Shown: piece after piece, positions 1 through 64,000 of the stretch | Layout: every line of letters starts with the position of its first letter | Position numbering within the stretch: the first letter of the stretch is position 1 | IMG/VR virus record: IMGVR_UViG_2925891887_000001 | DNA length: 64,000 bases | Strand: one strand, 5' to 3' | DNA from: a virus | Taxonomy: Duplodnaviria > Heunggongvirae > Uroviricota > Caudoviricetes | Program-made: the position numbers and the translations under genes | The notes under the pieces: model-generated | What the model saw: only the letters and a program-made list of their open reading frames with translations | Database searches by the model: none | Told to the model about the DNA's origin: nothing

Positions 1-447
1 TTCATCAATAAACAATACCTTCCCACTGGTATTCCCTTCAGTCTTAGCATAAGTGACAATAGGTTCTTCATTGCCAACTCTGATGTTCACTTGGCAACCC
101 GTTGTAGCCATTTCATCACAATAGAGTGTACCGTCTTGAATTTCTAAAACAATTCCAGATGGCTTCATGGCCTCGTTAGAGCTTACATTAGCGTTTTCTG
201 GTACTGCGGTCCCGTTAATTTGCAACCGTAATCTTTCTGTTCCTGCATGAAGTATTGTTTCTTCTGCGTTATCTGAGAATCTATACCAGACTGGTTGAAT
301 CAGACCTCGTGATTTGTATTTTAGTACGTCTTCAGAAGTATACATGCTGTACGTTTTTTGCATGTCAGAGACGAAATCTGATAATGCGTTGGCGGAAAAC
401 GCCGGGAGGCATATACAAGCAAGGAATAACGAAAGTTTCATTTTCAT
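1..447 (-). CDS. Secreted protein, partial (C-terminus beyond window start)
   Basis: Minus-strand frame open from window edge to ATG near 445-447; N-terminus MKMKLSLFLACICLPAFSA looks like a signal peptide. Not in ORF track because no stop lies inside the window. Confidence 0.45.
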   Translation of the reverse strand, partial: MKMKLSLFLACICLPAFSANALSDFVSDMQKTYSMYTSEDVLKYKSRGLIQPVWYRFSDNAEETILHAGTERLRLQINGTAVPENANVSSNEAMKPSGIVLEIQDGTLYCDEMATTGCQVNIRVGNEEPIVTYAKTEGNTSGKVLFIDE

Positions 448-462
448 ATCATGATAATCCAA

Positions 463-951
463 TTATTTAACATCACACTTTCTAATTTTTTCTATTTGTT
501 CTAATTTTTCATGATCATCATTTAGATTTCCTTTGACTATCTCCGTTTCAAGTTTGCTGATTAGCATGTTAAGTGCGTTGTAGTTATTGCATTTTACTTT
601 GTAGGCGTAGTATGACCTTGTCCCTGGTTTTTGTACACCCATATCATTAAAGTTAGAGCTTAAAGTATAACCTTCAAGTTCAACCCCTTTTATTGTTGGA
701 AGAATTATATTTAATGGTTCTAATTTAAATGGGTAGATATAAATATGTGATATGAAGTACTCTTCTGAAGAGATTTTCTTCATGTCTTTTGTGATTGAAA
801 CTGAATATTTACGGTCCCGAGCGATATAAAATTTTGTACATTTGTACGGCTCTAAGTTGAATAGATAATATCTGTCTTTAAAAAGAACATCTTTTCCATG
901 TGATATTTTATGTCGTAAAGAGTTAATTATTTTGTTTATAGAAATACTCAT
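463..951 (-). CDS. Hypothetical protein, low-GC
   Basis: 162-aa ORF in track; visibly AT-rich, Lys/Asn/Ile/Tyr-rich; no recognisable motif. Confidence 0.45.
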   Translation of the reverse strand: MSISINKIINSLRHKISHGKDVLFKDRYYLFNLEPYKCTKFYIARDRKYSVSITKDMKKISSEEYFISHIYIYPFKLEPLNIILPTIKGVELEGYTLSSNFNDMGVQKPGTRSYYAYKVKCNNYNALNMLISKLETEIVKGNLNDDHEKLEQIEKIRKCDVK

Positions 952-1096
952 CTACAGTATCCGACCTTAGTTATCAATTGAAAAGCCTACAAATATCGTT
1001 CAGCCAATCAAGAAATTTTTTCAGCCGGAGGTATGTACTTCAAAAAATGTGATGAATGTCACATGCAGGTGCTCTCATACACCTGCATGTAGACTA

Positions 1097-1673
1097 TTAA
1101 TCATTCAATAATCTATATTTTCTTTTGATTAAATCTTCACCTTTTTTGGTGAACACAAAACCAAATTGCGATTTTTTGTTCAGCCTAAGGACTCTGTTAT
1201 CCAACGCATCGGTTGATGGAATCAATGTTTGATCATCTATCCAATTAAGTAGCGTAAGAAAGTTCAGCAGCCTCAACGTTGTTGTGCGAAGCTCTTTCGA
1301 TATATTTTCAATGCTGGCAATTCGTCTTTCTTTTTTCTCAGGTGGTACAGATAATTGTTCTTGAGGTTTCGTGGGTAGATAATCAATTTCGTTTGCTGAA
1401 TCGAATGATATGTGTGGCGTAATTTTGCTAAAAAAGCCTTTCGCTGACTCACTTGATAATAAACCAGACCTATTCATATCGTTTGTTATTCTGTACAGGA
1501 GTGGACTGTGTTTCATTTCAGGATAACGTTGATAAAAGTTAAGCAATTCAAAAGCAGCATTAGCACCAACAAGAAAATCAGAAGGATCGCTGACTTTCCA
1601 GAAAGAATGATTTTTCTTAGCGCCAGTGGTGTCAACAAATGATAATTCTTTTAACCAACTCATGATGTGCTCC
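1097..1673 (-). CDS. Hypothetical protein
   Basis: ORF track 1097-1696; start moved to ATG (MSWLKEL) preceded by AAAGGAG on minus strand; inverted repeat at about 1059-1090 lies just downstream. Confidence 0.45.
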
Positions 1674-1728
1674 TTTCTAACAAGTGAGCACATCATAGAA
1701 TTAGTAGATAGGGGGTAAATATGAAATG

Positions 1729-2007
1729 TTACGGCAACCTGCTCAGTATTTCCTCTAGATCTTTTTTTGTCATATTGGAGTTCTCATAGATGCGCATGAT
1801 TTTCTCACGCGTCTTAGCGGAAACCCCAACGGCAGATGTGACTTTGTCAAATTCAGCCATAGTCATCGTCTCCAGAATGGCATTGATAACTTCAGCCTTA
1901 GACATCTTGATTTTTTTCTCTTTGAGTTTTATTTGAAATTTTCCAAGTTTTTCATTGGCCTTATCAGACAATGCCACTTGGCAATAAGTTGTTTTCTTTT
2001 CGCTCAT
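1729..2007 (-). CDS. Hypothetical small protein
   Basis: 92-aa ORF tightly packed between neighbours; Lys/Glu-rich. Confidence 0.4.
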   Translation of the reverse strand: MSEKKTTYCQVALSDKANEKLGKFQIKLKEKKIKMSKAEVINAILETMTMAEFDKVTSAVGVSAKTREKIMRIYENSNMTKKDLEEILSRLP

Positions 2008-2009
2008 AA

Positions 2010-3569
2010 CTAATCTCGTTTCAGAACTCCAAAATCGAATGCGCCATCAACAGGCAATACACCTTCTGCAAAGCCAGGTGTGGTGTCGATGATGTGTTTT
2101 CGCTCATAAGAGTGAGACAACAGGTATTTGTTGCTAATGTCAATGAAATCAGTGATAAAACACACGTTTGCCTGATTCTTCTTGGCTCGTAAGCCACGAC
2201 CGACACGTTGTCTCATTTCAACTTCTGCTTTCCCACCACCAGCAAGAATGACCGCACCAACGCTTGGCACATCAACACCGACATCCAGAATAGTCGAGCC
2301 TATTAAAACATCTATGTCGCCAGACGCTAAACTGTTCAGCTTTGCTTGCCTTGTCGACTGGTTCGATTCCCCATAAATGAAGTCAACTCTAAGGCCGGAC
2401 TCTTTCATCATTTCCATCAGGATTTGCCCGTGGCGTTTAAGACGAACCAGAGTCATACAATTGAGAGAATGTTGCTTATAGAGCAATGCTTCGCGAACAA
2501 TGGCCTCATTACGTCCCAAATTATACACGATCCCCAACTGATAAGCCTTTTGGTAGGCAGTGCTCATACCTACTCTAAAATTGAGGTGTTTGTTGGCAAG
2601 TTCTGCCTTGATTCTGGCCTCGTCCGGCTTGTAGGCAACTTTATGATAAAGGAAGTATGGCTTTGCCAGAATGCCTCTATCAATCAGGTACTTTTCCGTG
2701 ACTTTTATTTCAATTCGCCCGGCCACTGCCATCAGACGCATGTTGGCTTCCGTAGAATCCTTCATGAACGGCGTTGCCGTAAGCGCCAGGCGATAGTCTG
2801 CGTTCGCACATAATCTGGCAATGTCATAGAAATTAGAGCCTGAAGACTCATGCGCCTCTTCCAGAATAAGAAGAGAGACACTTGAAAGGAAGCGTTTCAC
2901 CAAGTCCCGACGTTTGAGGTGGTAGCTCTTCTTATCTGGAGTTGCATCGCGTGGTGGTTCTTCAAGGAAACTTGCCAGAGTTTGAACTGTAGCGACGTTG
3001 ATATGTCGTGATACCTGGAACTCACCCGAGCCAATGACTCCAACCTTTTGGTCTTTTAACCACGGTTCGCCATTTTCGGCGCGGTAGTCGATGGATCTCT
3101 GGAAGTTTTCGGCCATCTGAAACATCAGAACAGAGCGGGTTGTTAAAAATAATGTCATTCGACCGATACGTGCAGCTGCTTTGCAGGCAACATTAGATTT
3201 CCCGCCACCAGTAGCGATCTGCGCAATCATCATTCCCTCTCGAACCAGTGTTTCCACAGTCTGATCCTGATATGCATAATCAGGATTGTATGGGAATGGG
3301 TTGACCGCCGGATTTGGCTTTCCAAGCGCCGGAGCTTTGTCTTTGCGGATATGAACACATTTGATGCCCGCCTTGTTCAAGTTCGCCGCTACAGGCTTGG
3401 CAAAGCCAGCAGGGAACGAGTTTTTACTCCAGTTGAACATCGTGCTTGTGCCCTTCCAGTCGCCAGTCTCGACTTCGTAGCTCAACATCTGTTGCACCAG
3501 TTGCTTTACCTTGTCATCTGCGCCAGAAATAAGTGCATTTACTGCGTTAGATACAATCCGAACAGTCAT
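2010..3569 (-). CDS. Superfamily 2 DNA/RNA helicase (DEAD/DEAH-like)
   Basis: Walker A TGGGKS, motif II LILEEAHE, motif III LTATP, motif VI QRVGRGLR in the 519-aa translation. Confidence 0.75.
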   Translation of the reverse strand: MTVRIVSNAVNALISGADDKVKQLVQQMLSYEVETGDWKGTSTMFNWSKNSFPAGFAKPVAANLNKAGIKCVHIRKDKAPALGKPNPAVNPFPYNPDYAYQDQTVETLVREGMMIAQIATGGGKSNVACKAAARIGRMTLFLTTRSVLMFQMAENFQRSIDYRAENGEPWLKDQKVGVIGSGEFQVSRHINVATVQTLASFLEEPPRDATPDKKSYHLKRRDLVKRFLSSVSLLILEEAHESSGSNFYDIARLCANADYRLALTATPFMKDSTEANMRLMAVAGRIEIKVTEKYLIDRGILAKPYFLYHKVAYKPDEARIKAELANKHLNFRVGMSTAYQKAYQLGIVYNLGRNEAIVREALLYKQHSLNCMTLVRLKRHGQILMEMMKESGLRVDFIYGESNQSTRQAKLNSLASGDIDVLIGSTILDVGVDVPSVGAVILAGGGKAEVEMRQRVGRGLRAKKNQANVCFITDFIDISNKYLLSHSYERKHIIDTTPGFAEGVLPVDGAFDFGVLKRD

Positions 3570-3633
3570 AAACCTCTTTCCTTAGTGCCTTTTGTATGTT
3601 ATTTGGCTATTATAATAAGTAAGTGATTACTTA

Positions 3634-4332
3634 ATGGATTGTAGCAATAAAATGGATGTAAAAATCACGATTTTGCAGGTTGATGTTGCCAACCTTCGCC
3701 CGAATACCTGGAACACCAATTCGGTTGGTGCGCAGAATTTCGAAAAACTGAAAGGTTCTATCGAAAAATTGGGCTTTTTTAAGCCAATTTTGGCTCGTGA
3801 ACTTGAAGATGGATTTTTTGAAATCCTCGGCGGCGAACATCGCTGGCGTGCCGCTATTGAGCAAGGAATTTCAACGGTTCCGGTGCTTTCTGTGGGCAAA
3901 ATTAGCGATGTCGTAGCTAAACAGATGTCACTGGTGGACAACGAGCGATACGGTGAAGACGACCAAATCGCATTGCAACGCTTCATTGAAGAAATTCAGT
4001 CAGAGCTTGACTATCAACTGTCTGAAATCGCCCCGTATGACGACGAAATCTCGATGGTTTTAGCAAAAGAGGCGGCAATCGACCTTGAAGCACTGGAGGC
4101 GTTGTCTCGTGGTAGTGATGAGCCTGTCGATACCGACAAACGAGAGAAAACCGAACGTGTGGGTGCGGAACATCAGACCATGCGCTTCAAAGTAACTTTC
4201 GATGCGTCAGATCGTGTTGCAGAAACCATAAAAAACATCATTAAAGAGCAGGCTATTAACACCGGTAATGAAATGGAGAACGCTGGTGAGGCTCTGGTGT
4301 GGCTGGTCGACTACTACAAGGAGCGTATGTAA
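3634..4332 (+). CDS. ParB-like nuclease domain protein
   Basis: N-terminal ParB/Srx-like segment (ARELEDGFFEILGGEHRWRAAIEQGISTVPV); start could instead be the ATG near 3652. Confidence 0.55.
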   Translation: MDCSNKMDVKITILQVDVANLRPNTWNTNSVGAQNFEKLKGSIEKLGFFKPILARELEDGFFEILGGEHRWRAAIEQGISTVPVLSVGKISDVVAKQMSLVDNERYGEDDQIALQRFIEEIQSELDYQLSEIAPYDDEISMVLAKEAAIDLEALEALSRGSDEPVDTDKREKTERVGAEHQTMRFKVTFDASDRVAETIKNIIKEQAINTGNEMENAGEALVWLVDYYKERM

Positions 4333-5000
4333 TGACCAAAAAGTTTGAAATCGTATATCGCGACCCGGCAGATCTTATTCCCTATGAGATGAATGCCAAA
4401 AAGCATGATGAACAGCAGATCCGAGATCTGGCCGCAGCCATTAAAAAGCGCGGATTTGACCAGCCAATTACGGTCGATAAGAACGACGTAATTATTACTG
4501 GCCACGGCCGCCGTGAGGCTGCAATTTTTGCTGGACTTGAGCGCGTACCGGTTATTGTTCGCGATGATCTCAGTGATGACGAGGTTCGTGCGAAGCGCCT
4601 TGAAGATAACCGACTTGCCAGCATTGATTACGATGCAATTAAGCTACAGAAAGAGCTTGAGTCGCTTGTTCTGGACGATATCGAGGTTTTCGGCTTTGAA
4701 GAGCGTGAGTTGAATGTTCTCGTTGGCAGTATGACAGAAGAAATGGACACCGACTCGCTAGTTATCGATCTTGGCGAAGAAACTAAACGACAGAAGGATG
4801 AACACACCGTGATCAGTCGTGAAGTTGCAGCGGAAGAAGTACGTGTTGTCGACGTATTGGGCTTTAAAACGCTCCCTGCTGGCTCTGCCATTGTTGTTGG
4901 TGATTTGCTTGCCCACATGGAAGAAATGACGGGAGAAAGCGGGGTAGACGCATTTGTGGCATATGCGGAGAAGATCTCTTCCGGGGAGATGGCTGCATGA
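4332..5000 (+). CDS. ParB-like nuclease domain protein (second copy)
   Basis: ParB N-terminal-like motif (ITGHGRREAAIFAGLERVPVIV); ATG overlaps upstream stop (TAATG) with AAGGAG upstream; track ORF begins 4299. Confidence 0.55.
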   Translation: MTKKFEIVYRDPADLIPYEMNAKKHDEQQIRDLAAAIKKRGFDQPITVDKNDVIITGHGRREAAIFAGLERVPVIVRDDLSDDEVRAKRLEDNRLASIDYDAIKLQKELESLVLDDIEVFGFEERELNVLVGSMTEEMDTDSLVIDLGEETKRQKDEHTVISREVAAEEVRVVDVLGFKTLPAGSAIVVGDLLAHMEEMTGESGVDAFVAYAEKISSGEMAA

Positions 5001-5635
5001 GCAAATACATCATCAACGTATCGTTTCAGACACGCGTAAATAAAACCACGCGCACGTTGGAAATCGCTGAGTCGTTCGGGCTTGGCCTGGACGAAAAAGA
5101 GTGGACGCTTTACGACAATCTGGAGCTGGAAGTGAAGCAGGGCGATGTGGTGTACATTACCGGCCAATCCGGTTCCGGCAAATCCGTTGTGCTGCGCGAG
5201 CTGCAACACCAGATGAAGGATGAAGGGCTATCTGTGGCCTCCATCGATGATTTTACCTTCGATAATGAGGTTAACGTCATTGACCAACTGGGCAAAACTA
5301 CCAGTGATGCGCTTGGGTTGTTATCTATGGCTGGTCTGAACGATGCATATCTGTTTGTTCGCAAGCCTTCTGAAATGTCAGACGGTCAGAAATATCGTCT
5401 CAAGATTGCCAAACTGATTGAGTCAGGCGCTAAAGTGTGGGCTGCTGACGAGTTCGGCGCTGTTCTCGACCGTGTAACCGCTCAGGTTGTGGCATCTAAC
5501 CTCCAGCGTGCCGCTCGAAAGGTTGGTGCGACGGTAATGGTGGCGACGACTCACGAAGACCTGAAGAACGCGCTGCGCCCGGATATGCAGATCACCAAGC
5601 ACTACAAAGAACGCGTGAAGGTGGAATATGCCTGA
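4997..5635 (+). CDS. ABC-type ATPase domain protein
   Basis: Walker A GQSGSGKS, ABC signature-like SDGQKYRL, Walker B VWAADEFGAVLD, H-loop TTHE; stand-alone 212 aa. Confidence 0.6.
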   Translation: MSKYIINVSFQTRVNKTTRTLEIAESFGLGLDEKEWTLYDNLELEVKQGDVVYITGQSGSGKSVVLRELQHQMKDEGLSVASIDDFTFDNEVNVIDQLGKTTSDALGLLSMAGLNDAYLFVRKPSEMSDGQKYRLKIAKLIESGAKVWAADEFGAVLDRVTAQVVASNLQRAARKVGATVMVATTHEDLKNALRPDMQITKHYKERVKVEYA

Positions 5636-5882
5636 TTTGAAGATCGTAGAGCTGAAGCCATCGAAAGAGACTGATAACAACAACGTGGAAGTCATCCGCC
5701 TGCTGGAAGAAGCACTTCAGCACGCCAGAGAAGGAAAAAGCCAGAGCCTGGCGCTGTTGATGATCAACAACGACGGCAGTGTTCTTGATTGCTGGCATAA
5801 CGGCGGGCGCCCGTATGTCATGGTAGGGGCGATGGAGTCTCTTCGCCTGGATTTCATCAATGCCAATATCGAGCGCAGGTGA
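5628..5882 (+). CDS. Hypothetical protein
   Basis: 84-aa ORF overlapping neighbours (operon-like coupling). Confidence 0.4.
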   Translation: MPDLKIVELKPSKETDNNNVEVIRLLEEALQHAREGKSQSLALLMINNDGSVLDCWHNGGRPYVMVGAMESLRLDFINANIERR

Positions 5883-6778
5883 TCGAGATGGCAGATATCA
5901 TCATCAAACGCTACCGCCCTGAAGAGTTTCCGCGTCATCTGGACTTTCTGGAGCGAATGACTGTCACAAAGGGAACTGTAGAGGACTGGCACGCTCTTAA
6001 GTCGCTTCACTACAAAACAGACGGCAAACCTTTCGCGCCAACTTACTATCGCTGCGAACTTGATGACCGTCTGGTGGGCGTCGTGGTTATGGCTTACCCG
6101 AAACTACTGCTGGCACCTCGCCACCGCATGTTTCCTAAGTTGAAACCAACCACTAATACCACCGTGGCTAACCAGTACTGGGGTCGGTACGTGAATAACA
6201 ACTTTGCGGTGATCAGTCGCTCAGTTGTGGATACTCAGTATCGTGGCGTAGGCGTCTCTTATCGAATGATTAACCTGGTTAGCAGGATGCATGACCGGCC
6301 AATCATTGAGATCCAGTCCTCGATGAGCAAATACAATCCCTTCGCCATGAAAGCAGGGTTTAAGTTCATCCGCCCTGAGCGACCGAAGAGCTATGAAAGT
6401 GCACTGCGTGTATTCCAGCGCCATTTCCGTTCCGACCCGGGTGATAACGAGGCGATCGTCAAAGAGTTGTTCGCAATGAGCGAGTCTCGTCGTCGCCGTG
6501 CACTGCGTGATCTGGTGGCGGACTACCACAAGAACAGTTCCCTGGCAAAAGCTGGGCGGAATCGTGGCACGACGATTCAGGACATTGCCGACAGTCTGGT
6601 GGACGAGGCCAGCATTGTGAAGCTGCTCAAGGACATTCACAACCTGAGCTTTACGTCTCCGTTGTATGGTGTGTACCGAAACCCTGACTTTGGCCGTCGA
6701 CTGCCTGACACGCTGCCACTGCTGGCATTCGACAAACAACCTTTGGATAAACCGTTAGAAATTGCTTTACCGGCATAA
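5879..6778 (+). CDS. GNAT-like acetyltransferase domain protein (tentative)
   Basis: R-x-x-G-x-G-like motif YRGVGVSYRMI typical of GNAT acetyl-CoA binding; 299 aa. Confidence 0.35.
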   Translation: MIEMADIIIKRYRPEEFPRHLDFLERMTVTKGTVEDWHALKSLHYKTDGKPFAPTYYRCELDDRLVGVVVMAYPKLLLAPRHRMFPKLKPTTNTTVANQYWGRYVNNNFAVISRSVVDTQYRGVGVSYRMINLVSRMHDRPIIEIQSSMSKYNPFAMKAGFKFIRPERPKSYESALRVFQRHFRSDPGDNEAIVKELFAMSESRRRRALRDLVADYHKNSSLAKAGRNRGTTIQDIADSLVDEASIVKLLKDIHNLSFTSPLYGVYRNPDFGRRLPDTLPLLAFDKQPLDKPLEIALPA

Positions 6779-6787
6779 GGATTTGCC

Positions 6788-7054
6788 ATGACGTTAACCG
6801 ATAAACAAAAGGACATCATCAAAACGCTCAATCTCGGTTATGAGCGAGGTCATCTACTTGACCTGGACGAATTGCTTGAAGTTTTGCCGTACAAGACAAC
6901 CAAGCAAAGTATCCAGTTCTCAATTCGCGCTCTGATAAAAAAGGGGCTGGTGGAGAAAGGGCATACGCGCCAACGCAGTGACAATCGCTATCACCGCCGA
7001 ACTCTTGGGTTAACTACTTTAGGTCGAGCCAAAGCGAAGTTACTGGTGATGTAA
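6788..7054 (+). CDS. Small putative DNA-binding protein
   Basis: 88 aa, basic C-terminus, winged-helix-like segment (SIQFSIRALIKKGLVEKG). Confidence 0.35.
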   Translation: MTLTDKQKDIIKTLNLGYERGHLLDLDELLEVLPYKTTKQSIQFSIRALIKKGLVEKGHTRQRSDNRYHRRTLGLTTLGRAKAKLLVM

Positions 7055-7135
7055 TCGGTCTGGGAGCTTATTTAAAGACCTGCTTCTGTATATATAAATA
7101 ATAAGTAACTTATTAAATATATACGGAAGCAGGCT
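7055..7135. repeat. Near-perfect palindrome (~58 bp core); one copy of an inverted pair with 41728-41810
   Basis: gacctgcttctgtatatataaataataagtaacttattaaatatatacggaagcaggc; reverse complement recurs at 41728-41785 with about 2 mismatches, and the tttaaaga flank is also shared. Confidence 0.8.
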
Positions 7136-7249
7136 TCGTAAGACATGCCAGACCTAATTAAACACCCCAGAAAACAAGTTGGTTAGCAGATGCAGTAAAC
7201 AAGTTGTTTTAGAGCGCATGGACGCGCTCTGTGTGTTTTAGAGGGATCT

Positions 7250-7882
7250 ATGACGGTCGAAAAAGACGAGGTAAAAACTCGCCTGACACCAGCGGAGTGG
7301 GCCGAAGCTGAAGCCAAATGGACGTCAGGCGAATATACACTCTCAAAGCTGGAGGAAGAGTACGGCATTCGTCGTGAAACACTCTCCAGACATTTCAAAA
7401 AGCGAGGATTAGAGAAAGGCGCGGACTCTGTTGGGAAGATGGTTCGTGAGTCTCTTAAATCTGACGCAGAGCTTCGCGCTAAAGCCCGTGCGGAAAAGAT
7501 AGAAGAACGTCGTACACGTTATGACGGCTGGGCGTATGCGTTGGGGCAGATGGTGATGGTCGAAGTCACTACGGCCAAACGTGAGGGTAAGCCTTTAGGG
7601 GCGATTGAGGATTCTCTCAAGAGCTTACAGAGAGCCAGTAATACCCTTGCAAAATGCTTTGAAGTTTCGTCCAAAGCATTGGGCATGGATCATGCGGAAA
7701 ATGACGAGGAAGAAATTCCGAACCTGGTATTTGGTGAGCTTACGCCTTCCCAGGTGGCGAAATTACGTCAGGAAGACGACGAGCCTGAAATCATCGATGA
7801 CGAATTGCTTGAGACGTTGGAAGAAGAAGCTCTAAGCGAATTTGATGCGACAGATGATGGAAGTGAAGGGGAGGACGAATAA
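7250..7882 (+). CDS. Terminase small subunit (putative)
   Basis: Immediately upstream of large terminase; N-terminal HTH-like segment (YGIRRETLSRHF), acidic C-terminus; GAGG RBS. Confidence 0.6.
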   Translation: MTVEKDEVKTRLTPAEWAEAEAKWTSGEYTLSKLEEEYGIRRETLSRHFKKRGLEKGADSVGKMVRESLKSDAELRAKARAEKIEERRTRYDGWAYALGQMVMVEVTTAKREGKPLGAIEDSLKSLQRASNTLAKCFEVSSKALGMDHAENDEEEIPNLVFGELTPSQVAKLRQEDDEPEIIDDELLETLEEEALSEFDATDDGSEGEDE

Positions 7883-9138
7883 TGGCAATCCCGTCCTCGC
7901 TCAGTCTTGTGCAACTGCATTCTGGACAGATGAAAGTCTTCCAGTCTCCGCATCGATTTAAAGTTGTTTGTGCTGGTCGACGCTGGGGAAAATCCCGGTT
8001 GTCGATCTCCACTATTATTCGTGCGGCGGCAAAGGAAAAAAAGCAAAGGGTCTGGTATGTCGCTCCTACTTACCAGATGGCTCGCCAGATTTTGTGGGAC
8101 GATCTACAGGAAGTTCTGCCTCGTAAGTGGGTTAGGAAAAAGAACGACACCACGATGACAATCGTGTTGAAGAACGGTTCGGAGATCGCCCTCAAAGGTG
8201 CTGATAAGCCTGACACTCTGCGCGGCGTAGCGTTGCATTTTGTAGTGCTTGATGAATTTCAGGATATGAAGGCTGACACCTGGTACAAGGTGTTACGACC
8301 TACTCTTTCATCGACACGCGGCGGTGCACTGATCATTGGTACGCCAAAAGGCTTCTCGGAATTTCACAAACTGTGGACTATAGGCCAGAACGTAGAGCTG
8401 CAAAGAAAGGGACAGTGGAAGAGCTGGCAGTTTGTAACTGCCGATTCTCCGTTTGTGCCTACGGCGGAAATTGAAGCTGCTAAGAACGATATGGACCCCA
8501 AATCGTTCGCTCAGGAGTACCTGGCCAGCTTTGAGAACATGTCCGGGCGCGTTTACTACCCGTTCGATCGTAACGTGCATGTAAAACCGCTTCAGTTCAA
8601 CCCTCGGTTGCCTATATGGGTAGGGCAGGACTTCAACATTGACCCGATGTCTTCAGTAATTTTGCAACCTCAGCCAAATGGTGAGCTATGGGCAATTGAT
8701 GAATTGGTGCTCTTTTCCTCTAACACGGCAGAAGTTTGTGATGAGCTTGAGAGACGCTTCTGGCGCTGGAAATCACAGGTAACGGTATTTCCAGATCCGG
8801 CAGGTGCTTATCGCCAACATGCTCGTGGGGAGTCTGACGTAGACATATTCAAAGAGAAGGGATTCTTACGTGTCGATTATTCGAAAAAGCACCCGCCAAT
8901 TGCGGATCGTGTTAATGCTGTTAACCGAATGCTGATGTCCGCATCTGGAGATATCCGGCTGTATATCGATCCGAAGTGCAAGCATTTGATTGATTCACTG
9001 GAAAAAGTCATCTACAAGCCTGGAACACGAGATATGGATAAGACAGGTGGCATTGAGCATAGTGCAGACGCATTGGGCTATCCAGTACATCGTAGGTATC
9101 CAGTCAAAAACCGTGTTATTCTTGGTGGTTCTCGATAG
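7882..9138 (+). CDS. Terminase large subunit
   Basis: Walker A VVCAGRRWGKS, Walker B-like VLDEFQDM, C-terminal nuclease-like region; 418 aa. Confidence 0.85.
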   Translation: MAIPSSLSLVQLHSGQMKVFQSPHRFKVVCAGRRWGKSRLSISTIIRAAAKEKKQRVWYVAPTYQMARQILWDDLQEVLPRKWVRKKNDTTMTIVLKNGSEIALKGADKPDTLRGVALHFVVLDEFQDMKADTWYKVLRPTLSSTRGGALIIGTPKGFSEFHKLWTIGQNVELQRKGQWKSWQFVTADSPFVPTAEIEAAKNDMDPKSFAQEYLASFENMSGRVYYPFDRNVHVKPLQFNPRLPIWVGQDFNIDPMSSVILQPQPNGELWAIDELVLFSSNTAEVCDELERRFWRWKSQVTVFPDPAGAYRQHARGESDVDIFKEKGFLRVDYSKKHPPIADRVNAVNRMLMSASGDIRLYIDPKCKHLIDSLEKVIYKPGTRDMDKTGGIEHSADALGYPVHRRYPVKNRVILGGSR

Positions 9139-9164
9139 GTAAGTAATTATCTAAGGTTATTCAA

Positions 9165-10739
9165 ATGGAATTGAACGACAAACAAATTAAGGATCTGGTG
9201 GCGCGACGCCACCCGGAATACGAAAAGAAAAAAGAACATTGGGACTTCCTCGCCAGCACTTACGCTGGCGGGCGTGGTTGGTTTACAGACAATATCTTTC
9301 GTTACTTTAAAGAGGGAGATCAGGAGTTTAAGGAGCGAGTTGAACGTGCTTATCGCTTCAACCACACTCGTGAGGTGGTAAACCTCATCAACAAATATCT
9401 CTTTAAAGAAGACATTCATAGAAATATCGAAGAGGCACCAGAGCAGATCCGCAATTTCTGGAAACGTGCGACTCGCCAGAATGCCTCTATTGACTCATTT
9501 ATGGCCGCTATTGATTTGCAGTCGTCTATTTACGGTCGCATATGGGTTGTTGTCGATAGCACGATGAGTGGTGATGTTGAGTCAGTAGCTGACGAGAAAA
9601 AGAAAGATGCTCGCGCCTACGCCTACTGGATTTCACCTCAGCAAATGCTGGATGTGGCATGGGACGACGACGGGAATATGTTGTGGGCGTTAATTGTGGA
9701 AGTCGCTCGTGATGACGCAGATCCTTTTACTTCTACAGGTCAGGAATACCAACGTTATCGTCTGTGGACACAAAACGAGTGGTATCTGTTCCGTGAGGAA
9801 GTGAAGAAGGGCGCTGGTGGAGCAGGTCGCCGTCAGGCAAAAGTTATTTTAGAGGATAGCGGTGAGCATAATCTCGGCGTAGTTCCTGTGTTTCCTGTTG
9901 ATTGTATTGGAGAAAGTGAATCACCGTATTTCAGCCCATCGTTGATCGATGATATCGCTTATCTTGATCGTGCGGTTGCAAACTATCTGTCAAACCTTGA
10001 TGCCATTATTCAGGATCAGACATTTAGCCAGTTGGCTATACCGGTACAGTCGCTTTTACCTGGTGATGAAAACCACACTAAAGTGCTTGAAATGGGCACA
10101 AAGCGAGTCTTCACCTACGATTCTGAAGGTGGAAACCAGCCGTTTTATCTGTCACCAGACCCGAAACAAGCTCAGATGATCATCACTACGATTAAGACGG
10201 TGATTAACGAAATCTACCATTCAGTTGGTGTAGCTGGTGAGCGAACGAAGCAGGACAACGCACAGGGAATCGATAATTCATCTGGTGCCGCAAAAATGTA
10301 TGACTTCCAGCGTGTAAATAGCTTGCTTGTCACAAAAGCAGAGCGTCTGGAAAGGGCTGAACGCCAAATCATGCTACTGGTTGCGAAATGGATGGGGGCA
10401 GATCTGGACGAAGACCACTCTTTAATTGCGTATCCAGAAAGTTTCGATATTCGTGGCCTTACTGATGAATTTTCTGTTGCCGAGAAACTGTCATTACTTC
10501 AGGCACCGGACTCTGTACGTCGTCACCAGATGGAAATGCTTATTGAGAAGATTTTCCCGAACATTACTGAGGCGATGAAAAAGGAATTTGATAAAGATCT
10601 CTTGAATTTTCCTCCAAAAAATGATCTAAATACCCTTGAAAATAAGTCAGTACTTACTTATGATCGTGGTGCAGCCCAAGAAAGCGGGCAAGATCAACCC
10701 CGAGGGAATGGGGACTCATCTACTCAAGAGAACGAGTGA
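9165..10739 (+). CDS. Portal protein
   Basis: 524-aa protein directly after terminase; size and position typical of portal. Confidence 0.7.
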   Translation: MELNDKQIKDLVARRHPEYEKKKEHWDFLASTYAGGRGWFTDNIFRYFKEGDQEFKERVERAYRFNHTREVVNLINKYLFKEDIHRNIEEAPEQIRNFWKRATRQNASIDSFMAAIDLQSSIYGRIWVVVDSTMSGDVESVADEKKKDARAYAYWISPQQMLDVAWDDDGNMLWALIVEVARDDADPFTSTGQEYQRYRLWTQNEWYLFREEVKKGAGGAGRRQAKVILEDSGEHNLGVVPVFPVDCIGESESPYFSPSLIDDIAYLDRAVANYLSNLDAIIQDQTFSQLAIPVQSLLPGDENHTKVLEMGTKRVFTYDSEGGNQPFYLSPDPKQAQMIITTIKTVINEIYHSVGVAGERTKQDNAQGIDNSSGAAKMYDFQRVNSLLVTKAERLERAERQIMLLVAKWMGADLDEDHSLIAYPESFDIRGLTDEFSVAEKLSLLQAPDSVRRHQMEMLIEKIFPNITEAMKKEFDKDLLNFPPKNDLNTLENKSVLTYDRGAAQESGQDQPRGNGDSSTQENE

Positions 10740-10760
10740 TAAGTAACAAAAGGAATTTTT

Positions 10761-11648
10761 ATGAATCTGTGGCAAATGCTTTTGGCCCGTCGTGGTCTGA
10801 TGGATGTCGCTGAAGCGCATGAGCGTGGAGGCGCTGGCGGTGTAGCTGCTGATAATGAGCAGAGCACACAAGATCCTGACAAACAGGGTGAACAAAAAGA
10901 GCAGCCGAAGGGCGATGACGAATACGCTGGCATGACTCAGGAAGAGTTACTGGCCGAACTTCGTAAAACCAAGAAAGCTGGTGCTGAACTGCTGAAGGAG
11001 AACATGAAGCGCAAAGAGAAAGAGCGCACATTGGCCGATCAGCTTGCTCAGTACGGTGATATCGACCCGGCGCGTGCTCGCCAGCTTTTAGAAGCTGAAC
11101 AGGCCGCAGAAAATGCACGTCGTGAGGCGGAGCAAGCTGAACTGGAGCGTCGTGGTGAGTTCGATGCTGTTAAAAAACAGATGATCGAAGCACACCAGGC
11201 AGAGCTGGCACAGCGTGACGAACGTTATACAGCACTGGAAAGTGAAAACGCATCACTGAAATCTCAATTAGTCGAGATGACCGTGGGCGCTTCCTTCAGT
11301 AACTCTCTCTTCCTACGTGACAAAGTTCTGATGACCCCGGCAAAAGCCCGCGTGATCTACGGTTCTCATTTTGAAGTGGGTGAAGACGGTAGCGTAGTGG
11401 GTTATGACAAACCGGCAGGTCATAAAGAACGAGCTGTTCTGGTTGACGGTGAAGGTAAGCCGTTGCCGTTTGAATCCGCGATTGAACGCATTGTGCGGGC
11501 AGATCCGGAAGCTGACGCATTGATGCGTAGCGAAGCCAAGCAGGGTGTAGGCTCACATTCCAAATCGACCTACACAATATCCCAACCGAAGAACAAGTCG
11601 ACTATGGATAAGTTGGCCTCCGGTCTGGGGAAAATTGGACTTAAGTAA
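10761..11648 (+). CDS. Scaffolding protein (putative)
   Basis: Charged, coiled-coil-like sequence (EAEQAAENARREAEQAELERRGE) between portal and capsid genes. Confidence 0.55.
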   Translation: MNLWQMLLARRGLMDVAEAHERGGAGGVAADNEQSTQDPDKQGEQKEQPKGDDEYAGMTQEELLAELRKTKKAGAELLKENMKRKEKERTLADQLAQYGDIDPARARQLLEAEQAAENARREAEQAELERRGEFDAVKKQMIEAHQAELAQRDERYTALESENASLKSQLVEMTVGASFSNSLFLRDKVLMTPAKARVIYGSHFEVGEDGSVVGYDKPAGHKERAVLVDGEGKPLPFESAIERIVRADPEADALMRSEAKQGVGSHSKSTYTISQPKNKSTMDKLASGLGKIGLK

Positions 11649-11673
11649 CATCTAAATCAAAGGGAATTGATAG

Positions 11674-12549
11674 ATGCCATTACTGCGTGAAGAAGCTGAA
11701 AAGCTGTCTAACAACGAACTTGAACAGGGTGTGATCGAAACTATCATCGATCGCGATGACCTGTTTGCCATCCTGCCTTTTATGAAAATTAATTCAAAGG
11801 CATATCTGTACAACCGTGAAAAAACGCTGAGCGAAGCTACTTTCATTGATGTGAACGACACCATCACCGAAGGTGCAGCAACCTTCGAAGAGAAAGTTGC
11901 GAAGCTGCGCATTCTGGCTGGCGACGTTGACGTCGACAAATTCCTGGCTACCACTATGGCTGATACCAACAACCAGCTGGCTATCCAGGTTCGTCAGAAA
12001 GTCAAAGGTCTGGCTCGTGCCTTCCGTCGCAATCTGATTGTTGGCGACTCCACCACTAACAACAAGGCGTTTGACGGCATTCCACGCCTGATGCACGCAG
12101 ATCAGAAGATCGATATCGCCGGTGCATCTATGACTTTCTCCATGTTCGACGAACTGGTCGATGCGGTGAAAGATCTTGGTGCTGACTGCATCATGATGCG
12201 TTCAGAGCACCTGCGTGCTTACCGTGCGCTGCTGCGTACAGTAAACGTAGGTCCGTCTGAAATCATGATGGAGAACTTCGGTCGTCCGATGCTGTGCCAT
12301 AACGACGTTCCGTTTATCGTAAACGACTTCATTCCGACCGATGCTGGCAAAGCAAGCATCTACTGCCTGCATCTGTCAGAAGAGAACGGCGTTACTGGTC
12401 TGTATGGCGGCGACAACGCAGGTATCGTTGTTGAAAACATTGGTACTGTACAGAACAAAGACGCAGTACGTACCCGTGTGAAGTGGTACTGCTCTCTGGC
12501 GAATAAGCACGATAAGGCTATCGCTGCACTGACCAATGTAAAAATTTAA
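11674..12549 (+). CDS. Major capsid protein
   Basis: 291-aa protein after scaffold, followed by a strong intrinsic terminator. Confidence 0.65.
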   Translation: MPLLREEAEKLSNNELEQGVIETIIDRDDLFAILPFMKINSKAYLYNREKTLSEATFIDVNDTITEGAATFEEKVAKLRILAGDVDVDKFLATTMADTNNQLAIQVRQKVKGLARAFRRNLIVGDSTTNNKAFDGIPRLMHADQKIDIAGASMTFSMFDELVDAVKDLGADCIMMRSEHLRAYRALLRTVNVGPSEIMMENFGRPMLCHNDVPFIVNDFIPTDAGKASIYCLHLSEENGVTGLYGGDNAGIVVENIGTVQNKDAVRTRVKWYCSLANKHDKAIAALTNVKI

Positions 12550-12583
12550 TCAGTGTTGTAGATAAGTAATTATCTATGTTTAA

Positions 12584-12609
12584 GGGTGGGCTATACGCCC
12601 ACCCTTTTT
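12584..12609 (+). terminator. Rho-independent terminator after capsid gene
   Basis: gggtgggc-tata-gcccaccc stem-loop followed by TTTTT. Confidence 0.75.
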
Positions 12610-12622
12610 GTAGGAGCAAGAA

Positions 12623-13543
12623 ATGCCAGAACAAAAGATGAAGATTACGGAAGAGGCATTTTCGGATTTTACGGGGCATATGTGCCGCGCCGGATTTACC
12701 AATTCTATCTCCGATGAACCTTTAACCGAGCGGCAACAAAGTCAGCTATCTGCTTGTTTGCAGGCGGTTCCCTTCTCCCAATCCGTAAACATAACTCCGG
12801 CTTCACCATCAGTTTTGGTTGGGAAAACTGTTCAACTTAGTGCAGGTATTAGTATGGGTAAGAGTGCCAGTTCATTTACCTGGAAGTCAGCCAATGATCA
12901 AATTGCAACCGTTAACGGCACTGGATTAGTAACTGGCGTAGCCCCAGGCAAAGTGAAAATTACCGCAACTGATCAGGAAACCCAGCTTTCCGCGTCAGTG
13001 GAAGTCACCGTAAATCCGGTAGCCGTTAAATCCGTAACGGTAACGCCAGACTCAACCTCTGTTGAGAAAGGGAAATCAGTCAGTCTGAAAGCGAATGTTC
13101 AGCCGTCAAATGCGACGAATAAGGCAGTTACCTGGTCTTCCAAAAATGAAGACAAGGCAACGGTAGACCAGAGCGGGAACGTTACTGGTGTAGAAGTTGG
13201 CACTGCGACGATTGAGATCGTTTCCCAAGATGGCAGCAAAAAGGCAACTGCAACGGTGGAAGTAACTGCGCCTGTTGTGGCTGTTACCGGCGTCGAAATC
13301 GACCCAAATAGCACAACCGTTGAGGCAAACAAAACTGTTCAGCTGACCGCAAATGTCGAGCCGGCAGGAGCCACAAATAAAACCGTTACTTGGGAATCCA
13401 AAAATACCGAGTTTGCAACGGTGGACAGCGAAACCGGTGTTGTAACTGGTGTTGCGGCTGGTACTGCCACAATCGAGGTTACTACCCAAGATGGTAGCCA
13501 CAAAGCGACAGCGACCGTAGAGGTCACTGCCGCACAGGAATAA
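12623..13543 (+). CDS. Ig-like (Big_2) repeat protein, probable head decoration protein
   Basis: Three tandem Big_2-like units (VTWSSKNEDKATVDQSGNVTGV...; VTWESKNTEFATVDSETGVVTGV...); position after capsid gene. Confidence 0.6.
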   Translation: MPEQKMKITEEAFSDFTGHMCRAGFTNSISDEPLTERQQSQLSACLQAVPFSQSVNITPASPSVLVGKTVQLSAGISMGKSASSFTWKSANDQIATVNGTGLVTGVAPGKVKITATDQETQLSASVEVTVNPVAVKSVTVTPDSTSVEKGKSVSLKANVQPSNATNKAVTWSSKNEDKATVDQSGNVTGVEVGTATIEIVSQDGSKKATATVEVTAPVVAVTGVEIDPNSTTVEANKTVQLTANVEPAGATNKTVTWESKNTEFATVDSETGVVTGVAAGTATIEVTTQDGSHKATATVEVTAAQE

Positions 13544-13587
13544 CCGATATTGGGCGGCGAAAGCCGCCCAAGAGGAGAGAAAGCGTT

Positions 13588-14022
13588 ATGAAACCAGCAA
13601 AAATTGTTTTATTAGAACCGCAATTTTCCGGTTATTCGGGAATGCTGTGTGGCGTTCAGTTCGAGAACGGGGTATCCGTAGCGGAGTTGCCTTTTATCGA
13701 TCAGCAAAGGATTTGTGCCTCAATGCGAGCATCAACAGTCGAGGGCAAAAATGTTTCTCCGTCTGCCGCATACAGTGATCGTGGCGAGTTGACCGCAGAC
13801 CTGATTACCGAGCCAGCAGCACCTGGCATTGTGCCAATGAAACGTGGGACACCAGATGAACCGGCCAAACAGATCCAGACTTTCACACGAGAAGAGTTGG
13901 AGTCAATTGCAGACAATGAAGGCATTGCCGGTCTACGTGTGATTGGTAATCAGGTTGGTGTCAAAGCGAAAGGAATTGTCGAGATGATTGAAGGCATCCT
14001 GAAAGCACAAGGCGGTGAGTAA
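13588..14022 (+). CDS. Hypothetical head/connector protein
   Basis: 144-aa ORF in head-tail joining region. Confidence 0.4.
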   Translation: MKPAKIVLLEPQFSGYSGMLCGVQFENGVSVAELPFIDQQRICASMRASTVEGKNVSPSAAYSDRGELTADLITEPAAPGIVPMKRGTPDEPAKQIQTFTREELESIADNEGIAGLRVIGNQVGVKAKGIVEMIEGILKAQGGE

Positions 14023-14855
14023 TGGCGCAGATCGACTCGTATCGTAGCGGTGAAGCTGTTTCCCTTTCATTTGCCTTCAACGTGCTGGATATCGAATCTG
14101 CTACCTACACAGTAAAGGACAGCACCGGGGCTATTCTCGTTGATGGCGAGCCGCTAGAAATTACCAGCGGTCAAATGTCGATTCCGGTTGTCGTGTCGGC
14201 TGAATATAACCAGCTCTCTGAGAAAGAGCGAGATCTGCGGTACGTCATTGTGAAGGCTGTTGCATCGGGTCTGACGCATGAAGAGCGGCAAATGTATGTT
14301 CTGCTGAATAGTTTTGAACTGTCGATACCAGAACAGTCGTTTGCAACTGTCGCTGATGCTCAAATGCAGGCGATCGATATGCTGAATGGGGACACTTTGC
14401 TGTCGGATGGTGAAGGCTTAATGCGCAAGCGTCTCATTGAGGCTACCAGACGAATTAAAACTTTACCGTTCTCAATCCGCAAAATTCTACGTATCGACTT
14501 TGACCGATACGATCGCCCTCAAAATATGCTGAATGTGTATGACATTCCGTGGGGAGCAGATGGAGCGTACCGGCATGATTTAGTCGATTGGGAAAAGATG
14601 ACGCAGGAGAAGTTTGAAGAGTTCCCTGACTACTTCAAAGAAGCGTTGATGCTTGCCGTTGTCAACGAAGCGTGTGAGATCGCAAATGGCAATGATGTAG
14701 CCGCAGCACGAGAGGATGGCATTTTGTCAGAGTCCATCGGTGAAACAACCAACATGTACCGTACCGGTAAAGCTGCAAACGTGCATGTGGCTCGTAGTAC
14801 CTGGCGCTTGCTGGTCAGTTACATCAACAACCGTATGATTGTTCGCCGTGCGTAA
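14022..14855 (+). CDS. Hypothetical head-tail connector protein
   Basis: 277-aa ORF with start overlapping upstream stop. Confidence 0.4.
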   Translation: MAQIDSYRSGEAVSLSFAFNVLDIESATYTVKDSTGAILVDGEPLEITSGQMSIPVVVSAEYNQLSEKERDLRYVIVKAVASGLTHEERQMYVLLNSFELSIPEQSFATVADAQMQAIDMLNGDTLLSDGEGLMRKRLIEATRRIKTLPFSIRKILRIDFDRYDRPQNMLNVYDIPWGADGAYRHDLVDWEKMTQEKFEEFPDYFKEALMLAVVNEACEIANGNDVAAAREDGILSESIGETTNMYRTGKAANVHVARSTWRLLVSYINNRMIVRRA

Positions 14856-14934
14856 CGCCAGTCGCATTATTTACTTTTGGTCGAAAGGGTTTTTGGCCAG
14901 TAATGAGAGCGACCGACAACAACAGGGAGAGAGC

Positions 14935-15279
14935 ATGAATATTTCATGGCAAACAGAAATTGCGATCTACCGCTTTGGCGCAAAGAACGTTTACGGTGAG
15001 GCGCAATTACAATTCGTCAGGAAGACGAATGTCGGCGTGGTTAAGTTCGAACAGAGTAATGAGAAATCGTCAGTTCGTGCTGATAGCTCTGGTAGTCGTG
15101 GTAAGGCGAGTCTGGAGCTGTTTGATGCTGTGTTAGTAGTCCCTTTAGAAGCGGCTGTACAACTTGATGATGTACTGATCCTTGAAGGTCAAAAATTAAA
15201 GGTGTCCAGTGTTCATCGCCGCTGGGGGCTACGAGGAAGACCTGGGCATCTTGAAGTAGGGGCGAATATATGGGTCTGA
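14935..15279 (+). CDS. Head-tail joining protein (putative)
   Basis: Track ORF 14839-15279; likely start at ATG (MNISWQ) preceded by GGGAGAGAG. Confidence 0.4.
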   Translation: MNISWQTEIAIYRFGAKNVYGEAQLQFVRKTNVGVVKFEQSNEKSSVRADSSGSRGKASLELFDAVLVVPLEAAVQLDDVLILEGQKLKVSSVHRRWGLRGRPGHLEVGANIWV

Positions 15280-15743
15280 AATACGATGCGCATCAGTTCA
15301 AACGTGCGGGGAATAGACTCAACAACAGCCAGAAAGCATTTAAGCGATATCTTATTCGGGACATGGAAAAGCTGGCGCGTTTGGTTGAGCGCCTCAGCCG
15401 TGCAATGGCCCCGCTGGAAACCGGATCTCTGGAGACAGCCATCTTTGCCAGGGTGATTAAAGAAGGTTATTCAGGGCTGCGCATTGAGCTTTCTGTGTCT
15501 GGAGCAAAACCACGTCAGGGGCATCCGGGCGTAGAAGTCGGTGACTATGCTAAGTACATGGAGCTGGGTAAATACCGACTCGGTTATCTTTCTCGAATGA
15601 AGAACGTGACAAACCCACCAATTGCCGGTGTTAAACCCCGTGTTGGGCCACACTTTCTGGAAAGAGCGGTGGAAATTAGCGAGAAGCAGTTCTCAGAAGC
15701 GATTCTTGAGGCTGCCAGAAAAGCCGGATTTACGAGAGGTTAA
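15270..15743 (+). CDS. Head-tail joining / tail completion protein (putative)
   Basis: 157-aa ORF; position only. Confidence 0.4.
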   Translation: MGLKYDAHQFKRAGNRLNNSQKAFKRYLIRDMEKLARLVERLSRAMAPLETGSLETAIFARVIKEGYSGLRIELSVSGAKPRQGHPGVEVGDYAKYMELGKYRLGYLSRMKNVTNPPIAGVKPRVGPHFLERAVEISEKQFSEAILEAARKAGFTRG

Positions 15744-15744
15744 T

Positions 15745-16128
15745 GTGTTTATTGAAGCGTTTGCAAGTTTGATGCAGAAGGCAAAGATTGGCACGGTCGG
15801 GACTGACATTTTCTGTCACTACTTGCCTGCCAATGTGAAATCTGGCGTCCTGCTTATTAACCCAAATACCGGTATCAGCATCGATCATGAGCTACAGGGC
15901 TTTTACCACGAATCATTCACAATAATTGTGCGTGGTTCGTCAATTACTACGACGGTTGAGAAAGCCAATAAAATCATTGAGATGTTTCCAGTAGAGGAAA
16001 CGGAATCTGGTGGTGTTTATTTTCGACTGGTACGACCGATGGCGATGCCAATCATTTATCCCAAAAATGATGGGGCATTAATAGAAGCAGGCATTCCTAT
16101 TGAATTTGCTGGCTATTTATTGAATTAA
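15745..16128 (+). CDS. Tail terminator/completion protein (putative)
   Basis: Track ORF from 15622; probable GTG start after GAGAGG RBS, coupled to upstream stop. Confidence 0.4.
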   Translation: MFIEAFASLMQKAKIGTVGTDIFCHYLPANVKSGVLLINPNTGISIDHELQGFYHESFTIIVRGSSITTTVEKANKIIEMFPVEETESGGVYFRLVRPMAMPIIYPKNDGALIEAGIPIEFAGYLLN

Positions 16129-16202
16129 CTCAATTGGTAAGTATATACTTACTATTAGCGCAATGAATGCGTAGAATTAACGGAAAAAGGAGTTTTCCAT
16201 CA

Positions 16203-16949
16203 ATGTCTAATACCCATGTAAAAAACATCAAACTTGGTGCCTGTAAGGTGTCGTTTGGTGGTGTGGATTTGGGTTACACCAAAGGTGGTGTTCAGGTTGA
16301 AATCGCAACCGAAACGCTGAAAGTGACCGTAGACCAGCTGGGCCAGACCACGATCTCCGAGCTGATCCAGGGCCGCAACATCACCATTACTGCGCCGCTG
16401 GCTGAATCCGTGTTGAAAAACATGGTCGATCTGATGCCAGGTTCCACGCTGAGTTCTGGCGAAGATACCGTAACCATCACGTCTGCGCAGGGAGTGAACC
16501 TGATCGACGTTGCGAAAGAGTTGGTGCTGACCCCGCAGGATGCGACGGATTATGTTCTGACCATCCCTAAAGCAGCAACCGCGGGTAACTTCACCATGAC
16601 CTACCAGTCTGACGACGTTCGCGTGTTCTCAGTTGAGTTTTCCGCTTACCCGGACGACGCTGGCGTGTTGGGGAAAATGAGCCTCCCAAAGCCGGTTGAG
16701 AGCGTCACGCTGACCCCGTCTTCACCGACCGTAAAAGTGGGCACTAAAGTTCAATTGAGCGCAACCTTCACCCCGGCCGATGCAACCAATAAGACTGGCG
16801 TGTGGAGCTCTGATGCGACTGATAAAGCGACCGTAGATCAGAACGGACTGGTAACTGGTAAAGCTGTCGGTTCAGCCAATATCACCTTCACAACTAATGA
16901 CGGTGCCAAGAAGGCGACCAAAGCCGTCTCTGTAACTGCCGCAAGCTAA
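16203..16949 (+). CDS. Major tail protein with C-terminal Ig-like (Big_2) domain
   Basis: ATG after AAAAAGGAG; lambda gpV-like N-terminus (KLGACKVSFGGVDLGYTKGG); C-terminal Big_2-like domain. Confidence 0.75.
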   Translation: MSNTHVKNIKLGACKVSFGGVDLGYTKGGVQVEIATETLKVTVDQLGQTTISELIQGRNITITAPLAESVLKNMVDLMPGSTLSSGEDTVTITSAQGVNLIDVAKELVLTPQDATDYVLTIPKAATAGNFTMTYQSDDVRVFSVEFSAYPDDAGVLGKMSLPKPVESVTLTPSSPTVKVGTKVQLSATFTPADATNKTGVWSSDATDKATVDQNGLVTGKAVGSANITFTTNDGAKKATKAVSVTAAS

Positions 16950-17011
16950 ATTGTGATAACCCAAGAGGCCCATGGATGGGCCTCTGTATGAGTTTAAAAG
17001 GATTTTAACCA

Positions 17012-17329
17012 ATGACCAAATTACTCGATCTCGATTCCATTCTGCCTCCGAAGAAAAGCATCAAATTTGGCGGTCAGGAATATCCCATCGTTGAAATGAC
17101 GGTAGGTCTGTTCGTTTCCATCAAGCAGATGGAAGGCAAAGATCTCATGAACATGTCTCCTGTTGAGCAAGTGACAGCTTATGCAGATCTGGTTCGTAAG
17201 GTTATCCCTTCAGTACCTGACGAAGTTCTTGAAAAACTGACTGTTCCGCAACTCCAGCAGATCTTCACCTTCGCTATGGAAGTGATTGATGAAGAAAACG
17301 AAAAAGCGGCTGGCGAAGGGGCAAAGTAA
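17012..17329 (+). CDS. Tail assembly chaperone (gpG-like)
   Basis: 105-aa acidic protein just upstream of tape measure gene. Confidence 0.6.
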   Translation: MTKLLDLDSILPPKKSIKFGGQEYPIVEMTVGLFVSIKQMEGKDLMNMSPVEQVTAYADLVRKVIPSVPDEVLEKLTVPQLQQIFTFAMEVIDEENEKAAGEGAK

Positions 17330-17679
17330 TTTCCCGCGATGAATCCGGGACAAGGACCGTCTCAATAGATCTCGGATTCTATTTCAGTCGTGTAGTTGCT
17401 CACTACGCCGTGTCGCCATTAGAGCTACTGAACGTTCCTCTCACGATGTTCTGGATGCTCAGTCGCAATATAGACCGTCTGCGTGCGGAAGAGGATGTCC
17501 GCAACTTACAAGTCGCTCGTGCGTCCCAGGCGGATGGCGAGGCTGTGAAGGCGTTCATGGAGGGTTTGCAACTCAGGATTGGAAGACCAGTCGTAACAGA
17601 TAAAGTCTACGATCCAAGCCAGGATAAGGCAGACCCTGACGCCAAAGAGCAACTGATGCAAATATTTGGCAGAGGATGA
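17293..17679 (+). CDS. Tail assembly chaperone frameshift extension (gpT-like), candidate -1 frameshift product
   Basis: The -1 frame is open from about 17293 through 17679, overlapping the end of the G-like ORF; A-rich run gaaaaag at 17300-17306 is a candidate slip site. Confidence 0.4.
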   Translation, partial: RKRKSGWRRGKVISRDESGTRTVSIDLGFYFSRVVAHYAVSPLELLNVPLTMFWMLSRNIDRLRAEEDVRNLQVARASQADGEAVKAFMEGLQLRIGRPVVTDKVYDPSQDKADPDAKEQLMQIFGRG

Positions 17680-17686
17680 CAAGGGA

Positions 17687-20600
17687 ATGTCACAAAACGT
17701 AGAGTTTATCCTGTCGCTGGAAGACAAACAGTTTACAGCGTCAATCGATCGTGCGGGGAAACTGCTTACTCGATTTGGTGAGCAGGTAACAAAGCCTGCT
17801 CAAAAAATCCAAACCTTTGAACGCTCTTTGGGTTCGGTCGCCCGTATCATTGGCGTTCTGGAAAGCAAGCTCGATTCTACGGCAGATAAACTACAGGATG
17901 TAGCTGCCGGTTTTGAGCTTGCTTCAGATGCTACGCGTAAAATGCGTGGCAACATCACCAGCCTCAATTCTGGTCTTAAAGCCCTGATTGAGCGCGTCGA
18001 TACGACAACTTCTTCAGTAGATAAACTCACCGCGTCATTACGTAAAGTGCAATCAGAGCTAAATGATTTCTCTGATTGGGCGACCTATGCAAGCAAAAGC
18101 GCAAGCCGCTTTGGTACGGAGGTCAAAGAAGCCTCTGCGTCCGTGAGTGGCATGAATACGCGCCTTAATACCACGACGAAGCGACTCAGTAATTGGGGTG
18201 TCTCAACGAGTCAGGCTGCCGAGGGACTGAAAAAGGTTCGTGAGCAGATGGACGAAGTTATCGGACGTCAGCAACTGATTAGCAAGCCGGTACGCGTTCG
18301 TACATCTGGAGGTAGCGATGGTGGCAGCGGGCGGCGTAGCGGCTCTGGCCATAGCGGTAAAAGTAACGAAGGAGGTATGTTCTCTGGCCTTCGTGGCAAC
18401 ATTTTCCTGCTTGGCGAGATCGGAGATGCAGCCAGAACGGTTACTGACATCATGTTTGGGTGGCAGAAGCCTATTGTTGAAGCTGCGGCCGAAATGGAAC
18501 GTATGCGGGTGATGCTTCGAGGGTTGAATAAGGAGAAGTCCAACCCGGGCCAGGCTGCCGCTGATGATATGAAGTACATCGTAGACATGGCTCAAAATGC
18601 GCCGTTCGCGATGCAGGCGTTAACAGACTCCTTCGTGAAGTTTCGTTCTGCTGGCTTAGATCCAACCGATGGTTCTCTGAAGGCGCTGGTGGACTCCGTT
18701 GCTCGTTTTGGTGGTGATAGTGAGCTGTTGAAACGTGCGGCTGTGGCCGTTCAGCAGATGTCCGGTAAGGGCGTTGTGTCAATGGAAGAGCTACGTCAGC
18801 AATTAGGTGAAGCCGTTCCTAACGCGATGCAGGCAATGGCAGACGCCGCAGGCATCACTATGGGGGAACTGACTAAAGCCGTTGCCAGCGGTACGGTTGA
18901 GGCAAAACAGGCGTTGTCTCTGATGTTTGTTGGTCTGCGTGCGGAGAATGAGAACGCAGCGAAAGACATGATGCAAACCTACACAGGTGCGCTGGCGCAA
19001 CTTCAGACGTCATTCACGTTATTTGCTGATCGGGTTGGTCAGGCCGGATATCTGGATTCTCTATCGAAGGGGATGAAAGAACTGGCTTCAATCATGAATA
19101 GCGCCGAAGGGATTTCGTTTGCCAATTCTTTAGGTTCGGGGTTAACAACGGCAATCGATGGGTTGCGTCAGCTTGCTCAATGGTTAGCAAAGAACCAAGA
19201 GCTGGTAATTAATCTCGGTAAGGTCGTGGCCGCGATGGTTGCGTTCAAACTGATGCGAGCAGGGATCATGGGGGTAGTTGGCGCTGGGAGCCAGATGGTT
19301 AGCACCTTTGCCACGATGGCGACCGCCATACAGACTCCATTTAACCTCGGCGCTACAGCAGTAACTCGATTCAATCGTGCGGCACGTATGGGGCTGGCTC
19401 CGATCCCCTCTCTTATTTTCGCCATCCGTGGGGCGATTACGGGGCTTAAAGGCGCTTTTGCTGGATTAACGGCGTTCATTGCAGCAAACCCTATAGGGGC
19501 AGCATTTACAGTTGCCACAGTAGCTGTTGCTGGCCTAATCACGTACATGACCATGCTCCGCAGCGAAACTTCAAAGGTCGTTGACGAGATTAGGAAAATA
19601 CCAGAGGCGATGACGGCGGCCAAACGTGCACAGATGGCGGAGTATAAAGCGCGTCTTGAGCAACAAATCACGCAAAAGGAACAAGAGTTAAAATCTGGCG
19701 AAAAGGTGGTTTATGGGCCGGGTATGGCCGGAACTACAGTAAAGATTAATCAGGATGAACGTAAGCGTATAGAAAATGAGCTAAATGACCTTCGTGAGAA
19801 ACGCGATAAAACTACTGGGGCAATTGAACGCGGAGACACTGCTGTAGCCAAACGTCTTGCAAAAGATGCGGCAGAATCACAGATAGAGAAAATACGGGAA
19901 GAGAATAGAGACTTTGCGGCAACATTCGCTAAAGCTCGTCAAGAGGCTCTGGATAAGATCCAGAAAATCAATGATGACGGTTCACTTTCAGATGACGAAA
20001 AGAACAAGCTATTGGCACCGTTACGTGAAACGGTAAACAAAAGCTATCTGGAGCCTGCGCAAAAACTGGTTGATTCACTTTCTTCTCGTAAGAATGCGAC
20101 CGAGAAGCAAATTGCGACTCTTAATGATCAGCTTGAAAAAGCCAAAAAGGATGGAAATACCGAGCAGATCCAGAAACTGCAAGGCAGTATTCGTGGTTAT
20201 CAGGAGCATTTGGAAGCCGTTGCTCAGGAGCTGACTCAGGCAGAGTTCGAGAGAGATAACGCGGCCAAAACTGGTAAGGGCGTAATGTCAAACCAGGGGA
20301 CTGTTCTTGGGTTAGGTACAACTGATAAAGCTGCTCAGAAGGCGCTGGCGCAATATATGCGAAACCAGATGGATTCTGCGACTTATCAGCGTACTTTGCC
20401 TGACGGCACTCCGATGATGGACTTCGAAGGTAAGCCGATTATTGGGCCTAAACAACTCAAGACGCAGCTTAATTTGCAGAAAGCATCCAGCGCCAGCTCT
20501 CTGGAGAAAATGAGCGATGAAGAGCGTGCCGCAGCCATTGCTGCACTGACTAAAGCTCGTGAACAGGATGCCGCAGCCGCCGAGAAAGCAGCCCAACGAT

Positions 20601-22261
20601 CAGCTAACGCCTCGCAGCGTGCGGCCAAGAAGGAACAGGCAGCGCAACAGAAACTGGCAGCCGGATACCAGAAGGCTCTGGACAAAGCCGATCAGCTTAT
20701 GGGGCAAATGGGTGAAAGCTCTAAGGCTACGGTATCGTTTGATCAGTCTCTTCGCGATACAACGAAATCGCTGACAGATTTGGCTAATGCGGTTCCTAAC
20801 GAGTTCATCACTCAAGAGATGATCGACAAGGCGAAAAAACGTCTTGAAGACCTCAAAAATGCGACACCTGAATATCGCGAGATGTTTAATCGCCGCAATG
20901 TTGAGCAGATGATCTCCACCTGGGCACCGGAGGCGGATTCCATTATTAGTGCTGGCTATACGCCGTCTCGCGAAGAGAAAGTTGCTGATTTCGAAGACAC
21001 CTACAACCGCAATCTCAAAGCGTTGATAGAACTTCGTGATAAGGCGTCTGATCCTAAAGTTGTGGCGCTTTATACAAAGAAAATCAATCAACTGATTGCT
21101 GCTGGCAATACCGCGCTTATTAAAGAGACGGGGACTGCGACGCAGAAGTTGGCACTGGAATACGAAAACCTGGCAGAGCAGATCGAAAGCACCTGGACTG
21201 ATTTGTTTAGTGGCTTAACTGATGTCCTGACTGATTTCGTTATTAACGGGAAGATGAGCTTCTCCAGCCTATCTCAGTCCATTTTGAAAGATATCACCAA
21301 TATGGTCGTGAAGTCGCAAATCACGCTGCCTCTAATGAACATGTTGGGGATGGGAACCACCGCAGCTGGTAGTTCACAGAGTGGCAATTTGCTCACTGGA
21401 GTTGCTTCTGCCGTTGCCAATCAAGGTGTACGAATGGGCAACACTGTTAATGGCGACAAGTCGGTAGGAGAAGCCACGAAGGAGACGTCCAGTTCGGTAA
21501 CTGGATTGGGGCAAACAACACAGCAGACCACCAGCGCAATTGGCACAGCAACAAATGCGATTGGTAGCTGGGTATCGGGGCTATTTGATAGCACCGAAGC
21601 CAAAGATGCTGAGACAAAAGCAGTGAAGGACTCCATCTTCTCGATGCAGAACCTCAGCTCTGTTACCGGCGCTCTGTCTGCCGCGTTTGCAATGCTTGGA
21701 GCTAATGCTTCCGGCTCTGGTAATAAGTGGTTGAATTTCGGCGCGACAGTTGCATCTGGTTTGGTTTCAGTATGGGCTGGTGGTGGATTCGATGGATTGA
21801 TGTCCGGTTCTTCTGGCTCAACTTCCGGGTTCAACAATCTGACCAGTTCTGCTGCCGATGGCACGAATGGTATTCCTGCAATTCCGAAGTTTGCAAATGG
21901 TGGCATATTCGGAAAAGACGGCGTGATCCCGCTCCGGGCATACCAGAAAGGCGGTATCGCCAACTCACCTCAATTGGCGTTGTTTGGGGAAGGCGATATG
22001 AATGAGGCGTATGTTCCATTGCCTGATGGCCGAACAATCCCTGTAACGCTCAGTACCGATGGTATGAGTGGAGGCGGAAATGTTCTTTCTCCTGTATCAA
22101 TTGAGATCAACGTCCATAGTGACGGTAGCACGACAGAATCCGGCGATACAGAAAGCATATGGAACAATGCCGCTCAACGGATGAAAGCAATCGCGCTTGA
22201 GACTATCGCTCAAGAGAAACGCCCTGGCGGATCACTCAACCCAAACACTCAACGTAACTAA
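17687..22261 (+). CDS. Tape measure protein
   Basis: About 1525 aa, coiled-coil rich, hydrophobic Gly/Ala segments; track start 17666 is TTG, ATG at 17687 has a better RBS. Confidence 0.85.
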   Translation: MSQNVEFILSLEDKQFTASIDRAGKLLTRFGEQVTKPAQKIQTFERSLGSVARIIGVLESKLDSTADKLQDVAAGFELASDATRKMRGNITSLNSGLKALIERVDTTTSSVDKLTASLRKVQSELNDFSDWATYASKSASRFGTEVKEASASVSGMNTRLNTTTKRLSNWGVSTSQAAEGLKKVREQMDEVIGRQQLISKPVRVRTSGGSDGGSGRRSGSGHSGKSNEGGMFSGLRGNIFLLGEIGDAARTVTDIMFGWQKPIVEAAAEMERMRVMLRGLNKEKSNPGQAAADDMKYIVDMAQNAPFAMQALTDSFVKFRSAGLDPTDGSLKALVDSVARFGGDSELLKRAAVAVQQMSGKGVVSMEELRQQLGEAVPNAMQAMADAAGITMGELTKAVASGTVEAKQALSLMFVGLRAENENAAKDMMQTYTGALAQLQTSFTLFADRVGQAGYLDSLSKGMKELASIMNSAEGISFANSLGSGLTTAIDGLRQLAQWLAKNQELVINLGKVVAAMVAFKLMRAGIMGVVGAGSQMVSTFATMATAIQTPFNLGATAVTRFNRAARMGLAPIPSLIFAIRGAITGLKGAFAGLTAFIAANPIGAAFTVATVAVAGLITYMTMLRSETSKVVDEIRKIPEAMTAAKRAQMAEYKARLEQQITQKEQELKSGEKVVYGPGMAGTTVKINQDERKRIENELNDLREKRDKTTGAIERGDTAVAKRLAKDAAESQIEKIREENRDFAATFAKARQEALDKIQKINDDGSLSDDEKNKLLAPLRETVNKSYLEPAQKLVDSLSSRKNATEKQIATLNDQLEKAKKDGNTEQIQKLQGSIRGYQEHLEAVAQELTQAEFERDNAAKTGKGVMSNQGTVLGLGTTDKAAQKALAQYMRNQMDSATYQRTLPDGTPMMDFEGKPIIGPKQLKTQLNLQKASSASSLEKMSDEERAAAIAALTKAREQDAAAAEKAAQRSANASQRAAKKEQAAQQKLAAGYQKALDKADQLMGQMGESSKATVSFDQSLRDTTKSLTDLANAVPNEFITQEMIDKAKKRLEDLKNATPEYREMFNRRNVEQMISTWAPEADSIISAGYTPSREEKVADFEDTYNRNLKALIELRDKASDPKVVALYTKKINQLIAAGNTALIKETGTATQKLALEYENLAEQIESTWTDLFSGLTDVLTDFVINGKMSFSSLSQSILKDITNMVVKSQITLPLMNMLGMGTTAAGSSQSGNLLTGVASAVANQGVRMGNTVNGDKSVGEATKETSSSVTGLGQTTQQTTSAIGTATNAIGSWVSGLFDSTEAKDAETKAVKDSIFSMQNLSSVTGALSAAFAMLGANASGSGNKWLNFGATVASGLVSVWAGGGFDGLMSGSSGSTSGFNNLTSSAADGTNGIPAIPKFANGGIFGKDGVIPLRAYQKGGIANSPQLALFGEGDMNEAYVPLPDGRTIPVTLSTDGMSGGGNVLSPVSIEINVHSDGSTTESGDTESIWNNAAQRMKAIALETIAQEKRPGGSLNPNTQRN

Positions 22262-22459
22262 CTATCGACTGCCCCGACCGGGGCAGTCTCACAAGGATGT
22301 GAGATGGAAAGACAAACGTTTAATTGGTATCCAGATTACGAATCTGAAAAGAGCGTAAAACCGAATGTAACGGTACTTAATTTTGGTGATGACTACGAGC
22401 AGCGACAGGCTCAAGGTCTTAATCGTATTAAAGAAGAATGGTCGGGTAATGACTCCAAC

Positions 22460-22963
22460 TTATTGATAGTGTTTTATGTTCAGATAATGCCCGATGACTT
22501 TGTCATGCAGCTCCACCGATTTTGAGAACGACAGCGACTTCCGTCCCAGCCGTGCCAGGTGCTGCCTCAGATTCAGGTTATGCCGCTCAATTCGCTGCGT
22601 ATATCGCTTGCTGATTACGTGCAGCTTTCCCTTCAGGCGGGATTCATACAGCGGCCAGCCATCCGTCATCCATATCACCACGTCAAAGGGTGACAGCAGG
22701 CTCATAAGACGCCCCAGCGTCGCCATAGTGCGTTCACCGAATACGTGCGCAACAACCGTCTTCCGGAGCCTGTCATACGCGTAAAACAGCCAGCGCTGGC
22801 GCGATTTAGCCCCGACATAGCCCCACTGTTCGTCCATTTCCGCGCAGACGATGACGTCACTGCCCGGCTGTATGCGCGAGGTTACCGACTGCGGCCTGAG
22901 TTTTTTAAGTGACGTAAAATCGTGTTGAGGCCAACGCCCATAATGCGGGCAGTTGCCCGGCAT
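22460..22963 (-). CDS. insB: IS1 InsB (transposase C-terminal ORF)
   Basis: 167-aa translation ...[36 protein letters not shown]... recognised as IS1 InsB. Confidence 0.95.
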
Positions 22964-23157
22964 CCAACGCCATTCATGGCCATATCAATGATTTTCTGGT
23001 GCGTACCGGGTTGAGAAGCGGTGTAAGTGAACTGCAGTTGCCATGTTTTACGGCAGTGAGAGCAGAGATAGCGCTGATGTCCGGCGGTGCTTTTGCCGTT
23101 ACGCACCACCCCGTCAGTAGCTGAACAGGAGGGACAGCTGATAGAAACAGAAGCCAC
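22882..23157 (-). CDS. insA: IS1 InsA
   Basis: 91-aa translation [43 protein letters not shown]... recognised as IS1 InsA. Confidence 0.95.
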
Positions 23158-23498
23158 TGGAGCACCTCAAAAACACCATCATACACTAAATCAGTAAGTT
23201 GGCAGCATCACCGAATGGTCGTTAACCTTTACCAGATCATACAACGAAATTAATGCAATCGATGACTTCCTGACTGAGCGAGCAGGCGTTGAGTCGTTCT
23301 ATTGGGTTAATCCAAGAGGAAAACGGATTGTAGTTGTATGTGACAGTCATACGGTCAAGCGATATCAGGGGTACTGTGTCTTAACTGCTACATTCAGACA
23401 AGTATTTGAGGCTTAAGTATCTGGATAAGTAAGTACTAATTTACTATCATTGTGGCGCTGACAGGATGTTAGCGCCTACTTATTTCAAGGATGAAACA

Positions 23499-24197
23499 AT
23501 GGGAATTAAAGCTGATATTCAGAGCTTATCTCCCTCTGCACTCATTGAGTTGTTCGTACTGGATATGTCGAACACAACTTCAGGGGGGAAGTTATTCTTC
23601 CACGCCGGAACAAACGAACTGATGCAACCTGTCGTCTGGCAAGGAGTGACATACGAGCCGTGGCCAATCAAAGCATCAGGCTTTGACAAAACTGGCCAGG
23701 GAACGTTGCCACGTCCAAAAATTCAGGTATCGAACTTTGCCGGAACCGTCTCTGCGGAAGTTCAGGCGAACGACGATCTTGTTGGCTGCCGCATTATTCG
23801 CAAGATGACGCTGGCTCGCTTCCTCGATGCCGTTAATTTTAAAGACGGCAACCCAACAGCAGATCCAAACCAACATTTCCCGGATGAAATGTGGTTTATC
23901 GAACAGAAAACGCTCGAAACTCATCAGGTTGTCGAGTTTGAGTTGTCCAGTGTGTTCGATTTGATGGGGGTGCAACTGCCGTATCGTCAGATCATTAAAA
24001 ACACCTGCCCGTGGAAATACCGAGGGCCAGAATGCGGCTATACCGGTCCATATTTCGACAAAAATAACCAGCAGACGTCTATGTCTGGTGCTGATTACTG
24101 CACAAAACGTTATGACGCCTGTAATGCGCGTCGGAATTATTTTGCCAACGGAGTGATCCATTTTGGCGGGTTTATTGGAGCTACGCGATATGGGTAA
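23499..24197 (+). CDS. Minor tail protein L (lambda gpL-like)
   Basis: Clear gpL-like segments (KMTLARFLDAVNF; NTCPWKYRGPECGYTGP; FGGFIG); ATG after AAGGA; track ORF begins 23466. Confidence 0.9.
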   Translation: MGIKADIQSLSPSALIELFVLDMSNTTSGGKLFFHAGTNELMQPVVWQGVTYEPWPIKASGFDKTGQGTLPRPKIQVSNFAGTVSAEVQANDDLVGCRIIRKMTLARFLDAVNFKDGNPTADPNQHFPDEMWFIEQKTLETHQVVEFELSSVFDLMGVQLPYRQIIKNTCPWKYRGPECGYTGPYFDKNNQQTSMSGADYCTKRYDACNARRNYFANGVIHFGGFIGATRYG

Positions 24198-24987
24198 TAA
24201 AGCAATCCCTGAGCTTGGCTCTGATGTTATGCAGCAAATCTATCTCTGCGCCATAAATCGCTACCCTAATGAAGCGTGTGGCTTTCTGGTGAGAACTAAT
24301 GGCGACAAATATCGCTTTATGGAAGCGCGAAATGTTTCGGAGAACCCGCAGAACACTTTTGTAATGCACGTTGACGACATTATAGCGGCAGAGGATGCAG
24401 GTGACGTAATCGCAATCTGGCATTCACATACTGATGAATCAGCAGAAGCATCTGATGCCGATCGTGCAGGCTGTGAAGCGACGGAAGTTCCGTGGATGAT
24501 TCTGGCTATTCGCAAGAATGTTGAGGGAGATGCCCCTTTCCATTTTAGCGAGATGAATGTGATCACACCTGATGGTTTCGAAATGCCATACCTGGGTAGA
24601 CCGTATGTATTTGGCGTATTCGATTGCTGGATGTTGTGTCGGGACTATTTGAAGCGTGAGTTTAACGTCGAGCTTAACCCGAACGCACACCTGCATATTC
24701 CATCGTGGTACACCGGCGATAACGACATTCTCGACCAGAACTACCGAAACGAAGGGTTGGTACGGCTTGCGCCTGGAACAGAGCCTCAACGTGGGGACGT
24801 CTTCTTTATTCAATACGGGAAAATGCCAGATCACTGCGCGGTTTATATCGGCGATGGAATGATTCTTCATCACCAGATCGACCGTCTTAGTTGTCGTGCT
24901 TATTACGGCGGAATGTATCAGAAACATACGACGCATCACTTGCGTCACAGAGACTTGCTCAAGGGAGATGAGACGTGTCTGAGTTAG
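24163..24987 (+). CDS. Tail assembly protein K (MPN/JAMM + NlpC/P60 domains)
   Basis: JAMM motif IWHSHTDESAEASD and C-terminal NlpC/P60-like Cys/His region; start may be 24190 or later. Confidence 0.85.
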   Translation: MAGLLELRDMGNKAIPELGSDVMQQIYLCAINRYPNEACGFLVRTNGDKYRFMEARNVSENPQNTFVMHVDDIIAAEDAGDVIAIWHSHTDESAEASDADRAGCEATEVPWMILAIRKNVEGDAPFHFSEMNVITPDGFEMPYLGRPYVFGVFDCWMLCRDYLKREFNVELNPNAHLHIPSWYTGDNDILDQNYRNEGLVRLAPGTEPQRGDVFFIQYGKMPDHCAVYIGDGMILHHQIDRLSCRAYYGGMYQKHTTHHLRHRDLLKGDETCLS

Positions 24988-25568
24988 TTCATGTGCAGCT
25001 TGGCGGACCTATGGCTAAACATTTTGGTCGCCACTGGCATCTAAAGGTGCGCAATACAAAACAGGCTCTGGATTTAATTGAAGCCAACAAGCCTGGGTTT
25101 AAAGCATGGATGAAGCGCAATATCAAAACCTATGACAGTTACCACATCCAGATCACCAATAAACAGGGCCACAAGTGGTCTGTTGACGAAAGTGAATATC
25201 AGATGATGGGGCAGTCTGACAACATTGCCAAAATCCGCATTACACCTGTTCCGCGAGGAAGCGGTGGATCTGCTTTTGGGTGGTTTCAGACGGTAGTAGG
25301 GGCCGCTTTGTTGGTTGTATCGGCGGTAGTGATGCCTGCTTTAGCACCTCTCGGTTTGTCACTGATGATGGGCGGCATATCACAAATCATATCGCCGCAA
25401 GCCACTAACGAAAGTGTGAGACAGGCAGATAACTCGAACTCTTATTATTTCGACGGCCCTCAAAATACAGAAAACCAGGGCAACCCAGTACAACTTATCT
25501 ATGGCGAGGAAATTCTGGTTGGCTCACAGGTTGTGAGTTCTTCAATCACGATTGACCAGCTAATGTAA
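24975..25568 (+). CDS. Tail assembly protein I (lambda gpI-like)
   Basis: Position between K and J; C-terminal hydrophobic segment (FGWFQTVVGAALLVVSAVVMPALAPLGLSLMMGG). Confidence 0.75.
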   Translation: MSELVHVQLGGPMAKHFGRHWHLKVRNTKQALDLIEANKPGFKAWMKRNIKTYDSYHIQITNKQGHKWSVDESEYQMMGQSDNIAKIRITPVPRGSGGSAFGWFQTVVGAALLVVSAVVMPALAPLGLSLMMGGISQIISPQATNESVRQADNSNSYYFDGPQNTENQGNPVQLIYGEEILVGSQVVSSSITIDQLM

Positions 25569-25585
25569 ACAAGGATTTTTTGAAC

Positions 25586-28500
25586 ATGGAACAGTTCAAG
25601 AAGAAAAAGCTACCGCTGTTTATTGCCGGTGCGGGTGGTAAAAAAAGCAGCAAAAGCTCTAGTCGTACACCGGTTGAAGCCGACGATACCGTAAATTCTC
25701 GTGCAATGGCCGCTATCCTCGATCTTCTTGGGGAAGGGGTAATTGGCGGCTTAGTAAATGGCGCAAGATCTATTTTTATCGACGATCTGCCGATTGTAAA
25801 TGAAGACGGTTCCTCCAACTTCAGCGGAATCACATGGGATTTTCGCGACGGTTCACAAGACCAGACTCCAATGTCTGGCTTTGATTTCGTTGAAACGCCT
25901 AAATCCGTCAATATCCAGTTAAAAAAAACACATTATGTAACGGTTTCAATCGATAACGATGAAGCTGATCGGGTTCGTGTCATCATGAAGTTTCCTTCTT
26001 TGCGAAGCATAGATAAAAAAACTGGTGACACGAACGGTACGACTGTTGAGTACAAGTTCCAGATAGCAAATGGCGACTCAACATTTGTAGATGTGGTCGC
26101 GGAAGGTGAAAAAAGCGTTGGCATTAAGCTAACAGCAAAGAAGACCGGCGTTTATTACCGTAGCTACGAGCTGAAGCTGCCTAAGCCTGGACGCGCATAC
26201 AAGGTTCGTGTAGTCCGTATTACCGATGATAACAGTAGCCAGTATCTCTATAACGATACATGGGTGGATTCAATCGGGGAAATTGTCGATACACCGATGA
26301 ACTATCCAAACTCTGTTTTGGTTGGATTGAAGGTAAACTCTGAGCAATTCGGCAGCACCATGCCATCTCGCTCTTATCTGGTGCGTGGCCTAAAAATTCG
26401 AGTACCTTCAAACTATAACGAGTCCAGTAACACTTACGCTGGGGTATGGGATGGCACTTTTAAGCTGTTGTCTTCTTCGAACCCCGCGTGGATTCTCTTT
26501 GATTTGCTGACCAATGCTCGATATGGCCTTGGTCAGTATGTGTCGGAATCTATGATTGACCTTGGCCAGTTGTACCAGATTGGTCGATATTGTGACGAAG
26601 AGGTCGATGATGGCTTTGGTGGCAAAGAGAAACGCTTTGCAATCAATACGCAGATCACCAGTCGACAGGACGCATACCGGCTAATTCAGGATATTGCCGG
26701 AGCATTCCGCGGCATGGTGTTTTGGGCTGGTGGGATGGTTAACATCATGCAGGATAGCCCATCAGATCCGGTAATGATGTTTACCAACTCTAACGTCAAA
26801 GATGGATTGTTTACCTATAAAGGTTCTGCGCGTAAAGATCGCCCATCCGTTGCGCTCGTAACCTACAACAACAAGGAGGACGGTTATAAGCAAAACATCG
26901 AGTACGTCGAAGATCAGGACGCAATGCGCCGTTATGGTGAGCGTAAAACAGAAGTCGTAGCATTTGGCTGTACAAGCCGAGGGCAGGCTCACCGAGTTGG
27001 TTTGTGGCTTTTATATACCGCCAGAATGGAGTCGGATGTAATTACATTTACTGCCGGCTTAGACGCGTCATTTCTGATGCCTGGTGAAACCGTTCTGATT
27101 CAGAACAAATATCGCGCAGGCAAACGTAACTCAGGTCGAATTGTGGCGTTTACCAAAAACAGCGTCACACTCGATGCGCCTGTGTCGTTAGCCAAAGGCG
27201 GCTGCTTTATTCGAATACTGAATCAGGAAGGCAAAATCGTTGAACGCGATGTTCTTGAAACTGGCGAAAATATAACAAAAGTTACGTTTTCAAAAGCCCT
27301 GTCTTCGGCTGAAACGCCTGTTTTGAACGGCGTCTGGACTATTACAGAACCAGACCTCGAACCTATGCGCGTTCGCATCGTTAACATCGCGCAGGGGGAA
27401 ACGCCGGGTAGCTTTGACATCACCGCTGTTGAGAACAATCCGTCTAAATATGAGGCAATCGACAATGGTGCAACGCTGATCCCACAGAATACGACGGTAT
27501 TGGACCCAACTTACTCCAAGCCATCTAATCTGCAAATCACTGAAGGGACTTATCTCTCAAGCCCGGGCAACCTGTCAGTAAAACTGACTGCAACATGGGA
27601 AGGGAAATCTCCAGAGTATTGGATCAGTTGGCGACGTTCTGATGAAAACAATGTATCGAACTGGCAATCGGCGCGTGTAACCGAAGAGCAATACGAAATC
27701 GTTAATGTCGCGGAGAATGGACGCTACGACTTCCAGCTGTATGCGGTTTCATTCAACGGTAAAAAAACAGAGATTATCAGTACCGTTTATCAGGTGTTGG
27801 GCACAATGACACCGCCGGATGCCCCAACGTCATTAACGGCCGTTGGAGACTATCGTAATGTGATACTGAATTGGGTTAATCCAGATTCGGTAGACCTTGA
27901 TCACATTAATGTTTACGCATCCCAGACCAACAATCTGGATACGGCGAAACTGATCGCAGAGTCTGCAAGCACCACCTTTACACATGCTGGTCTTGGGGAT
28001 AGCGAAACGTGGTATTACTGGGTTCGAGCATCGAACAAGCGAGGTATGTTAAGTCCTCCGAACTCAAACTTGGGTACAGAGGCGACAACTCGCGATGTAC
28101 TGTCGTTCCTGACTGGCAAAATTACATCTTCCGAGCTTGGTCAGGCTCTGCTTGAGGACATCAACAGCAAAGCCTCTCAAGAAGCAGTTGACGAGTTAAA
28201 TGAGCATATCAACCAGAGCGTCGAATCTTTGGAGGGGGCGGTAAACGACGTTAAGGAAGATATAGCTGAATTAGATAAGCAGTTCAGCGATAACCTCGCG
28301 GATTTTGAAATAAAATTCAACGAGCGTAGCGATGCTTTGGAGAACGCACAAACCGAGCTTAAAGGTGAGGTTTCGGCAACGATCGACAAGGTCAATGAAG
28401 CGTTTGAAAAAATTGATGCTACTGATGCTGCAATTGTTGAAATCGAAAACACCGTATCTGAACACGATAAAGCTCTCGCTAATACAGTCGAGGCAATAAA

Positions 28501-30313
28501 GGCTGCAAGAGATGAAGCGGCGGCTCTTATTGCTAAGGAAAGCGAGGCTCGTGTTGAAGGCGATGCTGCAAACGCTAAACAACTGGAAGTGTTGCAGTCA
28601 ACGGTAGAGGAAAGCTCCGCTGCCGTTGAAGAAATGAAAAAGACGGTTGCAGAGGTCGATCGTGCCAGTGCAGAACTGACTACGAACATTGAAGCGTTAG
28701 CTAAAACAAATATTGACCTGGCTCTTCGTCAAGATGAAGACCAGCACAAGCAGATGGTCAATAACGCGAAGATCGCAACAACACAGAAAACCTTTGCTGA
28801 TGATATGTCCGCAATGGCCACGAAGGTTGAGGAAATTCGCGTAGAAATTGGCGAAGACATTAAGGCCAGTATTCTGGAAGAGTCCACCGCTCGTGCCGAT
28901 GGCGATGAAGCGTTGGCAAAGCGTGTCACTCAGCTGCAATCTAAGTTTGAAGGAGATATCAGCGCGGCGATTAGTACAGAGCAGGAGGCTCGTACATCTG
29001 CCGATGAAGCTCTGACGACACAAATCACTCAGCTTGAGTCGAAAGTAAGCAACGATATCGTCGCAGCTATTAAGGAAGAGCAAGAAGCCCGAGCAACGGA
29101 AGATTCGGCTCTGGCAAGCCAGATCACCCAACTTCAGGCAAAAGTTGATGATGATATTTCTGCTGCAATACGCAGTGAGCAGGAGGCCCGAGCAAGCGGG
29201 GACTCTGCGTTAGCCAAACAAATAAACCAGCTTCAGTCAAAGGTTGACGGTGATATATCCGCTGCCATCACTCAGGAGCAGGAGGCCAGAGCAAGTGCTG
29301 ACCAGGCGCTCTCACGAGAAATTAACAGCCTGCGAGCACAAACCGGAACTGATATTGCCGCAGCGGTTGCTGTAGAGACAAAAGCAAGGACTGATGCCGA
29401 TAGTGCATTGTCTACCCAGATTACGTCTCTTACAGCAAAAGCTAATGATCTCAAGGCGTCTCTTGCCAGAGAAACAACGGCTCGTGCAGATGGTGATACC
29501 GCTTTAACAAAAGAGGTTTCAAGTTTAAAAGCACAGACAGCGAAAGATATTAGTGCGGCCGTTGCAGTTGAAACGCAGGCTCGAACTGATGCTGACTCGG
29601 CGTTGTCGTCTCAGATCACCAAGCTGACCTCTCAATACAAAGAGGATATTAAAGCGGCTGTAGCAACCGAAACGAAAACGCGTACAGAGCAAGATGCTGC
29701 ATTGGCGACTCAAATCACAAACTTAGAGTCTCAAACGGCAGCCAACATTTCCGCGGCGGTCACAACTGAAACGAAAGCGAGAACGCAGGCAGATAATGCT
29801 CTGAGTGGGCGAATCGATACTCTGAAAGCAGAGGTGAATGGAAATACCGCGACAATTCAACAGCAGGCAACAGCTATTGCTGATACCAACAAAAAAGTGT
29901 CAACCGCGTGGACGTTGAAAATGGAGACTTCAACGAGCGGAGGGCAGAAGTATGTTGCCGGTATTGCGCTTGGTATTGACACCACTGGGCTATCTCAGTT
30001 TTTGGTTCAGGCGGACAGGTTTGGTTTGGTCAACTCTGTTAACGGGAAGATCACAACGCCATTTGTTATCGAAAACAGTATCGCCTATATGAATGGAGCG
30101 TATATCAAGGATGGCACAATCACCAATGCAAAAGTAGGCGATCTGCAATCTACCAATTTTGTTAGCGGTAGATCTGGATGGCGGTTCGGCAAAAATGGAA
30201 CGCTTGAGATCAACGGTAATAGCGGCGGCAATGGGCGATTGGTTATAAATGGTCAGCGGATTGACGTTTATGACGATAACAACGTCCTACGAGTAAGAAT
30301 TGGCCGTCTGTGA
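25586..30313 (+). CDS. Tail tip / host specificity protein J (central fibre)
   Basis: gpJ-like N-terminus (GGKKSSKSSSRTPVEADDTVNSRAMAAILDLLGEGVIGG), FN3-like region, then about 9-10 tandem 33-aa repeats; track start 25580 is TTG, ATG at 25586. Confidence 0.9.
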   Translation: MEQFKKKKLPLFIAGAGGKKSSKSSSRTPVEADDTVNSRAMAAILDLLGEGVIGGLVNGARSIFIDDLPIVNEDGSSNFSGITWDFRDGSQDQTPMSGFDFVETPKSVNIQLKKTHYVTVSIDNDEADRVRVIMKFPSLRSIDKKTGDTNGTTVEYKFQIANGDSTFVDVVAEGEKSVGIKLTAKKTGVYYRSYELKLPKPGRAYKVRVVRITDDNSSQYLYNDTWVDSIGEIVDTPMNYPNSVLVGLKVNSEQFGSTMPSRSYLVRGLKIRVPSNYNESSNTYAGVWDGTFKLLSSSNPAWILFDLLTNARYGLGQYVSESMIDLGQLYQIGRYCDEEVDDGFGGKEKRFAINTQITSRQDAYRLIQDIAGAFRGMVFWAGGMVNIMQDSPSDPVMMFTNSNVKDGLFTYKGSARKDRPSVALVTYNNKEDGYKQNIEYVEDQDAMRRYGERKTEVVAFGCTSRGQAHRVGLWLLYTARMESDVITFTAGLDASFLMPGETVLIQNKYRAGKRNSGRIVAFTKNSVTLDAPVSLAKGGCFIRILNQEGKIVERDVLETGENITKVTFSKALSSAETPVLNGVWTITEPDLEPMRVRIVNIAQGETPGSFDITAVENNPSKYEAIDNGATLIPQNTTVLDPTYSKPSNLQITEGTYLSSPGNLSVKLTATWEGKSPEYWISWRRSDENNVSNWQSARVTEEQYEIVNVAENGRYDFQLYAVSFNGKKTEIISTVYQVLGTMTPPDAPTSLTAVGDYRNVILNWVNPDSVDLDHINVYASQTNNLDTAKLIAESASTTFTHAGLGDSETWYYWVRASNKRGMLSPPNSNLGTEATTRDVLSFLTGKITSSELGQALLEDINSKASQEAVDELNEHINQSVESLEGAVNDVKEDIAELDKQFSDNLADFEIKFNERSDALENAQTELKGEVSATIDKVNEAFEKIDATDAAIVEIENTVSEHDKALANTVEAIKAARDEAAALIAKESEARVEGDAANAKQLEVLQSTVEESSAAVEEMKKTVAEVDRASAELTTNIEALAKTNIDLALRQDEDQHKQMVNNAKIATTQKTFADDMSAMATKVEEIRVEIGEDIKASILEESTARADGDEALAKRVTQLQSKFEGDISAAISTEQEARTSADEALTTQITQLESKVSNDIVAAIKEEQEARATEDSALASQITQLQAKVDDDISAAIRSEQEARASGDSALAKQINQLQSKVDGDISAAITQEQEARASADQALSREINSLRAQTGTDIAAAVAVETKARTDADSALSTQITSLTAKANDLKASLARETTARADGDTALTKEVSSLKAQTAKDISAAVAVETQARTDADSALSSQITKLTSQYKEDIKAAVATETKTRTEQDAALATQITNLESQTAANISAAVTTETKARTQADNALSGRIDTLKAEVNGNTATIQQQATAIADTNKKVSTAWTLKMETSTSGGQKYVAGIALGIDTTGLSQFLVQADRFGLVNSVNGKITTPFVIENSIAYMNGAYIKDGTITNAKVGDLQSTNFVSGRSGWRFGKNGTLEINGNSGGNGRLVINGQRIDVYDDNNVLRVRIGRL
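28870..29830 (+). repeat. Tandem 99-bp (33-aa) coding repeats inside gene J
   Basis: Repeated unit DISAAIxxEQEARxxADxALxxQITQLxSKVxx, about 9-10 copies. Confidence 0.8.
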
Positions 30314-30406
30314 TGGTGGAAAAAAAATTTTATATCGGTAAAAATAGGTAGGTATATACTTAATGGCGGGCAAGGATAGCCCGCCAAATCAAGGAGCATA
30401 TTCAAC

Positions 30407-33400
30407 ATGTGGTACAGGGAAGGTACTATCACATTTACACAGGGCAGCAATACTCTGGTTGGGGCAGGGACAGCCTGGAACGTAACAGCTAATGGTGTGT
30501 TGCCGGGGATGATCGTCATTGGCCCCGACAATAAGCTGTATGAGATCAAGCGCGTAACCAGTGATACGAACATTGTTCTCTCAGAACCTTATACCGGCGA
30601 AACTCAGTCTGAAGTTCCGTGCCGAATCATTACGACCTATGAAGGCGACTTAACACAGTTTAGCGCGCGCTTTACTGCGCTAATGTCGCGTATGTCGGCT
30701 GATTCCAAGTCCATACGCAGTTGGTTGACTGCGCTGGATGAGGTGACAATCGAGCGTGAAGACGGTACAGAAGTGACCGTTAAGCCGCTAATGCAGATCG
30801 TCAACGAGCACAACGAAAACGTTGAGTGGTATAAAAATAACACTGACGCGATTGATGCTGCTGGCGACAAAGCTCGTGAGGCGGCGGCCAGTGCTGCCGC
30901 AGCAGCAAAAAGCGCCAATGCCGCTGGAGAAAAAGCCTCTCAAGCGTCTCAAAGTGCATCCGCTGCGGCATCCTCACAAAGTGCCGCAAGTGCGAGTGCA
31001 ACTGCTGCGAAAAAATCTGAAACGAATGCTGCAGCGTCACAAAAATCTGCAGCCACTTCTGCATCCACCGCGACCACGAAGGCGTCAGAAGCTGCCACCT
31101 CAGCCCGGGATGCGGCGGCCTCAAAAGAGGCAGCGAAATCATCAGAAACGAGCGCAGCCTCGAGCGCCAGTAATGCCGCTTCCTCGGCAACGGCGGCAGG
31201 AAATTCCGCGAAGGCGGCAAAAACGTCCGAGACGAACGCCAGGTCTTCTGAAACGGCAGCGGGACAGAGCGCCTCGGCTGCGGCAGGCTCAAAAACAGCG
31301 GCTGCGTCGTCTGCCAGTGCCGCGTCAACAAGTGCCGGGCAGGCCTCAGCCAGTGCCACCGCCGCCGGAAAATCGGCAGAAAGTGCCGCATCGTCTGCTT
31401 CAACTGCCACAACGAAGGCTGGCCAAGCCACTGAACAGGCCAGCGCAGCAGCGAGGTCTGCTTCCGCAGCGAAGACATCCGAAACGAACGCGAAAGCGTC
31501 GGAAACCCGTGCAGAATCCTCAAAAACGGCAGCCGCATCGTCCGCCAGTTCGGCGGCGTCATCGGCATCATCGGCGTCTGCTTCAAAAGATGAGGCGACC
31601 AGACAGGCGTCAGCAGCGAAGGGCAGCGCCACGACGGCATCCACGAAAGCAACAGAGGCGGCAGGCAGTGCGACGGCAGCATCTCAGAGCAAAACTGCTG
31701 CTGAATCCGCTGCGACCCGTGCGGAAGCTGCTGCTGATCGTGCTGAAGAGATTGCCGGTGCAGTTGCGATGGAAGACGCAAGCCTTACAACTAAAGGTGT
31801 TGTGAAACTTAGCAGTGCTGTCGACAGCACCAGTGAATCGCTGGCCGCAACGCCAAAAGCAGTTAAAGCAGCCAATGACAATGCGAATAGCAGGGTGCCA
31901 TCTAACCGAAAAGTTAACGGTAAAGCACTGACTGCGGATATCAAATTAACGCCGAAAGATATTGGTACTTTAAATTCAGTAACGATGTCTTTCTCTGGCG
32001 GGGCAGGGTGGTTCAAACTGGCTACGGTTACCATGCCACAAGCGAGTTCCATCGTTTACATCGCATTGATTGGTGGCGCTGGTTACAACGTCGGCTCCCC
32101 ACATCAGGCAGGCATTTCAGAACTGGTTCTACGAGCAGGCAATGGAAACCCCAAAGGGATTACAGGTGCTTTGTGGAAGCGTACAGCTGTCGGATTAACG
32201 AATTTCGCCTGGATCAACACATCCGGCGATACATATGATATTTACGTTGAGATTGGCAATTATGCGACTCGTGTAAATATCCATTGGGATTGTACTGCAA
32301 ATGCGACAGTTTCTATTTATACCTCGCCAACATATTCAGCGAGTAAGCCTTCCAGCGTTACCGATGGTGTTGTTTATACGATGTATAGCACACATCAGAA
32401 ACCGACGCCGTTAGATATTGGAGCACTGCCAACAACCGGAGGAACAGTTTCAGGTCCGTTGTCTGTTACAGGTGGATTAACTGGTTCATTGAATGGTAAT
32501 GCAAGTACAGCCACGAAATTGCAGACGGCAAGATCTATCGGTGGAGTTGTTTTCGACGGTTCTGCAAATATTAACCTTCCAGGTGTAAACACTACGGGTA
32601 ATCAGAACACCACTGGTAATGCTGCAACTGCTACAAAACTTCAGACTGCAAGAAAAATATCCGGTGTTCCATTTGATGGTTCTACTGATATCACTTTAAC
32701 CGCTGCGCATGTTGCCGCTTTCGCAAGAAGGGCAACAGGGTCATATGCGGATGCTGATGGTGGCGTGCCGTGGAATGCTGAATCTGGTGCTTACAATGTA
32801 ACTAGAACAGGCGACACCTATATTCTTGCCAACTTTTATACCGGTGTAGGTAGTTGCCGGACCCTGCAGATGAAGGCGCATTACAGAAATGGAGGTCTGT
32901 TCTACCGTTCCTCAAGAGATGGCTATGGTTTTGAAAGTGGTTGGGAGCAGGTTTACACGACTGGATTTATGCCTCAGCCGGCTGATATAAACGCGCCAAC
33001 CGCTGCCGCTGGATGGTTAAATAGTGGTAACGGAACGGCATTTACGACTGCTCAATTTATAACTTGGCTAAATAATCAGGGGGCATTTACAAACAAACAT
33101 TGGATCGCACGGTGCTCATGGACTTACGCCAACAATAATTATATAGACGACACTGGTTGCGGTAGGATCGATCTATCTGGTTCCGTGATTGAGGTGTTTA
33201 GTAATAAGGCAACAAGCCACTACACTATTCGTGTTACAACGACAACAACATCGGGTCATGGTGGTGTTAACAATGCGGAATTTATTTATGTGTACAATGG
33301 AAGTGATTATGCACCAGGCTGGCGTCGTTCTTATAACACTAGAAACAAACCAACAGCTTCTGATGTAGGAGCATTACCGCTTTCAGGTGGCACATTATCT

Positions 33401-34705
33401 GGAGGGTTAACATCTTCTGGTGAGATCATTTCAAAATATGCAAATGGTTTCCGCATTGCTTACGGTAAGTTTGGGTTCTTTATCCGTAATGATGGGGTGA
33501 ACACATATTTCCTGCTAACAGCATCAGGAGACACATTAGGTTCATGGAACGGTTTGCGACCTATTACAATTAATAATACCAGCGGTGCTGTATCAATTGG
33601 TAATGGACTAAATGTGACTGGTGGCGTAAATGGTAGTTTGAACGGTAATGCTTCAACAGCTACGAAGTTGCAAACAGCGAGAAACATCAATGGTGTTAAG
33701 TTTGATGGTTCAGGCGATATCAATATTAATACATTGGTATCTCGTGGCCGAGTTACGGCGTTAAGCGGCTCTACTCAAGGCACTGCTGGCATTCAAATGT
33801 ATGAGGCGTACAACAATAGCTACCCGACCACGTATGGCAACGTATTGCACATGAAAGGTGCGAGTGCTGCTGGTGAGGGCGAGTTGCTTATTGGCTGGAG
33901 TGGTACGAGCGGTGCACATGCGCCAGTTTTCATTCGCTCACGAAGAGATAACACAGGTGCAGCATGGTCAGCGTGGGCGCAGGTATATACCGCTAAGGAT
34001 TCAATCCCTGGTGTGAATACAACTGGTAATCAGAACACTACTGGTAATGCCGCAACCGCCACAAAATTGCAGACAGCAAGGAAAATTGCTGGTGTGGCGT
34101 TTGATGGCTCTGCCGATATAACTTTGACTGCGGCTAACCTTAATGCTTACACGAAAACAGAGGTAGCAAACCTTCTAAGTTCCTATGCAAGCAGATCATC
34201 ACTGACAGGCTATAGTGGCAACCTGGATATTGTTGCTGAAACACTGGTTGTCAAATCAGGCGGTAGTGGAGGGTTTGCTATATGGGATATTGGCACAACT
34301 ACTAGCGGTGCCAATATGTACATTGATCCAAACCCAGGTATCAATACAGTTTGGCGTTCAACGTCTTCAAGGCGCTATAAAAAGGATATTGAAACATTAC
34401 AAGATCGATATGCTGATGAACTTTTGTCATTAAGACCTGTTTGGTATCGTTCAATTTGTCGAGGTGACCGAAAGGATTGGGGGTATTACGGCCTTATTGC
34501 TGAAGAGGTTGGTGAGATTGCCCCGCAATATGTCCATTGGCGTGAACCAACAAATAATGATTCTCCAGAAGATATTTCCTCAAATGGTATGGTCGCTGAA
34601 GGAGTGATGTATGAGCGTTTGGTTGTACCACTCATTTATCATATTCAGCAATTGACCAAAAGGGTTGAGGAGCTTGAAACGAAGTTAAATTCACCTAAAG
34701 AATAA
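30407..34705 (+). CDS. Side tail fibre protein with C-terminal intramolecular chaperone (peptidase S74-like) domain
   Basis: Stf-like Ala/Ser/Thr low-complexity region (KTSETNAKASE...), three copies of NGNASTATKLQTAR-x-I-x-GV-x-FDGS, and C-terminal chaperone-like segment (SRRYKKDIETLQDRYADELLSLRPVWYR). Confidence 0.85.
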   Translation: MWYREGTITFTQGSNTLVGAGTAWNVTANGVLPGMIVIGPDNKLYEIKRVTSDTNIVLSEPYTGETQSEVPCRIITTYEGDLTQFSARFTALMSRMSADSKSIRSWLTALDEVTIEREDGTEVTVKPLMQIVNEHNENVEWYKNNTDAIDAAGDKAREAAASAAAAAKSANAAGEKASQASQSASAAASSQSAASASATAAKKSETNAAASQKSAATSASTATTKASEAATSARDAAASKEAAKSSETSAASSASNAASSATAAGNSAKAAKTSETNARSSETAAGQSASAAAGSKTAAASSASAASTSAGQASASATAAGKSAESAASSASTATTKAGQATEQASAAARSASAAKTSETNAKASETRAESSKTAAASSASSAASSASSASASKDEATRQASAAKGSATTASTKATEAAGSATAASQSKTAAESAATRAEAAADRAEEIAGAVAMEDASLTTKGVVKLSSAVDSTSESLAATPKAVKAANDNANSRVPSNRKVNGKALTADIKLTPKDIGTLNSVTMSFSGGAGWFKLATVTMPQASSIVYIALIGGAGYNVGSPHQAGISELVLRAGNGNPKGITGALWKRTAVGLTNFAWINTSGDTYDIYVEIGNYATRVNIHWDCTANATVSIYTSPTYSASKPSSVTDGVVYTMYSTHQKPTPLDIGALPTTGGTVSGPLSVTGGLTGSLNGNASTATKLQTARSIGGVVFDGSANINLPGVNTTGNQNTTGNAATATKLQTARKISGVPFDGSTDITLTAAHVAAFARRATGSYADADGGVPWNAESGAYNVTRTGDTYILANFYTGVGSCRTLQMKAHYRNGGLFYRSSRDGYGFESGWEQVYTTGFMPQPADINAPTAAAGWLNSGNGTAFTTAQFITWLNNQGAFTNKHWIARCSWTYANNNYIDDTGCGRIDLSGSVIEVFSNKATSHYTIRVTTTTTSGHGGVNNAEFIYVYNGSDYAPGWRRSYNTRNKPTASDVGALPLSGGTLSGGLTSSGEIISKYANGFRIAYGKFGFFIRNDGVNTYFLLTASGDTLGSWNGLRPITINNTSGAVSIGNGLNVTGGVNGSLNGNASTATKLQTARNINGVKFDGSGDININTLVSRGRVTALSGSTQGTAGIQMYEAYNNSYPTTYGNVLHMKGASAAGEGELLIGWSGTSGAHAPVFIRSRRDNTGAAWSAWAQVYTAKDSIPGVNTTGNQNTTGNAATATKLQTARKIAGVAFDGSADITLTAANLNAYTKTEVANLLSSYASRSSLTGYSGNLDIVAETLVVKSGGSGGFAIWDIGTTTSGANMYIDPNPGINTVWRSTSSRRYKKDIETLQDRYADELLSLRPVWYRSICRGDRKDWGYYGLIAEEVGEIAPQYVHWREPTNNDSPEDISSNGMVAEGVMYERLVVPLIYHIQQLTKRVEELETKLNSPKE
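32582..32708 (+). repeat. ~125-bp direct repeat within tail fibre gene (copy 1)
   Basis: ggtgtaaacactacgggtaatcagaacaccactggtaatgctgc... recurs with few mismatches at about 34010-34136. Confidence 0.8.
34010..34136 (+). repeat. ~125-bp direct repeat within tail fibre gene (copy 2)
   Basis: Near-identical to 32582-32708; encodes GVNTTGNQNTTGNAATATKLQTARKI-GV-FDGS-DITLTAA. Confidence 0.8.
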
Positions 34706-34765
34706 ACAACTTCAATCGGGGCTGGAGCTAAACCAGCCCCTGCTTAAAAGTATAAGGATATATTT

Positions 34766-35020
34766 ATGAGCTATGGTGCACAGGTTTGGTCGCCATCAAG
34801 ACAGGAGATGGTCAATGCGTTGGCCCCTGTTTATTACCTCGATTATTTTACTCCCTCTGGTTCAGGAAGTAGAACATATGAGGTTGAGGCGGGATTGGGA
34901 ATCGACTATTACATAATGGACGTAACCAATGGAAAGTACACAAGTCTTACGGTTTCTGGAAATACCATTTCGTGGTCTGGAGCTAGTGGTAATTTAAACA
35001 TATTGGTTTTTCAAAAATAA
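34766..35020 (+). CDS. Hypothetical protein (tail fibre accessory?)
   Basis: 84-aa ORF immediately downstream of tail fibre gene. Confidence 0.35.
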   Translation: MSYGAQVWSPSRQEMVNALAPVYYLDYFTPSGSGSRTYEVEAGLGIDYYIMDVTNGKYTSLTVSGNTISWSGASGNLNILVFQK

Positions 35021-35628
35021 TGTACGGAAGCAAGATATATCGATCTGACGGGAAGGTCTGGATGTCTCCTTCTTTGTCTCCTATCGTTTTTCAGAGAAAG
35101 CAGGTTGTTTCTTTGTCCGGCGGGACAGAGTTTAACACCAAAATATCTCCAGATCGTTCACCGATTATTTTTGTTGCCTATTCGAAAGCTGTTTCATTAA
35201 TAGCCAACAGAATAGTGCGTAACAACCAGGTGATTTACAGTTTCGGAGGTCAGGGTAGCGACTCTAGTGCCACGATATACGTATTTTCGAAAGGTATAGC
35301 CAAAAAAGAAACTTGGGGCATGAGTTTTTTCAATGCACAAGGGGAGGAAATCTATAATACGGCAAATATCCCACTTTCATTTACCTTTCTTAATAATACG
35401 GAGTGGAACAGCTCTGGAGGGCATGTTTTTGATTACCCTCCAGCGATAATCCCAACATATGCGAATGTGTTCGCTGTTCCAGTACCGGGCGGAGCCATGA
35501 CAATGGTTTATGGATATGCGGCATATGGAAATACTGTTAGCTCGATATTCGTAAACCAACTTAATGGCGGCCATAGTTTTAGCGTAAATGGCAGAGTACC
35601 GGTAATAAATAGAAATCTGTATAACTGA
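35020..35628 (+). CDS. Hypothetical protein (tail fibre accessory?)
   Basis: 202-aa ORF coupled to upstream ORF (ATG overlaps stop). Confidence 0.35.
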   Translation: MYGSKIYRSDGKVWMSPSLSPIVFQRKQVVSLSGGTEFNTKISPDRSPIIFVAYSKAVSLIANRIVRNNQVIYSFGGQGSDSSATIYVFSKGIAKKETWGMSFFNAQGEEIYNTANIPLSFTFLNNTEWNSSGGHVFDYPPAIIPTYANVFAVPVPGGAMTMVYGYAAYGNTVSSIFVNQLNGGHSFSVNGRVPVINRNLYN

Positions 35629-35635
35629 TGAGTAG

Positions 35636-35869
35636 ATGATGAAAAGATTATTTCTAACAATAGCTGTTGTTCTCTCTCTTACTGGCTGCCAGAAATTGCC
35701 GACACCTATATGTTACGGTGAGGCTATCATTGGTGGACAGGAGACAGTCATACCCATATATGCTGTTAAAAAAGTGAACGACTATACCTTATACAAAGCG
35801 GGTAGCATCTATAACTGGCGATGGGTAGGAGTAGGTGCTTTCTCATCAGTCCGTTGCAATGCTGAATGA
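35636..35869 (+). CDS. Small lipoprotein, Cor/Llp-like superinfection-exclusion candidate
   Basis: 77 aa; signal peptide plus lipobox (MMKRLFLTIAVVLSLTGC); sits just downstream of receptor-binding genes. Confidence 0.5.
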   Translation: MMKRLFLTIAVVLSLTGCQKLPTPICYGEAIIGGQETVIPIYAVKKVNDYTLYKAGSIYNWRWVGVGAFSSVRCNAE

Positions 35870-35950
35870 TAGGTAAGTACACACCTACAACAAAAGGGTG
35901 AAATGTGATATAAATCCGCCATCCCGATTTGACTTTTCATGGAGGAAAAC

Positions 35951-36274
35951 ATGTCGAACGAGATGGCGGGCGTTACAACAGAGCAAGTTGAGCGTATTGC
36001 CGCGATCGTTGCTCGGGAGGTTGTTGGCAAATTAGGTAAAGAGCTACGTGAAGAAATTGGCCAGGAGGTCAACGATCAGCTGAAAACCTACTTTGGTGAT
36101 ATGACCCCGGCGCAACATAGTATTCAACACTCCAACCTGGACAAACTCCTTAACCGGTTAGATTCCATCTCAAGTGGGTTCTTTGGCGGCATTGTTTCTA
36201 AAATAACGTCGTTCATTATTACCGCACTGCTTTTGGGGTTAGCCGCGTATGGCGTAAAAAATGGACTGCAATAA
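35951..36274 (+). CDS. Holin-like small membrane protein (putative)
   Basis: ATG after GGAGG; one C-terminal transmembrane segment (ITSFIITALLLGLAAYGV); directly upstream of lysis genes. Confidence 0.35.
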   Translation: MSNEMAGVTTEQVERIAAIVAREVVGKLGKELREEIGQEVNDQLKTYFGDMTPAQHSIQHSNLDKLLNRLDSISSGFFGGIVSKITSFIITALLLGLAAYGVKNGLQ

Positions 36275-36287
36275 CAGGAGATCAAGG

Positions 36288-36980
36288 ATGAAGACTCCGA
36301 GAGGTATTCGTAATAATAACCCCGGTAATCTTGATAAAGGATCACCGTGGCAAGGTCTGGTTGCGAATCCAGACGAACCGCGCTTTTGCACGTTTAAAGA
36401 CCCTGTTTGGGGGATTCGTGCACTGGCGGTGACTCTAATTACCTACCACGACAAGCGTCGCGCAAAAGACGGCTCAAGTATCGATACCATTCGTGAAGTT
36501 ATTGAACGTTGGGCACCGCCGAATGAAAACAACACTGACGCCTACATTAATGAGGTGTCTAAAGCCGTTGGTGTAACCGCAGACATGATTATCGATCTGC
36601 ATGATTACGACATTCTTCGACCTTTGGTTGAGGCAATCATTCGCCATGAGAATGGGCGAGGTCCGCTAAAAACGCTGAACACCTGGTATGCGGCAGAAGT
36701 TATTGAGGAAGGTCTGCGTCGAGCTGGCGTCGTTAAGCCGGTGAAAACCGTGAAGGCTGTTCCTGTAACTAAAGAAACAGCAGGCGCAACTGTTACAGCA
36801 GGTATTGGTCTGGCGCAGCTGGCCGATGTTATGCCGCAGGTTTCCGCTGCTATGGATAAAGCACAAGGTCATATCTCTAGCGGGGATACAGTACGCATCA
36901 TCTTCGGTATTGCCACTATTGTTGTGGCTGGATTTATCGCCTGGTCGCAGGTAAGAAGACACCAGAAAGGGATGGTCTAA
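36288..36980 (+). CDS. Lysis cassette protein, endolysin candidate with C-terminal membrane anchor
   Basis: Sits between holin-like gene and Rz/Rz1; conserved-looking N-terminal motif RNNNPGNLDKGSPWQG; C-terminal TM (IIFGIATIVVAGFIAW). Enzymatic class not resolved. Confidence 0.4.
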   Translation: MKTPRGIRNNNPGNLDKGSPWQGLVANPDEPRFCTFKDPVWGIRALAVTLITYHDKRRAKDGSSIDTIREVIERWAPPNENNTDAYINEVSKAVGVTADMIIDLHDYDILRPLVEAIIRHENGRGPLKTLNTWYAAEVIEEGLRRAGVVKPVKTVKAVPVTKETAGATVTAGIGLAQLADVMPQVSAAMDKAQGHISSGDTVRIIFGIATIVVAGFIAWSQVRRHQKGMV

Positions 36981-36981
36981 T

Positions 36982-37233
36982 ATGCTAGGCAGCCTGATGA
37001 CAAAGCTAAAAGTTGCTTTGATTACGCTGGCTGCCGTTCTTTTCGTTCTGGTCGGCGCTTACACGATGGGCGGAAATGCGGCGCGACGAGCAATGGAAGA
37101 GAAGGCAAAACAGGAAGACAGAAAACGACTTCAAAGCACAGTGGATGTCAAAAATGAAACGGTTAATGAAGTGCGGCAAAAAGATGCCTCTGGTGTTCAT
37201 CGCGAGCTGTTTGATAAATGGGTGCGTGATTAA
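36982..37233 (+). CDS. Rz-like inner-membrane spanin (i-spanin)
   Basis: N-terminal TM (LKVALITLAAVLFVLVGAY) then charged coiled-coil region; 83 aa. Confidence 0.6.
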   Translation: MLGSLMTKLKVALITLAAVLFVLVGAYTMGGNAARRAMEEKAKQEDRKRLQSTVDVKNETVNEVRQKDASGVHRELFDKWVRD

Positions 37234-37381
37234 GACGCAGGCTCCAGGCGTGCTATTCTGCGATGCTGCAAATCCTATCTATGTGAGTAGAGAGGATTTT
37301 ATGACTGAGGAAACGGAGCGACAGTTGCTTATCCACAATACGATAGGTGAAAGGCTGTGTGAGTGGGGGCACCTGAACTGA
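37145..37381 (+). CDS. Rz1-like outer-membrane lipoprotein spanin (o-spanin), overlapping Rz in +1 frame
   Basis: Alternate-frame ORF begins inside Rz and extends past its stop; signal peptide with lipobox (MKRLMKCGKKMPLVFIASC); exact start among several in-frame ATGs unresolved. Confidence 0.55.
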   Translation: MSKMKRLMKCGKKMPLVFIASCLINGCVIKTQAPGVLFCDAANPIYVSREDFMTEETERQLLIHNTIGERLCEWGHLN

Positions 37382-37605
37382 GTCGATGATTGATGAGTGG
37401 TCTCAGTTTACCTTTTATCCTAAAGATGGCATCTTCACTCATATACACGCCTGTTCACTCAAGCTCATGTTGAATCATTTAGTAATTTGATGTAGATTTA
37501 TTAGGCATCCACGTAAGTGGGCACATACAGGCTACGCATCCTCGTAGCCTTCAACCCCGAGAGGGGTGCCGCAATGACACTTGTGTTAACGGCTAAGGTG
37601 GATAT

Positions 37606-38025
37606 ATGCTAAATTATCATGACAATACGCGTTCTATGCAGACGATCCGCACCAATACTGCGGTCATCGACAGCTTTCCTATGCGTATTCACAACAGTGA
37701 AGACGCAGTAGAAGTGCGACGTATGTTGTGCCGTGAATCAGCTAACCGCCAGCACTTCATCGTCACTTTTAAGAGCGATGTGGCGCGTGCCGAAAAGATC
37801 TCTAATTCTACGTCACTGGTTAAACCGTTGGCCGAGGTTGTCGCTAACGGTAAACGAACCTCTTTTGTTTTAGATGTTGCTGAACAATATCCTGACTTGA
37901 AGTGTTTAGATCGTGATATTTCTTCACGAATCAAACAAGTTGTAGAGTCTTTTATGAAGAAATTCTGTAAAATCGATGATATGGAACCATCAACGGCACA
38001 GAATACTTCATGGCACCATCTCTAA
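37606..38025 (+). CDS. Hypothetical protein
   Basis: 139-aa ORF from track. Confidence 0.35.
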   Translation: MLNYHDNTRSMQTIRTNTAVIDSFPMRIHNSEDAVEVRRMLCRESANRQHFIVTFKSDVARAEKISNSTSLVKPLAEVVANGKRTSFVLDVAEQYPDLKCLDRDISSRIKQVVESFMKKFCKIDDMEPSTAQNTSWHHL

Positions 38026-38783
38026 TTGGTCAGGCGAACAGATTAATCCCTGAAATAGAAGACTACAGCAAGGTCTTGTCTGAAATGCCGAGAGCGACGA
38101 GAATTATCGCTCTCGGTGAGTTCTATTTTATCTCCCGAGGTTTCGATCTAATTCGATTTACCGAATACGAGCTTGTTGATTCGGCCTATGAACGCTGTAT
38201 TGTTGGCGAGTGTCTTGAGTCATGTGATCCTGATTACCAAGAGCAGGAAGTTAAGCGACTCAAACGTGCTGGTTACACACCTCTTGAGATAGGAGCAGAA
38301 ATTGAATCCTACAAGTTGCATGTGGGGCAGCCAGTCCAAACAGTCTTCCGCGTGGCCTACTGCGAGTTTCCAATCAAGGATAAATCTGGAGTAAAAGTCA
38401 GCGCCAAGCAGATTAGAGGGGTTTTTACTCATGCTGATTATATGGGATTAGGCATCGCAAGTTTTGCTTACCTTTATCTCGTAGATAAGTATCAGTACTT
38501 GGTTTGCGATACGTTACAGACGGTAAAAGGCGCAACTCTTTGGGCTGTGAGTATGCGCAAACATGGACTGGTCGAAATTTACGATACGAAGAACGAAAAT
38601 TTTATAGAGGAATTGGGTGAGGATGCCTGTGGCGTAAGTGGTTTTATTCCGTGGGATATCGGTAAGTCTGACGGAGGCCAGATGCGAAGACGTGAAGAGT
38701 GGGGGACTAATAAAATCAATCTCACCCCAGGTGCTTGTACTCATATAGTGAACATTCTGACTAAACGATCTATGAATCAATAA
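38010..38783 (+). CDS. Hypothetical protein
   Basis: 257-aa ORF from track; followed by intrinsic terminator. Confidence 0.35.
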   Translation: MAPSLIGQANRLIPEIEDYSKVLSEMPRATRIIALGEFYFISRGFDLIRFTEYELVDSAYERCIVGECLESCDPDYQEQEVKRLKRAGYTPLEIGAEIESYKLHVGQPVQTVFRVAYCEFPIKDKSGVKVSAKQIRGVFTHADYMGLGIASFAYLYLVDKYQYLVCDTLQTVKGATLWAVSMRKHGLVEIYDTKNENFIEELGEDACGVSGFIPWDIGKSDGGQMRRREEWGTNKINLTPGACTHIVNILTKRSMNQ

Positions 38784-38805
38784 ACCCGCTACGGCGGGTT
38801 TTTTG
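38784..38805 (+). terminator. Rho-independent terminator
   Basis: acccgc-tacg-gcgggt stem followed by TTTTT. Confidence 0.7.
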
Positions 38806-38932
38806 TTATTAAGCCCCCCCTATGTACCTATCATTAAACCTTTACACCGCAGCCGTAGGCATTTAGGCTATATCACATATAAGAAAACAAGTTGTTTCAG
38901 ACGATAATTATATACGCAAAGGGAACTCTCCA

Positions 38933-39601
38933 ATGACCAAGATCTTTGTGGTTGGCGGCACAAAGGGCGGGCCTGGCAAATCCACCGTTGCCCAGCAAAT
39001 TGCCGTTTGCCTGAAAGTCAAAAAGAAGAAGAAGGTTTATATTACCGATATAGATATTCAGCGCACGACAACGAGCTGGTGTGAAGACCGTCGACAGAAC
39101 GAAGACCTTGAGCTGATTCCTTTCGCATACGTTCAGGATGACATCATTAAGCACCTAAAATCGCTTCAGGGTAGAGCTGAGTTTGTAGTGGTAGATGCTG
39201 GTGGCTTCGACTCCGAAATTCAGCGACAAGCGATGCTGATGGCTGACGTTATCATTATCCCGCTGCGTCCTAAGCGTCGTGATTTGAAATCTTTACGTGA
39301 CATCGATCCTATTATCGACAATGTTCGCAATGTAAACGATAAAGTGAAGGTCCGCGCGGTCATGAACCAGTGCCCGGCTTTGCCATCACAAGTGTCTCGC
39401 ATTCTGGCGGCTAAAGAGATTGTTGAGACGTTTGGCATCGAGTCTGCGCCAGTCAATCTATATAACCGCAACGTCTATGATGATGCGGAAGAGTCTGGTC
39501 GTTCTATCTTTGAAATGACCGGTAGCGAGCGCGACAAAAAGGCGGAAGCCGAGTTTGAAGAATTTGTAGATTATCTGTTGAGTCTGGAGGAAGAAGAATA
39601 A
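38933..39601 (+). CDS. ParA/ParF-like partition ATPase (type Ib)
   Basis: Deviant Walker A GGTKGGPGKST, small size (222 aa), acidic C-terminus. Confidence 0.8.
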   Translation: MTKIFVVGGTKGGPGKSTVAQQIAVCLKVKKKKKVYITDIDIQRTTTSWCEDRRQNEDLELIPFAYVQDDIIKHLKSLQGRAEFVVVDAGGFDSEIQRQAMLMADVIIIPLRPKRRDLKSLRDIDPIIDNVRNVNDKVKVRAVMNQCPALPSQVSRILAAKEIVETFGIESAPVNLYNRNVYDDAEESGRSIFEMTGSERDKKAEAEFEEFVDYLLSLEEEE

Positions 39602-39960
39602 TGTCCATGAAAATGGGTGACCTAGCAAAGCGCAAAGAGCCTGATGCACCGGCTAAGAACACAACTCCTTTGCGCCAACCAGTCAGACCACAGGGACGCC
39701 CGACTCGTGGCAAAGAGAAAATTAAAAGCCGCACAATGTCACTGGAGGACGAATACTTCGAACTGCTGGAGATGATGAAGTTCATCCCTCGCTTCGAGAA
39801 GTTCACTCGTTCTGACGTGATTCGTGCTGCTATTTTCCATCTTGCGGAGAAGACACCGCAGGAAATCGAGGACATCGTGAAACTTAACGAGGCGATCACA
39901 GCTGCCGATGTCACGATGCGTACCGATGAAATTAAACGCGAGTTGATGAAGAAAGGGTGA
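39601..39960 (+). CDS. Partition centromere-binding protein (ParG/RHH-like), putative
   Basis: Small basic protein coupled to ParA (start overlaps stop); unstructured basic N-terminus, C-terminal helix-rich region. Confidence 0.5.
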   Translation: MSMKMGDLAKRKEPDAPAKNTTPLRQPVRPQGRPTRGKEKIKSRTMSLEDEYFELLEMMKFIPRFEKFTRSDVIRAAIFHLAEKTPQEIEDIVKLNEAITAADVTMRTDEIKRELMKKG

Positions 39961-40011
39961 TTATATTGGGCGTTTGTTACGCCCAATATATGAGTTGAAG
40001 GATAGACACCA

Positions 40012-41718
40012 ATGGAATCGATAGAAGTATTTTTAAAAAATTTTTTGGACTCAGATCATCGGGTTGCTGTCATAAAAGGAAATTGGGGAGTAGGTAAAAC
40101 GCATTATTGGAATAGCTTTTATACTAAACATTCTAAAAAATTAGATTTTAATGCATATTCATATGTTTCTTTGTTTGGAATAAATTCTATTGGAGACATT
40201 AAAAAAGCTCTTTATCATTGTGCCACACCAATTAATGAAAAGAAATATAAAGAACTGATTTTATCTGAAACGGATCGAACTATGATTCGTTATAGAAATG
40301 GGTTTTGGGGATGGTTGAAATACAACTCCTTGTCAAAATTTATAATACATTTTGGAAAGAACGATTTTTTTGGGTTCAAAACTGATAATCTGCTGTCATC
40401 TCTTGAGTATAAATTTGTTAATAATTATTTGGTTTGCATTGATGATATTGAACGAAAAGGTAGTGCGCTAGAAATTAAAGAGATTATGGGGGTAATTGAT
40501 GAGTTGGCAAGAAGAAAAAATTGCAAGGTTGTTCTAATATTAAATGAAGATAACTTACATGAAGAAACTGCACAACAACAGTTTTTAGAGTATAGAGAAA
40601 AAATAATTGATGTGGAAATAAAATACGATCCCACGCCTGAGAAAAACTTAAGAAAAGTTTTTTATGAGACTGACCCTGATTTTCTTTTGTTAAAAAACCT
40701 AGCAAATGATTTAAACATCAAAAACATTAGAATATTAAATAAAATAAAATCATCTCTAGTTATATTTAGAGATGTGCTAAAGTTAGCAGAGGATAAGGTT
40801 AGAGAAAGTTTTATTAATAGATTGGTCTTATTTTCAGTGGTTTACTATTTTGGTGTTCCTAGCGTTGATTATGCTTCATTTAAGGAGTCAATCAAAAATA
40901 TACATGCATTCGACTATATGTTAGATGATAAAGATGAAAAGGAAGAAGTTAACTCTGTATATTCATTTGTTAATAGCCTTGATGTTATTTATGAACGAGC
41001 AGAAAGTGCTTTCGATGATGATATAGATTTTTACCTTAAGAACGGTTATGTTTCTTCTGAAAGCAATATTCTAAATATAATAAAAGAAAAAAATGAACAA
41101 TATAGAGATAATAGGGTTTTATGTGAGGTTTATAAAATTTGGGATGTTTTTAGAAACTCTTTTAAAGATAATGAATCAGAGTTTATTTTTCAAATTGAGC
41201 GCGTAATTAACGATAGTCTGTTGCGTATACCAATTGGACAGTTCGTAGGTTTAATAAATGTCCTAATTAAATTGGATAGAGATTGTAATAATATTATAGA
41301 GGCATATGCAGATGCTTTTGTTAATAAAGACAATGCGTATGCTACATTTAATTCTTTGCGAGTAGAGATCTTCGGAAATGAAGAATTAGGTTTCAGAATT
41401 GAAAAAAAATTGAAAGATAGAAATCCAGATGACTATAACTTAGATAAAATTATAAAAAAAATAGCTGGTGGAAGATTTAACCATAGTGATGTGAATATTC
41501 TTAACAGTTTTTCTAAAGATGATTACGTAAACTGGATATTATCCTGTGATCAGGATGCTTTGAATTTAGTAGAAGAGACTATGCTCAAGTTCAAGGGTAT
41601 GCAACACCCGACAGACGAACAGAAGAGCATCACTGATAAAGCAATAGAAGCTTTGGAGGAAGTTGCTTCAAAATCAACACTTAATAAGCTGCGTGTTAAT
41701 AAAATACTCAATCATTAA
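40012..41718 (+). CDS. KAP-family P-loop NTPase-like protein, low-GC cargo gene
   Basis: Walker A GNWGVGKT and Walker B LVCIDDIER about 120 aa later (KAP-like spacing); strongly AT-rich versus flanks; bracketed by hairpin 39962-39990 and palindrome 41728-41785. Confidence 0.55.
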   Translation: MESIEVFLKNFLDSDHRVAVIKGNWGVGKTHYWNSFYTKHSKKLDFNAYSYVSLFGINSIGDIKKALYHCATPINEKKYKELILSETDRTMIRYRNGFWGWLKYNSLSKFIIHFGKNDFFGFKTDNLLSSLEYKFVNNYLVCIDDIERKGSALEIKEIMGVIDELARRKNCKVVLILNEDNLHEETAQQQFLEYREKIIDVEIKYDPTPEKNLRKVFYETDPDFLLLKNLANDLNIKNIRILNKIKSSLVIFRDVLKLAEDKVRESFINRLVLFSVVYYFGVPSVDYASFKESIKNIHAFDYMLDDKDEKEEVNSVYSFVNSLDVIYERAESAFDDDIDFYLKNGYVSSESNILNIIKEKNEQYRDNRVLCEVYKIWDVFRNSFKDNESEFIFQIERVINDSLLRIPIGQFVGLINVLIKLDRDCNNIIEAYADAFVNKDNAYATFNSLRVEIFGNEELGFRIEKKLKDRNPDDYNLDKIIKKIAGGRFNHSDVNILNSFSKDDYVNWILSCDQDALNLVEETMLKFKGMQHPTDEQKSITDKAIEALEEVASKSTLNKLRVNKILNH

Positions 41719-41727
41719 TAGATTATG

Positions 41728-41810
41728 ACCTGCTTCCGTATGTATTTAATAAGTTACTTATTATTTGTATATACAGAAGCAGGTCTTTTAAAGACGCCCA
41801 CCAGAACAAG
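41728..41810. repeat. Near-perfect palindrome; inverted copy of element at 7055-7135
   Basis: gacctgcttccgtatgtatttaataagttacttattatttgtatatacagaagcaggtc; reverse complement matches 7078-7135 with about 2 mismatches. Confidence 0.8.
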
Positions 41811-41890
41811 TCCCTTCCGTTTCCACTTCCAAAAACTGCCACCAGTCGCTATCATCCGCTCATTGTGATAAGTAAGTAACTACCTACCAG

Positions 41891-42640
41891 GTGAGCCACA
41901 TGAGCCAAATCTTTTTCGATACCATCGACAACGACCAGTACGACTTCATGACAGAGTGGAATACCGCTGTTATGGACAAGTGGGTTGCTGAAAACATTGG
42001 TTTGTCGCGCTGCAAAGACGAGGCTGAACTGTTTGAGACGAAGTGGTTTGATTACCGCGATATGCATCCTCTCATGGCCACCTGTCTGTTTACGGAGGCA
42101 TACAAACGTCAGTACTCAAATATCATGCTGACGCACGGTCGTGAACACTTTGAAACAGCTCCGTTCACCACCGGGTTAAAACGCTTGCCTTATCAGGAGT
42201 TGTCGACTGCTAATAAAACGTCGCTATGGAAAGCACGCCAGTTTGCGGATCGCTATTGCTGCTCATACGACTACTTTATCTCCACTGTTCTTTCCGCAGC
42301 TGCACGACGTCTGTGGGACAAGCTGCCTCGCCCACAGCATTTGTGGCAGCCAGAACTGATTGAGATATTTGAAGAGAAATTAGCCAGACGCGCAACAACC
42401 CGTCTGGATGACTCTCTGGTTAGCTTTAAGCATATGGGAGACATGCAGTTCAACCCGATTCAGGAAAGCTATTTTGAGTGGATTCTGGAGCGTTTGCGCA
42501 CCATCCCTCGCAGTAAGCGCATACGCGCAATTTTCTCCGCTATCTGGCTAATGGAAATCGTTCCAGAGCGCCTTATTTCCGCCCACTTTCCAGAAGAACT
42601 GGAAGAAGCACGGCGGTTTATTGATCCCCTATCTAATTAA
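41891..42640 (+). CDS. Hypothetical protein (replication module)
   Basis: 249-aa ORF immediately upstream of DnaB-like helicase. Confidence 0.35.
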   Translation: MSHMSQIFFDTIDNDQYDFMTEWNTAVMDKWVAENIGLSRCKDEAELFETKWFDYRDMHPLMATCLFTEAYKRQYSNIMLTHGREHFETAPFTTGLKRLPYQELSTANKTSLWKARQFADRYCCSYDYFISTVLSAAARRLWDKLPRPQHLWQPELIEIFEEKLARRATTRLDDSLVSFKHMGDMQFNPIQESYFEWILERLRTIPRSKRIRAIFSAIWLMEIVPERLISAHFPEELEEARRFIDPLSN

Positions 42641-42683
42641 CTAATACTAGAAAACAATTTGTTTAAAAAACAAAGGAAAGCAC

Positions 42684-44024
42684 ATGACCGAACTTTGCCA
42701 TACAGGACGCGGGCTGTCCGAAGAGTTTGATGAAGATTTCCAGAACAGACTGACGGCATATTTTTGTCGTGATCACGAGTTTCTTACTCGTGCGGGAGAT
42801 CTGGTTGTGCCTAGCCAATTTGCCAATGCGGCCAATGCCATATTGGTTAATATGGTTTCGGGCTATTACCGTATGTACAAGAGCGCGCCCTCTTCATCTG
42901 CAATTCTGGATATGCTTAAGCGTGCGAAACGCGATAAGACTATCCGTGAGGAACTATTCGCCGATGTTGTTGTTGCGTTTAAGCGCATCCTTGCAGAAAA
43001 ATTGTCCGATACCTCGTACATGGTTGACCAGGTATCAACCTTCGCAAAAAGCGTAGCGTTTGATGATGCTCTGATTAAGGCTGCTGAACTGAAAGAGAAG
43101 GGCGACTTTCAGGGGGCGATGGCAATCATGGCCAAGGTTCAGCAGATTGGATCGAACGAAGCGACCGGAATCTATGACTACTACACCTCCGCAAGTGAGC
43201 GATTGAAAGCGCGTGAATATGAGGCTTCAGAGGAGTATGTACCAAACAGTATTACAACTGGACTCCCTCTTCTCGATAGGTTGCTGTACCAAAAAGGCTG
43301 GGCAAAGCGCGAAATGGTGCTCTTCATGGGGTTCGCTAAATCCGGTAAATCGACCGCAATGGGTGAGTTTTCCATAAACGCAACGCTTGCTGGCTACAAT
43401 GTTCTGTATCTCTCGCTGGAGGTTCACACCAACATTTTGTCCGACCGTTTTGATGCAAGATTGTCGGAGACGGAAATGTCCAAGTTGGTGGAACGGCGCG
43501 ATGAAGTTCATCGTAAGTTGGCAGAGTTGGGAGCCTCTAAGGGGATTGGTAGTTTGTGGGTTGTTGAGCGTCCGTCAGGAAGTATGTCACCGGCAGATCT
43601 GGACCGTATGCTTAACAGCATGAAAGCCAACGGCATGGTGCCTGACATGGTTGTTGTCGACTACGCAGATTTGATGCGTGCCAGTTATGACCTTCGTGAT
43701 GATCGCGCCAACATTCGTAGTATCTACACCGATTTACGTGCTCTTTATGACAAGCATAACGTTGCTGGGATCACGGCATCGCAGACAAACCGTGAAGGTG
43801 GCGCGTCAGAAGTTGCCACAATGATGCACGCTGCCGACAACATCGAAAAAGTACGTATTGCTGACCTGGTAATAACGATCAACAAAACCGAAGAAGAAGA
43901 AGCGAAAGGAGAGGCTCGTCTCTACTTTGCCGGTTCACGTAACCAGCAGGGAGGGATCAGCATTCGCGTTAAACAAAACCTCGAACAAATGCGCTTCATT
44001 GAGCGAATCTTAGACGTTACCTAA
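42684..44024 (+). CDS. DnaB-like replicative DNA helicase
   Basis: Walker A GFAKSGKST, RecA-like C-terminal domain with DYADLM and arginine finger region; 446 aa. Confidence 0.8.
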   Translation: MTELCHTGRGLSEEFDEDFQNRLTAYFCRDHEFLTRAGDLVVPSQFANAANAILVNMVSGYYRMYKSAPSSSAILDMLKRAKRDKTIREELFADVVVAFKRILAEKLSDTSYMVDQVSTFAKSVAFDDALIKAAELKEKGDFQGAMAIMAKVQQIGSNEATGIYDYYTSASERLKAREYEASEEYVPNSITTGLPLLDRLLYQKGWAKREMVLFMGFAKSGKSTAMGEFSINATLAGYNVLYLSLEVHTNILSDRFDARLSETEMSKLVERRDEVHRKLAELGASKGIGSLWVVERPSGSMSPADLDRMLNSMKANGMVPDMVVVDYADLMRASYDLRDDRANIRSIYTDLRALYDKHNVAGITASQTNREGGASEVATMMHAADNIEKVRIADLVITINKTEEEEAKGEARLYFAGSRNQQGGISIRVKQNLEQMRFIERILDVT

Positions 44025-44105
44025 AAAATAAGCGTGGAGAACACCTCCACGCTTGATTCATTGGTGAAACAACTTTTCTTTTGCCAAACCACAAAAGAAA
44101 AACAC

Positions 44106-45287
44106 ATGAGCCTTTATGTTATATCAACATTTAGGTTGGTCACAATATTGCCTGTTAAAAGTGGAATTATCGTGAGCGAGCTGAAAGAGCTAATTGCCGA
44201 ATTAGATTTTGAACAATGGTTGGATACTGAAGGTATCGTTTATCGACGTGGAGGCGTGAGTGCTCGCGGTCGTGAAGTGAATATCAAAGAGTGTCCGGTA
44301 TGCGGCAGCTCCAACTGGAAGGTATATTTCAATCTGACCAGTGGCGTCGGCAAATGCTTCGCTGGTGATCATCCCGAAGAGATTCAGTTCAATAAGCTGG
44401 TCTTCCTCAAGCACTACAGCGGTAAATCACGACGACAGTTCGAGGAATATGTGCAGAACGCTCTTCTTTCCCAGGGGTGGACACCAAAGAAAGAAGAGCT
44501 AGTGCTTGCAAGCACAGTCGAGTTAGAGGGGCCAGTTGCACTCCCTCGTCATTACGAGCTTCCTATAGATGGCCGTCTTCCAGACTATCTGGTTGAACGA
44601 AACATATCACCTGAAATGGCAAAGTATTTTGACCTACGATACTGCGTCGAAGGCAAGCACGCTTATGTAGATCCGTATACAGATCAGGTAAAAGGGCAGA
44701 TATTCGATATGCGAATACTGATACCGGTTTACGATCTGGATGGGGTAATGAAGACATTTCAGGGACGAGACATTACCGGTACAGCAGAACGCCGCTACCT
44801 CTTTCCTATGCAGCTTCCAGCTTCAGGTAAATTTCTCTACAACGGCCATAATGCAGTCGGCAAACAGACTGTAGTTGTCTGTGAGGGTTCGTTCGATGTT
44901 ATGGGGGTCAAACGAGCTATTTTCGACGAAGAAACATTACGTGATTACGTGGAGCCAATAGGAACGTTCGGGATGCATCTATCTGGCAACACCACTCAGG
45001 ATGCAGAAGATCAGTTGGGCGCGTTCCTGACGCTCAAGGCGCGTGGATTACGTAATGTGATCATGATGTGGGATAGTGAAAAGCAAGCTATACGAAACAC
45101 GATGGCCGCAGCCAGGCGACTGACCAGTATTGGTCTTAATGTCAAAGTTGCGTGTTTGGGCGAGGAAGGACTCGACCCCGGCGATGCGACACCGGGGCAG
45201 ATTATCAAAGCCTACTATTGCGCAAAACCTTATTCACGACAGCTTGAACTTTTAAGCAAGGTAAAAGGTATAGCAGCATTAGTTTGA
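44106..45287 (+). CDS. DNA primase (zinc finger + TOPRIM)
   Basis: Zn-binding-like CPVCGSS...KCFAGDH; TOPRIM motifs VVVCEGSFDVMGV and MWDSE; track ORF starts 44034 but includes a hairpin, so start is probably 44106 or 44173. Confidence 0.7.
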   Translation: MSLYVISTFRLVTILPVKSGIIVSELKELIAELDFEQWLDTEGIVYRRGGVSARGREVNIKECPVCGSSNWKVYFNLTSGVGKCFAGDHPEEIQFNKLVFLKHYSGKSRRQFEEYVQNALLSQGWTPKKEELVLASTVELEGPVALPRHYELPIDGRLPDYLVERNISPEMAKYFDLRYCVEGKHAYVDPYTDQVKGQIFDMRILIPVYDLDGVMKTFQGRDITGTAERRYLFPMQLPASGKFLYNGHNAVGKQTVVVCEGSFDVMGVKRAIFDEETLRDYVEPIGTFGMHLSGNTTQDAEDQLGAFLTLKARGLRNVIMMWDSEKQAIRNTMAAARRLTSIGLNVKVACLGEEGLDPGDATPGQIIKAYYCAKPYSRQLELLSKVKGIAALV

Positions 45288-46532
45288 ACCAGTATTAGTC
45301 ACGTAAACATTGACCGAAAATGATTTAACTTCTGTGTTGAAGTTGTCAGTCATTACCGCGAGGTAGGCATTCTTGGTATCTCTGAATTGCTTCAGGATGA
45401 TTTGAACGTTATCGGTGCAAACAAACGAGGTAGCCAGATTGCCTCCTTTCTCTGAAAAATCCTTCAAGAAGGTGCAGTCAACTTTGCCATCATTAGCGGT
45501 GAAGACGGCATCATCACCCTGCCAGGTAAATGTTGCGTTAACGCCTTTATCAATGGATTTAGCAATAAGTCGCTGAGTGTCAGATTTGGCATTTTGCTGT
45601 TTTGAAGGCGAACGGAACGTACCTTTTGCTTTCATTGCAGCAACGTTTTCGCAGCCCGTTTCGTCATCTTTATCGCAAGCAGCTTGGTAAAGCTCTGATG
45701 CTTTCCGATAATCCTGTTTGACGCCCAATCCCTTAAGATACATGTAACCAAGGTGGTTCATGGCATAATCATTTCCTAAGCTGATTGCTTGTTCTAAAAG
45801 ACTTCTGGCCTTCGAATAGTCTTTTTTTATACCTTCTCCATGCATCAACTTGTATCCAAGCGCGCTCATGGCGTTATTATTTCCTAATTCAGCTGCTTTC
45901 AAGTACCACTTAATTGCCTCTTTATTGTTGCGCTTAACAGCAACACCATCGTCGTACATAGAGCCTAGCCCATACATTCCTGCGGCATTTCCACTATCCG
46001 CAGCCTTTTTATAAGATTTAAATGCTTTCTTGTAATCTTTCGGAACTCCCTTACCGTATTGATATAAATATCCCATATAGGCAAGCGAAGGTATATCACC
46101 AGCTTCTACTGCTAGTTTGTGATATTTTAAAGCAGCTTCTGGGTCCTCCTTTCCAGTCCAACCTCGTTCGTATATAACGGCAAGATTATGGTAAGCACTG
46201 CCGTTGCGAGCATTTCCTGCTAGTTTGTAGTACTCAACGGCCTTATTTAGATCTTTATCTACTCCCTTCCCAATTGTGTACATAACCCCAAGCGCATAAT
46301 ATGCTACTTTATCTCCCTTTTCTGCGGCGAGATCGATCCACTTCTTGGCCTCTACTAAATCCTCATCAAAGCCATTAGCCCCATCCAAATAATTTGTCCC
46401 TAACGCACTTTGTGCTGTGGTATCTCCTGCGGTGGCGGCGTCGATCAGCGTTTGTTTATTATCTGCGTTAACGTATCCAGGGCCGAAAAGCAAAGCTAAT
46501 GCCAGCAACGATGAAGGTTTTATGAGTTTCAT
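45279..46532 (-). CDS. Sel1-repeat (TPR-like) secreted protein
   Basis: Signal peptide (MKLIKPSSLLALALLFGPGYVNA), then at least 8 Sel1-like repeats (A..YxLGxMYxxGxGVxxDxxxAxxWYxKAA); only minus-strand gene in this block. Confidence 0.7.
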   Translation of the reverse strand: MKLIKPSSLLALALLFGPGYVNADNKQTLIDAATAGDTTAQSALGTNYLDGANGFDEDLVEAKKWIDLAAEKGDKVAYYALGVMYTIGKGVDKDLNKAVEYYKLAGNARNGSAYHNLAVIYERGWTGKEDPEAALKYHKLAVEAGDIPSLAYMGYLYQYGKGVPKDYKKAFKSYKKAADSGNAAGMYGLGSMYDDGVAVKRNNKEAIKWYLKAAELGNNNAMSALGYKLMHGEGIKKDYSKARSLLEQAISLGNDYAMNHLGYMYLKGLGVKQDYRKASELYQAACDKDDETGCENVAAMKAKGTFRSPSKQQNAKSDTQRLIAKSIDKGVNATFTWQGDDAVFTANDGKVDCTFLKDFSEKGGNLATSFVCTDNVQIILKQFRDTKNAYLAVMTDNFNTEVKSFSVNVYVTNTGSN

Positions 46533-46759
46533 ATTTTATGTTCTGTTGATATAGGATGAACAGTTTAGACGCGGCAAGCGTCAAGTGTGCGAAAAGGGTA
46601 CTTAAATTTAGTTAATCTGTCAGCTTTGATAATTTATGAACTGTAAAGTTGATGTGATATTAATCACTGATGGAAATAATGAGCTATGGAATTATTGTGA
46701 CACGGCTCGTGTTTTGGTTAACTAATACCTACGATAAATATAAATAAAGGGAAGTCAAA

Positions 46760-47173
46760 ATGAGCAAAAAGAAGTTGATTTTAACAGGTGCTTTATTGTC
46801 GTTGTTTGCATTAGTTGGGTGTAAGCCTACAGACGAGAAGGCTATTACTCTGGGCCAACAGGCAATTGCGGATGATATGAAAGATCCCACGTCGGTGATG
46901 TTTAGGAAAGATAAGTTTGTCAGGACTGATCATGATGATGGGAGTGTGACAGGCTTTGTGTGTGGTGAATTAAACGCCAAAAATGGCTTTGGTGCATACG
47001 TGGGCTATCACTCATATGTTGTTGAACTCGAAATGAAGCCAAAGGGCATGTTTTCAAAAGGGGTGGTATACAAAATCCTATCGAAGTCGTTGGCACCTAA
47101 TGATCCTCATGATTTACAGCGTTATAAGCAGGTCTACAGAAAGATGTGCAACAGTGAGGCTGTAGCTCATTAA
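46760..47173 (+). CDS. Lipoprotein, hypothetical
   Basis: Signal peptide plus lipobox (LSLFALVGC); 137 aa. Confidence 0.5.
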   Translation: MSKKKLILTGALLSLFALVGCKPTDEKAITLGQQAIADDMKDPTSVMFRKDKFVRTDHDDGSVTGFVCGELNAKNGFGAYVGYHSYVVELEMKPKGMFSKGVVYKILSKSLAPNDPHDLQRYKQVYRKMCNSEAVAH

Positions 47174-47298
47174 AGGTGAATGCTGGGCTGAGGATATGCC
47201 CGGCATCTTAGTATAAAGAACTATTGCACCTAAAATGATAAGTAGATACATACTTAAGTTTTTGTAAGAATACTTTCATCCGTTAGCTAGGAGTTGGT

Positions 47299-48081
47299 AT
47301 GAAAGAAGAAATTAAGAGATTAGCCTGCAACATCATTGATAAAACTGGTTTAGAAATCAGCGAGAGCAATCGGCTAGACATCATTGAAAAAGCCGTCAAT
47401 ACGGCAATGGATCATATCGCCACTCGTTTGGTCGAGATCCCTCTACCGGGGCTACCTTATCTGAAGGTTAAGTTGTGCGTATGGGACGAACCTGCACATG
47501 CACGACGTTCTGCATTAGTTGTTTTTGTACGCAAAGAAAACTTACGAACTCTAAAAGTGCAGGTTGGGGCGTGGTTTGATGGCAGAGTCATCTATACAGA
47601 TACCATTATCTGTCCTCCAGGTGACGAACATATTGAAGCCGTTATTCGAGAATCAATTCGAGCTATGCGTAGTTTAGCTTTGCTGGAAGACAAGCAAAAC
47701 TTTGAAGATTACTTGCTGTCGGTAAAAGCTGAACCAACATTGTCTCTGAAAGCCGATTTCGTCACCCCGACAAATCTGTTGGAGGTTTTGATTAATAAAG
47801 GGGCTAATGATGCTGTAAACCTAATCAGGGAGAGCGAATATTCGACTCTTTGGGACATGTGCAAAAGCCAGTTGGATCTTGTGCATATCATTGTTGATGC
47901 GGGTAAGGCGTGTGATGGCGTAATGGCGGAATTTGCTGGGAAGATGGTCAGGATTGCTAACGAATTACCGATGATAGAGCAAGAGGCCAAATCATACGCC
48001 ACCAATCATGTCACAGAGCTTCTTGCCCCCTATCGCTTAGAAAGCGATCAGCGCAAGATGATTAGCTGGGGAAGTTGGTAA
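47299..48081 (+). CDS. Hypothetical protein
   Basis: 260-aa ORF from track; preceded by GATAAGTA motif. Confidence 0.35.
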   Translation: MKEEIKRLACNIIDKTGLEISESNRLDIIEKAVNTAMDHIATRLVEIPLPGLPYLKVKLCVWDEPAHARRSALVVFVRKENLRTLKVQVGAWFDGRVIYTDTIICPPGDEHIEAVIRESIRAMRSLALLEDKQNFEDYLLSVKAEPTLSLKADFVTPTNLLEVLINKGANDAVNLIRESEYSTLWDMCKSQLDLVHIIVDAGKACDGVMAEFAGKMVRIANELPMIEQEAKSYATNHVTELLAPYRLESDQRKMISWGSW

Positions 48082-48148
48082 GCTCTCTGTGTGTCGTTTT
48101 TTACGCAAATAATGATAAGTAAGCACAAGATTATTTCTGGCGGTAATT

Positions 48149-48619
48149 GTGAAAGCTGATTTGTCAAAAGTCCCTTCTATTTCAGGAAATAACGGTTATT
48201 CACTTCGTTGTGAGGAAGTAAAGATAAACGGTGAGTCGGCATATTGCAGCTACTCCGTTTGCCAGCACACCATTCTTGCCTTCAAAGAAAACCGTCTTCC
48301 TCGAACGTCTTTCCAGTCGTGCGCAACCGCTATTAAAGCAGGCAAATGCAAGGCGTTAAAAATGATGGTTGAAGAGATTCGTAAAGGAGAATCTCTGTAT
48401 TTCGAAGATATGACCGCACTCATTAAGGAGGTTGAAGAACGGAATAAACAAGCCAGAACTATAAAACGAAAACGTGACAGTGTAACGATTAATAGCATGG
48501 TTAAGAAGAGCGCCACATCACAAACAGCGATCACTGACGTGTATGCGGCGTTGATTGAAGAAACAACAAAAGAAACACATGAGCAAATCGATCAACATAT
48601 GGAGGCAAAACAACAATGA
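48149..48619 (+). CDS. Hypothetical Cys-rich protein
   Basis: 156 aa with N-terminal Cys cluster; coupled to ligase gene. Confidence 0.35.
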   Translation: MKADLSKVPSISGNNGYSLRCEEVKINGESAYCSYSVCQHTILAFKENRLPRTSFQSCATAIKAGKCKALKMMVEEIRKGESLYFEDMTALIKEVEERNKQARTIKRKRDSVTINSMVKKSATSQTAITDVYAALIEETTKETHEQIDQHMEAKQQ

Positions 48620-49938
48620 AAAAGTTGATCGCACTTAAGCATAAGCTGGACGAAATGAAAGCTATAGGAACCAATGCAAAAAAAGAGGCATTGGCCAACA
48701 TGGATGACTTTGAACAAAGCATGGTTTCATTGATGCTCAACCCTTTCATCCGTTTTGGGGTAAAGAAATACAAAGTGGCAGAGCCGCTTAGTGAGTCCAT
48801 CCCAAGTGACGTAAAAGCCATTGATGTACTGAATAAGCTGGCCTCTCGCGAGCTAACGGGGAACGCAGCAATAGCAGCTGTTGAGTCTATCGTGGCGTCA
48901 ATGTGCGCCGATGGGCAGGACGTGTTCCGTCGTTTCCTCTTAAAAGACCCGAAAGCAGGTGTTGGGATTAGCCTATGCAACAAGGTTTTTGAAAATCCCA
49001 TTCCGAAATTCGAGGTGCAGCTGGCGTCACCGTATAAAGAAAAAGGCGACAAATACCCCTTCAAGCCAAATCCTAAAGCAAAATGGCCGATGATTGGCAG
49101 TCTTAAGCTCGATGGTTTGCGAGTAATTTGCGAGGTTATTGTTGACGAGGAAGAGGTTAACTTCCTTTCTCGTACTGGTAATCCAATCACGTCTCTCGAT
49201 CACCTAAAGCCAGCAATGCTCGAATTAGGCAAACTTTCAGGCCACAAACACATCTTCTTCGATGGTGAAGGAACAGCCGGTTCATTTAACCAGTCCGTAT
49301 CTGCATTGCGCAAAAAGAACGTGCAGGCAATTGGCGCTATTTATCATGTTTTCGACTTCTTCCTACCGGAATGGCGAGCACAGGCTAAATCCAAAGAGTA
49401 TGCAAAGACAGGTATGAAGCTGAAAGAGCGCCTGGCTATTCTCGTGGCGTTGTTCAAAAACGATCGCAGTGAAGGCTACACACAAGACATTCACCTGCAT
49501 CCGTTCTATATCATCCATAGCCACGAAGACTTCATCGAACGCTTCATGAAACGCCTGGACGATAATGAAGAAGGGGAGATGGGCAAAGATCCGAACTCTG
49601 TTTACGAGTTTAAACGTACCCGCAGCTGGTGGAAGTTAAAAGACGAAGATTCAGAAGATGGTGAAATTATCGATTTTGAGCCGGGCGATCCGGACTCTGG
49701 TTTTGCCAACACGCTTGGAAAAATTGTTATTCGTCTTGAAAACGGCGTCATCGTTCGTGCGAGCGGTATTAAGCATAAATATCTGGACGAGATCTGGAAC
49801 AACAAAGAGAAGTACCGTGGTCGTATTGTTGAGGTTCATTGTCACGAGAAAACACCGGATGGCAGCTTACGCCACCCCCGACTGAAATGGCCGCGTTGCT
49901 TACGCGATACAGAAGATCGAATCGGAGATAAAGAATGA
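48616..49938 (+). CDS. ATP-dependent DNA ligase
   Basis: Motif I KLDGLR (adenylation lysine), motif III-like FFDGEG, motif V-like WWKLK; 440 aa. Confidence 0.75.
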   Translation: MKKLIALKHKLDEMKAIGTNAKKEALANMDDFEQSMVSLMLNPFIRFGVKKYKVAEPLSESIPSDVKAIDVLNKLASRELTGNAAIAAVESIVASMCADGQDVFRRFLLKDPKAGVGISLCNKVFENPIPKFEVQLASPYKEKGDKYPFKPNPKAKWPMIGSLKLDGLRVICEVIVDEEEVNFLSRTGNPITSLDHLKPAMLELGKLSGHKHIFFDGEGTAGSFNQSVSALRKKNVQAIGAIYHVFDFFLPEWRAQAKSKEYAKTGMKLKERLAILVALFKNDRSEGYTQDIHLHPFYIIHSHEDFIERFMKRLDDNEEGEMGKDPNSVYEFKRTRSWWKLKDEDSEDGEIIDFEPGDPDSGFANTLGKIVIRLENGVIVRASGIKHKYLDEIWNNKEKYRGRIVEVHCHEKTPDGSLRHPRLKWPRCLRDTEDRIGDKE

Positions 49939-50114
49939 TGCTCGGCTGGATGATTGCATTTTTAGCAGTTGGTTTTTTCATAGGTATTGTGGTGATGTCC
50001 AGTTGCATCAATGACTACATTAAAAGCGGTGTTATAGAAAGACGCGGTCGTATTTATCGCATTGTAGAAATAACCAACACCCTGAAGGAGATTAAGGATG
50101 ATCGTATTAAGTAA
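49935..50114 (+). CDS. Small membrane protein (59 aa), not in ORF track
   Basis: ATG overlaps ligase stop; one TM helix (LGWMIAFLAVGFFIGIVVM) then basic tail RRGRIYRIVEIT; paralogous to 50310-50462. Confidence 0.4.
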   Translation: MMLGWMIAFLAVGFFIGIVVMSSCINDYIKSGVIERRGRIYRIVEITNTLKEIKDDRIK

Positions 50115-50313
50115 ACGGGAGAAGGAAACGCTTCATGAAATCAGTAAGTGGCCGGAGTTCCCTGAGTACTGGAAGCCTAAAACGCGAGCTAAGTTAGAGC
50201 GTTTAGGGTTGGTTGCAAACGTTTCTGAAACGTGGTGTTCGGCCAACTACCAGTTAACTGATAAAGGGAAAGTATTGCTACAGCAATTAGTAGAATCAGG
50301 AGTGTTAAAATGA
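50098..50313 (+). CDS. Hypothetical small protein
   Basis: 71-aa ORF from track. Confidence 0.35.
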   Translation: MIVLSKREKETLHEISKWPEFPEYWKPKTRAKLERLGLVANVSETWCSANYQLTDKGKVLLQQLVESGVLK

Positions 50314-50462
50314 TTCCATACATCTCATTAGCTTTTATGGGTGGCTTCCTTATCGGCTTCGGCATCTGTCGTGATTTAGTTAAGCAGGAACTTAAAACCA
50401 AAACACTGTGCATCGGAAAGCGTGTGTATCGGGTAGTTCATGAAACAAAGGTGAAAAAATGA
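50310..50462 (+). CDS. Small membrane protein (50 aa), not in ORF track
   Basis: One TM helix (ISLAFMGGFLIGFGIC) then basic tail GKRVYRVVHET; same architecture as 49935-50114. Confidence 0.4.
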   Translation: MIPYISLAFMGGFLIGFGICRDLVKQELKTKTLCIGKRVYRVVHETKVKK

Positions 50463-50749
50463 GCAATTTAACTTCTTGGGAATGGTGGTTGGCCACCTAT
50501 TTCTTAGCGGCCGGAGTCGCATTCGCCTTTTACGTAGGTCAGTTAGTCGTAAAACTGTTGCTGATTAAATTTGCTAGTCATAAACGTATCGATGATGGTC
50601 TGTGGCGTCTTGGCGCCCTGGTGGAAACTCGCTACGGGCAACTTAAGGAGAACGAAACCATTACTATCCAAGCGAAACGATTCACTGCCACCATTACAAG
50701 AACACCTAGTCGTAGAGTGGCCTTGATCAAAAAAGTCACAACCGAATAA
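50459..50749 (+). CDS. Small membrane protein
   Basis: 96 aa with N-terminal TM (WWLATYFLAAGVAFAFYVGQLVV). Confidence 0.4.
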   Translation: MSNLTSWEWWLATYFLAAGVAFAFYVGQLVVKLLLIKFASHKRIDDGLWRLGALVETRYGQLKENETITIQAKRFTATITRTPSRRVALIKKVTTE

Positions 50750-51527
50750 AAACATATTGATAAGTATTTACTTACTTATCTTTTGTGTATAAGATGACTT
50801 TGTTTTCGTTGAGACGCGACTGTTTGAACTTAAATACAAGTGCAAACGAAGAAGTCTATCTGGCAGTAGCCTAATAAGCCAAACACCAGCGAGGTCAGTT
50901 TCCAGCCTCGTTACCGAAATGGGACACACTGAGCGAGTGTGATTGCAGAACGCAGGAGGGAACATTCATGTTCCCTCCGATGAAGTAACAGAATGGGCGG
51001 TTGGTATATTTTCAACTCCATATGACTCCCGGATTCTTAGCCACTGACCGCCCATCCTGTTACGTCATTTTGTTCAATTATGTCGTTTATACTGGGTTAA
51101 AAAGCGGCGACGTAGCCCGGCTGGTATGGTTAGCCAGCACACAACGTTGAGGCCATTACATTTTTATCAATTCTAAGGTTCTATTCACAGAGATACCGGC
51201 GAGCGTTGATATGTAACATGTTGGGCAAACATTCAATCGGAGTAGTGGCCTCAACGTTGTGAAGACGGGATTGTTGTGTAGGTTTAACCACTGTTGCCAT
51301 TGGTGCCTGTTTTCACAACAAATGATTCCATACATCACATTGTATAAATTACAAAGTAGGTGCTGTCCTCAGAAACATCATCTACTTAAAGATTTTGCCT
51401 TCTACTATTGAGCGAAGTCGAAAGCGTCTGGCACTAACGAAAAGTGCAAGTAGCGGTGCGTTTCCTGGCAGAAACTAAACCGTCGCGATTGGCACTGTTG
51501 AGTAATAAATACTGGCAGTGCTGAATT

Positions 51528-51602
51528 GATGGTGTAGCTCAGCGGTAGAGCAGTTGGCTGTTAACCAACTGGTCGGTGGTTCGAATCCACCCACCATCGC
51601 CA
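51528..51602 (+). tRNA. tRNA-Asn (anticodon GTT)
   Basis: Manual fold: acceptor gatggtg/caccatc, D-arm tagctcagcggtagagca, anticodon loop ctGTTaa, T-loop ggttcgaatcc, encoded CCA. Confidence 0.8.
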
Positions 51603-51607
51603 ATTTA

Positions 51608-51694
51608 GGGGAGTTAGTCCGTAGAGGTAGCGGTGTAGACTGTAAATCTACTGTCATGGCGACTCGGGTGGTTCGACTCCATCACTCCCCACCA
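51608..51694 (+). tRNA. tRNA-Tyr (anticodon GTA), long variable arm
   Basis: Acceptor ggggagt/actcccc, anticodon loop ctGTAaa, long variable arm, T-loop ttcgact, encoded CCA; D-arm pairing weak. Confidence 0.7.
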
Positions 51695-51698
51695 AATT

Positions 51699-51774
51699 GC
51701 CGGTTTAGCTCAGTTGGTAGAGCAGTCGCTTTGTAAGCGAATGGCCAGCGGTTCAAGTCCGTTAACCGGCACCA
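51699..51774 (+). tRNA. tRNA-Thr (anticodon TGT), tentative isotype
   Basis: Acceptor gccggtt/aaccggc, D-arm tagctcagttggtagagca, anticodon loop ttTGTaa, T-loop ttcaagt, encoded CCA. Confidence 0.7.
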
Positions 51775-52094
51775 ACACAACAGGTAAGAGCATTGGGCGA
51801 ATCGGCGATACTGACCCACAAGGCCGTAAATCGATAGAGTCAGACCAGTGCTCTTACCGTTGTGAGGAAGTGCAGCTCTTTGAAGCAACCAGAAGATAAG
51901 CATCTGGCTTCACAACACAACGATAATATCATTACGGTTAATCGTCGTTCATGTGCACAATGACTGGTCGAAAGGTAGTGATCTTACCGTTGTGATGAAT
52001 GCACAGGCTGATGTGCCGCAACTACAGTAGTGCGCGCTTTGCGGGGCTTGCTACAACCCTGTGTCGGAGTTCAGCACCGACCATCACAATAGCT

Positions 52095-52181
52095 GGAGAG
52101 TAGGGAGCATGGTGCTCAAGCGGTCTTGAAAACCGTCCCATTGTGCAAACGATGATGGTTCGATTCCATTACTCTCCGCCA
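52095..52181 (+). tRNA. tRNA-Ser (anticodon TGA), atypical D-arm
   Basis: Acceptor ggagagt/actctcc, anticodon loop ctTGAaa, long variable arm, T-loop ttcgatt, CCA; D-arm lacks canonical GG. Confidence 0.55.
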
Positions 52182-52335
52182 GACACAGCGTTGAGCGGTT
52201 TGGCCTTTTAATCAACTCGATTAAGACTCCGCTAACATAAACCAGACCGCTCAACGCTGTGATAGATAATTACGGCAGACGTTCTTAACCATAGCTTGCT
52301 AACATCCTAGCAACACTTTTTTCAGCGCAAAATTC

Positions 52336-52358
52336 AAAGGGGCTTCGGCCCCTTTTTT
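52336..52358. terminator. Bidirectional rho-independent terminator
   Basis: aaaggggc-ttcg-gcccctttttt; serves plus-strand tRNA cluster and minus-strand gene ending at 52374. Confidence 0.8.
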
Positions 52359-52373
52359 GTTGAACAGTGCAAT

Positions 52374-53636
52374 TTACTTTGCATAGTCGCCCAATTTTAA
52401 TATTTCGCGCTTATATTCATTAACCATGCTACTGGATTCAGTATAAATTCGATTTAAAAGATTATCGTTATCTTTATTTTCATTTATCTTAATTAGTGCT
52501 AATTTATATTCATAGTCATCAAATGCCACAATTAAATGGTGGCCTGGGATTATATCTTCGTCACTCTTAAAGTATATATCTTCAAGTATGTAATCTAGTT
52601 GATTAGATTTTCTTTTCTCGATGTAATCTTCAGCCATAGCTATTACATCATTCCTGTCATTTAACCTGTTTTTTTCGGAAGGCACATCTTCGTAATGTTG
52701 CACGATTGAACAACCAATAAGGCGTGGGATGTAAACGTCAAAATGAGTAACTCTATCATTCGCGGTTTTAAGTAGTTCCTCAAAGTAGTTTCTTACATGT
52801 AAAGGCAACTTCTCAAAGTAATCATTAATTATAGGAGAACAAGGAGTTTTATAATTCATAAGAACCGACGGTACGAGCTTTGGGTGTCGAAACATCCAGT
52901 CCCTTTTAACGTCCGATGGAACATAATAACTTTTAATGATATTATCAAAATAATTTATCATTCGAGATTTGAATATTTTGTTGAATCTAAGGTTTATGAA
53001 TGTATCCAGATAAGGCATATTTGAATAAGCATCATCAAAAAATATTTCATCATTGAAAAAATCATATTTATTCAATAAACAACACAGTTTTTCCGAATTA
53101 ATATGTTCACAATAATCGATTTTTAATCCAAAGATAGCAATGATCAACTTCATCTGAGGTGGGATTTTAAAAATTAATTGTGACACATACGCTCTTTTTT
53201 CCTTGAGACATTCCCCATCAATATAAAATGAACCATCCACATACTCAAATATATTAATAATATGCTTCACATACTGTATTACCTCATGCTGTCTTACCAA
53301 TGGATAATATAGTCTATGTAACTCATCGCTGTTTAAATTAATTTTGTGTTTATCGATAATTTGTTTTGCAAGAAGACATAACTCATCATGTTGATTTAAT
53401 AAGGAATCAAACCATTGTTTAAATGCACTCTTTCGCATTTCGAACAATGATTCAGTTGTTAATTGAAGGGCTGAAAAAGCTGCTTTTGCACTTTTTCTCG
53501 CTTCGTAGGCATTCCATGCTGTTGCTATAAAAGCAAATGCTGTAGCCAATGTTCCAACAGTTTGACCATTTAAAACAACCCAATCCCAAAAAATGACGGT
53601 GAGCAGTAGTATAATAATGAAAATTAAAAAAGGCAT
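52374..53636 (-). CDS. Hypothetical membrane protein, low-GC cargo gene
   Basis: 420 aa; N-terminal hydrophobic segments (FLIFIIILLLTVIFWDWVV; LATAFAFIATAW); strongly AT-rich; only minus-strand gene here. Confidence 0.5.
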   Translation of the reverse strand: MPFLIFIIILLLTVIFWDWVVLNGQTVGTLATAFAFIATAWNAYEARKSAKAAFSALQLTTESLFEMRKSAFKQWFDSLLNQHDELCLLAKQIIDKHKINLNSDELHRLYYPLVRQHEVIQYVKHIINIFEYVDGSFYIDGECLKEKRAYVSQLIFKIPPQMKLIIAIFGLKIDYCEHINSEKLCCLLNKYDFFNDEIFFDDAYSNMPYLDTFINLRFNKIFKSRMINYFDNIIKSYYVPSDVKRDWMFRHPKLVPSVLMNYKTPCSPIINDYFEKLPLHVRNYFEELLKTANDRVTHFDVYIPRLIGCSIVQHYEDVPSEKNRLNDRNDVIAMAEDYIEKRKSNQLDYILEDIYFKSDEDIIPGHHLIVAFDDYEYKLALIKINENKDNDNLLNRIYTESSSMVNEYKREILKLGDYAK

Positions 53637-53810
53637 GTATGTATTTCACTCTACTAACTATAAAATATTAGGCTAATGTTAACCAAACAATGCCTTAATT
53701 AATAGATTGATCGAGGCTTTAATAGCTTTATAATGCAGACTTTAAAGATAAGTATGCACATACCTATCTTCTTTGTAAGTAAAGTTGCATATCAATTCTA
53801 TGAGGTAACA

Positions 53811-54056
53811 ATGACGATCACTATCTACGGACGAGATAACTGCTCATACTGCAAACGTGCGGTCGAGCTGGCGAAGCAACTAAAGGGACATGGCTACGGT
53901 GATTATGAGTACATCGACATCACCACTGCCGGTATCGACAAGGAAAAACTAAGTGAAATTGTTGGTAAACCGGTAGAGACTATCCCCCAAGTGCTGATCG
54001 ATGGCCAACCGATTGGCGGATACACAGAACTGGCTGCATACGTCAGCACCCTCTGA
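53811..54056 (+). CDS. Glutaredoxin (GrxA-like)
   Basis: CxxC active site (NCSYC) and strong resemblance to E. coli glutaredoxin 1 layout (KPVETIPQVLIDGQPIGGYTELAAYV); ATG after GAGGT; terminator at 54061-54083. Confidence 0.85.
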   Translation: MTITIYGRDNCSYCKRAVELAKQLKGHGYGDYEYIDITTAGIDKEKLSEIVGKPVETIPQVLIDGQPIGGYTELAAYVSTL

Positions 54057-54060
54057 TTTT

Positions 54061-54083
54061 AACGGCTCACAGGAGCCGTTTTT
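54061..54083 (+). terminator. Rho-independent terminator
   Basis: aacggctc-acag-gagccgtt followed by TTT. Confidence 0.7.
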
Positions 54084-54266
54084 ATTCCCACCAAACTCAC
54101 TCCCGTTTCCCTTAAAATTCAAAAAACAACGTCAAAATGATTCCATACCTACTATGTATGGAATCATTACTGAAAATGAGTTACTTTTACTCTTGATCCT
54201 ATAAGAATCTATGCCTAATATACTGTTTACTTATACAGTAAATCGGCGTAACTCGGTGATTGTCAT

Positions 54267-55370
54267 ATGAAAAATAGCTTTGACAGAGCACGCGCTGCGG
54301 AGAACACCTCAAAAGAGGCGATTGAGTATCTCGAAAGAGCATCTCAAATGCAGGCCGTTATGATCTCGCAGGTCAGCAATGACATGAGATTCTCGGACGC
54401 ATTCATGTTATTCACTCGCTTATCTCTGCTGATAACAAGACGTCGGCCAGAGATCGCTGTTCATTGTATTTTGATACATGTTTTGCCGCACATTGCCGAT
54501 GTAAAAGTAAGTGACATTAATAGGTTCATGGTGAACCAACTGGTCAACCCACTAATACTGGATGGCAAAATTGTTATGGGCCGCCGCGTTTTCTCTCTGA
54601 TGAAGCAGTTCCTTAGCTGGTGCGCCTTCCAGGGGATGATAGACGTGTCACCGTTAAACGATATGTCACTAAACAAAGTTGCCGGTGGCGCAAAGCCCAC
54701 ACCTCGCGAGCGGAAGCTGACCGACGCAGAGGTATGGGTGTTCTGGAATATATGGGACTACTTCAATGTGTGCGCTGGTACAAAATGGGCGGCCAGGCTG
54801 TGTCTTGTATCCGCAAGACGACCTGACGAAGTACTGCGGGCTAAAAAAAGTGAGTTCAATCTTAAGCGTGGGGTTTGGAATCAAGGCAAGAGGAACAAAT
54901 CTGCCCGTGAGCATTCGCTGCCTTTAAGCACATTAATGCGCACATGTATTGAAGAGTTGTTCGAATACGGTAAAGGCAGCCAGTGGCTCGTGCCTTCGAA
55001 TAAAAAAATCGGGAAAGACCTTCCTATGTCTAAAGTGGCAATAGCCCAGGCATTACGTCGTATCCTGGAACGACCAGAACTGATGGAGCTTGAGCCATTT
55101 ACACCCCGAGACTTGCGCCGTACTGCGCGTAGTTACTTCCCAGCATTAGGCATAAGCCAGGAGGTCTCACGCAAAATCATGAACCACAGTCTTGAGGGGA
55201 TAGATCGAGTCTACGACCGGCACGATTATATGGACGAGATGCGAGACGCCTTAGAAAGTTTCTCGACGTACATCGCATCAATCGTAGAGCAACCGGATTT
55301 AGACGAAATTGACCACAAATTCAAGGGAGATCGTCTATCAACAGAGCTTATTCGTGTAAATTTTTCATAG
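54267..55370 (+). CDS. Tyrosine recombinase / integrase family protein
   Basis: C-terminal catalytic region with conserved Arg (LVSARRPDEV), box II-like PRDLRRTARSY, then NHSLEGIDRVYDRHDY with candidate catalytic Tyr; 367 aa. Confidence 0.65.
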   Translation: MKNSFDRARAAENTSKEAIEYLERASQMQAVMISQVSNDMRFSDAFMLFTRLSLLITRRRPEIAVHCILIHVLPHIADVKVSDINRFMVNQLVNPLILDGKIVMGRRVFSLMKQFLSWCAFQGMIDVSPLNDMSLNKVAGGAKPTPRERKLTDAEVWVFWNIWDYFNVCAGTKWAARLCLVSARRPDEVLRAKKSEFNLKRGVWNQGKRNKSAREHSLPLSTLMRTCIEELFEYGKGSQWLVPSNKKIGKDLPMSKVAIAQALRRILERPELMELEPFTPRDLRRTARSYFPALGISQEVSRKIMNHSLEGIDRVYDRHDYMDEMRDALESFSTYIASIVEQPDLDEIDHKFKGDRLSTELIRVNFS

Positions 55371-55751
55371 AGACTTTATGGCCTCAACAACCTTTTGTGA
55401 TGCGCCTTTCTCTTTACCGAATCGCTCGTTATATGCAGCAAGAACCTGTTTTTCGTCCTCGTTAAGAGGAGCGGTGCCTTCTTTGTATAAAAATGCTGCG
55501 AGTTCAGGTTGGCGTTCTTCCAGCACCATCATCATAAGACGACTTGGCTCAATACCCAGCGCCAGCGCCAACGGACGAACCTTATCGATAGGCAAAGGAA
55601 TTTTGCCACTTTTAATTAAAGAAAGGTTGTTGGCATTTTTATAACCAATAAGTCTGGCTATTTGGGCCTGACTCATAGGTGAGGATTCAATCAGCCCTGC
55701 GATAAAAGCGGCATAGCGACTTTCTATAAATTCAATCTTGTTGTCAGACAT
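55365..55751 (-). CDS. XRE-family HTH transcriptional regulator (repressor-like)
   Basis: HTH segment SQAQIARLIGYKNANNLSLIKSG; 128 aa; divergent from 56002 ORF, with palindrome GGTAAGTGCTTACC about 32 bp upstream of its start. Confidence 0.65.
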   Translation of the reverse strand: MSDNKIEFIESRYAAFIAGLIESSPMSQAQIARLIGYKNANNLSLIKSGKIPLPIDKVRPLALALGIEPSRLMMMVLEERQPELAAFLYKEGTAPLNEDEKQVLAAYNERFGKEKGASQKVVEAIKSL

Positions 55752-56001
55752 TGTTACAACCTTTGCGCGTTCAATTCTCTCTGGTAAGTGCTTACCGATA
55801 TTACATCAAAGGTTAGGGTTGTAAAGCTATTATCATTTTTTCGATAGGCACTTAAAAGACCGGTTAAAGGCCATTGCACGGAGAAAAATTAGCCCAAAAC
55901 AGGTAAGAAAATTAACTTGCATATGATATGAATGTATTCAGTATTGATATAAATTTTAGTAGTATTCCTTACCATAGTATAAGTTAGAATGGATTGATTG
56001 A

Positions 56002-56214
56002 ATGAACACCACTATTTCCAGCCTAATCGCTCTTGAGATCGGACACGTACAGAAATTAGCTGATGAGTGTGTAGCTGACATCCTCACCGATCTACCGAAT
56101 GAGCAGATTCAGGTTGGTGTGAATGACACAACTGGCTTTATATTCGAACTTAACAACAAACGCTTCACGCTTCTCAATATCGGCTCCGGGTCTTTAGCCG
56201 TCAGAATCTGTTAA
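56002..56214 (+). CDS. Hypothetical small protein
   Basis: 70-aa ORF divergent from XRE regulator; followed by hairpin at about 56229-56263. Confidence 0.3.
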   Translation: MNTTISSLIALEIGHVQKLADECVADILTDLPNEQIQVGVNDTTGFIFELNNKRFTLLNIGSGSLAVRIC

Positions 56215-56312
56215 CCCCTCTTCTCCCTGCGCGAATGGCTTAGTTCCCTGTTCGCGCAGTGCTACATTAAACACACTAGTAAATAATTTGTTTTCATAAC
56301 AAAGGATTAGCC

Positions 56313-58421
56313 ATGTCTAAAAAACGTTCCATCAAAGAGGTTCAGGACTTCCGTGACAGTGTAAAACGAGTAGTCGCTCTCCTTTCAGGTAAAAACATCC
56401 CTGTTGCAGAACGAGGGGACGACGCTTATGTACGCTATAACGATGATGGAGAGCCAATTCTCGTAAACATCCCATCAATCCCGGATAACGCAACACCGGC
56501 ATTGATGAATGCTGTGCGCGGATTTCTCGATCATGAGGTTGCTCACATTTTGTTTACCGATATTCGTGTGTCCAACAAAATGAGAGAAAAAGGACGCGTT
56601 CCTTCCTGGTCGCTATGGAATGCCTTAGAAGACGTGTTCATCGAGCGAAAAATGGGTCAGGTCTTTAACGGAACAAGACGTAATCTGATGGCAACTCAGC
56701 GCCTTATAATCGAAAAAGTCTTTAAACCAAAGGCTTCAGAGGCTATTGCTTATTGTGGCAAAGATCAGCGCGCGCTTTTTCTAAACTTCTTTCTCTGTCC
56801 GGTTGTAAGAGCCTGGGATGGCCAAGCACCGTTCGTAGATTTCATGGATGAACATTGGCCTGTCATTGAGAAACCAATTTCATTATTAAAAGAACATGGT
56901 ATCGATGTGGCCGTGCGTAACATGTCTTGCACCGAGGATTGTGTAAAGGTGGCTGCGACCATAGCTAAGATCCTCAAAGACACTGAAAGTGAAAGCAAAG
57001 GTAAGGAGTCAGCTCCGGGAAAAACTTCCGATCCTTCAGACGCTGACCAGACGGATGCCTCTGGAGAAAACAATGAAGACAACGAAGATCATGAGACTCC
57101 CTCAGTGTTAGATAATCACAAATCTATCAAATCAGAATCACATAGTAAGTACAAACATGATAATAACAACAGTGATGATTCAGATAATTCTGAATCATCA
57201 GAAACAATATTCGATGATACAGAAAATGATAAAGAGGTATCAGATTCTGATGCTTCTGATAACGCGGCGTCAGAATCATTAACCGCTGACCACGAAAAAA
57301 GAAAAACGACAGAAGACGGCTCTTCAGATATCCCAACTCCGTCAAAAATGAGTCTGGAAGAGGCTTTAGAGGAGCTGGATAGCATAGAAGATGAAGTCGG
57401 AGGCATGACAGAAGATGCTCTATCCGAAACGATTAAAAGCGAGTTAACAGAAAGCTCGAAAAGCGAATACAGGCCATACAATCGCTCATACGACTTCATC
57501 GGCTCGATTGATCAGGCAGAAGCCCATATCAAACGGCTTATTAAAACATTCTCCGATATTGATTTGGGAGGATATCCAATCAGCCGCTATCGCATCGTTC
57601 CTGAAGGCAACCAGCTCTTCGACAAATATATTGAAAAGCATCTTTCGTCAGGTGTTTCGTCGACGCTGGCAAAAGACCTGGAGCGAGCAATAGCAAGCAG
57701 AAACAGAGTTCAGTTTATACCGGGCCAGCGTCGGGGGCGCATTCATGGTTCTAGTATCTACAGATTAGCAATGAATGATGCTCGCGTGTTTCGTAAAAAA
57801 GAAGAATCTAAAGCCGTTAACGCCTGTGTTCAACAAGTGATTGATTTATCAGGTTCAATGAGTGGTATAACGATTAAACTGGCTCTTGCAAGTGCATATA
57901 CCATCGCCGATGCCCTTGATCGAATAAATGTTCCCAACATTATCACTGGCTTCACTACATTTGGTAGTCATATGGCGGCAGGAGAACTTAAGGCTGTCAA
58001 GTATGAGTTCTCTCGCTTTGAATCTTTAATGCTACCTATCATCAAAAATTGGAATGAAAAGGTAAATTCTCGCGAAGTTCGCTCACGTATGGGGTGCGTA
58101 GGCTACACATTCCCACTTCTTAATAACGTGGATGGTGAAAGCATAGCCAGCCTTGCATCGTTATTTTCCGGTCGCATGGAGGACAGGAAGATCATGCTTG
58201 TTCTGAGTGATGGCGCGCCGTGGGCTGTTGGGAGAGGTTTTGACGCTCATTTGCGTTCAGTTGCGAAGCAAATTGAAACGCAGACTGATATTGATTTGAT
58301 GGCAATTGGCATCATGACTGACGCACCGGAGAGATTTTACTCAAATCATGCCCTGGTAACGAGCGTTGATAGTCTTGGTTCATCTGTAGTTACTGAACTA
58401 TCTCGTATCATTTTAAAGTGA
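56313..58421 (+). CDS. von Willebrand factor A domain protein (CobT-like) with long acidic linker
   Basis: MIDAS-type motif DLSGSMSG in C-terminal VWA region; central acidic, Ser/Asp/Glu-rich low-complexity stretch; 702 aa. Confidence 0.65.
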   Translation: MSKKRSIKEVQDFRDSVKRVVALLSGKNIPVAERGDDAYVRYNDDGEPILVNIPSIPDNATPALMNAVRGFLDHEVAHILFTDIRVSNKMREKGRVPSWSLWNALEDVFIERKMGQVFNGTRRNLMATQRLIIEKVFKPKASEAIAYCGKDQRALFLNFFLCPVVRAWDGQAPFVDFMDEHWPVIEKPISLLKEHGIDVAVRNMSCTEDCVKVAATIAKILKDTESESKGKESAPGKTSDPSDADQTDASGENNEDNEDHETPSVLDNHKSIKSESHSKYKHDNNNSDDSDNSESSETIFDDTENDKEVSDSDASDNAASESLTADHEKRKTTEDGSSDIPTPSKMSLEEALEELDSIEDEVGGMTEDALSETIKSELTESSKSEYRPYNRSYDFIGSIDQAEAHIKRLIKTFSDIDLGGYPISRYRIVPEGNQLFDKYIEKHLSSGVSSTLAKDLERAIASRNRVQFIPGQRRGRIHGSSIYRLAMNDARVFRKKEESKAVNACVQQVIDLSGSMSGITIKLALASAYTIADALDRINVPNIITGFTTFGSHMAAGELKAVKYEFSRFESLMLPIIKNWNEKVNSREVRSRMGCVGYTFPLLNNVDGESIASLASLFSGRMEDRKIMLVLSDGAPWAVGRGFDAHLRSVAKQIETQTDIDLMAIGIMTDAPERFYSNHALVTSVDSLGSSVVTELSRIILK

Positions 58422-58516
58422 ACAAAACAGCCTTAACGATAAGTAACCACTTACGATATATAATGATATATTTATATAAGAAGTTGAACGCTCATTAGAG
58501 AACAAAGGAAAAACGC

Positions 58517-59752
58517 ATGACGACTACTGCACTGCAAAATGAAAAAAATCCTTCTGATTACCTTGTTTGCAAGTGGTGCGGCAAATCATTTCACTATTTT
58601 AAGTCCCATGTAGCCAATGGTAATTGCGAGGGCATTCCTGAGTCAGTAAAAGATGCCGATCCTGACACCGTACTGAAAATGTACACAACGCAGTTTCCAG
58701 ATGAACCAACGCTATCGAAAAAGGCACTTGATGCAATTCAAGCTAAACGTGCCGAGCAAAAAAGCGAAATGGCCAAATCTTCTGGCTTGACCAGTAGCCC
58801 TGGCTACACAGGCACAGTTGAGTACAAGACAGATCTGGTCGCAGCTCACGAACTGCTAAACGTAACAGTGGAAGAACTCGGAACAAAACGTGGGACGCCG
58901 CTCATGGTTAGCGTCAACGTCAATACGCCGTATCCAGAGTTCGTTCCCGAAGTGAAGAAAGGCTACGTATATGGCGACTTCGAACTGATCAAAGATATTT
59001 TCATGATGCTTGAACTTGGCATACCTGGCTATTTGTGGGGTCATGCAGGAACAGGCAAATCGTCATTGCCTACACAGCTATGTGCTTTGCTCAATCGTCC
59101 GTTGATCCGTGCCCAACATACAGCATCAATGGAAGAGGCACATGTTACGGGGCAAATTCTGGCGCGTGATGGCTCTACGTATTTCGAACCTGGCTTGCTT
59201 GCGCTCGCAATGAAGCATGGCTGGGTTTACCTCGCGGATGAATACGACTTTGCGTTTCCACAAATTCTTGGCGTGTATCAGCCAGTGCTGGAAGGTGAAG
59301 CGTTGGTCATCAAAGAGGCAACTCCAGAATGGCGTCGCATTACTCCGCATGAACGGTTTGCTTTCATTGGCACTGGCAACACGAACGGATCTGGTGATGA
59401 AACCGGCTTGTACCAGGGTACAAACATCCAGAACGCCGCGAACTTTTCGCGTTTTGGCATCGTTTCGAATGTGAAATACATGAGCAAAGACGCAGAGATC
59501 AACATGTTGACAAATGCAGGCATCGTGGATGAATACGCTGAAAAGATGGTTAAGTTTGCCGGTATCGTTCGCGATGGATACGAAGAACACCTCATTAGTC
59601 AGCCAATTGGCCCTCGTGAACTTTTGTTGTCGGCCAAGATTGGAATGATGCGAGGCGACTTTGTGACAGGTATTGAGCGTTCTTTCATTAACAAACTCCC
59701 TTCAGCTTCTGCACAAGCGGCTCGTGAAGTTGTTCAAAAAATATTTGGTTAA
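58517..59752 (+). CDS. AAA+ ATPase (CobS/MoxR-like)
   Basis: Walker A GHAGTGKSS, Walker B VYLADEYDF; 411 aa; paired with downstream-facing VWA protein. Confidence 0.7.
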   Translation: MTTTALQNEKNPSDYLVCKWCGKSFHYFKSHVANGNCEGIPESVKDADPDTVLKMYTTQFPDEPTLSKKALDAIQAKRAEQKSEMAKSSGLTSSPGYTGTVEYKTDLVAAHELLNVTVEELGTKRGTPLMVSVNVNTPYPEFVPEVKKGYVYGDFELIKDIFMMLELGIPGYLWGHAGTGKSSLPTQLCALLNRPLIRAQHTASMEEAHVTGQILARDGSTYFEPGLLALAMKHGWVYLADEYDFAFPQILGVYQPVLEGEALVIKEATPEWRRITPHERFAFIGTGNTNGSGDETGLYQGTNIQNAANFSRFGIVSNVKYMSKDAEINMLTNAGIVDEYAEKMVKFAGIVRDGYEEHLISQPIGPRELLLSAKIGMMRGDFVTGIERSFINKLPSASAQAAREVVQKIFG

Positions 59753-59754
59753 TC

Positions 59755-59958
59755 GTGCGTAAAGGATGTTTCGGCTCTCTTATCGCTGCTTCTGAAACTG
59801 GTAAGGCTTGTCTGGTGTGTCCAGACAAGCCCGATTGTCACCAATCAGCAAAAGAAGTTGCGATTTCGATGCATGGGAAGTTCGTAGGCTTCCCCAATGA
59901 CAAAATCAAAAAAACCAGAAAGGTAAAAACACATGAAGGCACTGATGGTTCGAACTGA
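59755..59958 (+). CDS. Hypothetical small Cys-rich protein
   Basis: 67-aa ORF (GTG start) between CobS-like and polymerase genes; weak support. Confidence 0.25.
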   Translation: MRKGCFGSLIAASETGKACLVCPDKPDCHQSAKEVAISMHGKFVGFPNDKIKKTRKVKTHEGTDGSN

Positions 59959-62296
59959 CTTCTCACTTGGGGAGTCGGCTCTAAAAGCAGAAAACGCGGT
60001 GAAGATTGCCAGAGAAGCTGGCTACACCGCTGTAATTTCAGCAGATAGCATGAATATTGCGAGCGTTATTCCACTACAACGTGCCGCTGGTGACGACATG
60101 GCGGTTATTTGTGGTGTGAAACTAAACATTGTTGATGATCCCACATACGAGCACCGGGCTAAACTTGCTAAAGAATCTATGAGATGTATGGAATCATTAG
60201 AGCGAGGACGTAACTACTCGTTTACCGCTCTAATTAAAAATGAGAAAGGATATCGCGACATCTGCGAACTAATGACGGCGGCCAACACACGAGAACAGTT
60301 CTACTTTGTACCGCGTCTCTCGCTCGAACAGTTGGTTTCTACATATGCCAAAGGCAACATCATCCTGCTTACTTCCGACATCGGTAGCGTGTTCCAACGC
60401 AACGATTTTGCAAAAATCATAAGCACACTGATTACAGCGGGTGGAAAAGACAACTTCTATAGTGTGGTTTATCCGCACCCTACCCCATTCTACGACCAGA
60501 TTAACGTCCGGGCGATGAAAGTCGCCAGCGCATTGAAAATAGAGCCAGTGGCGTTCTATCCCGCTTATTACGAATCGATCGACGATGCAGACATTAAAGA
60601 CATTGCGCACATGGTTACGAACAACATCAAAATCGACCAGCCGCATCGTCTGCGTATCCCCCACCAGCGAGATAACGCCGTCAATGGTCGCCGCCATCTC
60701 CTTGAGGCGCTTAAAGCCTTCTCCGTTCGCATGGATGTGCCGGTAACAGCTGCAATGGCCTCAACAACGCAGGATACCATTATCGATGCCTGCACATGGC
60801 GCTGGCATGAATTGCCGCCAGCACTGCCAAAGATGGCAGACGACGAGCCTGCAACGCTGATGAAACTGGCTGTTGCAGGGCTGCGTAAACGTCTTACCAC
60901 AAAAGAGTTTGGCTACACACCACCTGCTTCTGAGAACAGGGTTTATGTTGAGCGGCTAAAGTACGAAATGGACACGCTGACTCGCCTGGGATTCTGTGGT
61001 TACTTCCTGATGGTGCGCGATCTGATGAATCATAGTCGTGAAACTGGCATTCCCGTTGGGCCTGGTCGTGGTTCCTCTGCCGGTTCTCTGGTGGCGTGGT
61101 GCATAGGCATAACCAACGTCGACCCAATCCGTCACGGTCTTCTGTTTGAGCGTTTCATCAACCCTGAGCGTCTCGACTTGCCGGATGCGGACTTGGACTT
61201 CAGCCAGGCACGTCGCCATGAGGTGATCGAGTATCTGAATGAACGCTACGGCGAAGATTACGTTGCAGGCATTCCGAACTTCACCTACCTGGGCGCAGCC
61301 TCTGCACTACGTGATACCGCTCGTATTTATGGTGTGGAGTCCGCAGATATGGCGGTATCAAAAGAGCTGAAGAACGTCGAGGATGATAGCCTTCCATTGG
61401 AGGAGCTGCGCGAACAACTGGCAAGTCTCGACAAATACGCAACAAAATATCCTGATGCATTCAATGCAGCCTGCAAGTTACAAAGCCTTATGCGTGGCTT
61501 TGGTAGACATGCGGCAGGGATGATCGTAGCAGGTGTTCCTCTGACAGAACGTACACCGGTTGAACGCCGTGGTGACGCGCGTTGTATCGCATTTGACAAG
61601 CGTTACTGCGAGGCTATGGGCCTAATTAAGCTGGACGTGCTTGGCCTGGCAACTCTCGATTTGCTCGATAGTGCAAAACGCTACATAAAAGAGAACACAG
61701 GTGAAGATATCAATCTTGATGCCATTTCTCTTGAAGATCGCAAGGTGCTGGATGGTTTTGCTGCAGGGTATACACAGGGCGTATTCCAGCTTGAATCAGG
61801 CCCAATGCGCAAGCTGCTTAAAGATTTAGGTGGTGGAATTGAGCCAATGAGCTTTAAAACGGTCGTCGCTACAACTGCGCTCTTCCGACCTGGCCCGATT
61901 CAATCCGGCATGTTGGACGATTATGTGTCCGTGGCCAAAGGCTTCATGGCCCCACATTCCTTACACCCAATGCTGGACGACATCTCTCGCGACACAAACG
62001 GAGTTCTGATTTATCAGGAACAGATCATGGCTGCTACGCGAATCTTGGCGGGGTTCTCAATGGCGGAAGCAGACTCGGTCAGGAAAGCGATCGGGAAAAA
62101 AGATATGGAGAAAATGAAATCCATTGGCGGCGACTTCATTAAGCGAGCGGAGGAAGGCTGGGTGACAGTGTCACTGGATGATGGTTCTACGAGAAAAATC
62201 CATAAAGCAGCACGCCTACTTTGTGCTGATGGTGAGCGTCGCACTTATGCCGAAGCAATGGCAATAAATGCCGACATAACGAGCTTCGATATTTGA
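59933..62296 (+). CDS. dnaE: DNA polymerase III alpha (DnaE-type), N-terminal segment ending at interruption
   Basis: Degenerate PHP-like N-terminus, palm motifs GPGRGSSAGSLVAWCIGIT and PDADLDF, FRPGP fingers motif; about 43 codons before the stop stop resembling DnaE. Confidence 0.85.
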   Translation: MKALMVRTDFSLGESALKAENAVKIAREAGYTAVISADSMNIASVIPLQRAAGDDMAVICGVKLNIVDDPTYEHRAKLAKESMRCMESLERGRNYSFTALIKNEKGYRDICELMTAANTREQFYFVPRLSLEQLVSTYAKGNIILLTSDIGSVFQRNDFAKIISTLITAGGKDNFYSVVYPHPTPFYDQINVRAMKVASALKIEPVAFYPAYYESIDDADIKDIAHMVTNNIKIDQPHRLRIPHQRDNAVNGRRHLLEALKAFSVRMDVPVTAAMASTTQDTIIDACTWRWHELPPALPKMADDEPATLMKLAVAGLRKRLTTKEFGYTPPASENRVYVERLKYEMDTLTRLGFCGYFLMVRDLMNHSRETGIPVGPGRGSSAGSLVAWCIGITNVDPIRHGLLFERFINPERLDLPDADLDFSQARRHEVIEYLNERYGEDYVAGIPNFTYLGAASALRDTARIYGVESADMAVSKELKNVEDDSLPLEELREQLASLDKYATKYPDAFNAACKLQSLMRGFGRHAAGMIVAGVPLTERTPVERRGDARCIAFDKRYCEAMGLIKLDVLGLATLDLLDSAKRYIKENTGEDINLDAISLEDRKVLDGFAAGYTQGVFQLESGPMRKLLKDLGGGIEPMSFKTVVATTALFRPGPIQSGMLDDYVSVAKGFMAPHSLHPMLDDISRDTNGVLIYQEQIMAATRILAGFSMAEADSVRKAIGKKDMEKMKSIGGDFIKRAEEGWVTVSLDDGSTRKIHKAARLLCADGERRTYAEAMAINADITSFDI

Positions 62297-62344
62297 GAAT
62301 TAATTTATAAGATAAGAAAACAATTTGTTTAGTGAGTCTTAGAA

Positions 62345-63079
62345 ATGCCGAGTACGAAGTACAAAATCACAGAAGAATGGTTACGTCAGCGTTACATGGT
62401 TGACCTGATGAGAAAAGAAGACATTGCCGCCGAAGCTGGTTGCAGCAAGGCAAATATTGACCGCTTATTAGCCAAATGGGGGATCAGGCGCGGAAGCGCG
62501 CGGATCTCCGCTACCCCAGCCTGGAATCGTGGCAAAAACAAAAATAATGACGAACGTATGAAGCGTCTCTCCGAAGCCCGGACTGGCACTGGCAACCCTA
62601 TGTATGGGAAAACCTCGTGGAATGCCGGTCTGCGTGCTGATATCGATGAGCGAGTGGCCACCGTTTCGAAAAAGCTAACCGGCAGAACAATCCGCGCGGA
62701 GACGAAGGAAAAGCTGGCGGCTGCCAAACGCGGAAAGATCGGAGAAGAAGCGAACAACTACAAAGGTGGCATCATCGTAAAAACCAACGGCTACATGATG
62801 CAGCTGGTTGGTAACAATGGCGTTTCGCAATACGAATACGTTCATCGATTGATAGCGAAAGAACGTCTCGGTCGGGAGCTACGTGACGATGAACATGTCC
62901 ACCATATTAACCGCGATACGATAGATAACGCCCCTGGGAATCTTGTAGCACTTCCAGAAGACGCCCACATTCGCCTGCATAGTGAAATGCGTGAAGAGAT
63001 ATGGAGCTGGGAGCGCCAACGGAACTGGCTGGCCTCCAATGGGTATGAGTTCGTGAAGATTGATGAGGTGACTGCATGA
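62345..63079 (+). CDS. HNH homing endonuclease with NUMOD-like motifs
   Basis: HNH motif EHVHHINRDTIDNAPGNLVALPEDAHIRLH; NUMOD3-like repeats (GKTSWNAGL; TIRAETKEKLAAAKRG); sits inside the polymerase gene. Confidence 0.8.
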   Translation: MPSTKYKITEEWLRQRYMVDLMRKEDIAAEAGCSKANIDRLLAKWGIRRGSARISATPAWNRGKNKNNDERMKRLSEARTGTGNPMYGKTSWNAGLRADIDERVATVSKKLTGRTIRAETKEKLAAAKRGKIGEEANNYKGGIIVKTNGYMMQLVGNNGVSQYEYVHRLIAKERLGRELRDDEHVHHINRDTIDNAPGNLVALPEDAHIRLHSEMREEIWSWERQRNWLASNGYEFVKIDEVTA

Positions 63080-64000
63080 AAATTACCGGTGTTGTCGAAG
63101 AGAGCAATGGCCTGACGCACGAACGAGCCGAAGAAATCTGGAATATGTTTGAGAAATCCGGCGCGTATGCCTTCAACAAATCACACTCTGTTGCTTACTC
63201 CTTAATCAGTTATCAATCTATGTGGTTGAAAACTCATTATCCCGCAGAGTTTTTCGCTGCTGCTCTCACTATTCTTGGCGAAGATAAACACCAGGGGCTG
63301 GTTAAAGATGCGCTGACCTATGGCATTCGCGTATTGCCACCAGACGTTAACGTGTCATCTAACCGAATCGAGATCCGCACGCTTGAAGATGGCAGCCAGG
63401 TGCTGTATGCGCCCTTCTCTGCTGTGAAGGGGTGTTCTGAGAATGGCTGCCAAGCCATCATGAGAGCGCGAGAAAAAGTTGGCGGCAAATTCGAGTCACT
63501 GGCGCAATTCGAAGAAGCTGTCGAGAAACGTGCCTGTAATAGTCGAGTGCGCGAATCGCTGCAAAAAGTAGGGGCGTTTGCATCCATCGAGCCAGGCAGT
63601 CTGCCAGCAACTGATCCAGAGCGCCTACGCGACCAGGCTGAATTGATGGGAAACCTTGTCATAGACGCAGTTAAAGCCTCACGTCCGTTTGAGATGAACC
63701 CCAAACGTTCGGCTGAAATTAACGTACTCATGACGCGGATGGCGGCTGAAATGGGCTTAGGTGATGAACTAATCCGCCCCAGCATTGGTATTAAGCCGAA
63801 AATCATGATCATTCTGGACAATGCGAACGGCAATGATGCTCGAACCGGTTACTTTATGGAGAACGGATACGACGACTTTAAGGCCAAGCTATTGACGGCT
63901 GGAGATTTACGCATGGGCGATCTCTATGTCACAGGTGTTTGCAAGAAGGTTAAAGACAAAGAAAAAGACTACACCAAAGACGAGATCGGCCAGTTCACCG
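63076..64000 (+). CDS. dnaE: DNA polymerase III alpha (DnaE-type), C-terminal segment, partial (runs off window)
   Basis: ATG overlaps HNH stop (ATGA) with GAGGTG 6 nt upstream; frame open to window end; carries the conserved AYAFNKSHSVAYSLISYQSMWLKTHYPAEF block. Confidence 0.8.
   Translation, partial: MKITGVVEESNGLTHERAEEIWNMFEKSGAYAFNKSHSVAYSLISYQSMWLKTHYPAEFFAAALTILGEDKHQGLVKDALTYGIRVLPPDVNVSSNRIEIRTLEDGSQVLYAPFSAVKGCSENGCQAIMRAREKVGGKFESLAQFEEAVEKRACNSRVRESLQKVGAFASIEPGSLPATDPERLRDQAELMGNLVIDAVKASRPFEMNPKRSAEINVLMTRMAAEMGLGDELIRPSIGIKPKIMIILDNANGNDARTGYFMENGYDDFKAKLLTAGDLRMGDLYVTGVCKKVKDKEKDYTKDEIGQFT

Follow-up and report, generated by a model that had tools for sequence, protein, structure and literature searches.

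An operon upstream of the terminase genes of an SSU5-like phage-plasmid encodes a split ABC-GNAT pair with two ParB-like proteins and may act on viral DNA before packaging

The window analysed here, a whole stretch of 64,000 nucleotides, is an SSU5-like phage-plasmid of E. coli and carries upstream of its terminase genes a previously uncharacterised, tightly coupled operon (3634-7054, plus strand) encoding two ParB-like proteins, an ABC ATPase, the small protein p84, a GNAT-fold protein and the small protein p88. Judged by sequence comparison, the ABC and GNAT genes are a divided version of proteins that occur as ABC-GNAT fusions in a large family (“COG2401” type), members of which were seen only in viruses and proviruses. 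The operon most likely acts on viral DNA before packaging. We tentatively favour, short of confidence, the reading that the module is a nucleotide-gated machine acylating viral DNA after replication and before packaging.

Results

The features of the region are:
2010-3569, minus strand: SF2 helicase, 519 aa, divergently transcribed (ResIII 1.6e-14, DEAD 3.7e-14, Helicase_C 5.3e-13)
3570-3633, no strand: divergent intergenic region of 64 bp between helicase and ParB-like 1 (sequence read)
3634-4332, plus strand: ParB-like 1, 232 aa, or 226 aa from the alternative start 3652 (PF02195 3.3e-13)
4332-5000, plus strand: ParB-like 2, 222 aa (PF02195 1.3e-8, 35.2 bits)
4997-5635, plus strand: ABC ATPase, stand-alone and complete, 212 aa (PF00005 5.9e-13)
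5628-5882, plus strand: p84, 84 aa, in a variable insertion slot between ABC and GNAT (phrog_796 only)
5888-6778, plus strand: GNAT-fold protein, 296 aa, or 299 aa from GTG 5879 (N-terminal GNAT domain, acyl-CoA motifs conserved)
6788-7054, plus strand: p88, 88 aa, basic, last gene of the operon (phrog_900 1.9e-45)
7079-7133, plus strand: hairpin with 17-bp arms (CCTGCTTC..GGAAGCAGG) just 3' of the operon (inverted repeat)
7250-7882, plus strand: TerS-like protein (phrog_867)
7882-9138, plus strand: TerL (Terminase_6N 3.1e-9)

The preliminary description of this DNA had named the helicase, both ParB-like proteins, the ABC ATPase and the GNAT-like protein. All five were recovered at its coordinates and with the domains it had assigned; the genes of p84 and p88 are added to its list, and its start of ParB-like 2 at 4299 is replaced by ATG 4332. 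The translational coupling upstream of the terminase genes that it described can be read directly from the sequence: the two ParB-like genes overlap by 1 nt (TAATG), ParB-like 2 and ABC by 4 nt (ATGA) and ABC and p84 by 8 nt, while p84 and GNAT are separated by 5 nt (or overlap in GTGA if the GTG start is taken) and GNAT and p88 by 9 nt. The GNAT gene most likely starts at ATG 5888, because its homologues have 296 aa and SSU5 is annotated in this way.

The operon is flanked upstream by the divergent helicase and 195 bp downstream by TerS/TerL, the constant downstream neighbours of the module, and it lies at the junction of replication genes and late genes. No sigma-70 consensus site was called in the divergent intergenic region, which contains the 11-mer ATAATAAGTAA (3612-3622), with further exact copies at 7098 and at 41754 (minus strand). 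The order helicase (reverse), ParB, ParB, ABC, GNAT, TerS, TerL and portal, with room for other genes on either side of GNAT, recurs at all loci with enough flank, in elements from gamma-, alpha- and beta-proteobacteria and down to 37-47% GNAT identity, so that the arrangement is not due to chance. The GNAT-like gene is present in 31 of 31 phage records, lytic and temperate, whose TerL shows 53% identity or more (a subset of these was examined for the full operon). Lytic relatives such as Nickievirus carry the module as well. A tRNA cluster is carried by the phage at 51528-52181.

Not every neighbour belongs to the module. The helicase (phrog_16 DNA helicase, 4e-93), which had been grouped with it, adjoins the operon at all sufficiently flanked loci of the SSU5/Nickievirus clade but no such gene was seen close to fused ABC-GNAT in the loci checked from other lineages. 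It is therefore only a lineage-specific neighbour outside the module, and probably the last gene of a leftward replication block. Nor is p84 a core part: only the closest relatives have it and phage Cyrano does not, the distance between ABC and GNAT varies between 14 and about 1,230 bp (measured between tblastn match ends), and elsewhere unrelated small genes occupy the slot. p88 (pI 10.19), detectable in about half of the related loci, has weak matches to the Sta1/Lrs14 HTH (2.5e-3 and 4.2e-3); it is possibly a winged-helix protein and a candidate DNA-binding partner or late-gene regulator.

ParB-like 1 (PF02195 score of 49.9 bits against a cut-off of 26.3; phrog_723, 2e-79) has an N-terminal NTP-binding fold of the ParB/Srx type in which the motif GG-x-HR is invariant; of the HTH region a degenerate, acidic remnant is left, and the C-terminal ~50 aa are conserved. 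Its residues 13-160 align to Spo0J (1vz0), and N27, N29, R55, G66, G67, H69, R70, D102 and N103 are invariant in 27 orthologues. ParB-like 2 (phrog_930, 5.9e-112) matches with residues 3-155 the N-terminus of phrog_498 'DNA methyltransferase' (6.9e-32) and also the N-terminal region of PADLOC MTase_II (2.7e-17), and it is a stand-alone version of the ParB module that is fused to DNA methyltransferases in other phages. Both proteins are acidic (pI 4.56 and 4.55), and domain search, Spo0J alignment and pI revealed no HTH or basic DNA-binding region in either. There is no ParA gene next to them; a separate ParA-type ATPase (38933-39601; MipZ/CbiA/ParA matches) forms with a small partner the pair at 38933-39960. 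These findings agree with the earlier statement that the module is not the plasmid's partition system, and a partition identity, also at odds with the retention of the module in lytic relatives, was dropped.

The ABC domain is of the transporter-NBD type, not SMC-like, and all motifs can be read in its sequence (Walker A GQSGSGKS, signature SDGQ, Walker B VWAADEF, D-loop AVLD, H-loop TTHED). Across the clade it is 53-64% identical, as conserved as TerL; between bacterial and archaeal viruses ABC reaches 45% identity versus 28% for TerL, the latter from a partial alignment. The downstream protein folds as a GNAT and lacks a P-loop, which refuted a transporter-subunit identity for this gene. It ends in a conserved helical/beta domain of ~130 aa and is basic (pI 9.8; GNAT domain net +12). 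The best viral structural match of its predicted model is a Mom protein, at a similarity no better than to generic GNATs. The ABC catalytic motifs and the GNAT acyl-CoA motifs are invariant across phage and archaeal families.

Among the 150 top distant relatives of the GNAT family, 61 are at least 400 aa long and carry ABC_tran N-terminally and a GNAT-like part C-terminally, the order of the phage genes. The GNAT profile matches the C-terminal half of an archaeal fusion over both the GNAT and the C-terminal domain (hhalign probability 99.9), and the window's ABC shares 45% identity across 214 aa (E 4e-58) with the corresponding half of a Nitrososphaerota protein (P0282); the ABC half is much better conserved than the GNAT half (45% versus ~25% identity). 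By these alignments, the window's ABC is orthologous to the N-terminal and its GNAT protein to the C-terminal half of the viral fusions. The name COG2401 (after MK0520) is already used for homologues by JGI and in the Cyrano record; our literature search found no publication on this family. Together the window's ABC and GNAT align across the whole fused protein, but in the window two genes encode what is a single chain elsewhere, a variable insertion slot lies between them, and two ParB-like genes are added.

In rare members of the family an additional domain is present: ParB at the N-terminus, a family-B DNA polymerase or GINS. P0226 and P0251 (664-666 aa) consist of ParB_N, ABC and GNAT, their ParB part matching our local ParB1 HMM at 3e-10 and 3.6e-7 and Pfam PF02195 at 0.01 and 4.4e-4. 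A weaker candidate of the same layout, P0198, has an N-terminal ParB1-HMM match of 0.00099 and no Pfam ParB_N match at 0.05. P0189 and P0174 are fused to a family-B DNA polymerase and P0188 to Gins51_C (3.7e-18), and a TFIIB repeat is also among the partners. ParB_N + N6_N4 DNA methyltransferase genes have a ParB domain with 51-55% identity to the one in the ParB-ABC-GNAT fusion. Taken together, the gene fusions tie ParB, ABC and GNAT into one unit, and this unit to DNA replication proteins.

Gene order ties the module to the terminase in three lineages of viruses. Together with the fusions this sharpens the choice among DNA modification, anti-restriction and a packaging-associated role, the three functions that the preliminary description had offered. 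Of 48 viral loci with both genes, 39 have the fusion gene as the ORF immediately after TerL and 5 more have it two ORFs after TerL; in archaeal tailed proviruses the fusion gene also lies directly after TerL, and no ParB-like gene was found within 8 kb of the archaeal fused genes. L114 resembles the window in that a ParB-ABC-GNAT fusion there immediately precedes the TerS-like, TerL and portal genes. ParB-methyltransferase fusions lie beside TerL in three of four viral loci checked, including L144 and L147.

Discussion

From these relations we infer a complex, its DNA substrate, its acyl donor and its benefit to the phage as follows. The ABC and GNAT proteins would form a complex equivalent to the single-chain ABC-GNAT of other viruses. 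The subunits of all ABC ATPases close on ATP; here, closure of two ABC subunits might move two basic GNAT/C-terminal modules onto DNA, and GNAT would transfer an acyl group from acyl-CoA, most likely to a DNA base. The acidic ParB-like pair, devoid of a DNA-binding domain, could be a nucleotide-gated heterodimeric activator or loader, and at the time of packaging by the terminase the modified DNA may be out of reach of host nucleases, or recognisable as phage DNA.

We favour DNA acylation because fusions make ABC and GNAT one unit, to which ParB belongs in the triple fusions; because the ParB module is common to DNA-modifying enzymes and the ABC-GNAT fusions link to DNA synthesis (PolB, Gins51_C); because the GNAT acyl-CoA and ABC catalytic motifs are invariant, the charge pattern pairs a basic GNAT with acidic ParBs and Mom is the best viral structural match; and because the GNAT-like gene is universal in the clade. 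Against it, the searchable papers hold no report of DNA modification in SSU5-like phages or Nickievirus, the genomes of which are routinely sequenced, and ParB is not universally needed, since archaeal fused genes have no such neighbour within 8 kb. The stronger conservation of the ABC half could mean that the ATPase, not the transferase, is the key function, and a clade-universal gene with TerL-level conservation is unusual for a pure anti-restriction device.

Several known systems resemble parts of the module. TmcA/NAT10 combines a P-loop NTPase with GNAT, and NTP hydrolysis drives N4 acetylation of cytidine in tRNA/rRNA. A similar coupling of P-loop NTPase and GNAT may operate in the window; in TmcA/NAT10, however, the ATPase is a RecD-like helicase domain, the substrate is RNA and the sequence relation is confined to the GNAT fold. 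Dnd phosphorothioation unites the ParB-like regulator DndB, the ABC/SMC-like ATPase DndD and DNA modification in one operon. The ParB-fold protein and ABC-class ATPase of the window's operon might be analogous, but its ABC is of the transporter-NBD type, no homologues of DndA, DndC or DndE were found in the operon, and Dnd-related matches were weak and generic only. Mom of phage Mu (PDB 8bv8) is a GNAT fold that acts on phage DNA and modifies adenine. Unlike the window's protein it has no ATPase or ParB partner, and the window's family has the additional 130-aa C-terminal domain.

For the ParB-like proteins there is a demonstrated precedent of a phage ParB-like protein without DNA-binding domain that activates a DNA base-modifying enzyme on dsDNA, namely ParB176 in the ParB-dependent phage thymine dioxygenase 5mYOX176 + ParB176 (O'Toole et al., PNAS 2026, PMC13229309). 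ParB176, encoded beside its enzyme, is small and has an NTP-binding N-domain and a C-terminal domain; ParB-like 1 and 2 share this architecture and size class. The window's system differs in its two different ParB paralogues and in its partner, an ABC ATPase plus GNAT-fold transferase instead of an Fe/2-oxoglutarate dioxygenase. Kaljevic et al. (PNAS 2025, PMC12704722) document the fusion of ParB folds with methyltransferases and with an acetyltransferase. In the phrog_498 fusions of ParB_N with N6/N4 methyltransferases, it is the N-terminal 150 residues that match ParB-like 2; the window's operon has no methyltransferase domain, the catalytic partner being replaced by ABC-GNAT.

The terminase is the most constant neighbour across lineages, which a role in packaging explains equally well. 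The ABC-GNAT engine, in the window's clade with the ParB-like proteins, would then assist the terminase and might prepare or resolve concatemers, act in recognition or cleavage of the packaging site or control TerS/TerL, resembling the HNH proteins encoded next to the terminase in cos phages. This accords with the position of the fused gene after TerL, also in archaeal proviruses, and of the module directly upstream of TerS/TerL in the window, its clade and L114, with the conservation of ABC relative to TerL and with the presence of the GNAT-like gene in all close relatives. However, it leaves the need for an acyl-CoA transferase with intact motifs unexplained, and the PolB and Gins51_C fusions point to replication. 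Since ParB-methyltransferase fusions adjoin the terminase too, such adjacency is not specific to packaging factors, and in the window a conserved hairpin and the 195-bp spacer lie between operon and TerS. We consider a packaging accessory unlikely, but the first alternative to be weighed.

Somewhat more doubtful is a protein acetyltransferase that travels on DNA and acetylates lysine residues in proteins bound to it, be they host nucleoid proteins, silencers, defence proteins or phage replication or packaging proteins, which would be stripped or reprogrammed ahead of replication and packaging. Protein acetyltransferases are not known to need a dedicated ATPase, and the one well-studied pairing of ATPase and GNAT, in TmcA/NAT10, acts on a nucleic-acid base. 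The PolB, GINS and TFIIB-repeat fusions do fit an enzyme tethered to DNA-bound protein machines, and a bacterial fusion of ParB fold and acetyltransferase exists (PMC12704722). Yet through the ParB module that they share, the fusion is connected to DNA methyltransferases, whose substrate is DNA and not protein, and it is difficult to name a target that would be conserved between E. coli phages and Nitrososphaerota proviruses.

It is improbable that the ParB-like pair forms nucleotide-dependent clamps for late-operon transcription or genome positioning, with ABC-GNAT as unrelated co-transcribed cargo. KorB, Noc and DndB are ParB-fold regulators (PMC12704722), and the operon, located between replication and late genes, has as its last product a small, basic, HTH-like protein; the terminator-like hairpin and repeated AACAAGTTG boxes come next. 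On the other hand, neither ParB-like protein has an HTH or basic DNA-binding region, the triple fusions argue against independent parts, partition is encoded elsewhere and lytic relatives retain the module.

Even less probable is an ATP-dependent GNAT that modifies phage or host tRNA and thus tunes late-gene translation, which would follow the ATPase and GNAT logic of TmcA/NAT10 and suit a phage with its own tRNA cluster: what is fused to ABC-GNAT concerns DNA (ParB, PolB, GINS), the terminase is its constant neighbour, no RNA-binding domain was found in the module and the likeness to TmcA stops at the GNAT fold. To an ABC transporter, the name given in many PHROG, GenBank and RefSeq records ('ABC transporter', 'ABC transporter ATP-binding subunit') and suggested by the PF00005 match, we give practically no credence, as no membrane protein is encoded in the operon or beside any homologue, a P-loop is absent from the 'second ATP-binding subunit' (phrog_886), which has a GNAT fold, and the ABC partner in the fused proteins is a soluble GNAT module.

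The hairpin at 7079-7133 is probably the terminator of the operon. Its outer stem is kept in L006 and L009 while the inner part varies, and it lies between the operon and TerS, which starts at 7250. Both SSU5 and Cyrano have public linear records whose ends fall within this hairpin, 62 bp after the p88 homologue.

Identity and gene content of the operon

A 5-kb region of the window has 98% identity to Escherichia phages CMS-2020a and Cyrano and 84% identity to Salmonella phage SSU5, which identifies the window as an SSU5-like phage-plasmid. SSU5-like phage-plasmids are common in clinical Enterobacteriaceae and spread resistance genes. The 3.4-kb operon was present in 247 of 5,426 complete E. 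coli genomes, always on plasmids and never on chromosomes. The gene order was taken from the ORF listing and the junctions were read directly in the sequence:

2010-3569, minus strand, SF2 helicase (Pfam)
64 bp, divergent gap between the helicase gene and ParB-like 1
3634-4332, plus strand, ParB-like 1 (Pfam ParB N-terminal domain)
4332-5000, plus strand, ParB-like 2 (Pfam ParB N-terminal domain)
4997-5635, plus strand, ABC ATPase (Pfam ABC domain)
5628-5882, plus strand, 84-aa gene (phrog_796)
5888-6778, alternative GTG start at 5879, plus strand, GNAT-like gene (fold and motifs)
6788-7054, plus strand, 88-aa basic gene (pI 10.2)
195 bp, spacer between the operon and the TerS-like gene
7250-7882, plus strand, TerS-like gene
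7882-9138, plus strand, TerL

Within the operon, the junctions are, in order, TAATG, ATGA, an 8-nt overlap, a 5-nt gap and a 9-nt gap. The preliminary description of this region had listed the SF2 helicase, two ParB-like proteins, the ABC ATPase and the GNAT-like protein. Because Pfam recognized the helicase, both ParB-like proteins and the ABC domain, and an AlphaFold model together with motifs identified the GNAT fold, this description of genes and domains is confirmed; two start codons were corrected and two small genes were added to the list.

With PADLOC, no defense or anti-defense system was identified for the operon. All matches were generic: to the helicase cores of PbeA and a type IV restriction endonuclease, to the P-loops of mad3, mad8 and PtuA, and, for the ParB-like proteins, to the N-terminus of MTase_II. 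No operon protein matched the sulfur-transfer components DndA/C/E or SspA/D of Dnd/Ssp phosphorothioation in Pfam, NCBIfam or PADLOC. The literature searched (SSU5, Nickievirus, COG2401, viral ABC and GNAT topics) yielded no publication on either the module or the ABC-GNAT family described below. The genes are already contained in many public records, piecemeal and partly mis-named; no role has been assigned to the operon despite its conservation, and annotation as an ABC transporter is a widespread error.

Conservation in the SSU5-like clade

At every fetched related locus with sufficient flanking sequence, the order was helicase (minus strand), ParB, ParB, ABC, a variable gene, GNAT, in some cases a small basic gene, TerS, TerL and portal. 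This comparison included gamma-, alpha- and betaproteobacterial contigs of ~100-120 kb, marine metagenomic phages and an Ectothiorhodospira element. Since the related loci had been found via the GNAT-like gene, the converse test was run from TerL. Exactly 31 phage records have a TerL with at least 53% identity, and the GNAT-like gene is carried by precisely these records, including lytic Nickievirus, Rhizobium RHEph10-like phages and Stenotrophomonas phages. The GNAT-like gene was absent from the next TerL relatives, which are phages of 30-60 kb with TerL identities of at most 45%. The operon is core to the clade and not accessory. Within the clade, the ABC ATPase (53-64% identity) is as conserved as TerL (54-65%), and faster divergence is seen for the ParB-like genes and TerS. 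Between the ABC and GNAT-like genes there is an insertion hot spot in the window and the related loci L003-L033, the spacing ranging from 14 to about 1,230 bp as judged by the ends of tblastn matches. In relatives, this slot is occupied by Phage_gp49_66, RyR-domain or other small genes that are mutually unrelated, and the 84-aa phrog_796 gene of the window is missing in phage Cyrano.

The ParB-like proteins

Both ParB-like proteins score above the curated PF02195 threshold of 26.3 bits (49.9 bits for ParB-like 1 and 35.2 bits for ParB-like 2), and the CTP-binding domain of the Spo0J, ParB and Noc structures aligns with both. The phosphate-binding GxxR motif of Box II is present in each of them with its arginine retained. 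In ParB-like 1 it reads GGEHR (GG-x-HR), with G66, G67, H69 and R70 invariant in 27 orthologues, and in ParB-like 2 it is a conserved GHGR. The centromere-binding domain HTH_ParB (PF17762) was not matched by either protein in Pfam. Both proteins have a pI of 4.6, and the stretch of ParB-like 1 that aligns with the HTH of Spo0J is acidic, the middle part of the protein having a pI of 4.1. The C-terminal region of ParB-like 1 possibly has a ribbon-helix-helix fold. The homologues of ParB-like 1 listed in a sequence search were all variants with at least 85% identity. ParB-like 2 resembles the N-terminus of the phage DNA methyltransferase family phrog_498 (6.9e-32). No ParA gene was found within the operon at any locus examined; the ParA-type ATPase of the window is located 34 kb from the module and has its own small partner. 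A partition system is ruled out by the lack of ParA, the lack of an HTH, the acidic character of the proteins and the retention of the module in lytic phages, as had been anticipated in the preliminary description, where the combination was considered not to be a standard partition system.

A subclass of phage thymine dioxygenases is activated on double-stranded DNA by ParB proteins that consist of an NTP-binding and a C-terminal domain and have no DNA-binding domain (O'Toole et al., PMC13229309). ParB-like 1 and ParB-like 2 have the same architecture. The ParB fold can bind CTP, ATP or GTP, the bound nucleotide is not predictable, the commonest fusion partners of the fold in phages are DNA methyltransferases, and a bacterial ParB-acetyltransferase fusion binds GTP (Kaljevic et al., PMC12704722). 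A ParB fold that has no DNA-binding domain and is encoded with or fused to an enzyme is a feature shared by the module and the ParB-assisted DNA base-modification systems (ParB-MTase and ParB-5mYOX).

The ABC ATPase and the GNAT-like protein

Walker A, signature, Walker B, D-loop and H-loop are all present in the ABC ATPase, so that the earlier designation as a complete ABC domain holds. Neither the operon nor the related loci listed contain a transmembrane domain or permease gene, and the covalent partner of the ABC domain in fused homologues is a soluble GNAT module. An ABC transporter can be ruled out due to the lack of a permease and because the "second ATP-binding subunit" lacks a P-loop and folds like a GNAT protein.

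The GNAT-like protein had no sequence match in Pfam, NCBIfam or PDB. Its AlphaFold model, based on an alignment of 49 sequences, is confident (pLDDT 90.7) and has the GNAT fold. Motif A (Q/R-x-x-G-x-G/A), which binds the pyrophosphate of acyl-CoA in GNAT proteins, is found as R122-G-V-G125-V-S127 with R122 and G125 invariant, and in motif B the residues N153..A156..G160-F161 are conserved. The fused family described below has motif A in the canonical form R-G-I-G-L-G, and distant fused homologues have weak Acetyltransf_1/7/10 scores (1.6e-5 to 1e-3), some of them above the cut-off; these scores in several fused members may support the GNAT fold at the sequence level. For the C-terminal domain of ~130 residues, no relative was recognized. 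Two operon products are basic, the GNAT-like protein with a pI of 9.8 and the 88-aa protein with a pI of 10.2. The similarity to Mom of phage Mu is at the level of the fold only, with no Mom-specific relationship in sequence or structure beyond the generic GNAT fold.

A viral family of ABC-GNAT fusion proteins

Searching 1.84 billion representative proteins with a profile of the GNAT-like family yielded 968 relatives. Among the 150 best, 61 have at least 400 aa with an N-terminal ABC_tran domain and a C-terminal GNAT-like region that includes the C-terminal domain, and the domain order in the fusions, ABC followed by GNAT, is the order of the phage genes. The ABC ATPase of the window aligns along its entire length with the ABC half of a Nitrososphaerota member (45% identity, E 4e-58), and the phage GNAT profile with its C-terminal domain matches the other half (hhalign probability 99.9, E 8.5e-33). 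As judged from these alignments, the ABC and GNAT-like genes correspond to the two halves of one protein. In the window they are two genes with the 84-aa gene between them, and they are split at every locus of the SSU5-like clade examined. The model of one fused member is confident overall (pLDDT 87.3, pTM 0.81). In structural comparison, its ABC half resembles ordinary nucleotide-binding domains, with matches that include the ATP-binding subunit of the methyl-coenzyme M reductase activation complex, PhnK/PhnL of C-P lyase, ABCE1 and the SMS iron-sulfur complex, all of them containing domains that drive soluble enzyme complexes. The combination of ABC with GNAT was not found among solved structures.

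There are at least 2,262 fused ABC-GNAT proteins, and the named sources are Nitrososphaerota, Bathyarchaeia and Thermoproteota assemblies, mostly the first two. In every context examined, the family is viral. On long archaeal contigs, integrated tailed proviruses have the fused gene at their end; the gene directly follows TerL in L152 and L153, and in L151 and L152 ordinary cellular genes begin ~4 kb or less beyond it. On 80 viral contigs the fused gene comes after a conserved string of tail genes, and in the 48 viral loci that hold both it and TerL, it immediately follows TerL as the adjacent ORF in 39 and lies two ORFs beyond TerL in 5. Within 8 kb of the archaeal-type fused genes, HMMs built from the SSU5-like clade detected no ParB-like genes and no homologues of the helicase, TerS or the 88-aa protein. 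Between the E. coli element and the archaeal provirus L152, TerL has 28% identity over a partial alignment compared with 45% for the ABC domain, a difference in sequence identity that would imply either very strong constraint or horizontal transfer of ABC-GNAT between bacterial and archaeal viruses. The ABC-GNAT family is large and virus-specific, has in addition a split phage form, and is undescribed in the literature that we searched.

Several members carry additional domains. A ParB N-terminal domain precedes ABC-GNAT in P0226 and P0251, and P0198 is a weaker candidate for this layout. ABC-GNAT is fused to a family-B DNA polymerase in P0189 and P0174, to the C-terminal domain of archaeal Gins51 (Gins51_C) in P0188 and to a TFIIB repeat in P0155, and in P0162 an intein sits inside the ABC domain. 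One of the polymerase fusions has 1,260 aa and thereby equals in length a Yasminevirus protein among the structural matches; the two may be the same protein. On the viral contig L114, a ParB-ABC-GNAT gene is located directly upstream of TerS-like, TerL and portal genes, with a second ParB gene nearby that has an HTH, a layout that mirrors the SSU5-type module. The ParB domain of this fusion has 51-55% identity to the ParB of ParB-N6/N4 DNA methyltransferase genes in L144 and L146. Fusions of ParB_N with an N6/N4 DNA methyltransferase are encoded directly beside TerL in L144 and L147, in the latter one on each side. An arrangement of the type "ParB-X next to terminase" may be common to tailed viruses in general. 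In L148, the position of the ParB-methyltransferase genes of L144 and L147 is occupied by a ParB_N gene that stands alone.

Possible function of the module

ParB, ABC and GNAT form one unit that is repeatedly joined to replication proteins and, as is also seen for ParB-methyltransferase fusions, lies adjacent to the terminase. A single explanation should cover these three facts, and a putative acyltransferase acting on DNA fits best. Tentatively, we propose a putative ATP-driven enzyme that would transfer an acyl group onto viral DNA between its synthesis and its packaging; the two ParB-like proteins would serve this acyltransferase as an activator or loader gated by a nucleotide. The ParB module shared with modification systems and the fusions with PolB and GINS point, indirectly, towards a putative DNA-base modification by ABC-GNAT. 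TmcA/NAT10 is a precedent for ATP-coupled GNAT chemistry on a nucleic-acid base, and Mom of Mu is a precedent for a GNAT fold acting on phage DNA. Most safely, the module is classed as a ParB-assisted enzyme system that acts on viral DNA and whose ABC-GNAT catalytic core has no precedent. We speculate, with considerable doubt, that ABC-GNAT and its ParB-like loaders represent a new class of putative ATP-driven DNA acyltransferase that would install an undescribed acyl modification such as N4-acetyl-dC or N6-acyl-dA on viral genomes, and that they are an ancient terminase-linked hallmark of bacterial and archaeal tailed viruses and possibly of giant viruses, there fused to family-B DNA polymerase.

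An accessory role of the module for the terminase would account for the gene order and for the very strong conservation of the ATPase, but it leaves the acyl-CoA motifs and the fusions to polymerase and GINS unexplained, and we regard it as unlikely. Less probable again is a protein acetyltransferase that tracks along DNA; while the fusions and the usual chemistry of GNAT proteins are compatible with it, the ATPase and the link to methyltransferases are not accounted for. Regulatory or partition roles of the ParB-like proteins, tRNA acetylation and transport are minor or rejected alternatives.

Should the module modify DNA, the modification of phage genomes would gain a new chemistry and a new ATP-dependent mechanism, and there would be a second, independent case in which a DNA-modifying enzyme has a ParB-fold partner. 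Should it act in packaging, the packaging apparatus of tailed viruses would include a new component that is widely conserved. Either outcome is testable in cultivable phages of E. coli, Salmonella and Pseudomonas. The module overturns nothing; it is widespread, conserved and experimentally tractable, and comes with a concrete hypothesis.

Intergenic sequences and transcription

A large, conserved hairpin (7079-7133) is located just 3' of the operon; relatives preserve its GC-rich outer stem and vary in its inner part. A second, terminator-like hairpin (7210-7231) immediately precedes the TerS start, and the interval between the hairpins holds two AACAAGTTG boxes (7171-7210). Due to these hairpins and boxes before TerS, the module is probably transcribed as a separate unit from the divergent region that it shares with the helicase gene. 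The second hairpin also suggests an antitermination-type or activator-controlled late promoter, and the 88-aa protein may be a candidate regulator of the late operon. The 11-mer ATAATAAGTAA occurs at exactly three sites, 3612-3622 in the divergent region between helicase and ParB genes, 7098-7108 in the loop of the post-operon hairpin, and 41754-41764 on the minus strand; with one mismatch there are 5 sites compared with 1.07 expected. It may represent a shared operator or promoter element. The public linear records of SSU5 and Cyrano end inside the hairpin, at ~7116, which may be a convention rather than a mapped genome end. The Nican01 record is given as "DTR (long)", yet it is rotated to begin at TerL, and no physical genome ends were recovered from the Nican01, SSU5 and Cyrano records.

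Other features of the window and its relatives

The left flank (1-2000, 36% GC) carries small minus-strand genes with no assigned function (phrog_1466 and others) that differ among SSU5, Cyrano and the element in the window, and it appears to be variable and accessory. Directly after the ParA-type partition genes (38933-39960), a gene for a 568-aa KAP-family P-loop NTPase (40012-41718) is located in an island of 31% GC and looks like a horizontally acquired accessory or defense gene. A cluster of four tRNA genes (51528-52181; Asn-GTT, Tyr-GTA, Thr-TGT, Ser-TGA) is found beside a low-GC stretch at 52-54 kb (36% GC). The marine relative L004/L005 encodes a dATP/dGTP pyrophosphohydrolase (PF04447; genes at 1573-1998 and 189-614), a type of enzyme associated with phages that substitute 2-aminoadenine for adenine.

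Follow-up and report, generated by a model that had tools for sequence, protein, structure and literature searches.

Promoter-associated palindromes dispersed over an SSU5-like phage-plasmid as probable operators of a phage-encoded regulator

The palindrome family and its conservation

The 64-kb stretch of DNA analysed here (the window) belongs to an Escherichia coli SSU5-like phage-plasmid with ~97% identity to Cyrano/pLF82. It contains about 15 copies of a 22–26 bp palindrome, with the half-sites (A/G)ATA(A/G)GTAAGT and ACTTAC(C/T)TAT(C/T) to the left and right of its centre; there are about 30 copies per genome, and nearly every transcription unit is marked by one. An unbiased k-mer test identified TAAGTA as the top intergenic-enriched hexamer of the window, with 26 of its 40 occurrences falling in the 8.5% of the sequence that is intergenic (p about 1e-18). 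Consensus matching at 15 or more of the 22 positions gave 27 hits in the window versus 5.0 in shuffles. The scan matrix (symmetric, 22 bp, 22 bits) was derived from three relatives, one of them about 97% identical to the window, and detected 16 sites of at least 11 bits in the whole window versus 0.42 in dinucleotide shuffles. Within intergenic DNA, it detected 13 sites versus 0.20 when the intergenic DNA alone was shuffled, which rules out AT-richness as the explanation. The three relatives contain 28–31 sites each, 25–29 of which are centred in the intergenic 12–13% of the genome. A first-pass annotation of the window had described recurrent palindromes enriched in intergenic DNA, located just past the previous stop and shortly before a plus-strand start, and had proposed a weight-matrix scan with shuffled controls. 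The scan bears out the enrichment (13 of the 16 sites) and the placement also holds: sites lie from 5 nt inside to about 30 nt past the previous plus-strand stop, and 0–60 nt ahead of the next start.

Fourteen of the 17 copies listed in that annotation are members of the family, and two intragenic members, at 10641 and 57107, were absent from the list. The three remaining entries were rejected. Two of them, 7101 and 41749, correspond to the AT-rich apices of nearly perfect hairpins about 60 nt long (-30.5 and -28.3 kcal/mol, with z of -8 and -7, respectively), which form a separate family of three copies per genome; the third, at 37513, stays under 5 bits and lacks an orthologue. A published description of these palindromic sites was not found in the literature.

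Sites orthologous in both sequence and position are present in E. coli, Salmonella SSU5, Klebsiella pJN2-26 and Yersinia pestis pMT. The core AGTAA(G/A)-NN-(C/T)TTACT is kept in Acinetobacter and Aeromonas relatives, whose terminases are 59% and 53% identical, and persists while the flanking intergenic DNA diverges. Left and right half-sites score alike, the AT flanks are symmetric too, and the sites show no orientation bias. The pairing frequency at mirror positions of the palindrome equals the expectation from independence; at positions 5/18, for example, the counts are 16 A-T, 16 A-C, 15 G-C and 12 G-T. This lack of covariation indicates that the site is read as duplex DNA by a dimer, and not as a hairpin.

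Description of the individual sites

The first site, AATAAGTAAGTGATTACTTAAT (3614–3635, 24.7 bits), occupies the divergent region between a UvsW-like helicase operon on the minus strand and a ParB-like operon on the plus strand, and has orthologues in Cyrano, SSU5, pJN2-26 and Y. pestis pMT. Site GATAGGTAAGTAATTATCTAAG (9134–9155, 22.3 bits), at the junction of the TerL stop and the portal start, overlaps the TerL stop codon, with the portal ATG 9 nt further on and a conserved TGn-TATTCT -10 candidate 16 nt upstream; a site is found at the same junction in SSU5, Klebsiella, Yersinia, Acinetobacter and Aeromonas. Within the portal gene, AATAAGTCAGTACTTACTTATG (10641–10662, 25.9 bits) has a near-identical sequence across three genera and is embedded in the promoter candidate TTGAAA(10636–10641)-17-TATGAT(10659–10664), and LF82 RNA-seq expression steps up from the portal gene to the next two genes. 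The site after the stop of the major capsid gene (12557–12578, 19.3 bits) has an intrinsic terminator hairpin downstream (12583–12610). The centre of AATTGGTAAGTATATACTTACT (16132–16153, 22.5 bits) is itself a -10 candidate, TATACT (16144–16149), with TTGAAT at 16120–16125 (spacing 18); this promoter candidate is kept in three genera, and the small hairpin that follows the site has a stem that covaries between genera in the alignment. Site GATAAGTAAGTACTAATTTACT (23424–23445, 24.9 bits), after tail gene M, coincides with the conserved promoter candidate TGGATA-17-TATCAT detected by the promoter scan (23422–23450) and precedes a hairpin at 23454–23476, and AATAGGTAGGTATATACTTAAT (30343–30364, 21.4 bits), between tail protein J and the tail-fibre gene, is followed by the hairpin GGCGGGC...GCCCGCC. 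Upstream of the holin gene, GATAGGTAAGTACACACCTACA (35868–35889, 21.2 bits) has a conserved extended -10, TGATATAAA, about 17–25 nt downstream.

Site GATAAGTAAGTAACTACCTACC (41867–41888, 24.5 bits) immediately precedes the gene that opens the replication module and follows a weak but conserved promoter candidate, TTCCAA(41827–41832)-17-TATCAT(41850–41855). Lysogen expression drops 3–8 log2 units across this junction, which also contains the long hairpin. Site GATAAGTAGATACATACTTAAG (47237–47258, 19.1 bits) is conserved in three genera, as is the extended -10 TGTAAGAAT (47263–47271) located 4 nt downstream of it. The degenerate site GATAAGTAAGCACAAGATTATT (48114–48135, 13.3 bits) has a good left half and a poor right half, and its orthologues score 15.7 bits in Cyrano and 13.0 bits in pJN2-26. 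The best site of the window, GATAAGTATTTACTTACTTATC (50759–50780, 27.6 bits), overlaps the promoter candidate TTTACT(50767–50772)-17-TAAGAT(50790–50795) and leads into a highly conserved noncoding stretch. Site GATAAGTATGCACATACCTATC (53747–53768, 25.2 bits) closely follows its region's best sigma70 match, TTGATC-16-TATAAT (53707–53734; 10/12 in the promoter scan), which ends 13 nt before it, so that the site would span about +6 to +27. The weak site GGTAAGTGCTTACC (55779–55800, 8.6 bits) retains a perfect 14-bp core, with a Klebsiella orthologue of 16.6 bits, and overlaps a minus-strand promoter candidate of the XRE gene (TTTACA 55825–55820, TAATAT 55803–55798). A degenerate intragenic site in the cobT-like gene (57107–57128, 14.1 bits) is a probable member of the family, with 20.9 and 25.0 bits at the orthologous positions of SSU5 and pJN2-26. 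Finally, GATAAGTAACCACTTACGATAT (58438–58459, 13.6 bits) lies upstream of a cobS/MoxR-like gene and has -10 candidates downstream.

Promoter context and gene expression

The sites are overlapped by conserved sigma70-like promoters whose register varies widely, between -41 and +27, and conserved -35/-10 pairs put the -10 at site positions -16, -2, 8, 13, 19, 22 and 29–36. A further example is Cyrano site 59398, with the promoter candidate TTTACA-17-TAGTAT. These promoters are sequence predictions, and AT-rich sites yield -10-like hexamers by themselves; promoter scores in gene direction versus the mirror image were 18:0, 16:1 and 13:3 in the three genomes (p = 6e-5, 5e-4 and 0.03). The sites are thus embedded in gene-directed sigma70-like promoters and lack a fixed -10 spacing, which runs counter to the earlier proposal that they are element-specific promoters and not sigma70 ones. 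The window has fewer canonical sigma70 promoter matches than expected (21 versus 32 and 15 versus 36). At several late-region sites, a hairpin or terminator is found within 5–9 nt downstream; a transcript start at the hairpin base and a roadblock fit this arrangement equally.

In the published RNA-seq data for LF82 (supplementary file 2, PMC9928086), almost every gene that immediately follows a site shows background expression in the lysogen, even where the promoter is near-consensus; an exception is CYRAN_34, which has 44 normalised reads behind a 21-bit site. In macrophages at 6 h, sites 9017, 57445 and 59398 mark the exact points of expression jumps of 2.5–3.7 log2 units. Induction falls as the site score rises (rho -0.40, marginal p 0.05, n=24). 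The variable promoter registers, together with the silence of the genes in the lysogen, suggest repressor operators and not a special promoter class.

The XRE protein as candidate binder

The leading repressor candidate is an XRE-type helix-turn-helix protein of 128 aa (55365–55751, minus strand; PHROG 8, E 7e-12). Its scores for Pfam HTH families are below the cut-offs, and in predicted structure it is similar to Stl, C-proteins, SinR and the 434 repressor. The protein is present in 961 plasmid records versus 1036 with the terminase, i.e., in essentially every plasmid-state relative, and its recognition helix is nearly invariant among variants 59–79% identical to the window protein. The gene is expressed at 10 times background in lysogens, where the genes for the two other candidates discussed below, a winged-helix protein and a pair of ParB-like proteins, are at background. 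Because of its lysogen expression, the conservation of its recognition helix, its wide plasmid distribution and the site on its own promoter, the XRE protein is the best, if unproven, candidate for the binder. Its nomination in the first-pass annotation therefore stands in that form, with the difficulty that phage SSU5 lacks the XRE gene and yet retains 28 good sites. For the XRE protein to be the binder, SSU5 would have to be a recent deletion derivative, and it may be comparable in this respect to the lytic phage D29, which one account describes as derived from a temperate parent by deletion (PMC5712189). In the Aeromonas relative no XRE homologue was detected, and both the motif and the winged-helix protein are present. 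XRE variants only 57–59% identical would have to share one operator consensus.

Discussion

The palindromes are probably operators for a dimeric phage-plasmid regulator, most likely the XRE protein, through which host sigma70 promoters would be silenced. The symmetry of the site, its occurrence at about 30 places per genome, the variable promoter registers and the silent genes behind the sites agree with the genome-wide set of operators that the first-pass annotation had envisaged. Early and late units share one type of operator, so that operators of this kind do not account for their temporal control.

The main alternative, which we consider unlikely, is that the palindromes bind a phage activator and, with an adjacent -10, form a phage-specific promoter class. 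The putative activator, an 88-aa winged-helix protein encoded directly upstream of terS (6788–7054, plus strand), has a weak full-length match to the LexA DNA-binding domain and a predicted fold like the LexA N-terminal domain (rmsd 1.4–2.0 Å over 57–58 residues). It is 84–89% identical in enterics, has homologues at the same position in Acinetobacter (33%) and Aeromonas (42%), and is the sole small DNA-binding protein detected in all motif-bearing lineages, Aeromonas included. Its recognition helix (T-K/R-Q) is conserved, and its transcript rises in the macrophage condition, as do those of the genes behind the sites. The depletion of canonical sigma70 matches would be consistent with an activator, and the hairpins after late-region sites could be transcript 5' ends. 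The gene is placed like lpa of P1, directly before the packaging genes, and the Lpa-dependent late promoters of P1 likewise combine an inverted repeat with a -10. The Lpa repeat, however, is 9 bp long, has a fixed place and is restricted to 11 late promoters, whereas here the distance from site to -10 varies over about 50 bp and early units carry sites as well as late ones. An activator could not act from +6 to +27 or from over the -10, where some of the sites lie; a repressor could. Several of the overlapped promoters have near-consensus -35 boxes (TTGAAA, TTTACA, TTGATA) that should make an activator unnecessary; the palindrome and its flanks are symmetric, so that direction cannot be set by the site alone; and induction is lower, not higher, for better sites.

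It is very unlikely that the sites are OB/parS-like and bound by the two ParB-N-domain proteins (3634–4332 and 4299–5000, plus strand; Pfam ParB/Srx N-terminal domain) serving the plasmid as KorB-like global regulators or as DNA organisers. Both genes are conserved in every motif-bearing lineage, and site 3614 precedes their own operon. KorB of RK2, a ParB-family repressor with 12 dispersed palindromic operators, offers a precedent for repression from plasmid-wide operators at variable promoter distances, leading to global silencing. KorB, however, is expressed in the plasmid state, whereas the ParB-like genes show background expression in the lysogen, the very state that requires silencing. 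Moreover, Pfam finds only the ParB/Srx N-terminal domain in these proteins and no DNA-binding HTH, and the sites are tied tightly to promoters and not clustered near partition genes.

A host transcription factor shared by Enterobacteriaceae, Acinetobacter and Aeromonas is a highly improbable binder. The core is kept across hosts of three orders, but among the viral contigs of IMG/VR exact matches to the central 16-mer are almost confined to SSU5-like ones (32 of 36), and the outer half-site bases vary by lineage, as expected for a site co-evolving with a phage protein. The SOS boxes of LexA are similar in being palindromes of 16–20 bp read by a dimer, in their variable positions over the sigma70 promoters of many units and in a de-repression graded by site strength; the motif, however, differs in sequence from the LexA box, its regulon is limited to the element, and the window has a single, isolated LexA-like box, located elsewhere (54223–54238).

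That the palindromes act as RNA or single-stranded DNA hairpins (processing sites, transcript stabilisers, terminators or hairpin promoters) is barely credible: they can fold into 8–10 bp hairpins and, lying between co-oriented genes, would be present in any read-through RNA, but the absence of covariation, with A-C mismatches as frequent as A-T or G-C pairs, largely refutes it, the sequence of each arm being conserved and not its pairing ability, while neighbouring true hairpins do show compensatory changes and an Rfam search gave no matching family.

Two known systems resemble a dispersed operator network of the kind proposed here. Phage P1 has about 20 dispersed operators for its C1 repressor; they are asymmetric and 17 bp long, and C1 is a monomeric, non-XRE protein. 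Common to both are a plasmid prophage of ~100 kb, one repressor and many promoter-tied operators. The proteins are unrelated, and P1 late genes depend on the separate activator Lpa, with its 11 late promoters, whereas here one symmetric type of site is found on early and late units. Early genes and the choice between lysis and lysogeny are under the control of C1 (PMC10695390). Cluster A mycobacteriophages (L5, Bxb1, TipsytheTRex) have more than 20 copies of one repressor site genome-wide, which lie within promoters and in the short gaps that separate co-oriented genes (PMC9283540). Each stoperator is an asymmetric 13-mer to which a monomer binds and which is strictly oriented with transcription, in contrast to the symmetric sites of 22–26 bp described here, which have no orientation bias and mostly overlap a promoter candidate.

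According to the operator model, about 30 copies, roughly one per transcription unit, would lie within or just downstream of a host-sigma70 promoter. In the plasmid prophage, the bound protein would occlude these promoters or block the polymerase just after initiation, and a single factor could thus keep the replication, nucleotide-metabolism, structural and lysis units silent together. The weak site 55779 over the promoter of the XRE gene would provide negative autoregulation. Upon loss of the factor, the units would be de-repressed together, weaker sites first. One phage repressor, acting through these palindromes, most likely silences the whole 100-kb prophage.

Genome Organization of the Phage-Plasmid

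The window covers 64 kb of an E. coli phage-plasmid of the SSU5-like group. Its sequence shares 98% identity with 'Escherichia phage CMS-2020a' and about 97% with phage Cyrano (pLF82 of strain LF82), with which it is colinear; the value for Salmonella phage SSU5 and for Klebsiella elements, pJN2-26 among them, is about 80%. Gene content was assigned from the Cyrano annotation. A minus-strand UvsW-like helicase operon (1–3569) is followed by a ParB-like operon, by the packaging, head, tail and lysis genes (7250–37400), and by the partition genes, after which come the replication genes, the tRNAs, the integrase/XRE module, the cobT/cobS-like genes and the gene for DNA polymerase III alpha. The plus strand carries nearly every gene.

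Several insertions set the window apart from Cyrano. A copy of IS1 at approximately 22445–23212, with 99.6% identity to IS1 elsewhere, splits the gene for minor tail protein M, which is unbroken in Cyrano, and the element in the window probably cannot make tails. The gene for DNA polymerase III alpha is also split: residues 1–781 end at 62275 and residues 778–1087 resume at 63070, with an HNH/NUMOD3 homing-endonuclease gene (62345–63079) between the two parts (interruption 62276–63069) that is absent from Cyrano. Low-GC cargo genes occupy 40012–41718 and, on the minus strand, 45279–46532, 52374–53636 and 463–951, and none is found at these places in Cyrano. Their products include a KAP-family P-loop NTPase (568 aa) and a Sel1-repeat protein (417 aa) with a signal-like N-terminus; the two others have no family matches. 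The cargo insertions adjoin palindromic sites or long hairpins, that is, transcription-unit boundaries.

A Family of Intergenic 22-bp Palindromes

An unbiased comparison of k-mers in intergenic and coding DNA returned TAAGTA as the top intergenic-enriched hexamer, with 26 of its 40 occurrences in the intergenic 8.5% of the window (p ~1e-18), and ATAAGTAA and GATAAGTA as the top 8-mers. Read jointly with the sites of Cyrano, SSU5 and pJN2-26, those of the window define a 22-bp palindrome, (A/G)ATA(A/G)GTAAGT|ACTTAC(C/T)TAT(C/T), which AT flanks lengthen to 26–28 bp. Against a symmetric matrix (22 bits), the window holds 16 sites of at least 11 bits versus 0.42 in dinucleotide shuffles, and its intergenic DNA holds 13 versus 0.20 when that DNA alone is shuffled. 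The matrix was trained on relatives, one of them nearly identical to the window, and independent checks come from the k-mer comparison and from a simple consensus count, which gives 27 versus 5.0 in shuffles. The recurrent intergenic palindrome family noticed in the first-pass annotation is thus real, and its intergenic enrichment in the scan exceeds what composition would produce.

The half-sites described there are part of the motif, the whole unit being the 22-bp palindrome, and 14 of the 17 copies listed belong to the family. The copies at 7101 and 41749 are the tips of near-perfect hairpins of about 60 nt that form a separate family, and there is no site at 37513. Two sites had been overlooked: 10641, within the portal gene, is near-identical in three genera, and 57107, within the cobT-like gene, is degenerate in the window but has strong counterparts in SSU5 and pJN2-26. 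The palindrome is not a LexA box, as the family consensus does not contain CTGT-N8-ACAG.

Evidence for a Duplex DNA Site

An element acting as an RNA or single-stranded DNA hairpin, such as a terminator, a processing site or a REP-like sequence, is rejected because mirror positions do not covary. Watson–Crick counts equal the independence expectation at 11 of 11 mirror pairs, and at the variable pair 5/18 the combinations A-T, A-C, G-C and G-T occur 16, 16, 15 and 12 times, respectively. Compensatory changes are present in the true RNA hairpins that follow the sites at 16132 and 23424; as these neighbouring hairpins do covary, the covariation test has power in this data set. An Rfam scan returned tRNAs only.

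The half-site scores are alike relative to gene direction, with no significant left/right asymmetry in any of the three genomes (p = 0.12, 0.76 and 0.27). The sequence TAT(C/T)AT at the site edge is equally common on the gene side and in mirror image, which excludes a directional -10 element at the gene-proximal edge; this sequence is therefore part of a 26-bp symmetric site. The motif consists of two independently conserved half-sites with their centres one helical turn apart, a pattern of conservation characteristic of duplex DNA read by a protein dimer.

Distribution and Conservation of the Sites

The whole genomes of the three relatives contain 28–31 sites of at least 11 bits each, 25–29 of them centred in the 12–13% of the genome that is intergenic. 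A site usually starts between 5 nt inside the gene that ends at the preceding stop codon and about 30 nt past that stop. Sites precede replication, recombination and nucleotide-metabolism units as well as late units, and the short intergenic spaces of the early and late regions both carry them. Orthologous junctions have sites in E. coli, Salmonella, Klebsiella and Y. pestis pMT, while their intergenic surroundings diverge. These shared positions are the TerL/portal junction, the interior of portal, the spaces behind the capsid gene and behind gene M, and those ahead of the tail-tube region, the holin gene, each replication unit and each nucleotide-metabolism unit.

The motif extends to more distant relatives. 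Acinetobacter baumannii phage-plasmids, whose terminase is 59% identical, carry it in the form TATTAGTAAGCGCTTACTAATA, with 28 sites (25 of them intergenic) at 17 or more matches out of 22, compared with 0.4 in shuffles. An Aeromonas jandaei plasmid (terminase 53% identical) has the form GATCAGTAAAYRTTTACTGATC, with 46 hits versus 11. The enteric, Acinetobacter and Aeromonas groups are related (PMC7969092), and because the latter two carry the same core, AGTAA(G/A)-NN-(C/T)TTACT is as old as the lineage. The exact central 16-mer has 36 matches in IMG/VR, 32 of which lie in SSU5-like contigs; the remaining four are isolated chance matches.

Promoters and Expression Around the Sites

Consensus sigma70 promoters are depleted across the window. 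Conserved -35/-10 candidates nevertheless overlap the sites in three genera, pointing in gene direction and in many registers, with -10 candidates that span site positions -16 to +36. At 10641, within the portal gene, and at Cyrano site 57445, the -10 coincides with the site's right edge, TTGAAA lying 17 nt upstream; at 16132 it lies at the site centre (TTGAAT-18-TATACT), and at Cyrano site 59398, which abuts the start codon, within the left half (TTTACA-17-TAGTAT). The sites at 23424 and Cyrano 67882 (TTGATA-17-TAACAT) supply the -35 and are followed by the -10, whereas 47237 and Cyrano 84619 (TGTAAGAAT) occupy -41 to -20, ahead of an extended -10. Finally, 53747, behind TTGATC-16-TATAAT, and 41867 are downstream of the predicted start. 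The mirror image of a symmetric site is a fair control for promoter direction, and the best promoter score is higher in gene direction at 18 of 18, 16 of 17 and 13 of 16 informative sites in the three genomes (p = 6e-5, 5e-4 and 0.03).

Expression was taken from per-gene RNA-seq for Cyrano, 97% identical to the window, in the LF82 study (PMC9928086, supplementary file 2). In the lysogen, nearly every gene directly behind a site is at background, including CYRAN_4, 56 and 60, which lie behind near-consensus promoters; CYRAN_34 is the one exception. The genes that are on comprise toxin-antitoxin pairs, parA, repA, the XRE gene and a few others, and none of them has a strong site in front. In macrophages at 6 h, expression rises by 2.5–3.7 log2 units exactly at Cyrano sites 9017, 57445 and 59398, with a step of 1.2 log2 at the intragenic portal site. 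Induction correlates marginally and negatively with site score (rho -0.40, p 0.05, 24 sites); lower induction at better sites is the direction expected of a repressor and opposite to that of an activator. In one condition, the change across site junctions is -1.03 log2 versus +0.35 at other junctions (p = 0.005), as a putative roadblock to elongation might produce, although terminator hairpins co-occur at several of the site junctions.

The placement of the sites supports a repressor, not an activator, as the putative binder, because their positions range from the -35 and the spacer over the -10 to the first 25 bases of the transcript. Two readings had been offered initially. That of operators is supported by the overlap of symmetric sites with predicted promoters and by the background expression of the genes behind them in the lysogen. 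That of element-specific promoters finds no support, as the predicted promoters are sigma70-like and overlap the sites in variable registers.

Candidate Binding Proteins

The XRE protein (55365–55751, minus strand), already suggested as a candidate binder in the first-pass annotation, ranks first and the winged-helix protein second, with room for an unrecognised factor; we put the chances of the XRE protein at roughly even. It belongs to PHROG 8 (E 7e-12), and its Pfam matches HTH_19, HTH_37 and HTH_3 are all under cut-offs. An AlphaFold2 model with a mean pLDDT of 72 predicts a five-helix DNA-binding domain of the XRE/Cro type, and Foldseek aligns it to C.BclI, C.AhdI, SinR and 434 repressor domains with target-normalised TM values of about 0.7–0.8 and E-values no better than 0.008.

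The case for this protein as the repressor is circumstantial. In the lysogen, expression of its gene reaches 10 times background. The gene occurs in 961 plasmid records, compared with 1036 that have the terminase, covering every enteric genus and Acinetobacter. All 52 homologues found at E <= 0.001 appear to be of the same lineage (same hosts, mostly contigs of about 100–116 kb). The recognition helix GYKNxNNLSLIKSGKIPLP is nearly invariant among variants that are 59–79% identical to the window protein. Its residues read K-N-x-N-N-L-S-L in enterics and N-Q-N-M-V-S-F in Acinetobacter, set against half-site bases GATAGGTAAGT and TATTAGTAAGC, respectively. A weak site at 55779 covers the promoter candidate of the XRE gene itself. 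Phage SSU5 lacks both the XRE gene and the integrase, yet keeps the sites. With the gene present in nearly all plasmid-state relatives, this absence is a weakened counter-argument. SSU5 was isolated as a free phage, and its gene content is that expected of a deletion derivative that has shed a putative repressor but still has the operators; phage D29 is the published analogy (PMC5712189). No XRE homologue was detected in the Aeromonas element, which counts against the XRE protein as the binder.

The winged-helix protein (88 aa; 6788–7054, plus strand) has a predicted fold similar to the LexA N-terminal domain, in a single-sequence model, and a conserved recognition helix, and its gene is directly upstream of terS in all lineages, Aeromonas included. 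This gene is, however, at background in the lysogen, and its product therefore cannot keep promoters shut in that state. Two proteins with ParB N-domains are further candidates, but both genes are silent in the lysogen. Pfam searches of 20 hypothetical or regulator proteins revealed no other clear regulator except an FljA-like protein (Flag1_repress) encoded outside the window. The Acinetobacter plasmid NZ_CP016299.1 encodes a sigma70-family protein at 30780–31445, between the cobS-like and dnaE genes; a phage sigma factor was rejected as an explanation, as tblastn finds no homologue of this protein in the enteric elements or in Aeromonas, although the motif is shared.

Hairpins and Other Noncoding Elements

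The near-perfect hairpins of about 60 nt lie at 7075–7136 and 41727–41785 in the window, and a third copy is at Cyrano 78098. Their sequence, GACCTGCTTCTGTATA...TATACAGAAGCAGGTC, folds with -28 to -31 kcal/mol (z -7 to -8), the values for the 7101 and 41749 copies being -30.5 and -28.3 kcal/mol. Each genome has three copies, which mark module boundaries ahead of terS, ahead of the replication module and behind the methyltransferase; they are kept in SSU5 and pJN2-26, and a T run follows the 41749 copy. These hairpins are probably strong, perhaps bidirectional, terminators or insulators.

GC-rich hairpins at 12583–12610, 16157–16171, 23454–23476 and 30366–30386 follow late-region sites by 5–9 nt. 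Their stems differ between genera through compensatory changes, the loop ACAGGATGT after gene M is conserved, and a clear T tract is found only at the hairpin after the capsid gene. They may act as 5' stabilisers, 3' stabilisers or partial terminators.

A noncoding stretch of about 100 nt (50796–50900) is almost 100% identical among E. coli, Salmonella and Klebsiella, compared with about 80% for coding DNA. The stretch immediately follows the best site with its promoter candidate and heads the 780-bp leader in front of the tRNA cluster. No Rfam family matches it, and it varies too little for a fold test; it may represent a small RNA, a leader or a region to which a protein binds.

Separate from the palindromes, a perfect LexA-box pattern, CTGTTTACTTATACAG, is found at 54223–54238, 29 nt upstream of the integrase start, and could provide an SOS input to the switch; one such box versus 0.9 expected is not significant alone. 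The integrase gene converges on the XRE gene and overlaps its 3' end. In the LF82 data, the integrase and a small gene at 56002–56214 are among the most induced in macrophages.

Comparison with Known Systems

The sites resemble the dispersed repressor-operator class of P1 C1 and LexA type in their many element-confined copies, in their overlap with predicted promoters at unfixed positions and, in the LF82 RNA-seq, in the genes behind them, which are at background in the lysogen with one exception, and in the jump in expression at three of the sites in macrophages. The closest functional analogue is the P1 C1 network, which likewise disperses operators over a plasmid prophage. P1 C1 operators are asymmetric sites, P1 has a separate late activator, and the binder candidates here are unrelated to the C1 protein. 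KorB of RK2, a ParB-family protein, is a plasmid example of the same logic. The late promoters of P1 Lpa type differ in that an inverted repeat stands at a fixed distance upstream of the -10, only in morphogenesis and lysis units, whereas here the -10 candidates range over site positions -16 to +36 and early units carry sites too. The operators and stoperators of cluster A mycobacteriophages come next in number and intergenic placement. Stoperators are asymmetric 13-bp sequences, oriented with transcription and bound by a monomer (PMC9283540); by contrast, the sites here are symmetric over 22–26 bp, with equal half-site scores and no orientation bias.

No description of the motif or of any SSU5-like regulatory circuit was found in the literature searched; a preprint with many mentions of promoters deals with an unrelated phage-plasmid of 49 kb. 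The system adds a further instance to a known kind; the plasmid group in which it occurs is large and medically relevant, and its regulation is essentially undescribed. In E. coli, Klebsiella, Salmonella and Enterobacter, SSU5-like phage-plasmids rank with the commonest large plasmids. The terminase of the window's group is found in more than 1000 PLSDB records, and members of the group include the plague plasmid pMT1 as well as plasmids with resistance genes (PMC9600943). Tentatively, and with somewhat less than even confidence, we propose that one small XRE-type dimer silences a whole 100-kb phage-plasmid through about 30 identical palindromic operators placed within host-type promoters, including inside operons and genes. 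This circuit would be conserved from Enterobacteriaceae (Y. pestis pMT1, the Salmonella pHCM2/SSU5 group) to Acinetobacter and Aeromonas, and would be the Gram-negative counterpart, with symmetric sites, of the operators and stoperators of mycobacteriophages. An operator at every transcription unit would give a map of the units, a handle on the master regulator and an on/off switch for the element. If the proposal is true, a single immunity specificity would be common to all these elements within a host group, and SSU5 should fail on cells that make a pHCM2-type XRE protein.

Follow-up and report, generated by a model that had tools for sequence, protein, structure and literature searches.

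The 64,000-nt stretch of DNA analysed here (the window) is an SSU5/pHCM2-like phage-plasmid. An inverted-repeat search of the window returned one long pair, with 63-nt arms at 7071-7133 and 41729-41791 that are 95% complementary and lie 34,595 nt apart. The original prediction, made from the sequence of this DNA, had described two near-identical palindromes with a common TTTAAAGA flank that bracket the packaging-morphogenesis-lysis-partition block, one (element A) ahead of terS and TerL and the other (element B) after the gene of a KAP-family NTPase; pair, flank and gene context were all borne out, and each core is itself palindromic. The neighbouring features are listed in Table 1. The conserved block just upstream of A encodes an ABC ATPase and two ParB_N proteins, one of them ParB/Spo0J-like with an alignment that extends through the HTH region; A starts 2 nt past the stop codon of the last gene in this block. 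In the terS leader, copies of the 13-bp palindrome lie at 7172-7184 and 7197-7209, followed by a GC hairpin with a T-run (7210-7241) that shows compensatory changes in L018 and L055. ParA and a small partner protein are encoded just upstream of B, and helicase-primase genes follow directly downstream.

Table 1. Features at and around elements A and B (positions in the window).
Feature	Position	Strand	Description
88-aa gene (PHROG 900)	6788..7054	+	last of the conserved ParB_N-ParB_N-ABC ATPase-299 aa-88 aa block
Element A, full extent	7057..7154	.	outer arm GGTCTGGGAG (7057-7066), 12-nt spacer, 55-bp core, spacer, outer arm CCAGACC (7148-7154)
Core palindrome A	7079..7133	.	14-bp arms CCTGCTTCTGTATA / TATACGGAAGCAGG, 27-bp centre, no T-tract after
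terS leader	7155..7249	+	-10-like TAATTA; two 13-bp palindromes AAACAAGTTGKTT; GC hairpin and T-run; Shine-Dalgarno sequence
terS-like DNA-binding protein (7250-7882) and large terminase (7882-9138)	7250..9138	+	first genes downstream of A
KAP-family P-loop NTPase	40012..41718	+	low-GC (0.31) cargo gene in the variable slot directly left of core B
Core palindrome B	41729..41783	.	reverse complement of core A with 3 differences
T-tract TCTTTTAAAG, then right outer arm CACCAGAAC	41784..41807	+	directly after core B; terminator-like tail for rightward transcription
Promoter-like block CCACTTCC..CCAGTCGC-TATCAT	41826..41860	+	conserved; footprint over 29 unique orthologues
246-aa protein (PHROG 2500), conserved, and DnaB-like helicase	41900..44024	+	first genes downstream of B

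Both cores are 55-bp AT-rich imperfect palindromes with the layout CCTGCTTC(Y)GTATATAT..AATAAGTNACTTATT..ATATATAC(R)GAAGCAGG, and a degenerate pattern of this core matched nothing in the window except A and B (0.00 matches expected in shuffles). In core A the centre, with 90% A+T, carries the inner dyad AATAAGT-A-ACTTATT; G-C pairs occupy five of the eight positions of the lower stem, CCUGCUUC/GAAGCAGG. Folding of either strand of either element gave hairpins of -28 to -37 kcal/mol, with z-scores of -5.7 to -7.5. The symmetry predicted at A is real, but its extent had been drawn too short: pairing of GGTCTGG with CCAGACC carries it over 7057-7154, i.e. ~100 bp around a ~55-bp core, which are also the dimensions of the element family. 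A consensus fold of site A from 16 orthologues comprises 30 pairs, four of them with compensatory double changes, and includes the outer stem; the compensatory changes are located in this stem and beside the core. At site B there is no left outer arm; its place is taken by the KAP-NTPase cargo, and just 10 nt separate this from the core. An Rfam search yielded nothing at the gathering threshold, only sub-threshold look-alikes of AU-rich miRNA precursors.

To follow the elements in related genomes, we fetched the A and B loci through their flanking proteins, so that the palindrome itself was not used for sampling. The element was present at 74/74 A loci and 78/78 B loci, always at the same junctions. 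SSU5-like relatives carry it at three fixed sites, namely A ahead of terS, B ahead of the replication operon, and a third, C, which falls outside the window; that the pair belongs to a three-site family had escaped the original prediction. Among elements from E. coli, Salmonella, Klebsiella, Enterobacter, Citrobacter, Cronobacter and Yersinia, with flanks that are down to 75-80% identity, the 14-bp arms keep their sequence and not just their pairing. Spacing between the arms is between 51 and 57 bp as a result of (TA)n slippage, and mismatches in a single arm are common and tolerated; site A is the most constant copy (55 bp in 67/74 loci). Inner sequences are lineage-specific and common to A and B within one genome, A being identical to B in some. 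In more distant relatives the arm sequences differ, yet they still form inverted repeats around an AT-rich centre: site B of Raoultella has the arms CCTGCTCCCCAT..ATGGGAAGCAGG, and that of Morganella is a canonical terminator, AUGGGAGCA-loop-UGCUCCCAU-UUUCUUUC.

Recombination or inversion sites were among the roles first proposed for the pair, and this part of the prediction is not supported. The inverted orientation is correct for the window, but each element is palindromic, so that orientation rests on a few asymmetric positions. Core B of the window is flipped relative to most relatives, and cargo junctions abut the core at B, as might be expected of sites that flip the intervening 34.6-kb segment. 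Against this, A and B are in direct orientation in 40/45 genomes and inverted in only three, and neither chimeric flanks nor inversion isomers or deletion products were found in 119 pattern-derived loci or in 74 terS-anchored loci; synteny across A is intact in 236/258 complete E. coli plasmids. In lox, hix, cix and dif sites, the inverted arms measure 11-13 bp and the crossover spacer 2-8 bp, as opposed to a spacer of ~27 bp (about 23-29) here. We identified no cognate recombinase acting on the palindromes in the window, where the only recombinase found, a tyrosine recombinase (54267-55370), has its own adjacent 13+7+13 lox-like site (54136-54168). The inversion reading is thus already largely refuted, and the inverted orientation of A and B in the window is incidental. 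A mobile, MITE-like repeat would be the other form of this explanation. In a survey of 5,426 complete E. coli genomes, however, all 402 copies were on plasmids and none on a chromosome (0/402), with one to three copies per genome and always at the orthologous sites A, B or C. Fixed sites, low copy number and absence from chromosomes rule out a MITE-, REP- or ERIC-like mobile repeat, and we regard site-specific recombination and mobility, taken together, as extremely improbable.

The position of the elements relative to genes points elsewhere. They start within 2-10 nt of the preceding stop codon, which belongs to a + strand gene; the distance from the core to the next start codon is 94-122 nt over all loci (at A, 114-117 nt in most loci and 94-95 nt in a subgroup; at B, 106-122 nt). 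The nine nucleotides after the core contain on average 5.5 T residues at B and C, as opposed to 2.9 at A (in the window, TCTTTTAAA after B and CTTCGTAAG after A). No matching A-run is found on the left of the core, and the T-tract signal is therefore strand-specific. Promoter-like blocks are conserved downstream of B and C and resemble each other; that of A differs, with the -10-like TAATTA and operator-like 13-mers following the right outer arm. None is canonical for sigma-70. Some 45 nt separate the block at B, a putative promoter, from the start codon of the replication-module operon.

We propose that the elements are most likely transcript hairpins that terminate or insulate transcription at module boundaries, a reading from sequence for which we see about an even chance. 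Of the roles offered by the original prediction, terminator/insulator is the best supported, given the post-stop position, the T-tract after core B, the downstream promoter-like sequence and the canonical terminator at the Morganella site. Each element would end one large rightward transcription unit just upstream of the next promoter region. At B, and likewise at C, a GC-clamped, AU-rich hairpin of 25-27 bp followed by a U-tract would form an intrinsic terminator or insulator; at B it would stop transcription of plasmid-type and cargo genes (par, defence cargo) from entering the replication module. The variable arm spacing and the tolerated mismatches also suit a hairpin better than a rigid protein dimer. 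B and C share with the intrinsic (Rho-independent) terminators of enterobacteria the GC-rich lower stem, T-rich tail, post-stop position and orientation. They differ in the length of the stem, which is usually 5-14 bp in such terminators, and in its AU-rich upper part; a further difference is that the element sequence is conserved between copies and genera. A consensus terminator scan called neither A nor B. Compact canonical terminators do occur elsewhere in this genome (38782-38801, 52336-52355 and 54061-54080), and the long AT-rich palindromes therefore form a distinct class whose extra length is unexplained. The sites do not agree in which strand folds more stably: it is the + strand at B and the - strand at C, with no preference at A, an observation that speaks against this reading.

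Element A requires a different account, as it has no U-tract in any lineage and is therefore not a canonical terminator. Its hairpin may act as a leaky pause, as a structure that stabilizes 3' ends or as an RNase III-type processing site, and would separate the ParB_N block from the terminase/late operon; the leader of that operon contains a hairpin with a T-run of its own. Processing could also be the function of all copies: a long dsRNA present solely in read-through transcripts would be cleaved, separating the module mRNAs or retro-regulating upstream genes. Because the right outer arm comes after the T-tract, the extended stem can form in read-through RNA only; with the outer arms, the putative imperfect dsRNA reaches about 25-40 bp, more than two helical turns and far beyond what a terminator needs. 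It also fits this idea that A, which lacks a U-tract, is nevertheless the most constant copy. The RNase III-processed hairpins of lambda (sib/tI) and T7 (R sites), whose extended stem likewise forms only in read-through RNA, are similarly long, imperfect and located at module junctions; the likeness is structural only. The argument for RNase III is itself purely structural, conservation of the arm sequence is not required by it and the strand bias is inconsistent, so that we consider processing as the principal role improbable; it overlaps with termination or insulation by transcript hairpins and does not exclude it.

The location of A also raises the question of DNA packaging, with A as part of a packaging signal (a cos-N-like symmetric cleavage site, or pac) and B and C as relics or secondary sites. 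A precedes terS by 117 nt, and two repeats of the 13-bp motif come after it, an arrangement that resembles the lambda order cosN-cosB-Nu1; pMT1 keeps site A, and in the linear GenBank records of phages SSU5 and Cyrano the break lies within A, where the inner dyad has its right edge. In SSU5, however, the two ends of the record join perfectly into a circle, with no bases duplicated or lost; the cut may thus reflect an assembly that broke off at a hairpin or repeat, and the Cyrano record may simply follow the SSU5 convention. Further points against packaging are the three near-identical copies per genome and the large terminase, which is of the Terminase_6 type and closest to those of P74-26 and T4 (gp17), not to the lambda-type cos enzymes. 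The 13-mer occurs upstream of parA, dnaB and other genes as well and so is not packaging-specific. We therefore judge a role in packaging quite improbable.

Conservation of the arm sequence exceeds what a hairpin needs and suggests a sequence-specific partner. The palindromes might thus be binding sites, as dsDNA or as cruciforms, for a protein of the phage-plasmid that silences or insulates the three lytic modules or segregates the plasmid. Candidates would be a 'stoperator'-like prophage repressor or roadblock and a clamp of the ParB/KorB type; alternatively, the sites could be dispersed centromeres as in N15. Such a function would agree with the three dispersed copies, each upstream of a promoter region, with the inner sequences common to A and B of a genome, and with the ParB-family, ABC ATPase and ParA genes next to A and B; symmetric co-variation would be expected of a dimeric binder and of a hairpin alike. 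The KorB O_B sites of RK2, the sopC-like sites of N15 and the stoperators of mycobacteriophages are likewise a few identical palindromic sites spread over a plasmid or phage-plasmid at operon boundaries, where the genome also has ParB-family genes. Those sites, however, are contiguous 13-16-bp palindromes or asymmetric 13-mers, unlike two 14-bp arms with a variable spacer of ~27 bp; the 13-bp palindrome AAACAAnTTGTTT, dispersed at promoters of the window genome, is closer to them and a better fit for a ParB/KorB-type operator. The variation in arm-to-arm distance and the common one-arm substitutions also argue against a bound protein, as do the lack of isolated half-sites elsewhere in the window (surroundings of regulator genes included) and the failure of C and of several B variants to conserve the inner dyad AATAAGTNACTTATT that A and B have. 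The + strand T-tract at B and C would be superfluous in a binding site. Overall, protein binding is unlikely, though by no means negligible. A bolder version, which we find rather doubtful, takes the three palindromes as sequence-specific architectural DNA sites, perhaps extruded as cruciforms at their 90% A+T centres, that are read by a conserved protein (e.g. the ParB/KorB-like CTPase pair with the ABC ATPase encoded upstream of A) and delimit three insulated domains. If so, the lytic modules would be silenced in lysogeny, and the sites might also be dispersed centromeres, as in N15.

The AT-rich centre between GC clamps, the helicase-primase genes next to B and the presence of several dispersed copies, as with the origins of T4, would all be compatible with replication structures, i.e. 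DNA-unwinding elements, cruciform origins for a phage replisome or ssDNA priming signals. Yet neither A nor B coincides with a GC-skew switch, no iterons or initiator-type repeats occur around them, and replication would not explain the placement of the elements right after stop codons or their T-tracts; we hold this to be very unlikely. The N15 telRL site is likewise a ~56-bp palindrome with nested dyads in a phage-plasmid. A protelomerase target was nevertheless rejected, with three copies per genome and circular records for related plasmids and phages; no protelomerase is among the annotated SSU5 genes that we viewed, and we know of no hairpin-ended linear form of SSU5-like phage-plasmids.

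Returning to the proposed transcript hairpins, site B bounds a cargo hotspot. In 79 genomes the left flanks of B form 21 unrelated clusters, homology begins again at the element, and several cargo junctions abut the edge of the core; at A, the upstream flank is conserved in 74/74 loci. The conserved element may thus serve as the fixed right-hand anchor of cargo exchange at B. Recombination between copies, as gene conversion, may keep the element sequences alike; the one argument for it is indirect, namely the concerted evolution that makes A identical to B in some genomes. The element family is undescribed, though of a familiar kind. Its closest counterparts in this respect are the PeSLs, promoter-early stem-loop cassettes of T4-like phages, for which termination at the stem-loop was shown (PMC2839356, PMC4122927). 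PeSLs are likewise ~100 bp long, intergenic, conserved and repeated; they unite a stem-loop and promoter sequence (promoter-like in the present element), lie between a stop codon and the next start, border variable genes (as B does here) and have been proposed as anchors for homologous exchange of cargo. The present element differs in that its promoter-like parts are not the same at the three sites and that no recombinants between copies were seen in the 119 and 74 loci. Moreover, the PeSL stem is a G/C-tract hairpin, as opposed to a 55-bp AT-rich palindrome, and PeSLs occur by the dozen inside hyperplastic regions, in contrast to just three copies at deep, fixed module junctions.

A repeat search of the window returned a single outstanding long-range inverted repeat, 63 nt in length and 95% complementary (7071-7133 versus 41729-41791). 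Each copy contains an imperfect palindrome, referred to as core A (upstream of terS) and core B (upstream of the replication operon), whose 14-bp arms, CCTGCTTC(Y)GTATA and TATAC(R)GAAGCAGG, enclose a centre of ∼90% A+T with an inner dyad, AATAAGT-N-ACTTATT. Within the window, the degenerate core pattern matched only A and B, versus 0.00 matches expected by chance, and the hairpins on either strand were far more stable than shuffled sequence (z of −5.7 to −7.5). The original prediction of two near-identical, inverted palindromes is therefore correct. At A, the symmetry spans ∼100 bp (7057-7154) through outer arms, GGTCTGGGAG and CCAGACC, located ∼12 nt off the core. Arm likeness to the loxP arm (CTTC-GTATA) was put down to coincidence, since the spacer length does not fit. 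Rfam returned no family for the element, and literature searches on SSU5, pHCM2, pMT1 and phage-plasmids turned up no account of palindromes, inverted repeats, termini or terminators relevant to it.

Given its 98-99.7% identity to Escherichia phages CMS-2020a, PhiR41_1 and Cyrano, and ∼80% identity to Salmonella phage SSU5 and Klebsiella relatives, we assign the window to the SSU5/pHCM2-type phage-plasmids. Phage-plasmids of the SSU5/pHCM2/pMT1 type are common in clinical Enterobacteriaceae and shuttle cargo, e.g. resistance and defence genes; to our knowledge, their regulatory architecture is almost unstudied. BLAST with the 86-nt element matched 826 plasmid records, from Escherichia, Klebsiella, Enterobacter, Salmonella, Citrobacter, Cronobacter and Yersinia pestis pMT1. 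Among 5,426 complete E. coli genomes, 258 (∼5%) carried one to three copies; all 402 places were on plasmids, with none chromosomal and none annotated.

To place the element in relatives, a pattern scan of IMG/VR yielded 120 loci, which were sorted by flank homology. All except one fell into three orthologous sites: A, B and a third, C, which also occurs in E. coli relatives at a position outside the window, and where a T-tract and conserved promoter-like sequence (CCAGACGCTnTAnAAT) accompany the element. The remaining locus (L090) has the same 13-bp arms but sits within an ORF of 678 aa on an unrelated contig, and was discarded as a chance match since the pattern expects approximately one. 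To avoid the circularity of a palindrome-based search, relatives were re-sampled via flanking proteins. All 74 A sites and all 78 B sites carried the element, with few uncompensated single-arm variants. The three-site hairpin family is real, universally conserved among the sampled relatives and without annotation, providing landmarks for the transcription units of SSU5-type phage-plasmids.

Coordinates of the hairpin elements and neighbouring features (window positions unless stated)
Feature	Position	Context
Core A	7079-7133	55-bp imperfect palindrome; between 88-aa gene and terS
Core B	41729-41783	55-bp imperfect palindrome; upstream of conserved 246-aa gene and DnaB-like helicase gene
Site C, SSU5	78304-78360 (contig L002, 18305-18361)	between small DNA methyltransferase gene and next operon
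Site C, PhiR41_1	contig L123, 13434-13487	between small DNA methyltransferase gene and next operon
Variable slot left of B	39961-41728	in window, low-GC (0.31) KAP-family NTPase gene
GC hairpin AGAGCGC..GCGCTCT + GTGTGTTTT	7210-7241	directly before terS Shine-Dalgarno; conserved
CCAG(A/T)C with −10-like region	41842-41857; 7148-7160; SSU5, downstream of site C	
Tyrosine recombinase, PF00589	54267-55370	only site-specific recombinase found in window
lox-like site, 13+7+13	54136-54168	directly upstream of tyrosine recombinase gene
AAACAA-N-TTGTTT sites	7172-7184; 7197-7209; 38885-38897; 42652-42664; 56281-56293; 62318-62330	
Inverted repeat by tRNA cluster	52184-52261	20-bp arms, 38-nt spacer
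Inverted repeat by tRNA cluster	50980-51068	22-bp arms, 45-nt spacer
Two ParB_N proteins, ABC-type ATPase, 299-aa protein	3634-6778	ParB_N proteins at 3634-4332 and 4299-5000; homologues P0067, P0077, P0078
terS-like protein	7250-7882	downstream of A
119-aa ParA partner	39601-39960	upstream of B

Inversion of the intervening DNA had been one of the roles proposed for the pair. Of the 45 genomes with both sites, 40 carry the B core in direct orientation relative to A, three in the inverted orientation of the window and two are tied, so the arrangement in the window is a minority state resulting from a flipped core. No chimeric flanks were seen at any pattern-derived or terS-anchored locus, and 236 of 258 complete E. 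coli plasmids kept synteny across A, the other 22 being divergent lineages. The tyrosine recombinase lies beside a lox-like site of its own, a perfect inverted repeat (AATGATTCCATAC-CTACTAT-GTATGGAATCATT), with which it probably forms a Cre/lox-like multimer-resolution system of the phage-plasmid. Collectively, these observations do not support a role as inversion sites.

The element has changed in ways that preserve its symmetry. Arm-to-arm distance ranges from 51 to 57 bp and varies by (TA)n slippage. Copies within one genome have lineage-specific inner sequences in common, and A and B cores are identical in some genomes, which we take to indicate concerted evolution or common constraint. 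RNAalifold analysis of site-A orthologues gave 30 consensus pairs, four with compensatory double changes, among them one in the outer stem from GTCTGG/CCAGAC to AACTGG/CCAGTT. Distant relatives, fetched via TerS or the 246-aa protein (one protein, P0105, had no contig position), kept synteny and always had an inverted repeat with an AT-rich centre, with differing arm sequences. Specifically, the Raoultella site B arms read CCTGCTCCCCAT..ATGGGAAGCAGG; Raoultella site A (L145) has the everted arm order GAAGCAGG..CCTGCTCC; and Morganella site B (L147) is a textbook terminator, with a 9-bp GC-rich stem followed by UUUCUUUC. The everted arms and compact terminators suggest that internal recombination or slippage has reshaped the palindrome more than once. 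IMG/VR scans with the other arm types seen in distant relatives (AATAACGGCAT.., CCGCGYTTCC..) matched unrelated phages only and were uninformative.

At each site, the element starts 2-10 nt past the stop codon of a rightward gene, and the next start codon lies 94-122 nt past the core. On the + strand, the core is followed by a T-rich tail at B and C (mean of 5.5 T in 9 nt, versus 2.9 at A); no A-run mirroring the tail was present left of the core at the sites compared. The best-supported reading, which we hold with middling confidence, is that the elements are transcript hairpins at module boundaries, terminating or insulating. B (and C) would act as putative intrinsic terminators or insulators that separate plasmid/cargo genes from lytic modules, while A would be a putative pause, stabiliser or processing hairpin, without U-tract, ahead of the late operon. 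The terminator/insulator role put forward originally is thus upheld in part: the stop-codon position, the T-tails at B and C and the Morganella terminator favour it, whereas A lacks a U-tract, the stems are unusually long and arm sequence conservation across genera exceeds the need of pairing. The latter two features leave room for a sequence-specific partner on the arms, i.e. a repressor/roadblock or a ParB/KorB-like protein, or for RNase III processing of the hairpins. Moreover, ordinary compact terminators occur elsewhere in the window, so the long palindromes are a distinct class. If they turn out to be domain boundaries recognised by a protein, and not plain terminators, they would represent a new type of phage-plasmid control element. 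Each site is a handle for asking how the plasmid-state genes and the lytic modules are kept apart. Comparing + and − strand RNA folding energies as a test for transcript selection was uninformative: the bias at B ran opposite to that at C, and A showed none.

At B and C, phylogenetic footprinting revealed conserved promoter-like blocks, CCACT..CCAG(T/A)CGC-TAnnAT, between the element and the gene that follows. The motif CCAGWCGCTnTnnWAT was not generalised because it showed no significant repetition elsewhere in the window. Past A's right outer arm come a −10-like TAATTA, the 13-bp palindrome AAACAAGTTGKTT in two copies, a GC hairpin with T-run backed by compensatory changes in two lineages, and the terS Shine-Dalgarno sequence. 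This hairpin resembles a leader terminator or attenuator, hinting that the late operon may be under antitermination control. After all three elements, CCAG(A/T)C, a motif shared with the right outer arm of the element, stands 1-4 nt upstream of a −10-like hexamer; speculatively, it is placed much as a Q-binding element would be.

Relatives regain homology to the window exactly at B, and across 79 genomes the 400 nt to its left sort into 21 unrelated clusters; by these alignments, B forms the conserved right-hand boundary of a cargo slot, marking the fixed edge of a hotspot adjoining the partition genes. The slot holds a DUF2971 gene in SSU5 and is empty in many E. coli relatives, in which the par operon abuts the element. 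The element is of a familiar kind, a repeated stem-loop boundary cassette: PeSL cassettes in T4-like phages form conserved edges of variable gene slots, and B likewise borders such a slot (PMC2839356, PMC4122927).

Replication and packaging had also been proposed. GC skew and composition show no origin-like switch, and give no support to replication origins at the elements. Two observations suggest a packaging role of A: its lambda-cos-like position, and the linear records of SSU5 (NC_018843/JQ965645; end of L002 and start of L001) and Cyrano (OV696614), both of which are cut within the palindrome, 8 nt to the right of the centre (window 7116/7117). Three features weaken this reading: the presence of three copies per genome, a TerL that is not lambda-type and the circular junction, which closes seamlessly. 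The cut may reflect an assembly break or a convention, or else hint at physical ends; the palindromes would also explain a practical nuisance, the breaks in assemblies and in the reference SSU5 record.

A second dispersed motif, the 13-bp palindrome AAACAA-N-TTGTTT, had 17 matches versus 3.3 expected. It precedes the start codons of five genes (terS, parA, dnaB and two others) by 15-45 nt, in the common context TAATTAAAC..AGA-AAACAAnTTGTTT, and looks like a promoter/operator family for a putative regulator, possibly a ParB/KorB-like protein. No centromere-type repeat array was found beside parA, only a single 13-mer palindrome. Two long local inverted repeats, unrelated in sequence to A and B, flank a cluster of three tRNA genes (51528-51771). 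The block of ParB_N, ABC-type ATPase and 299-aa proteins is conserved ahead of terS in every relative, Xenorhabdus, Moellerella and pMT1 among them; its first ParB_N protein aligns to Spo0J through the HTH region, and in some database proteins the ParB_N domain is fused to part of a terS-like protein.
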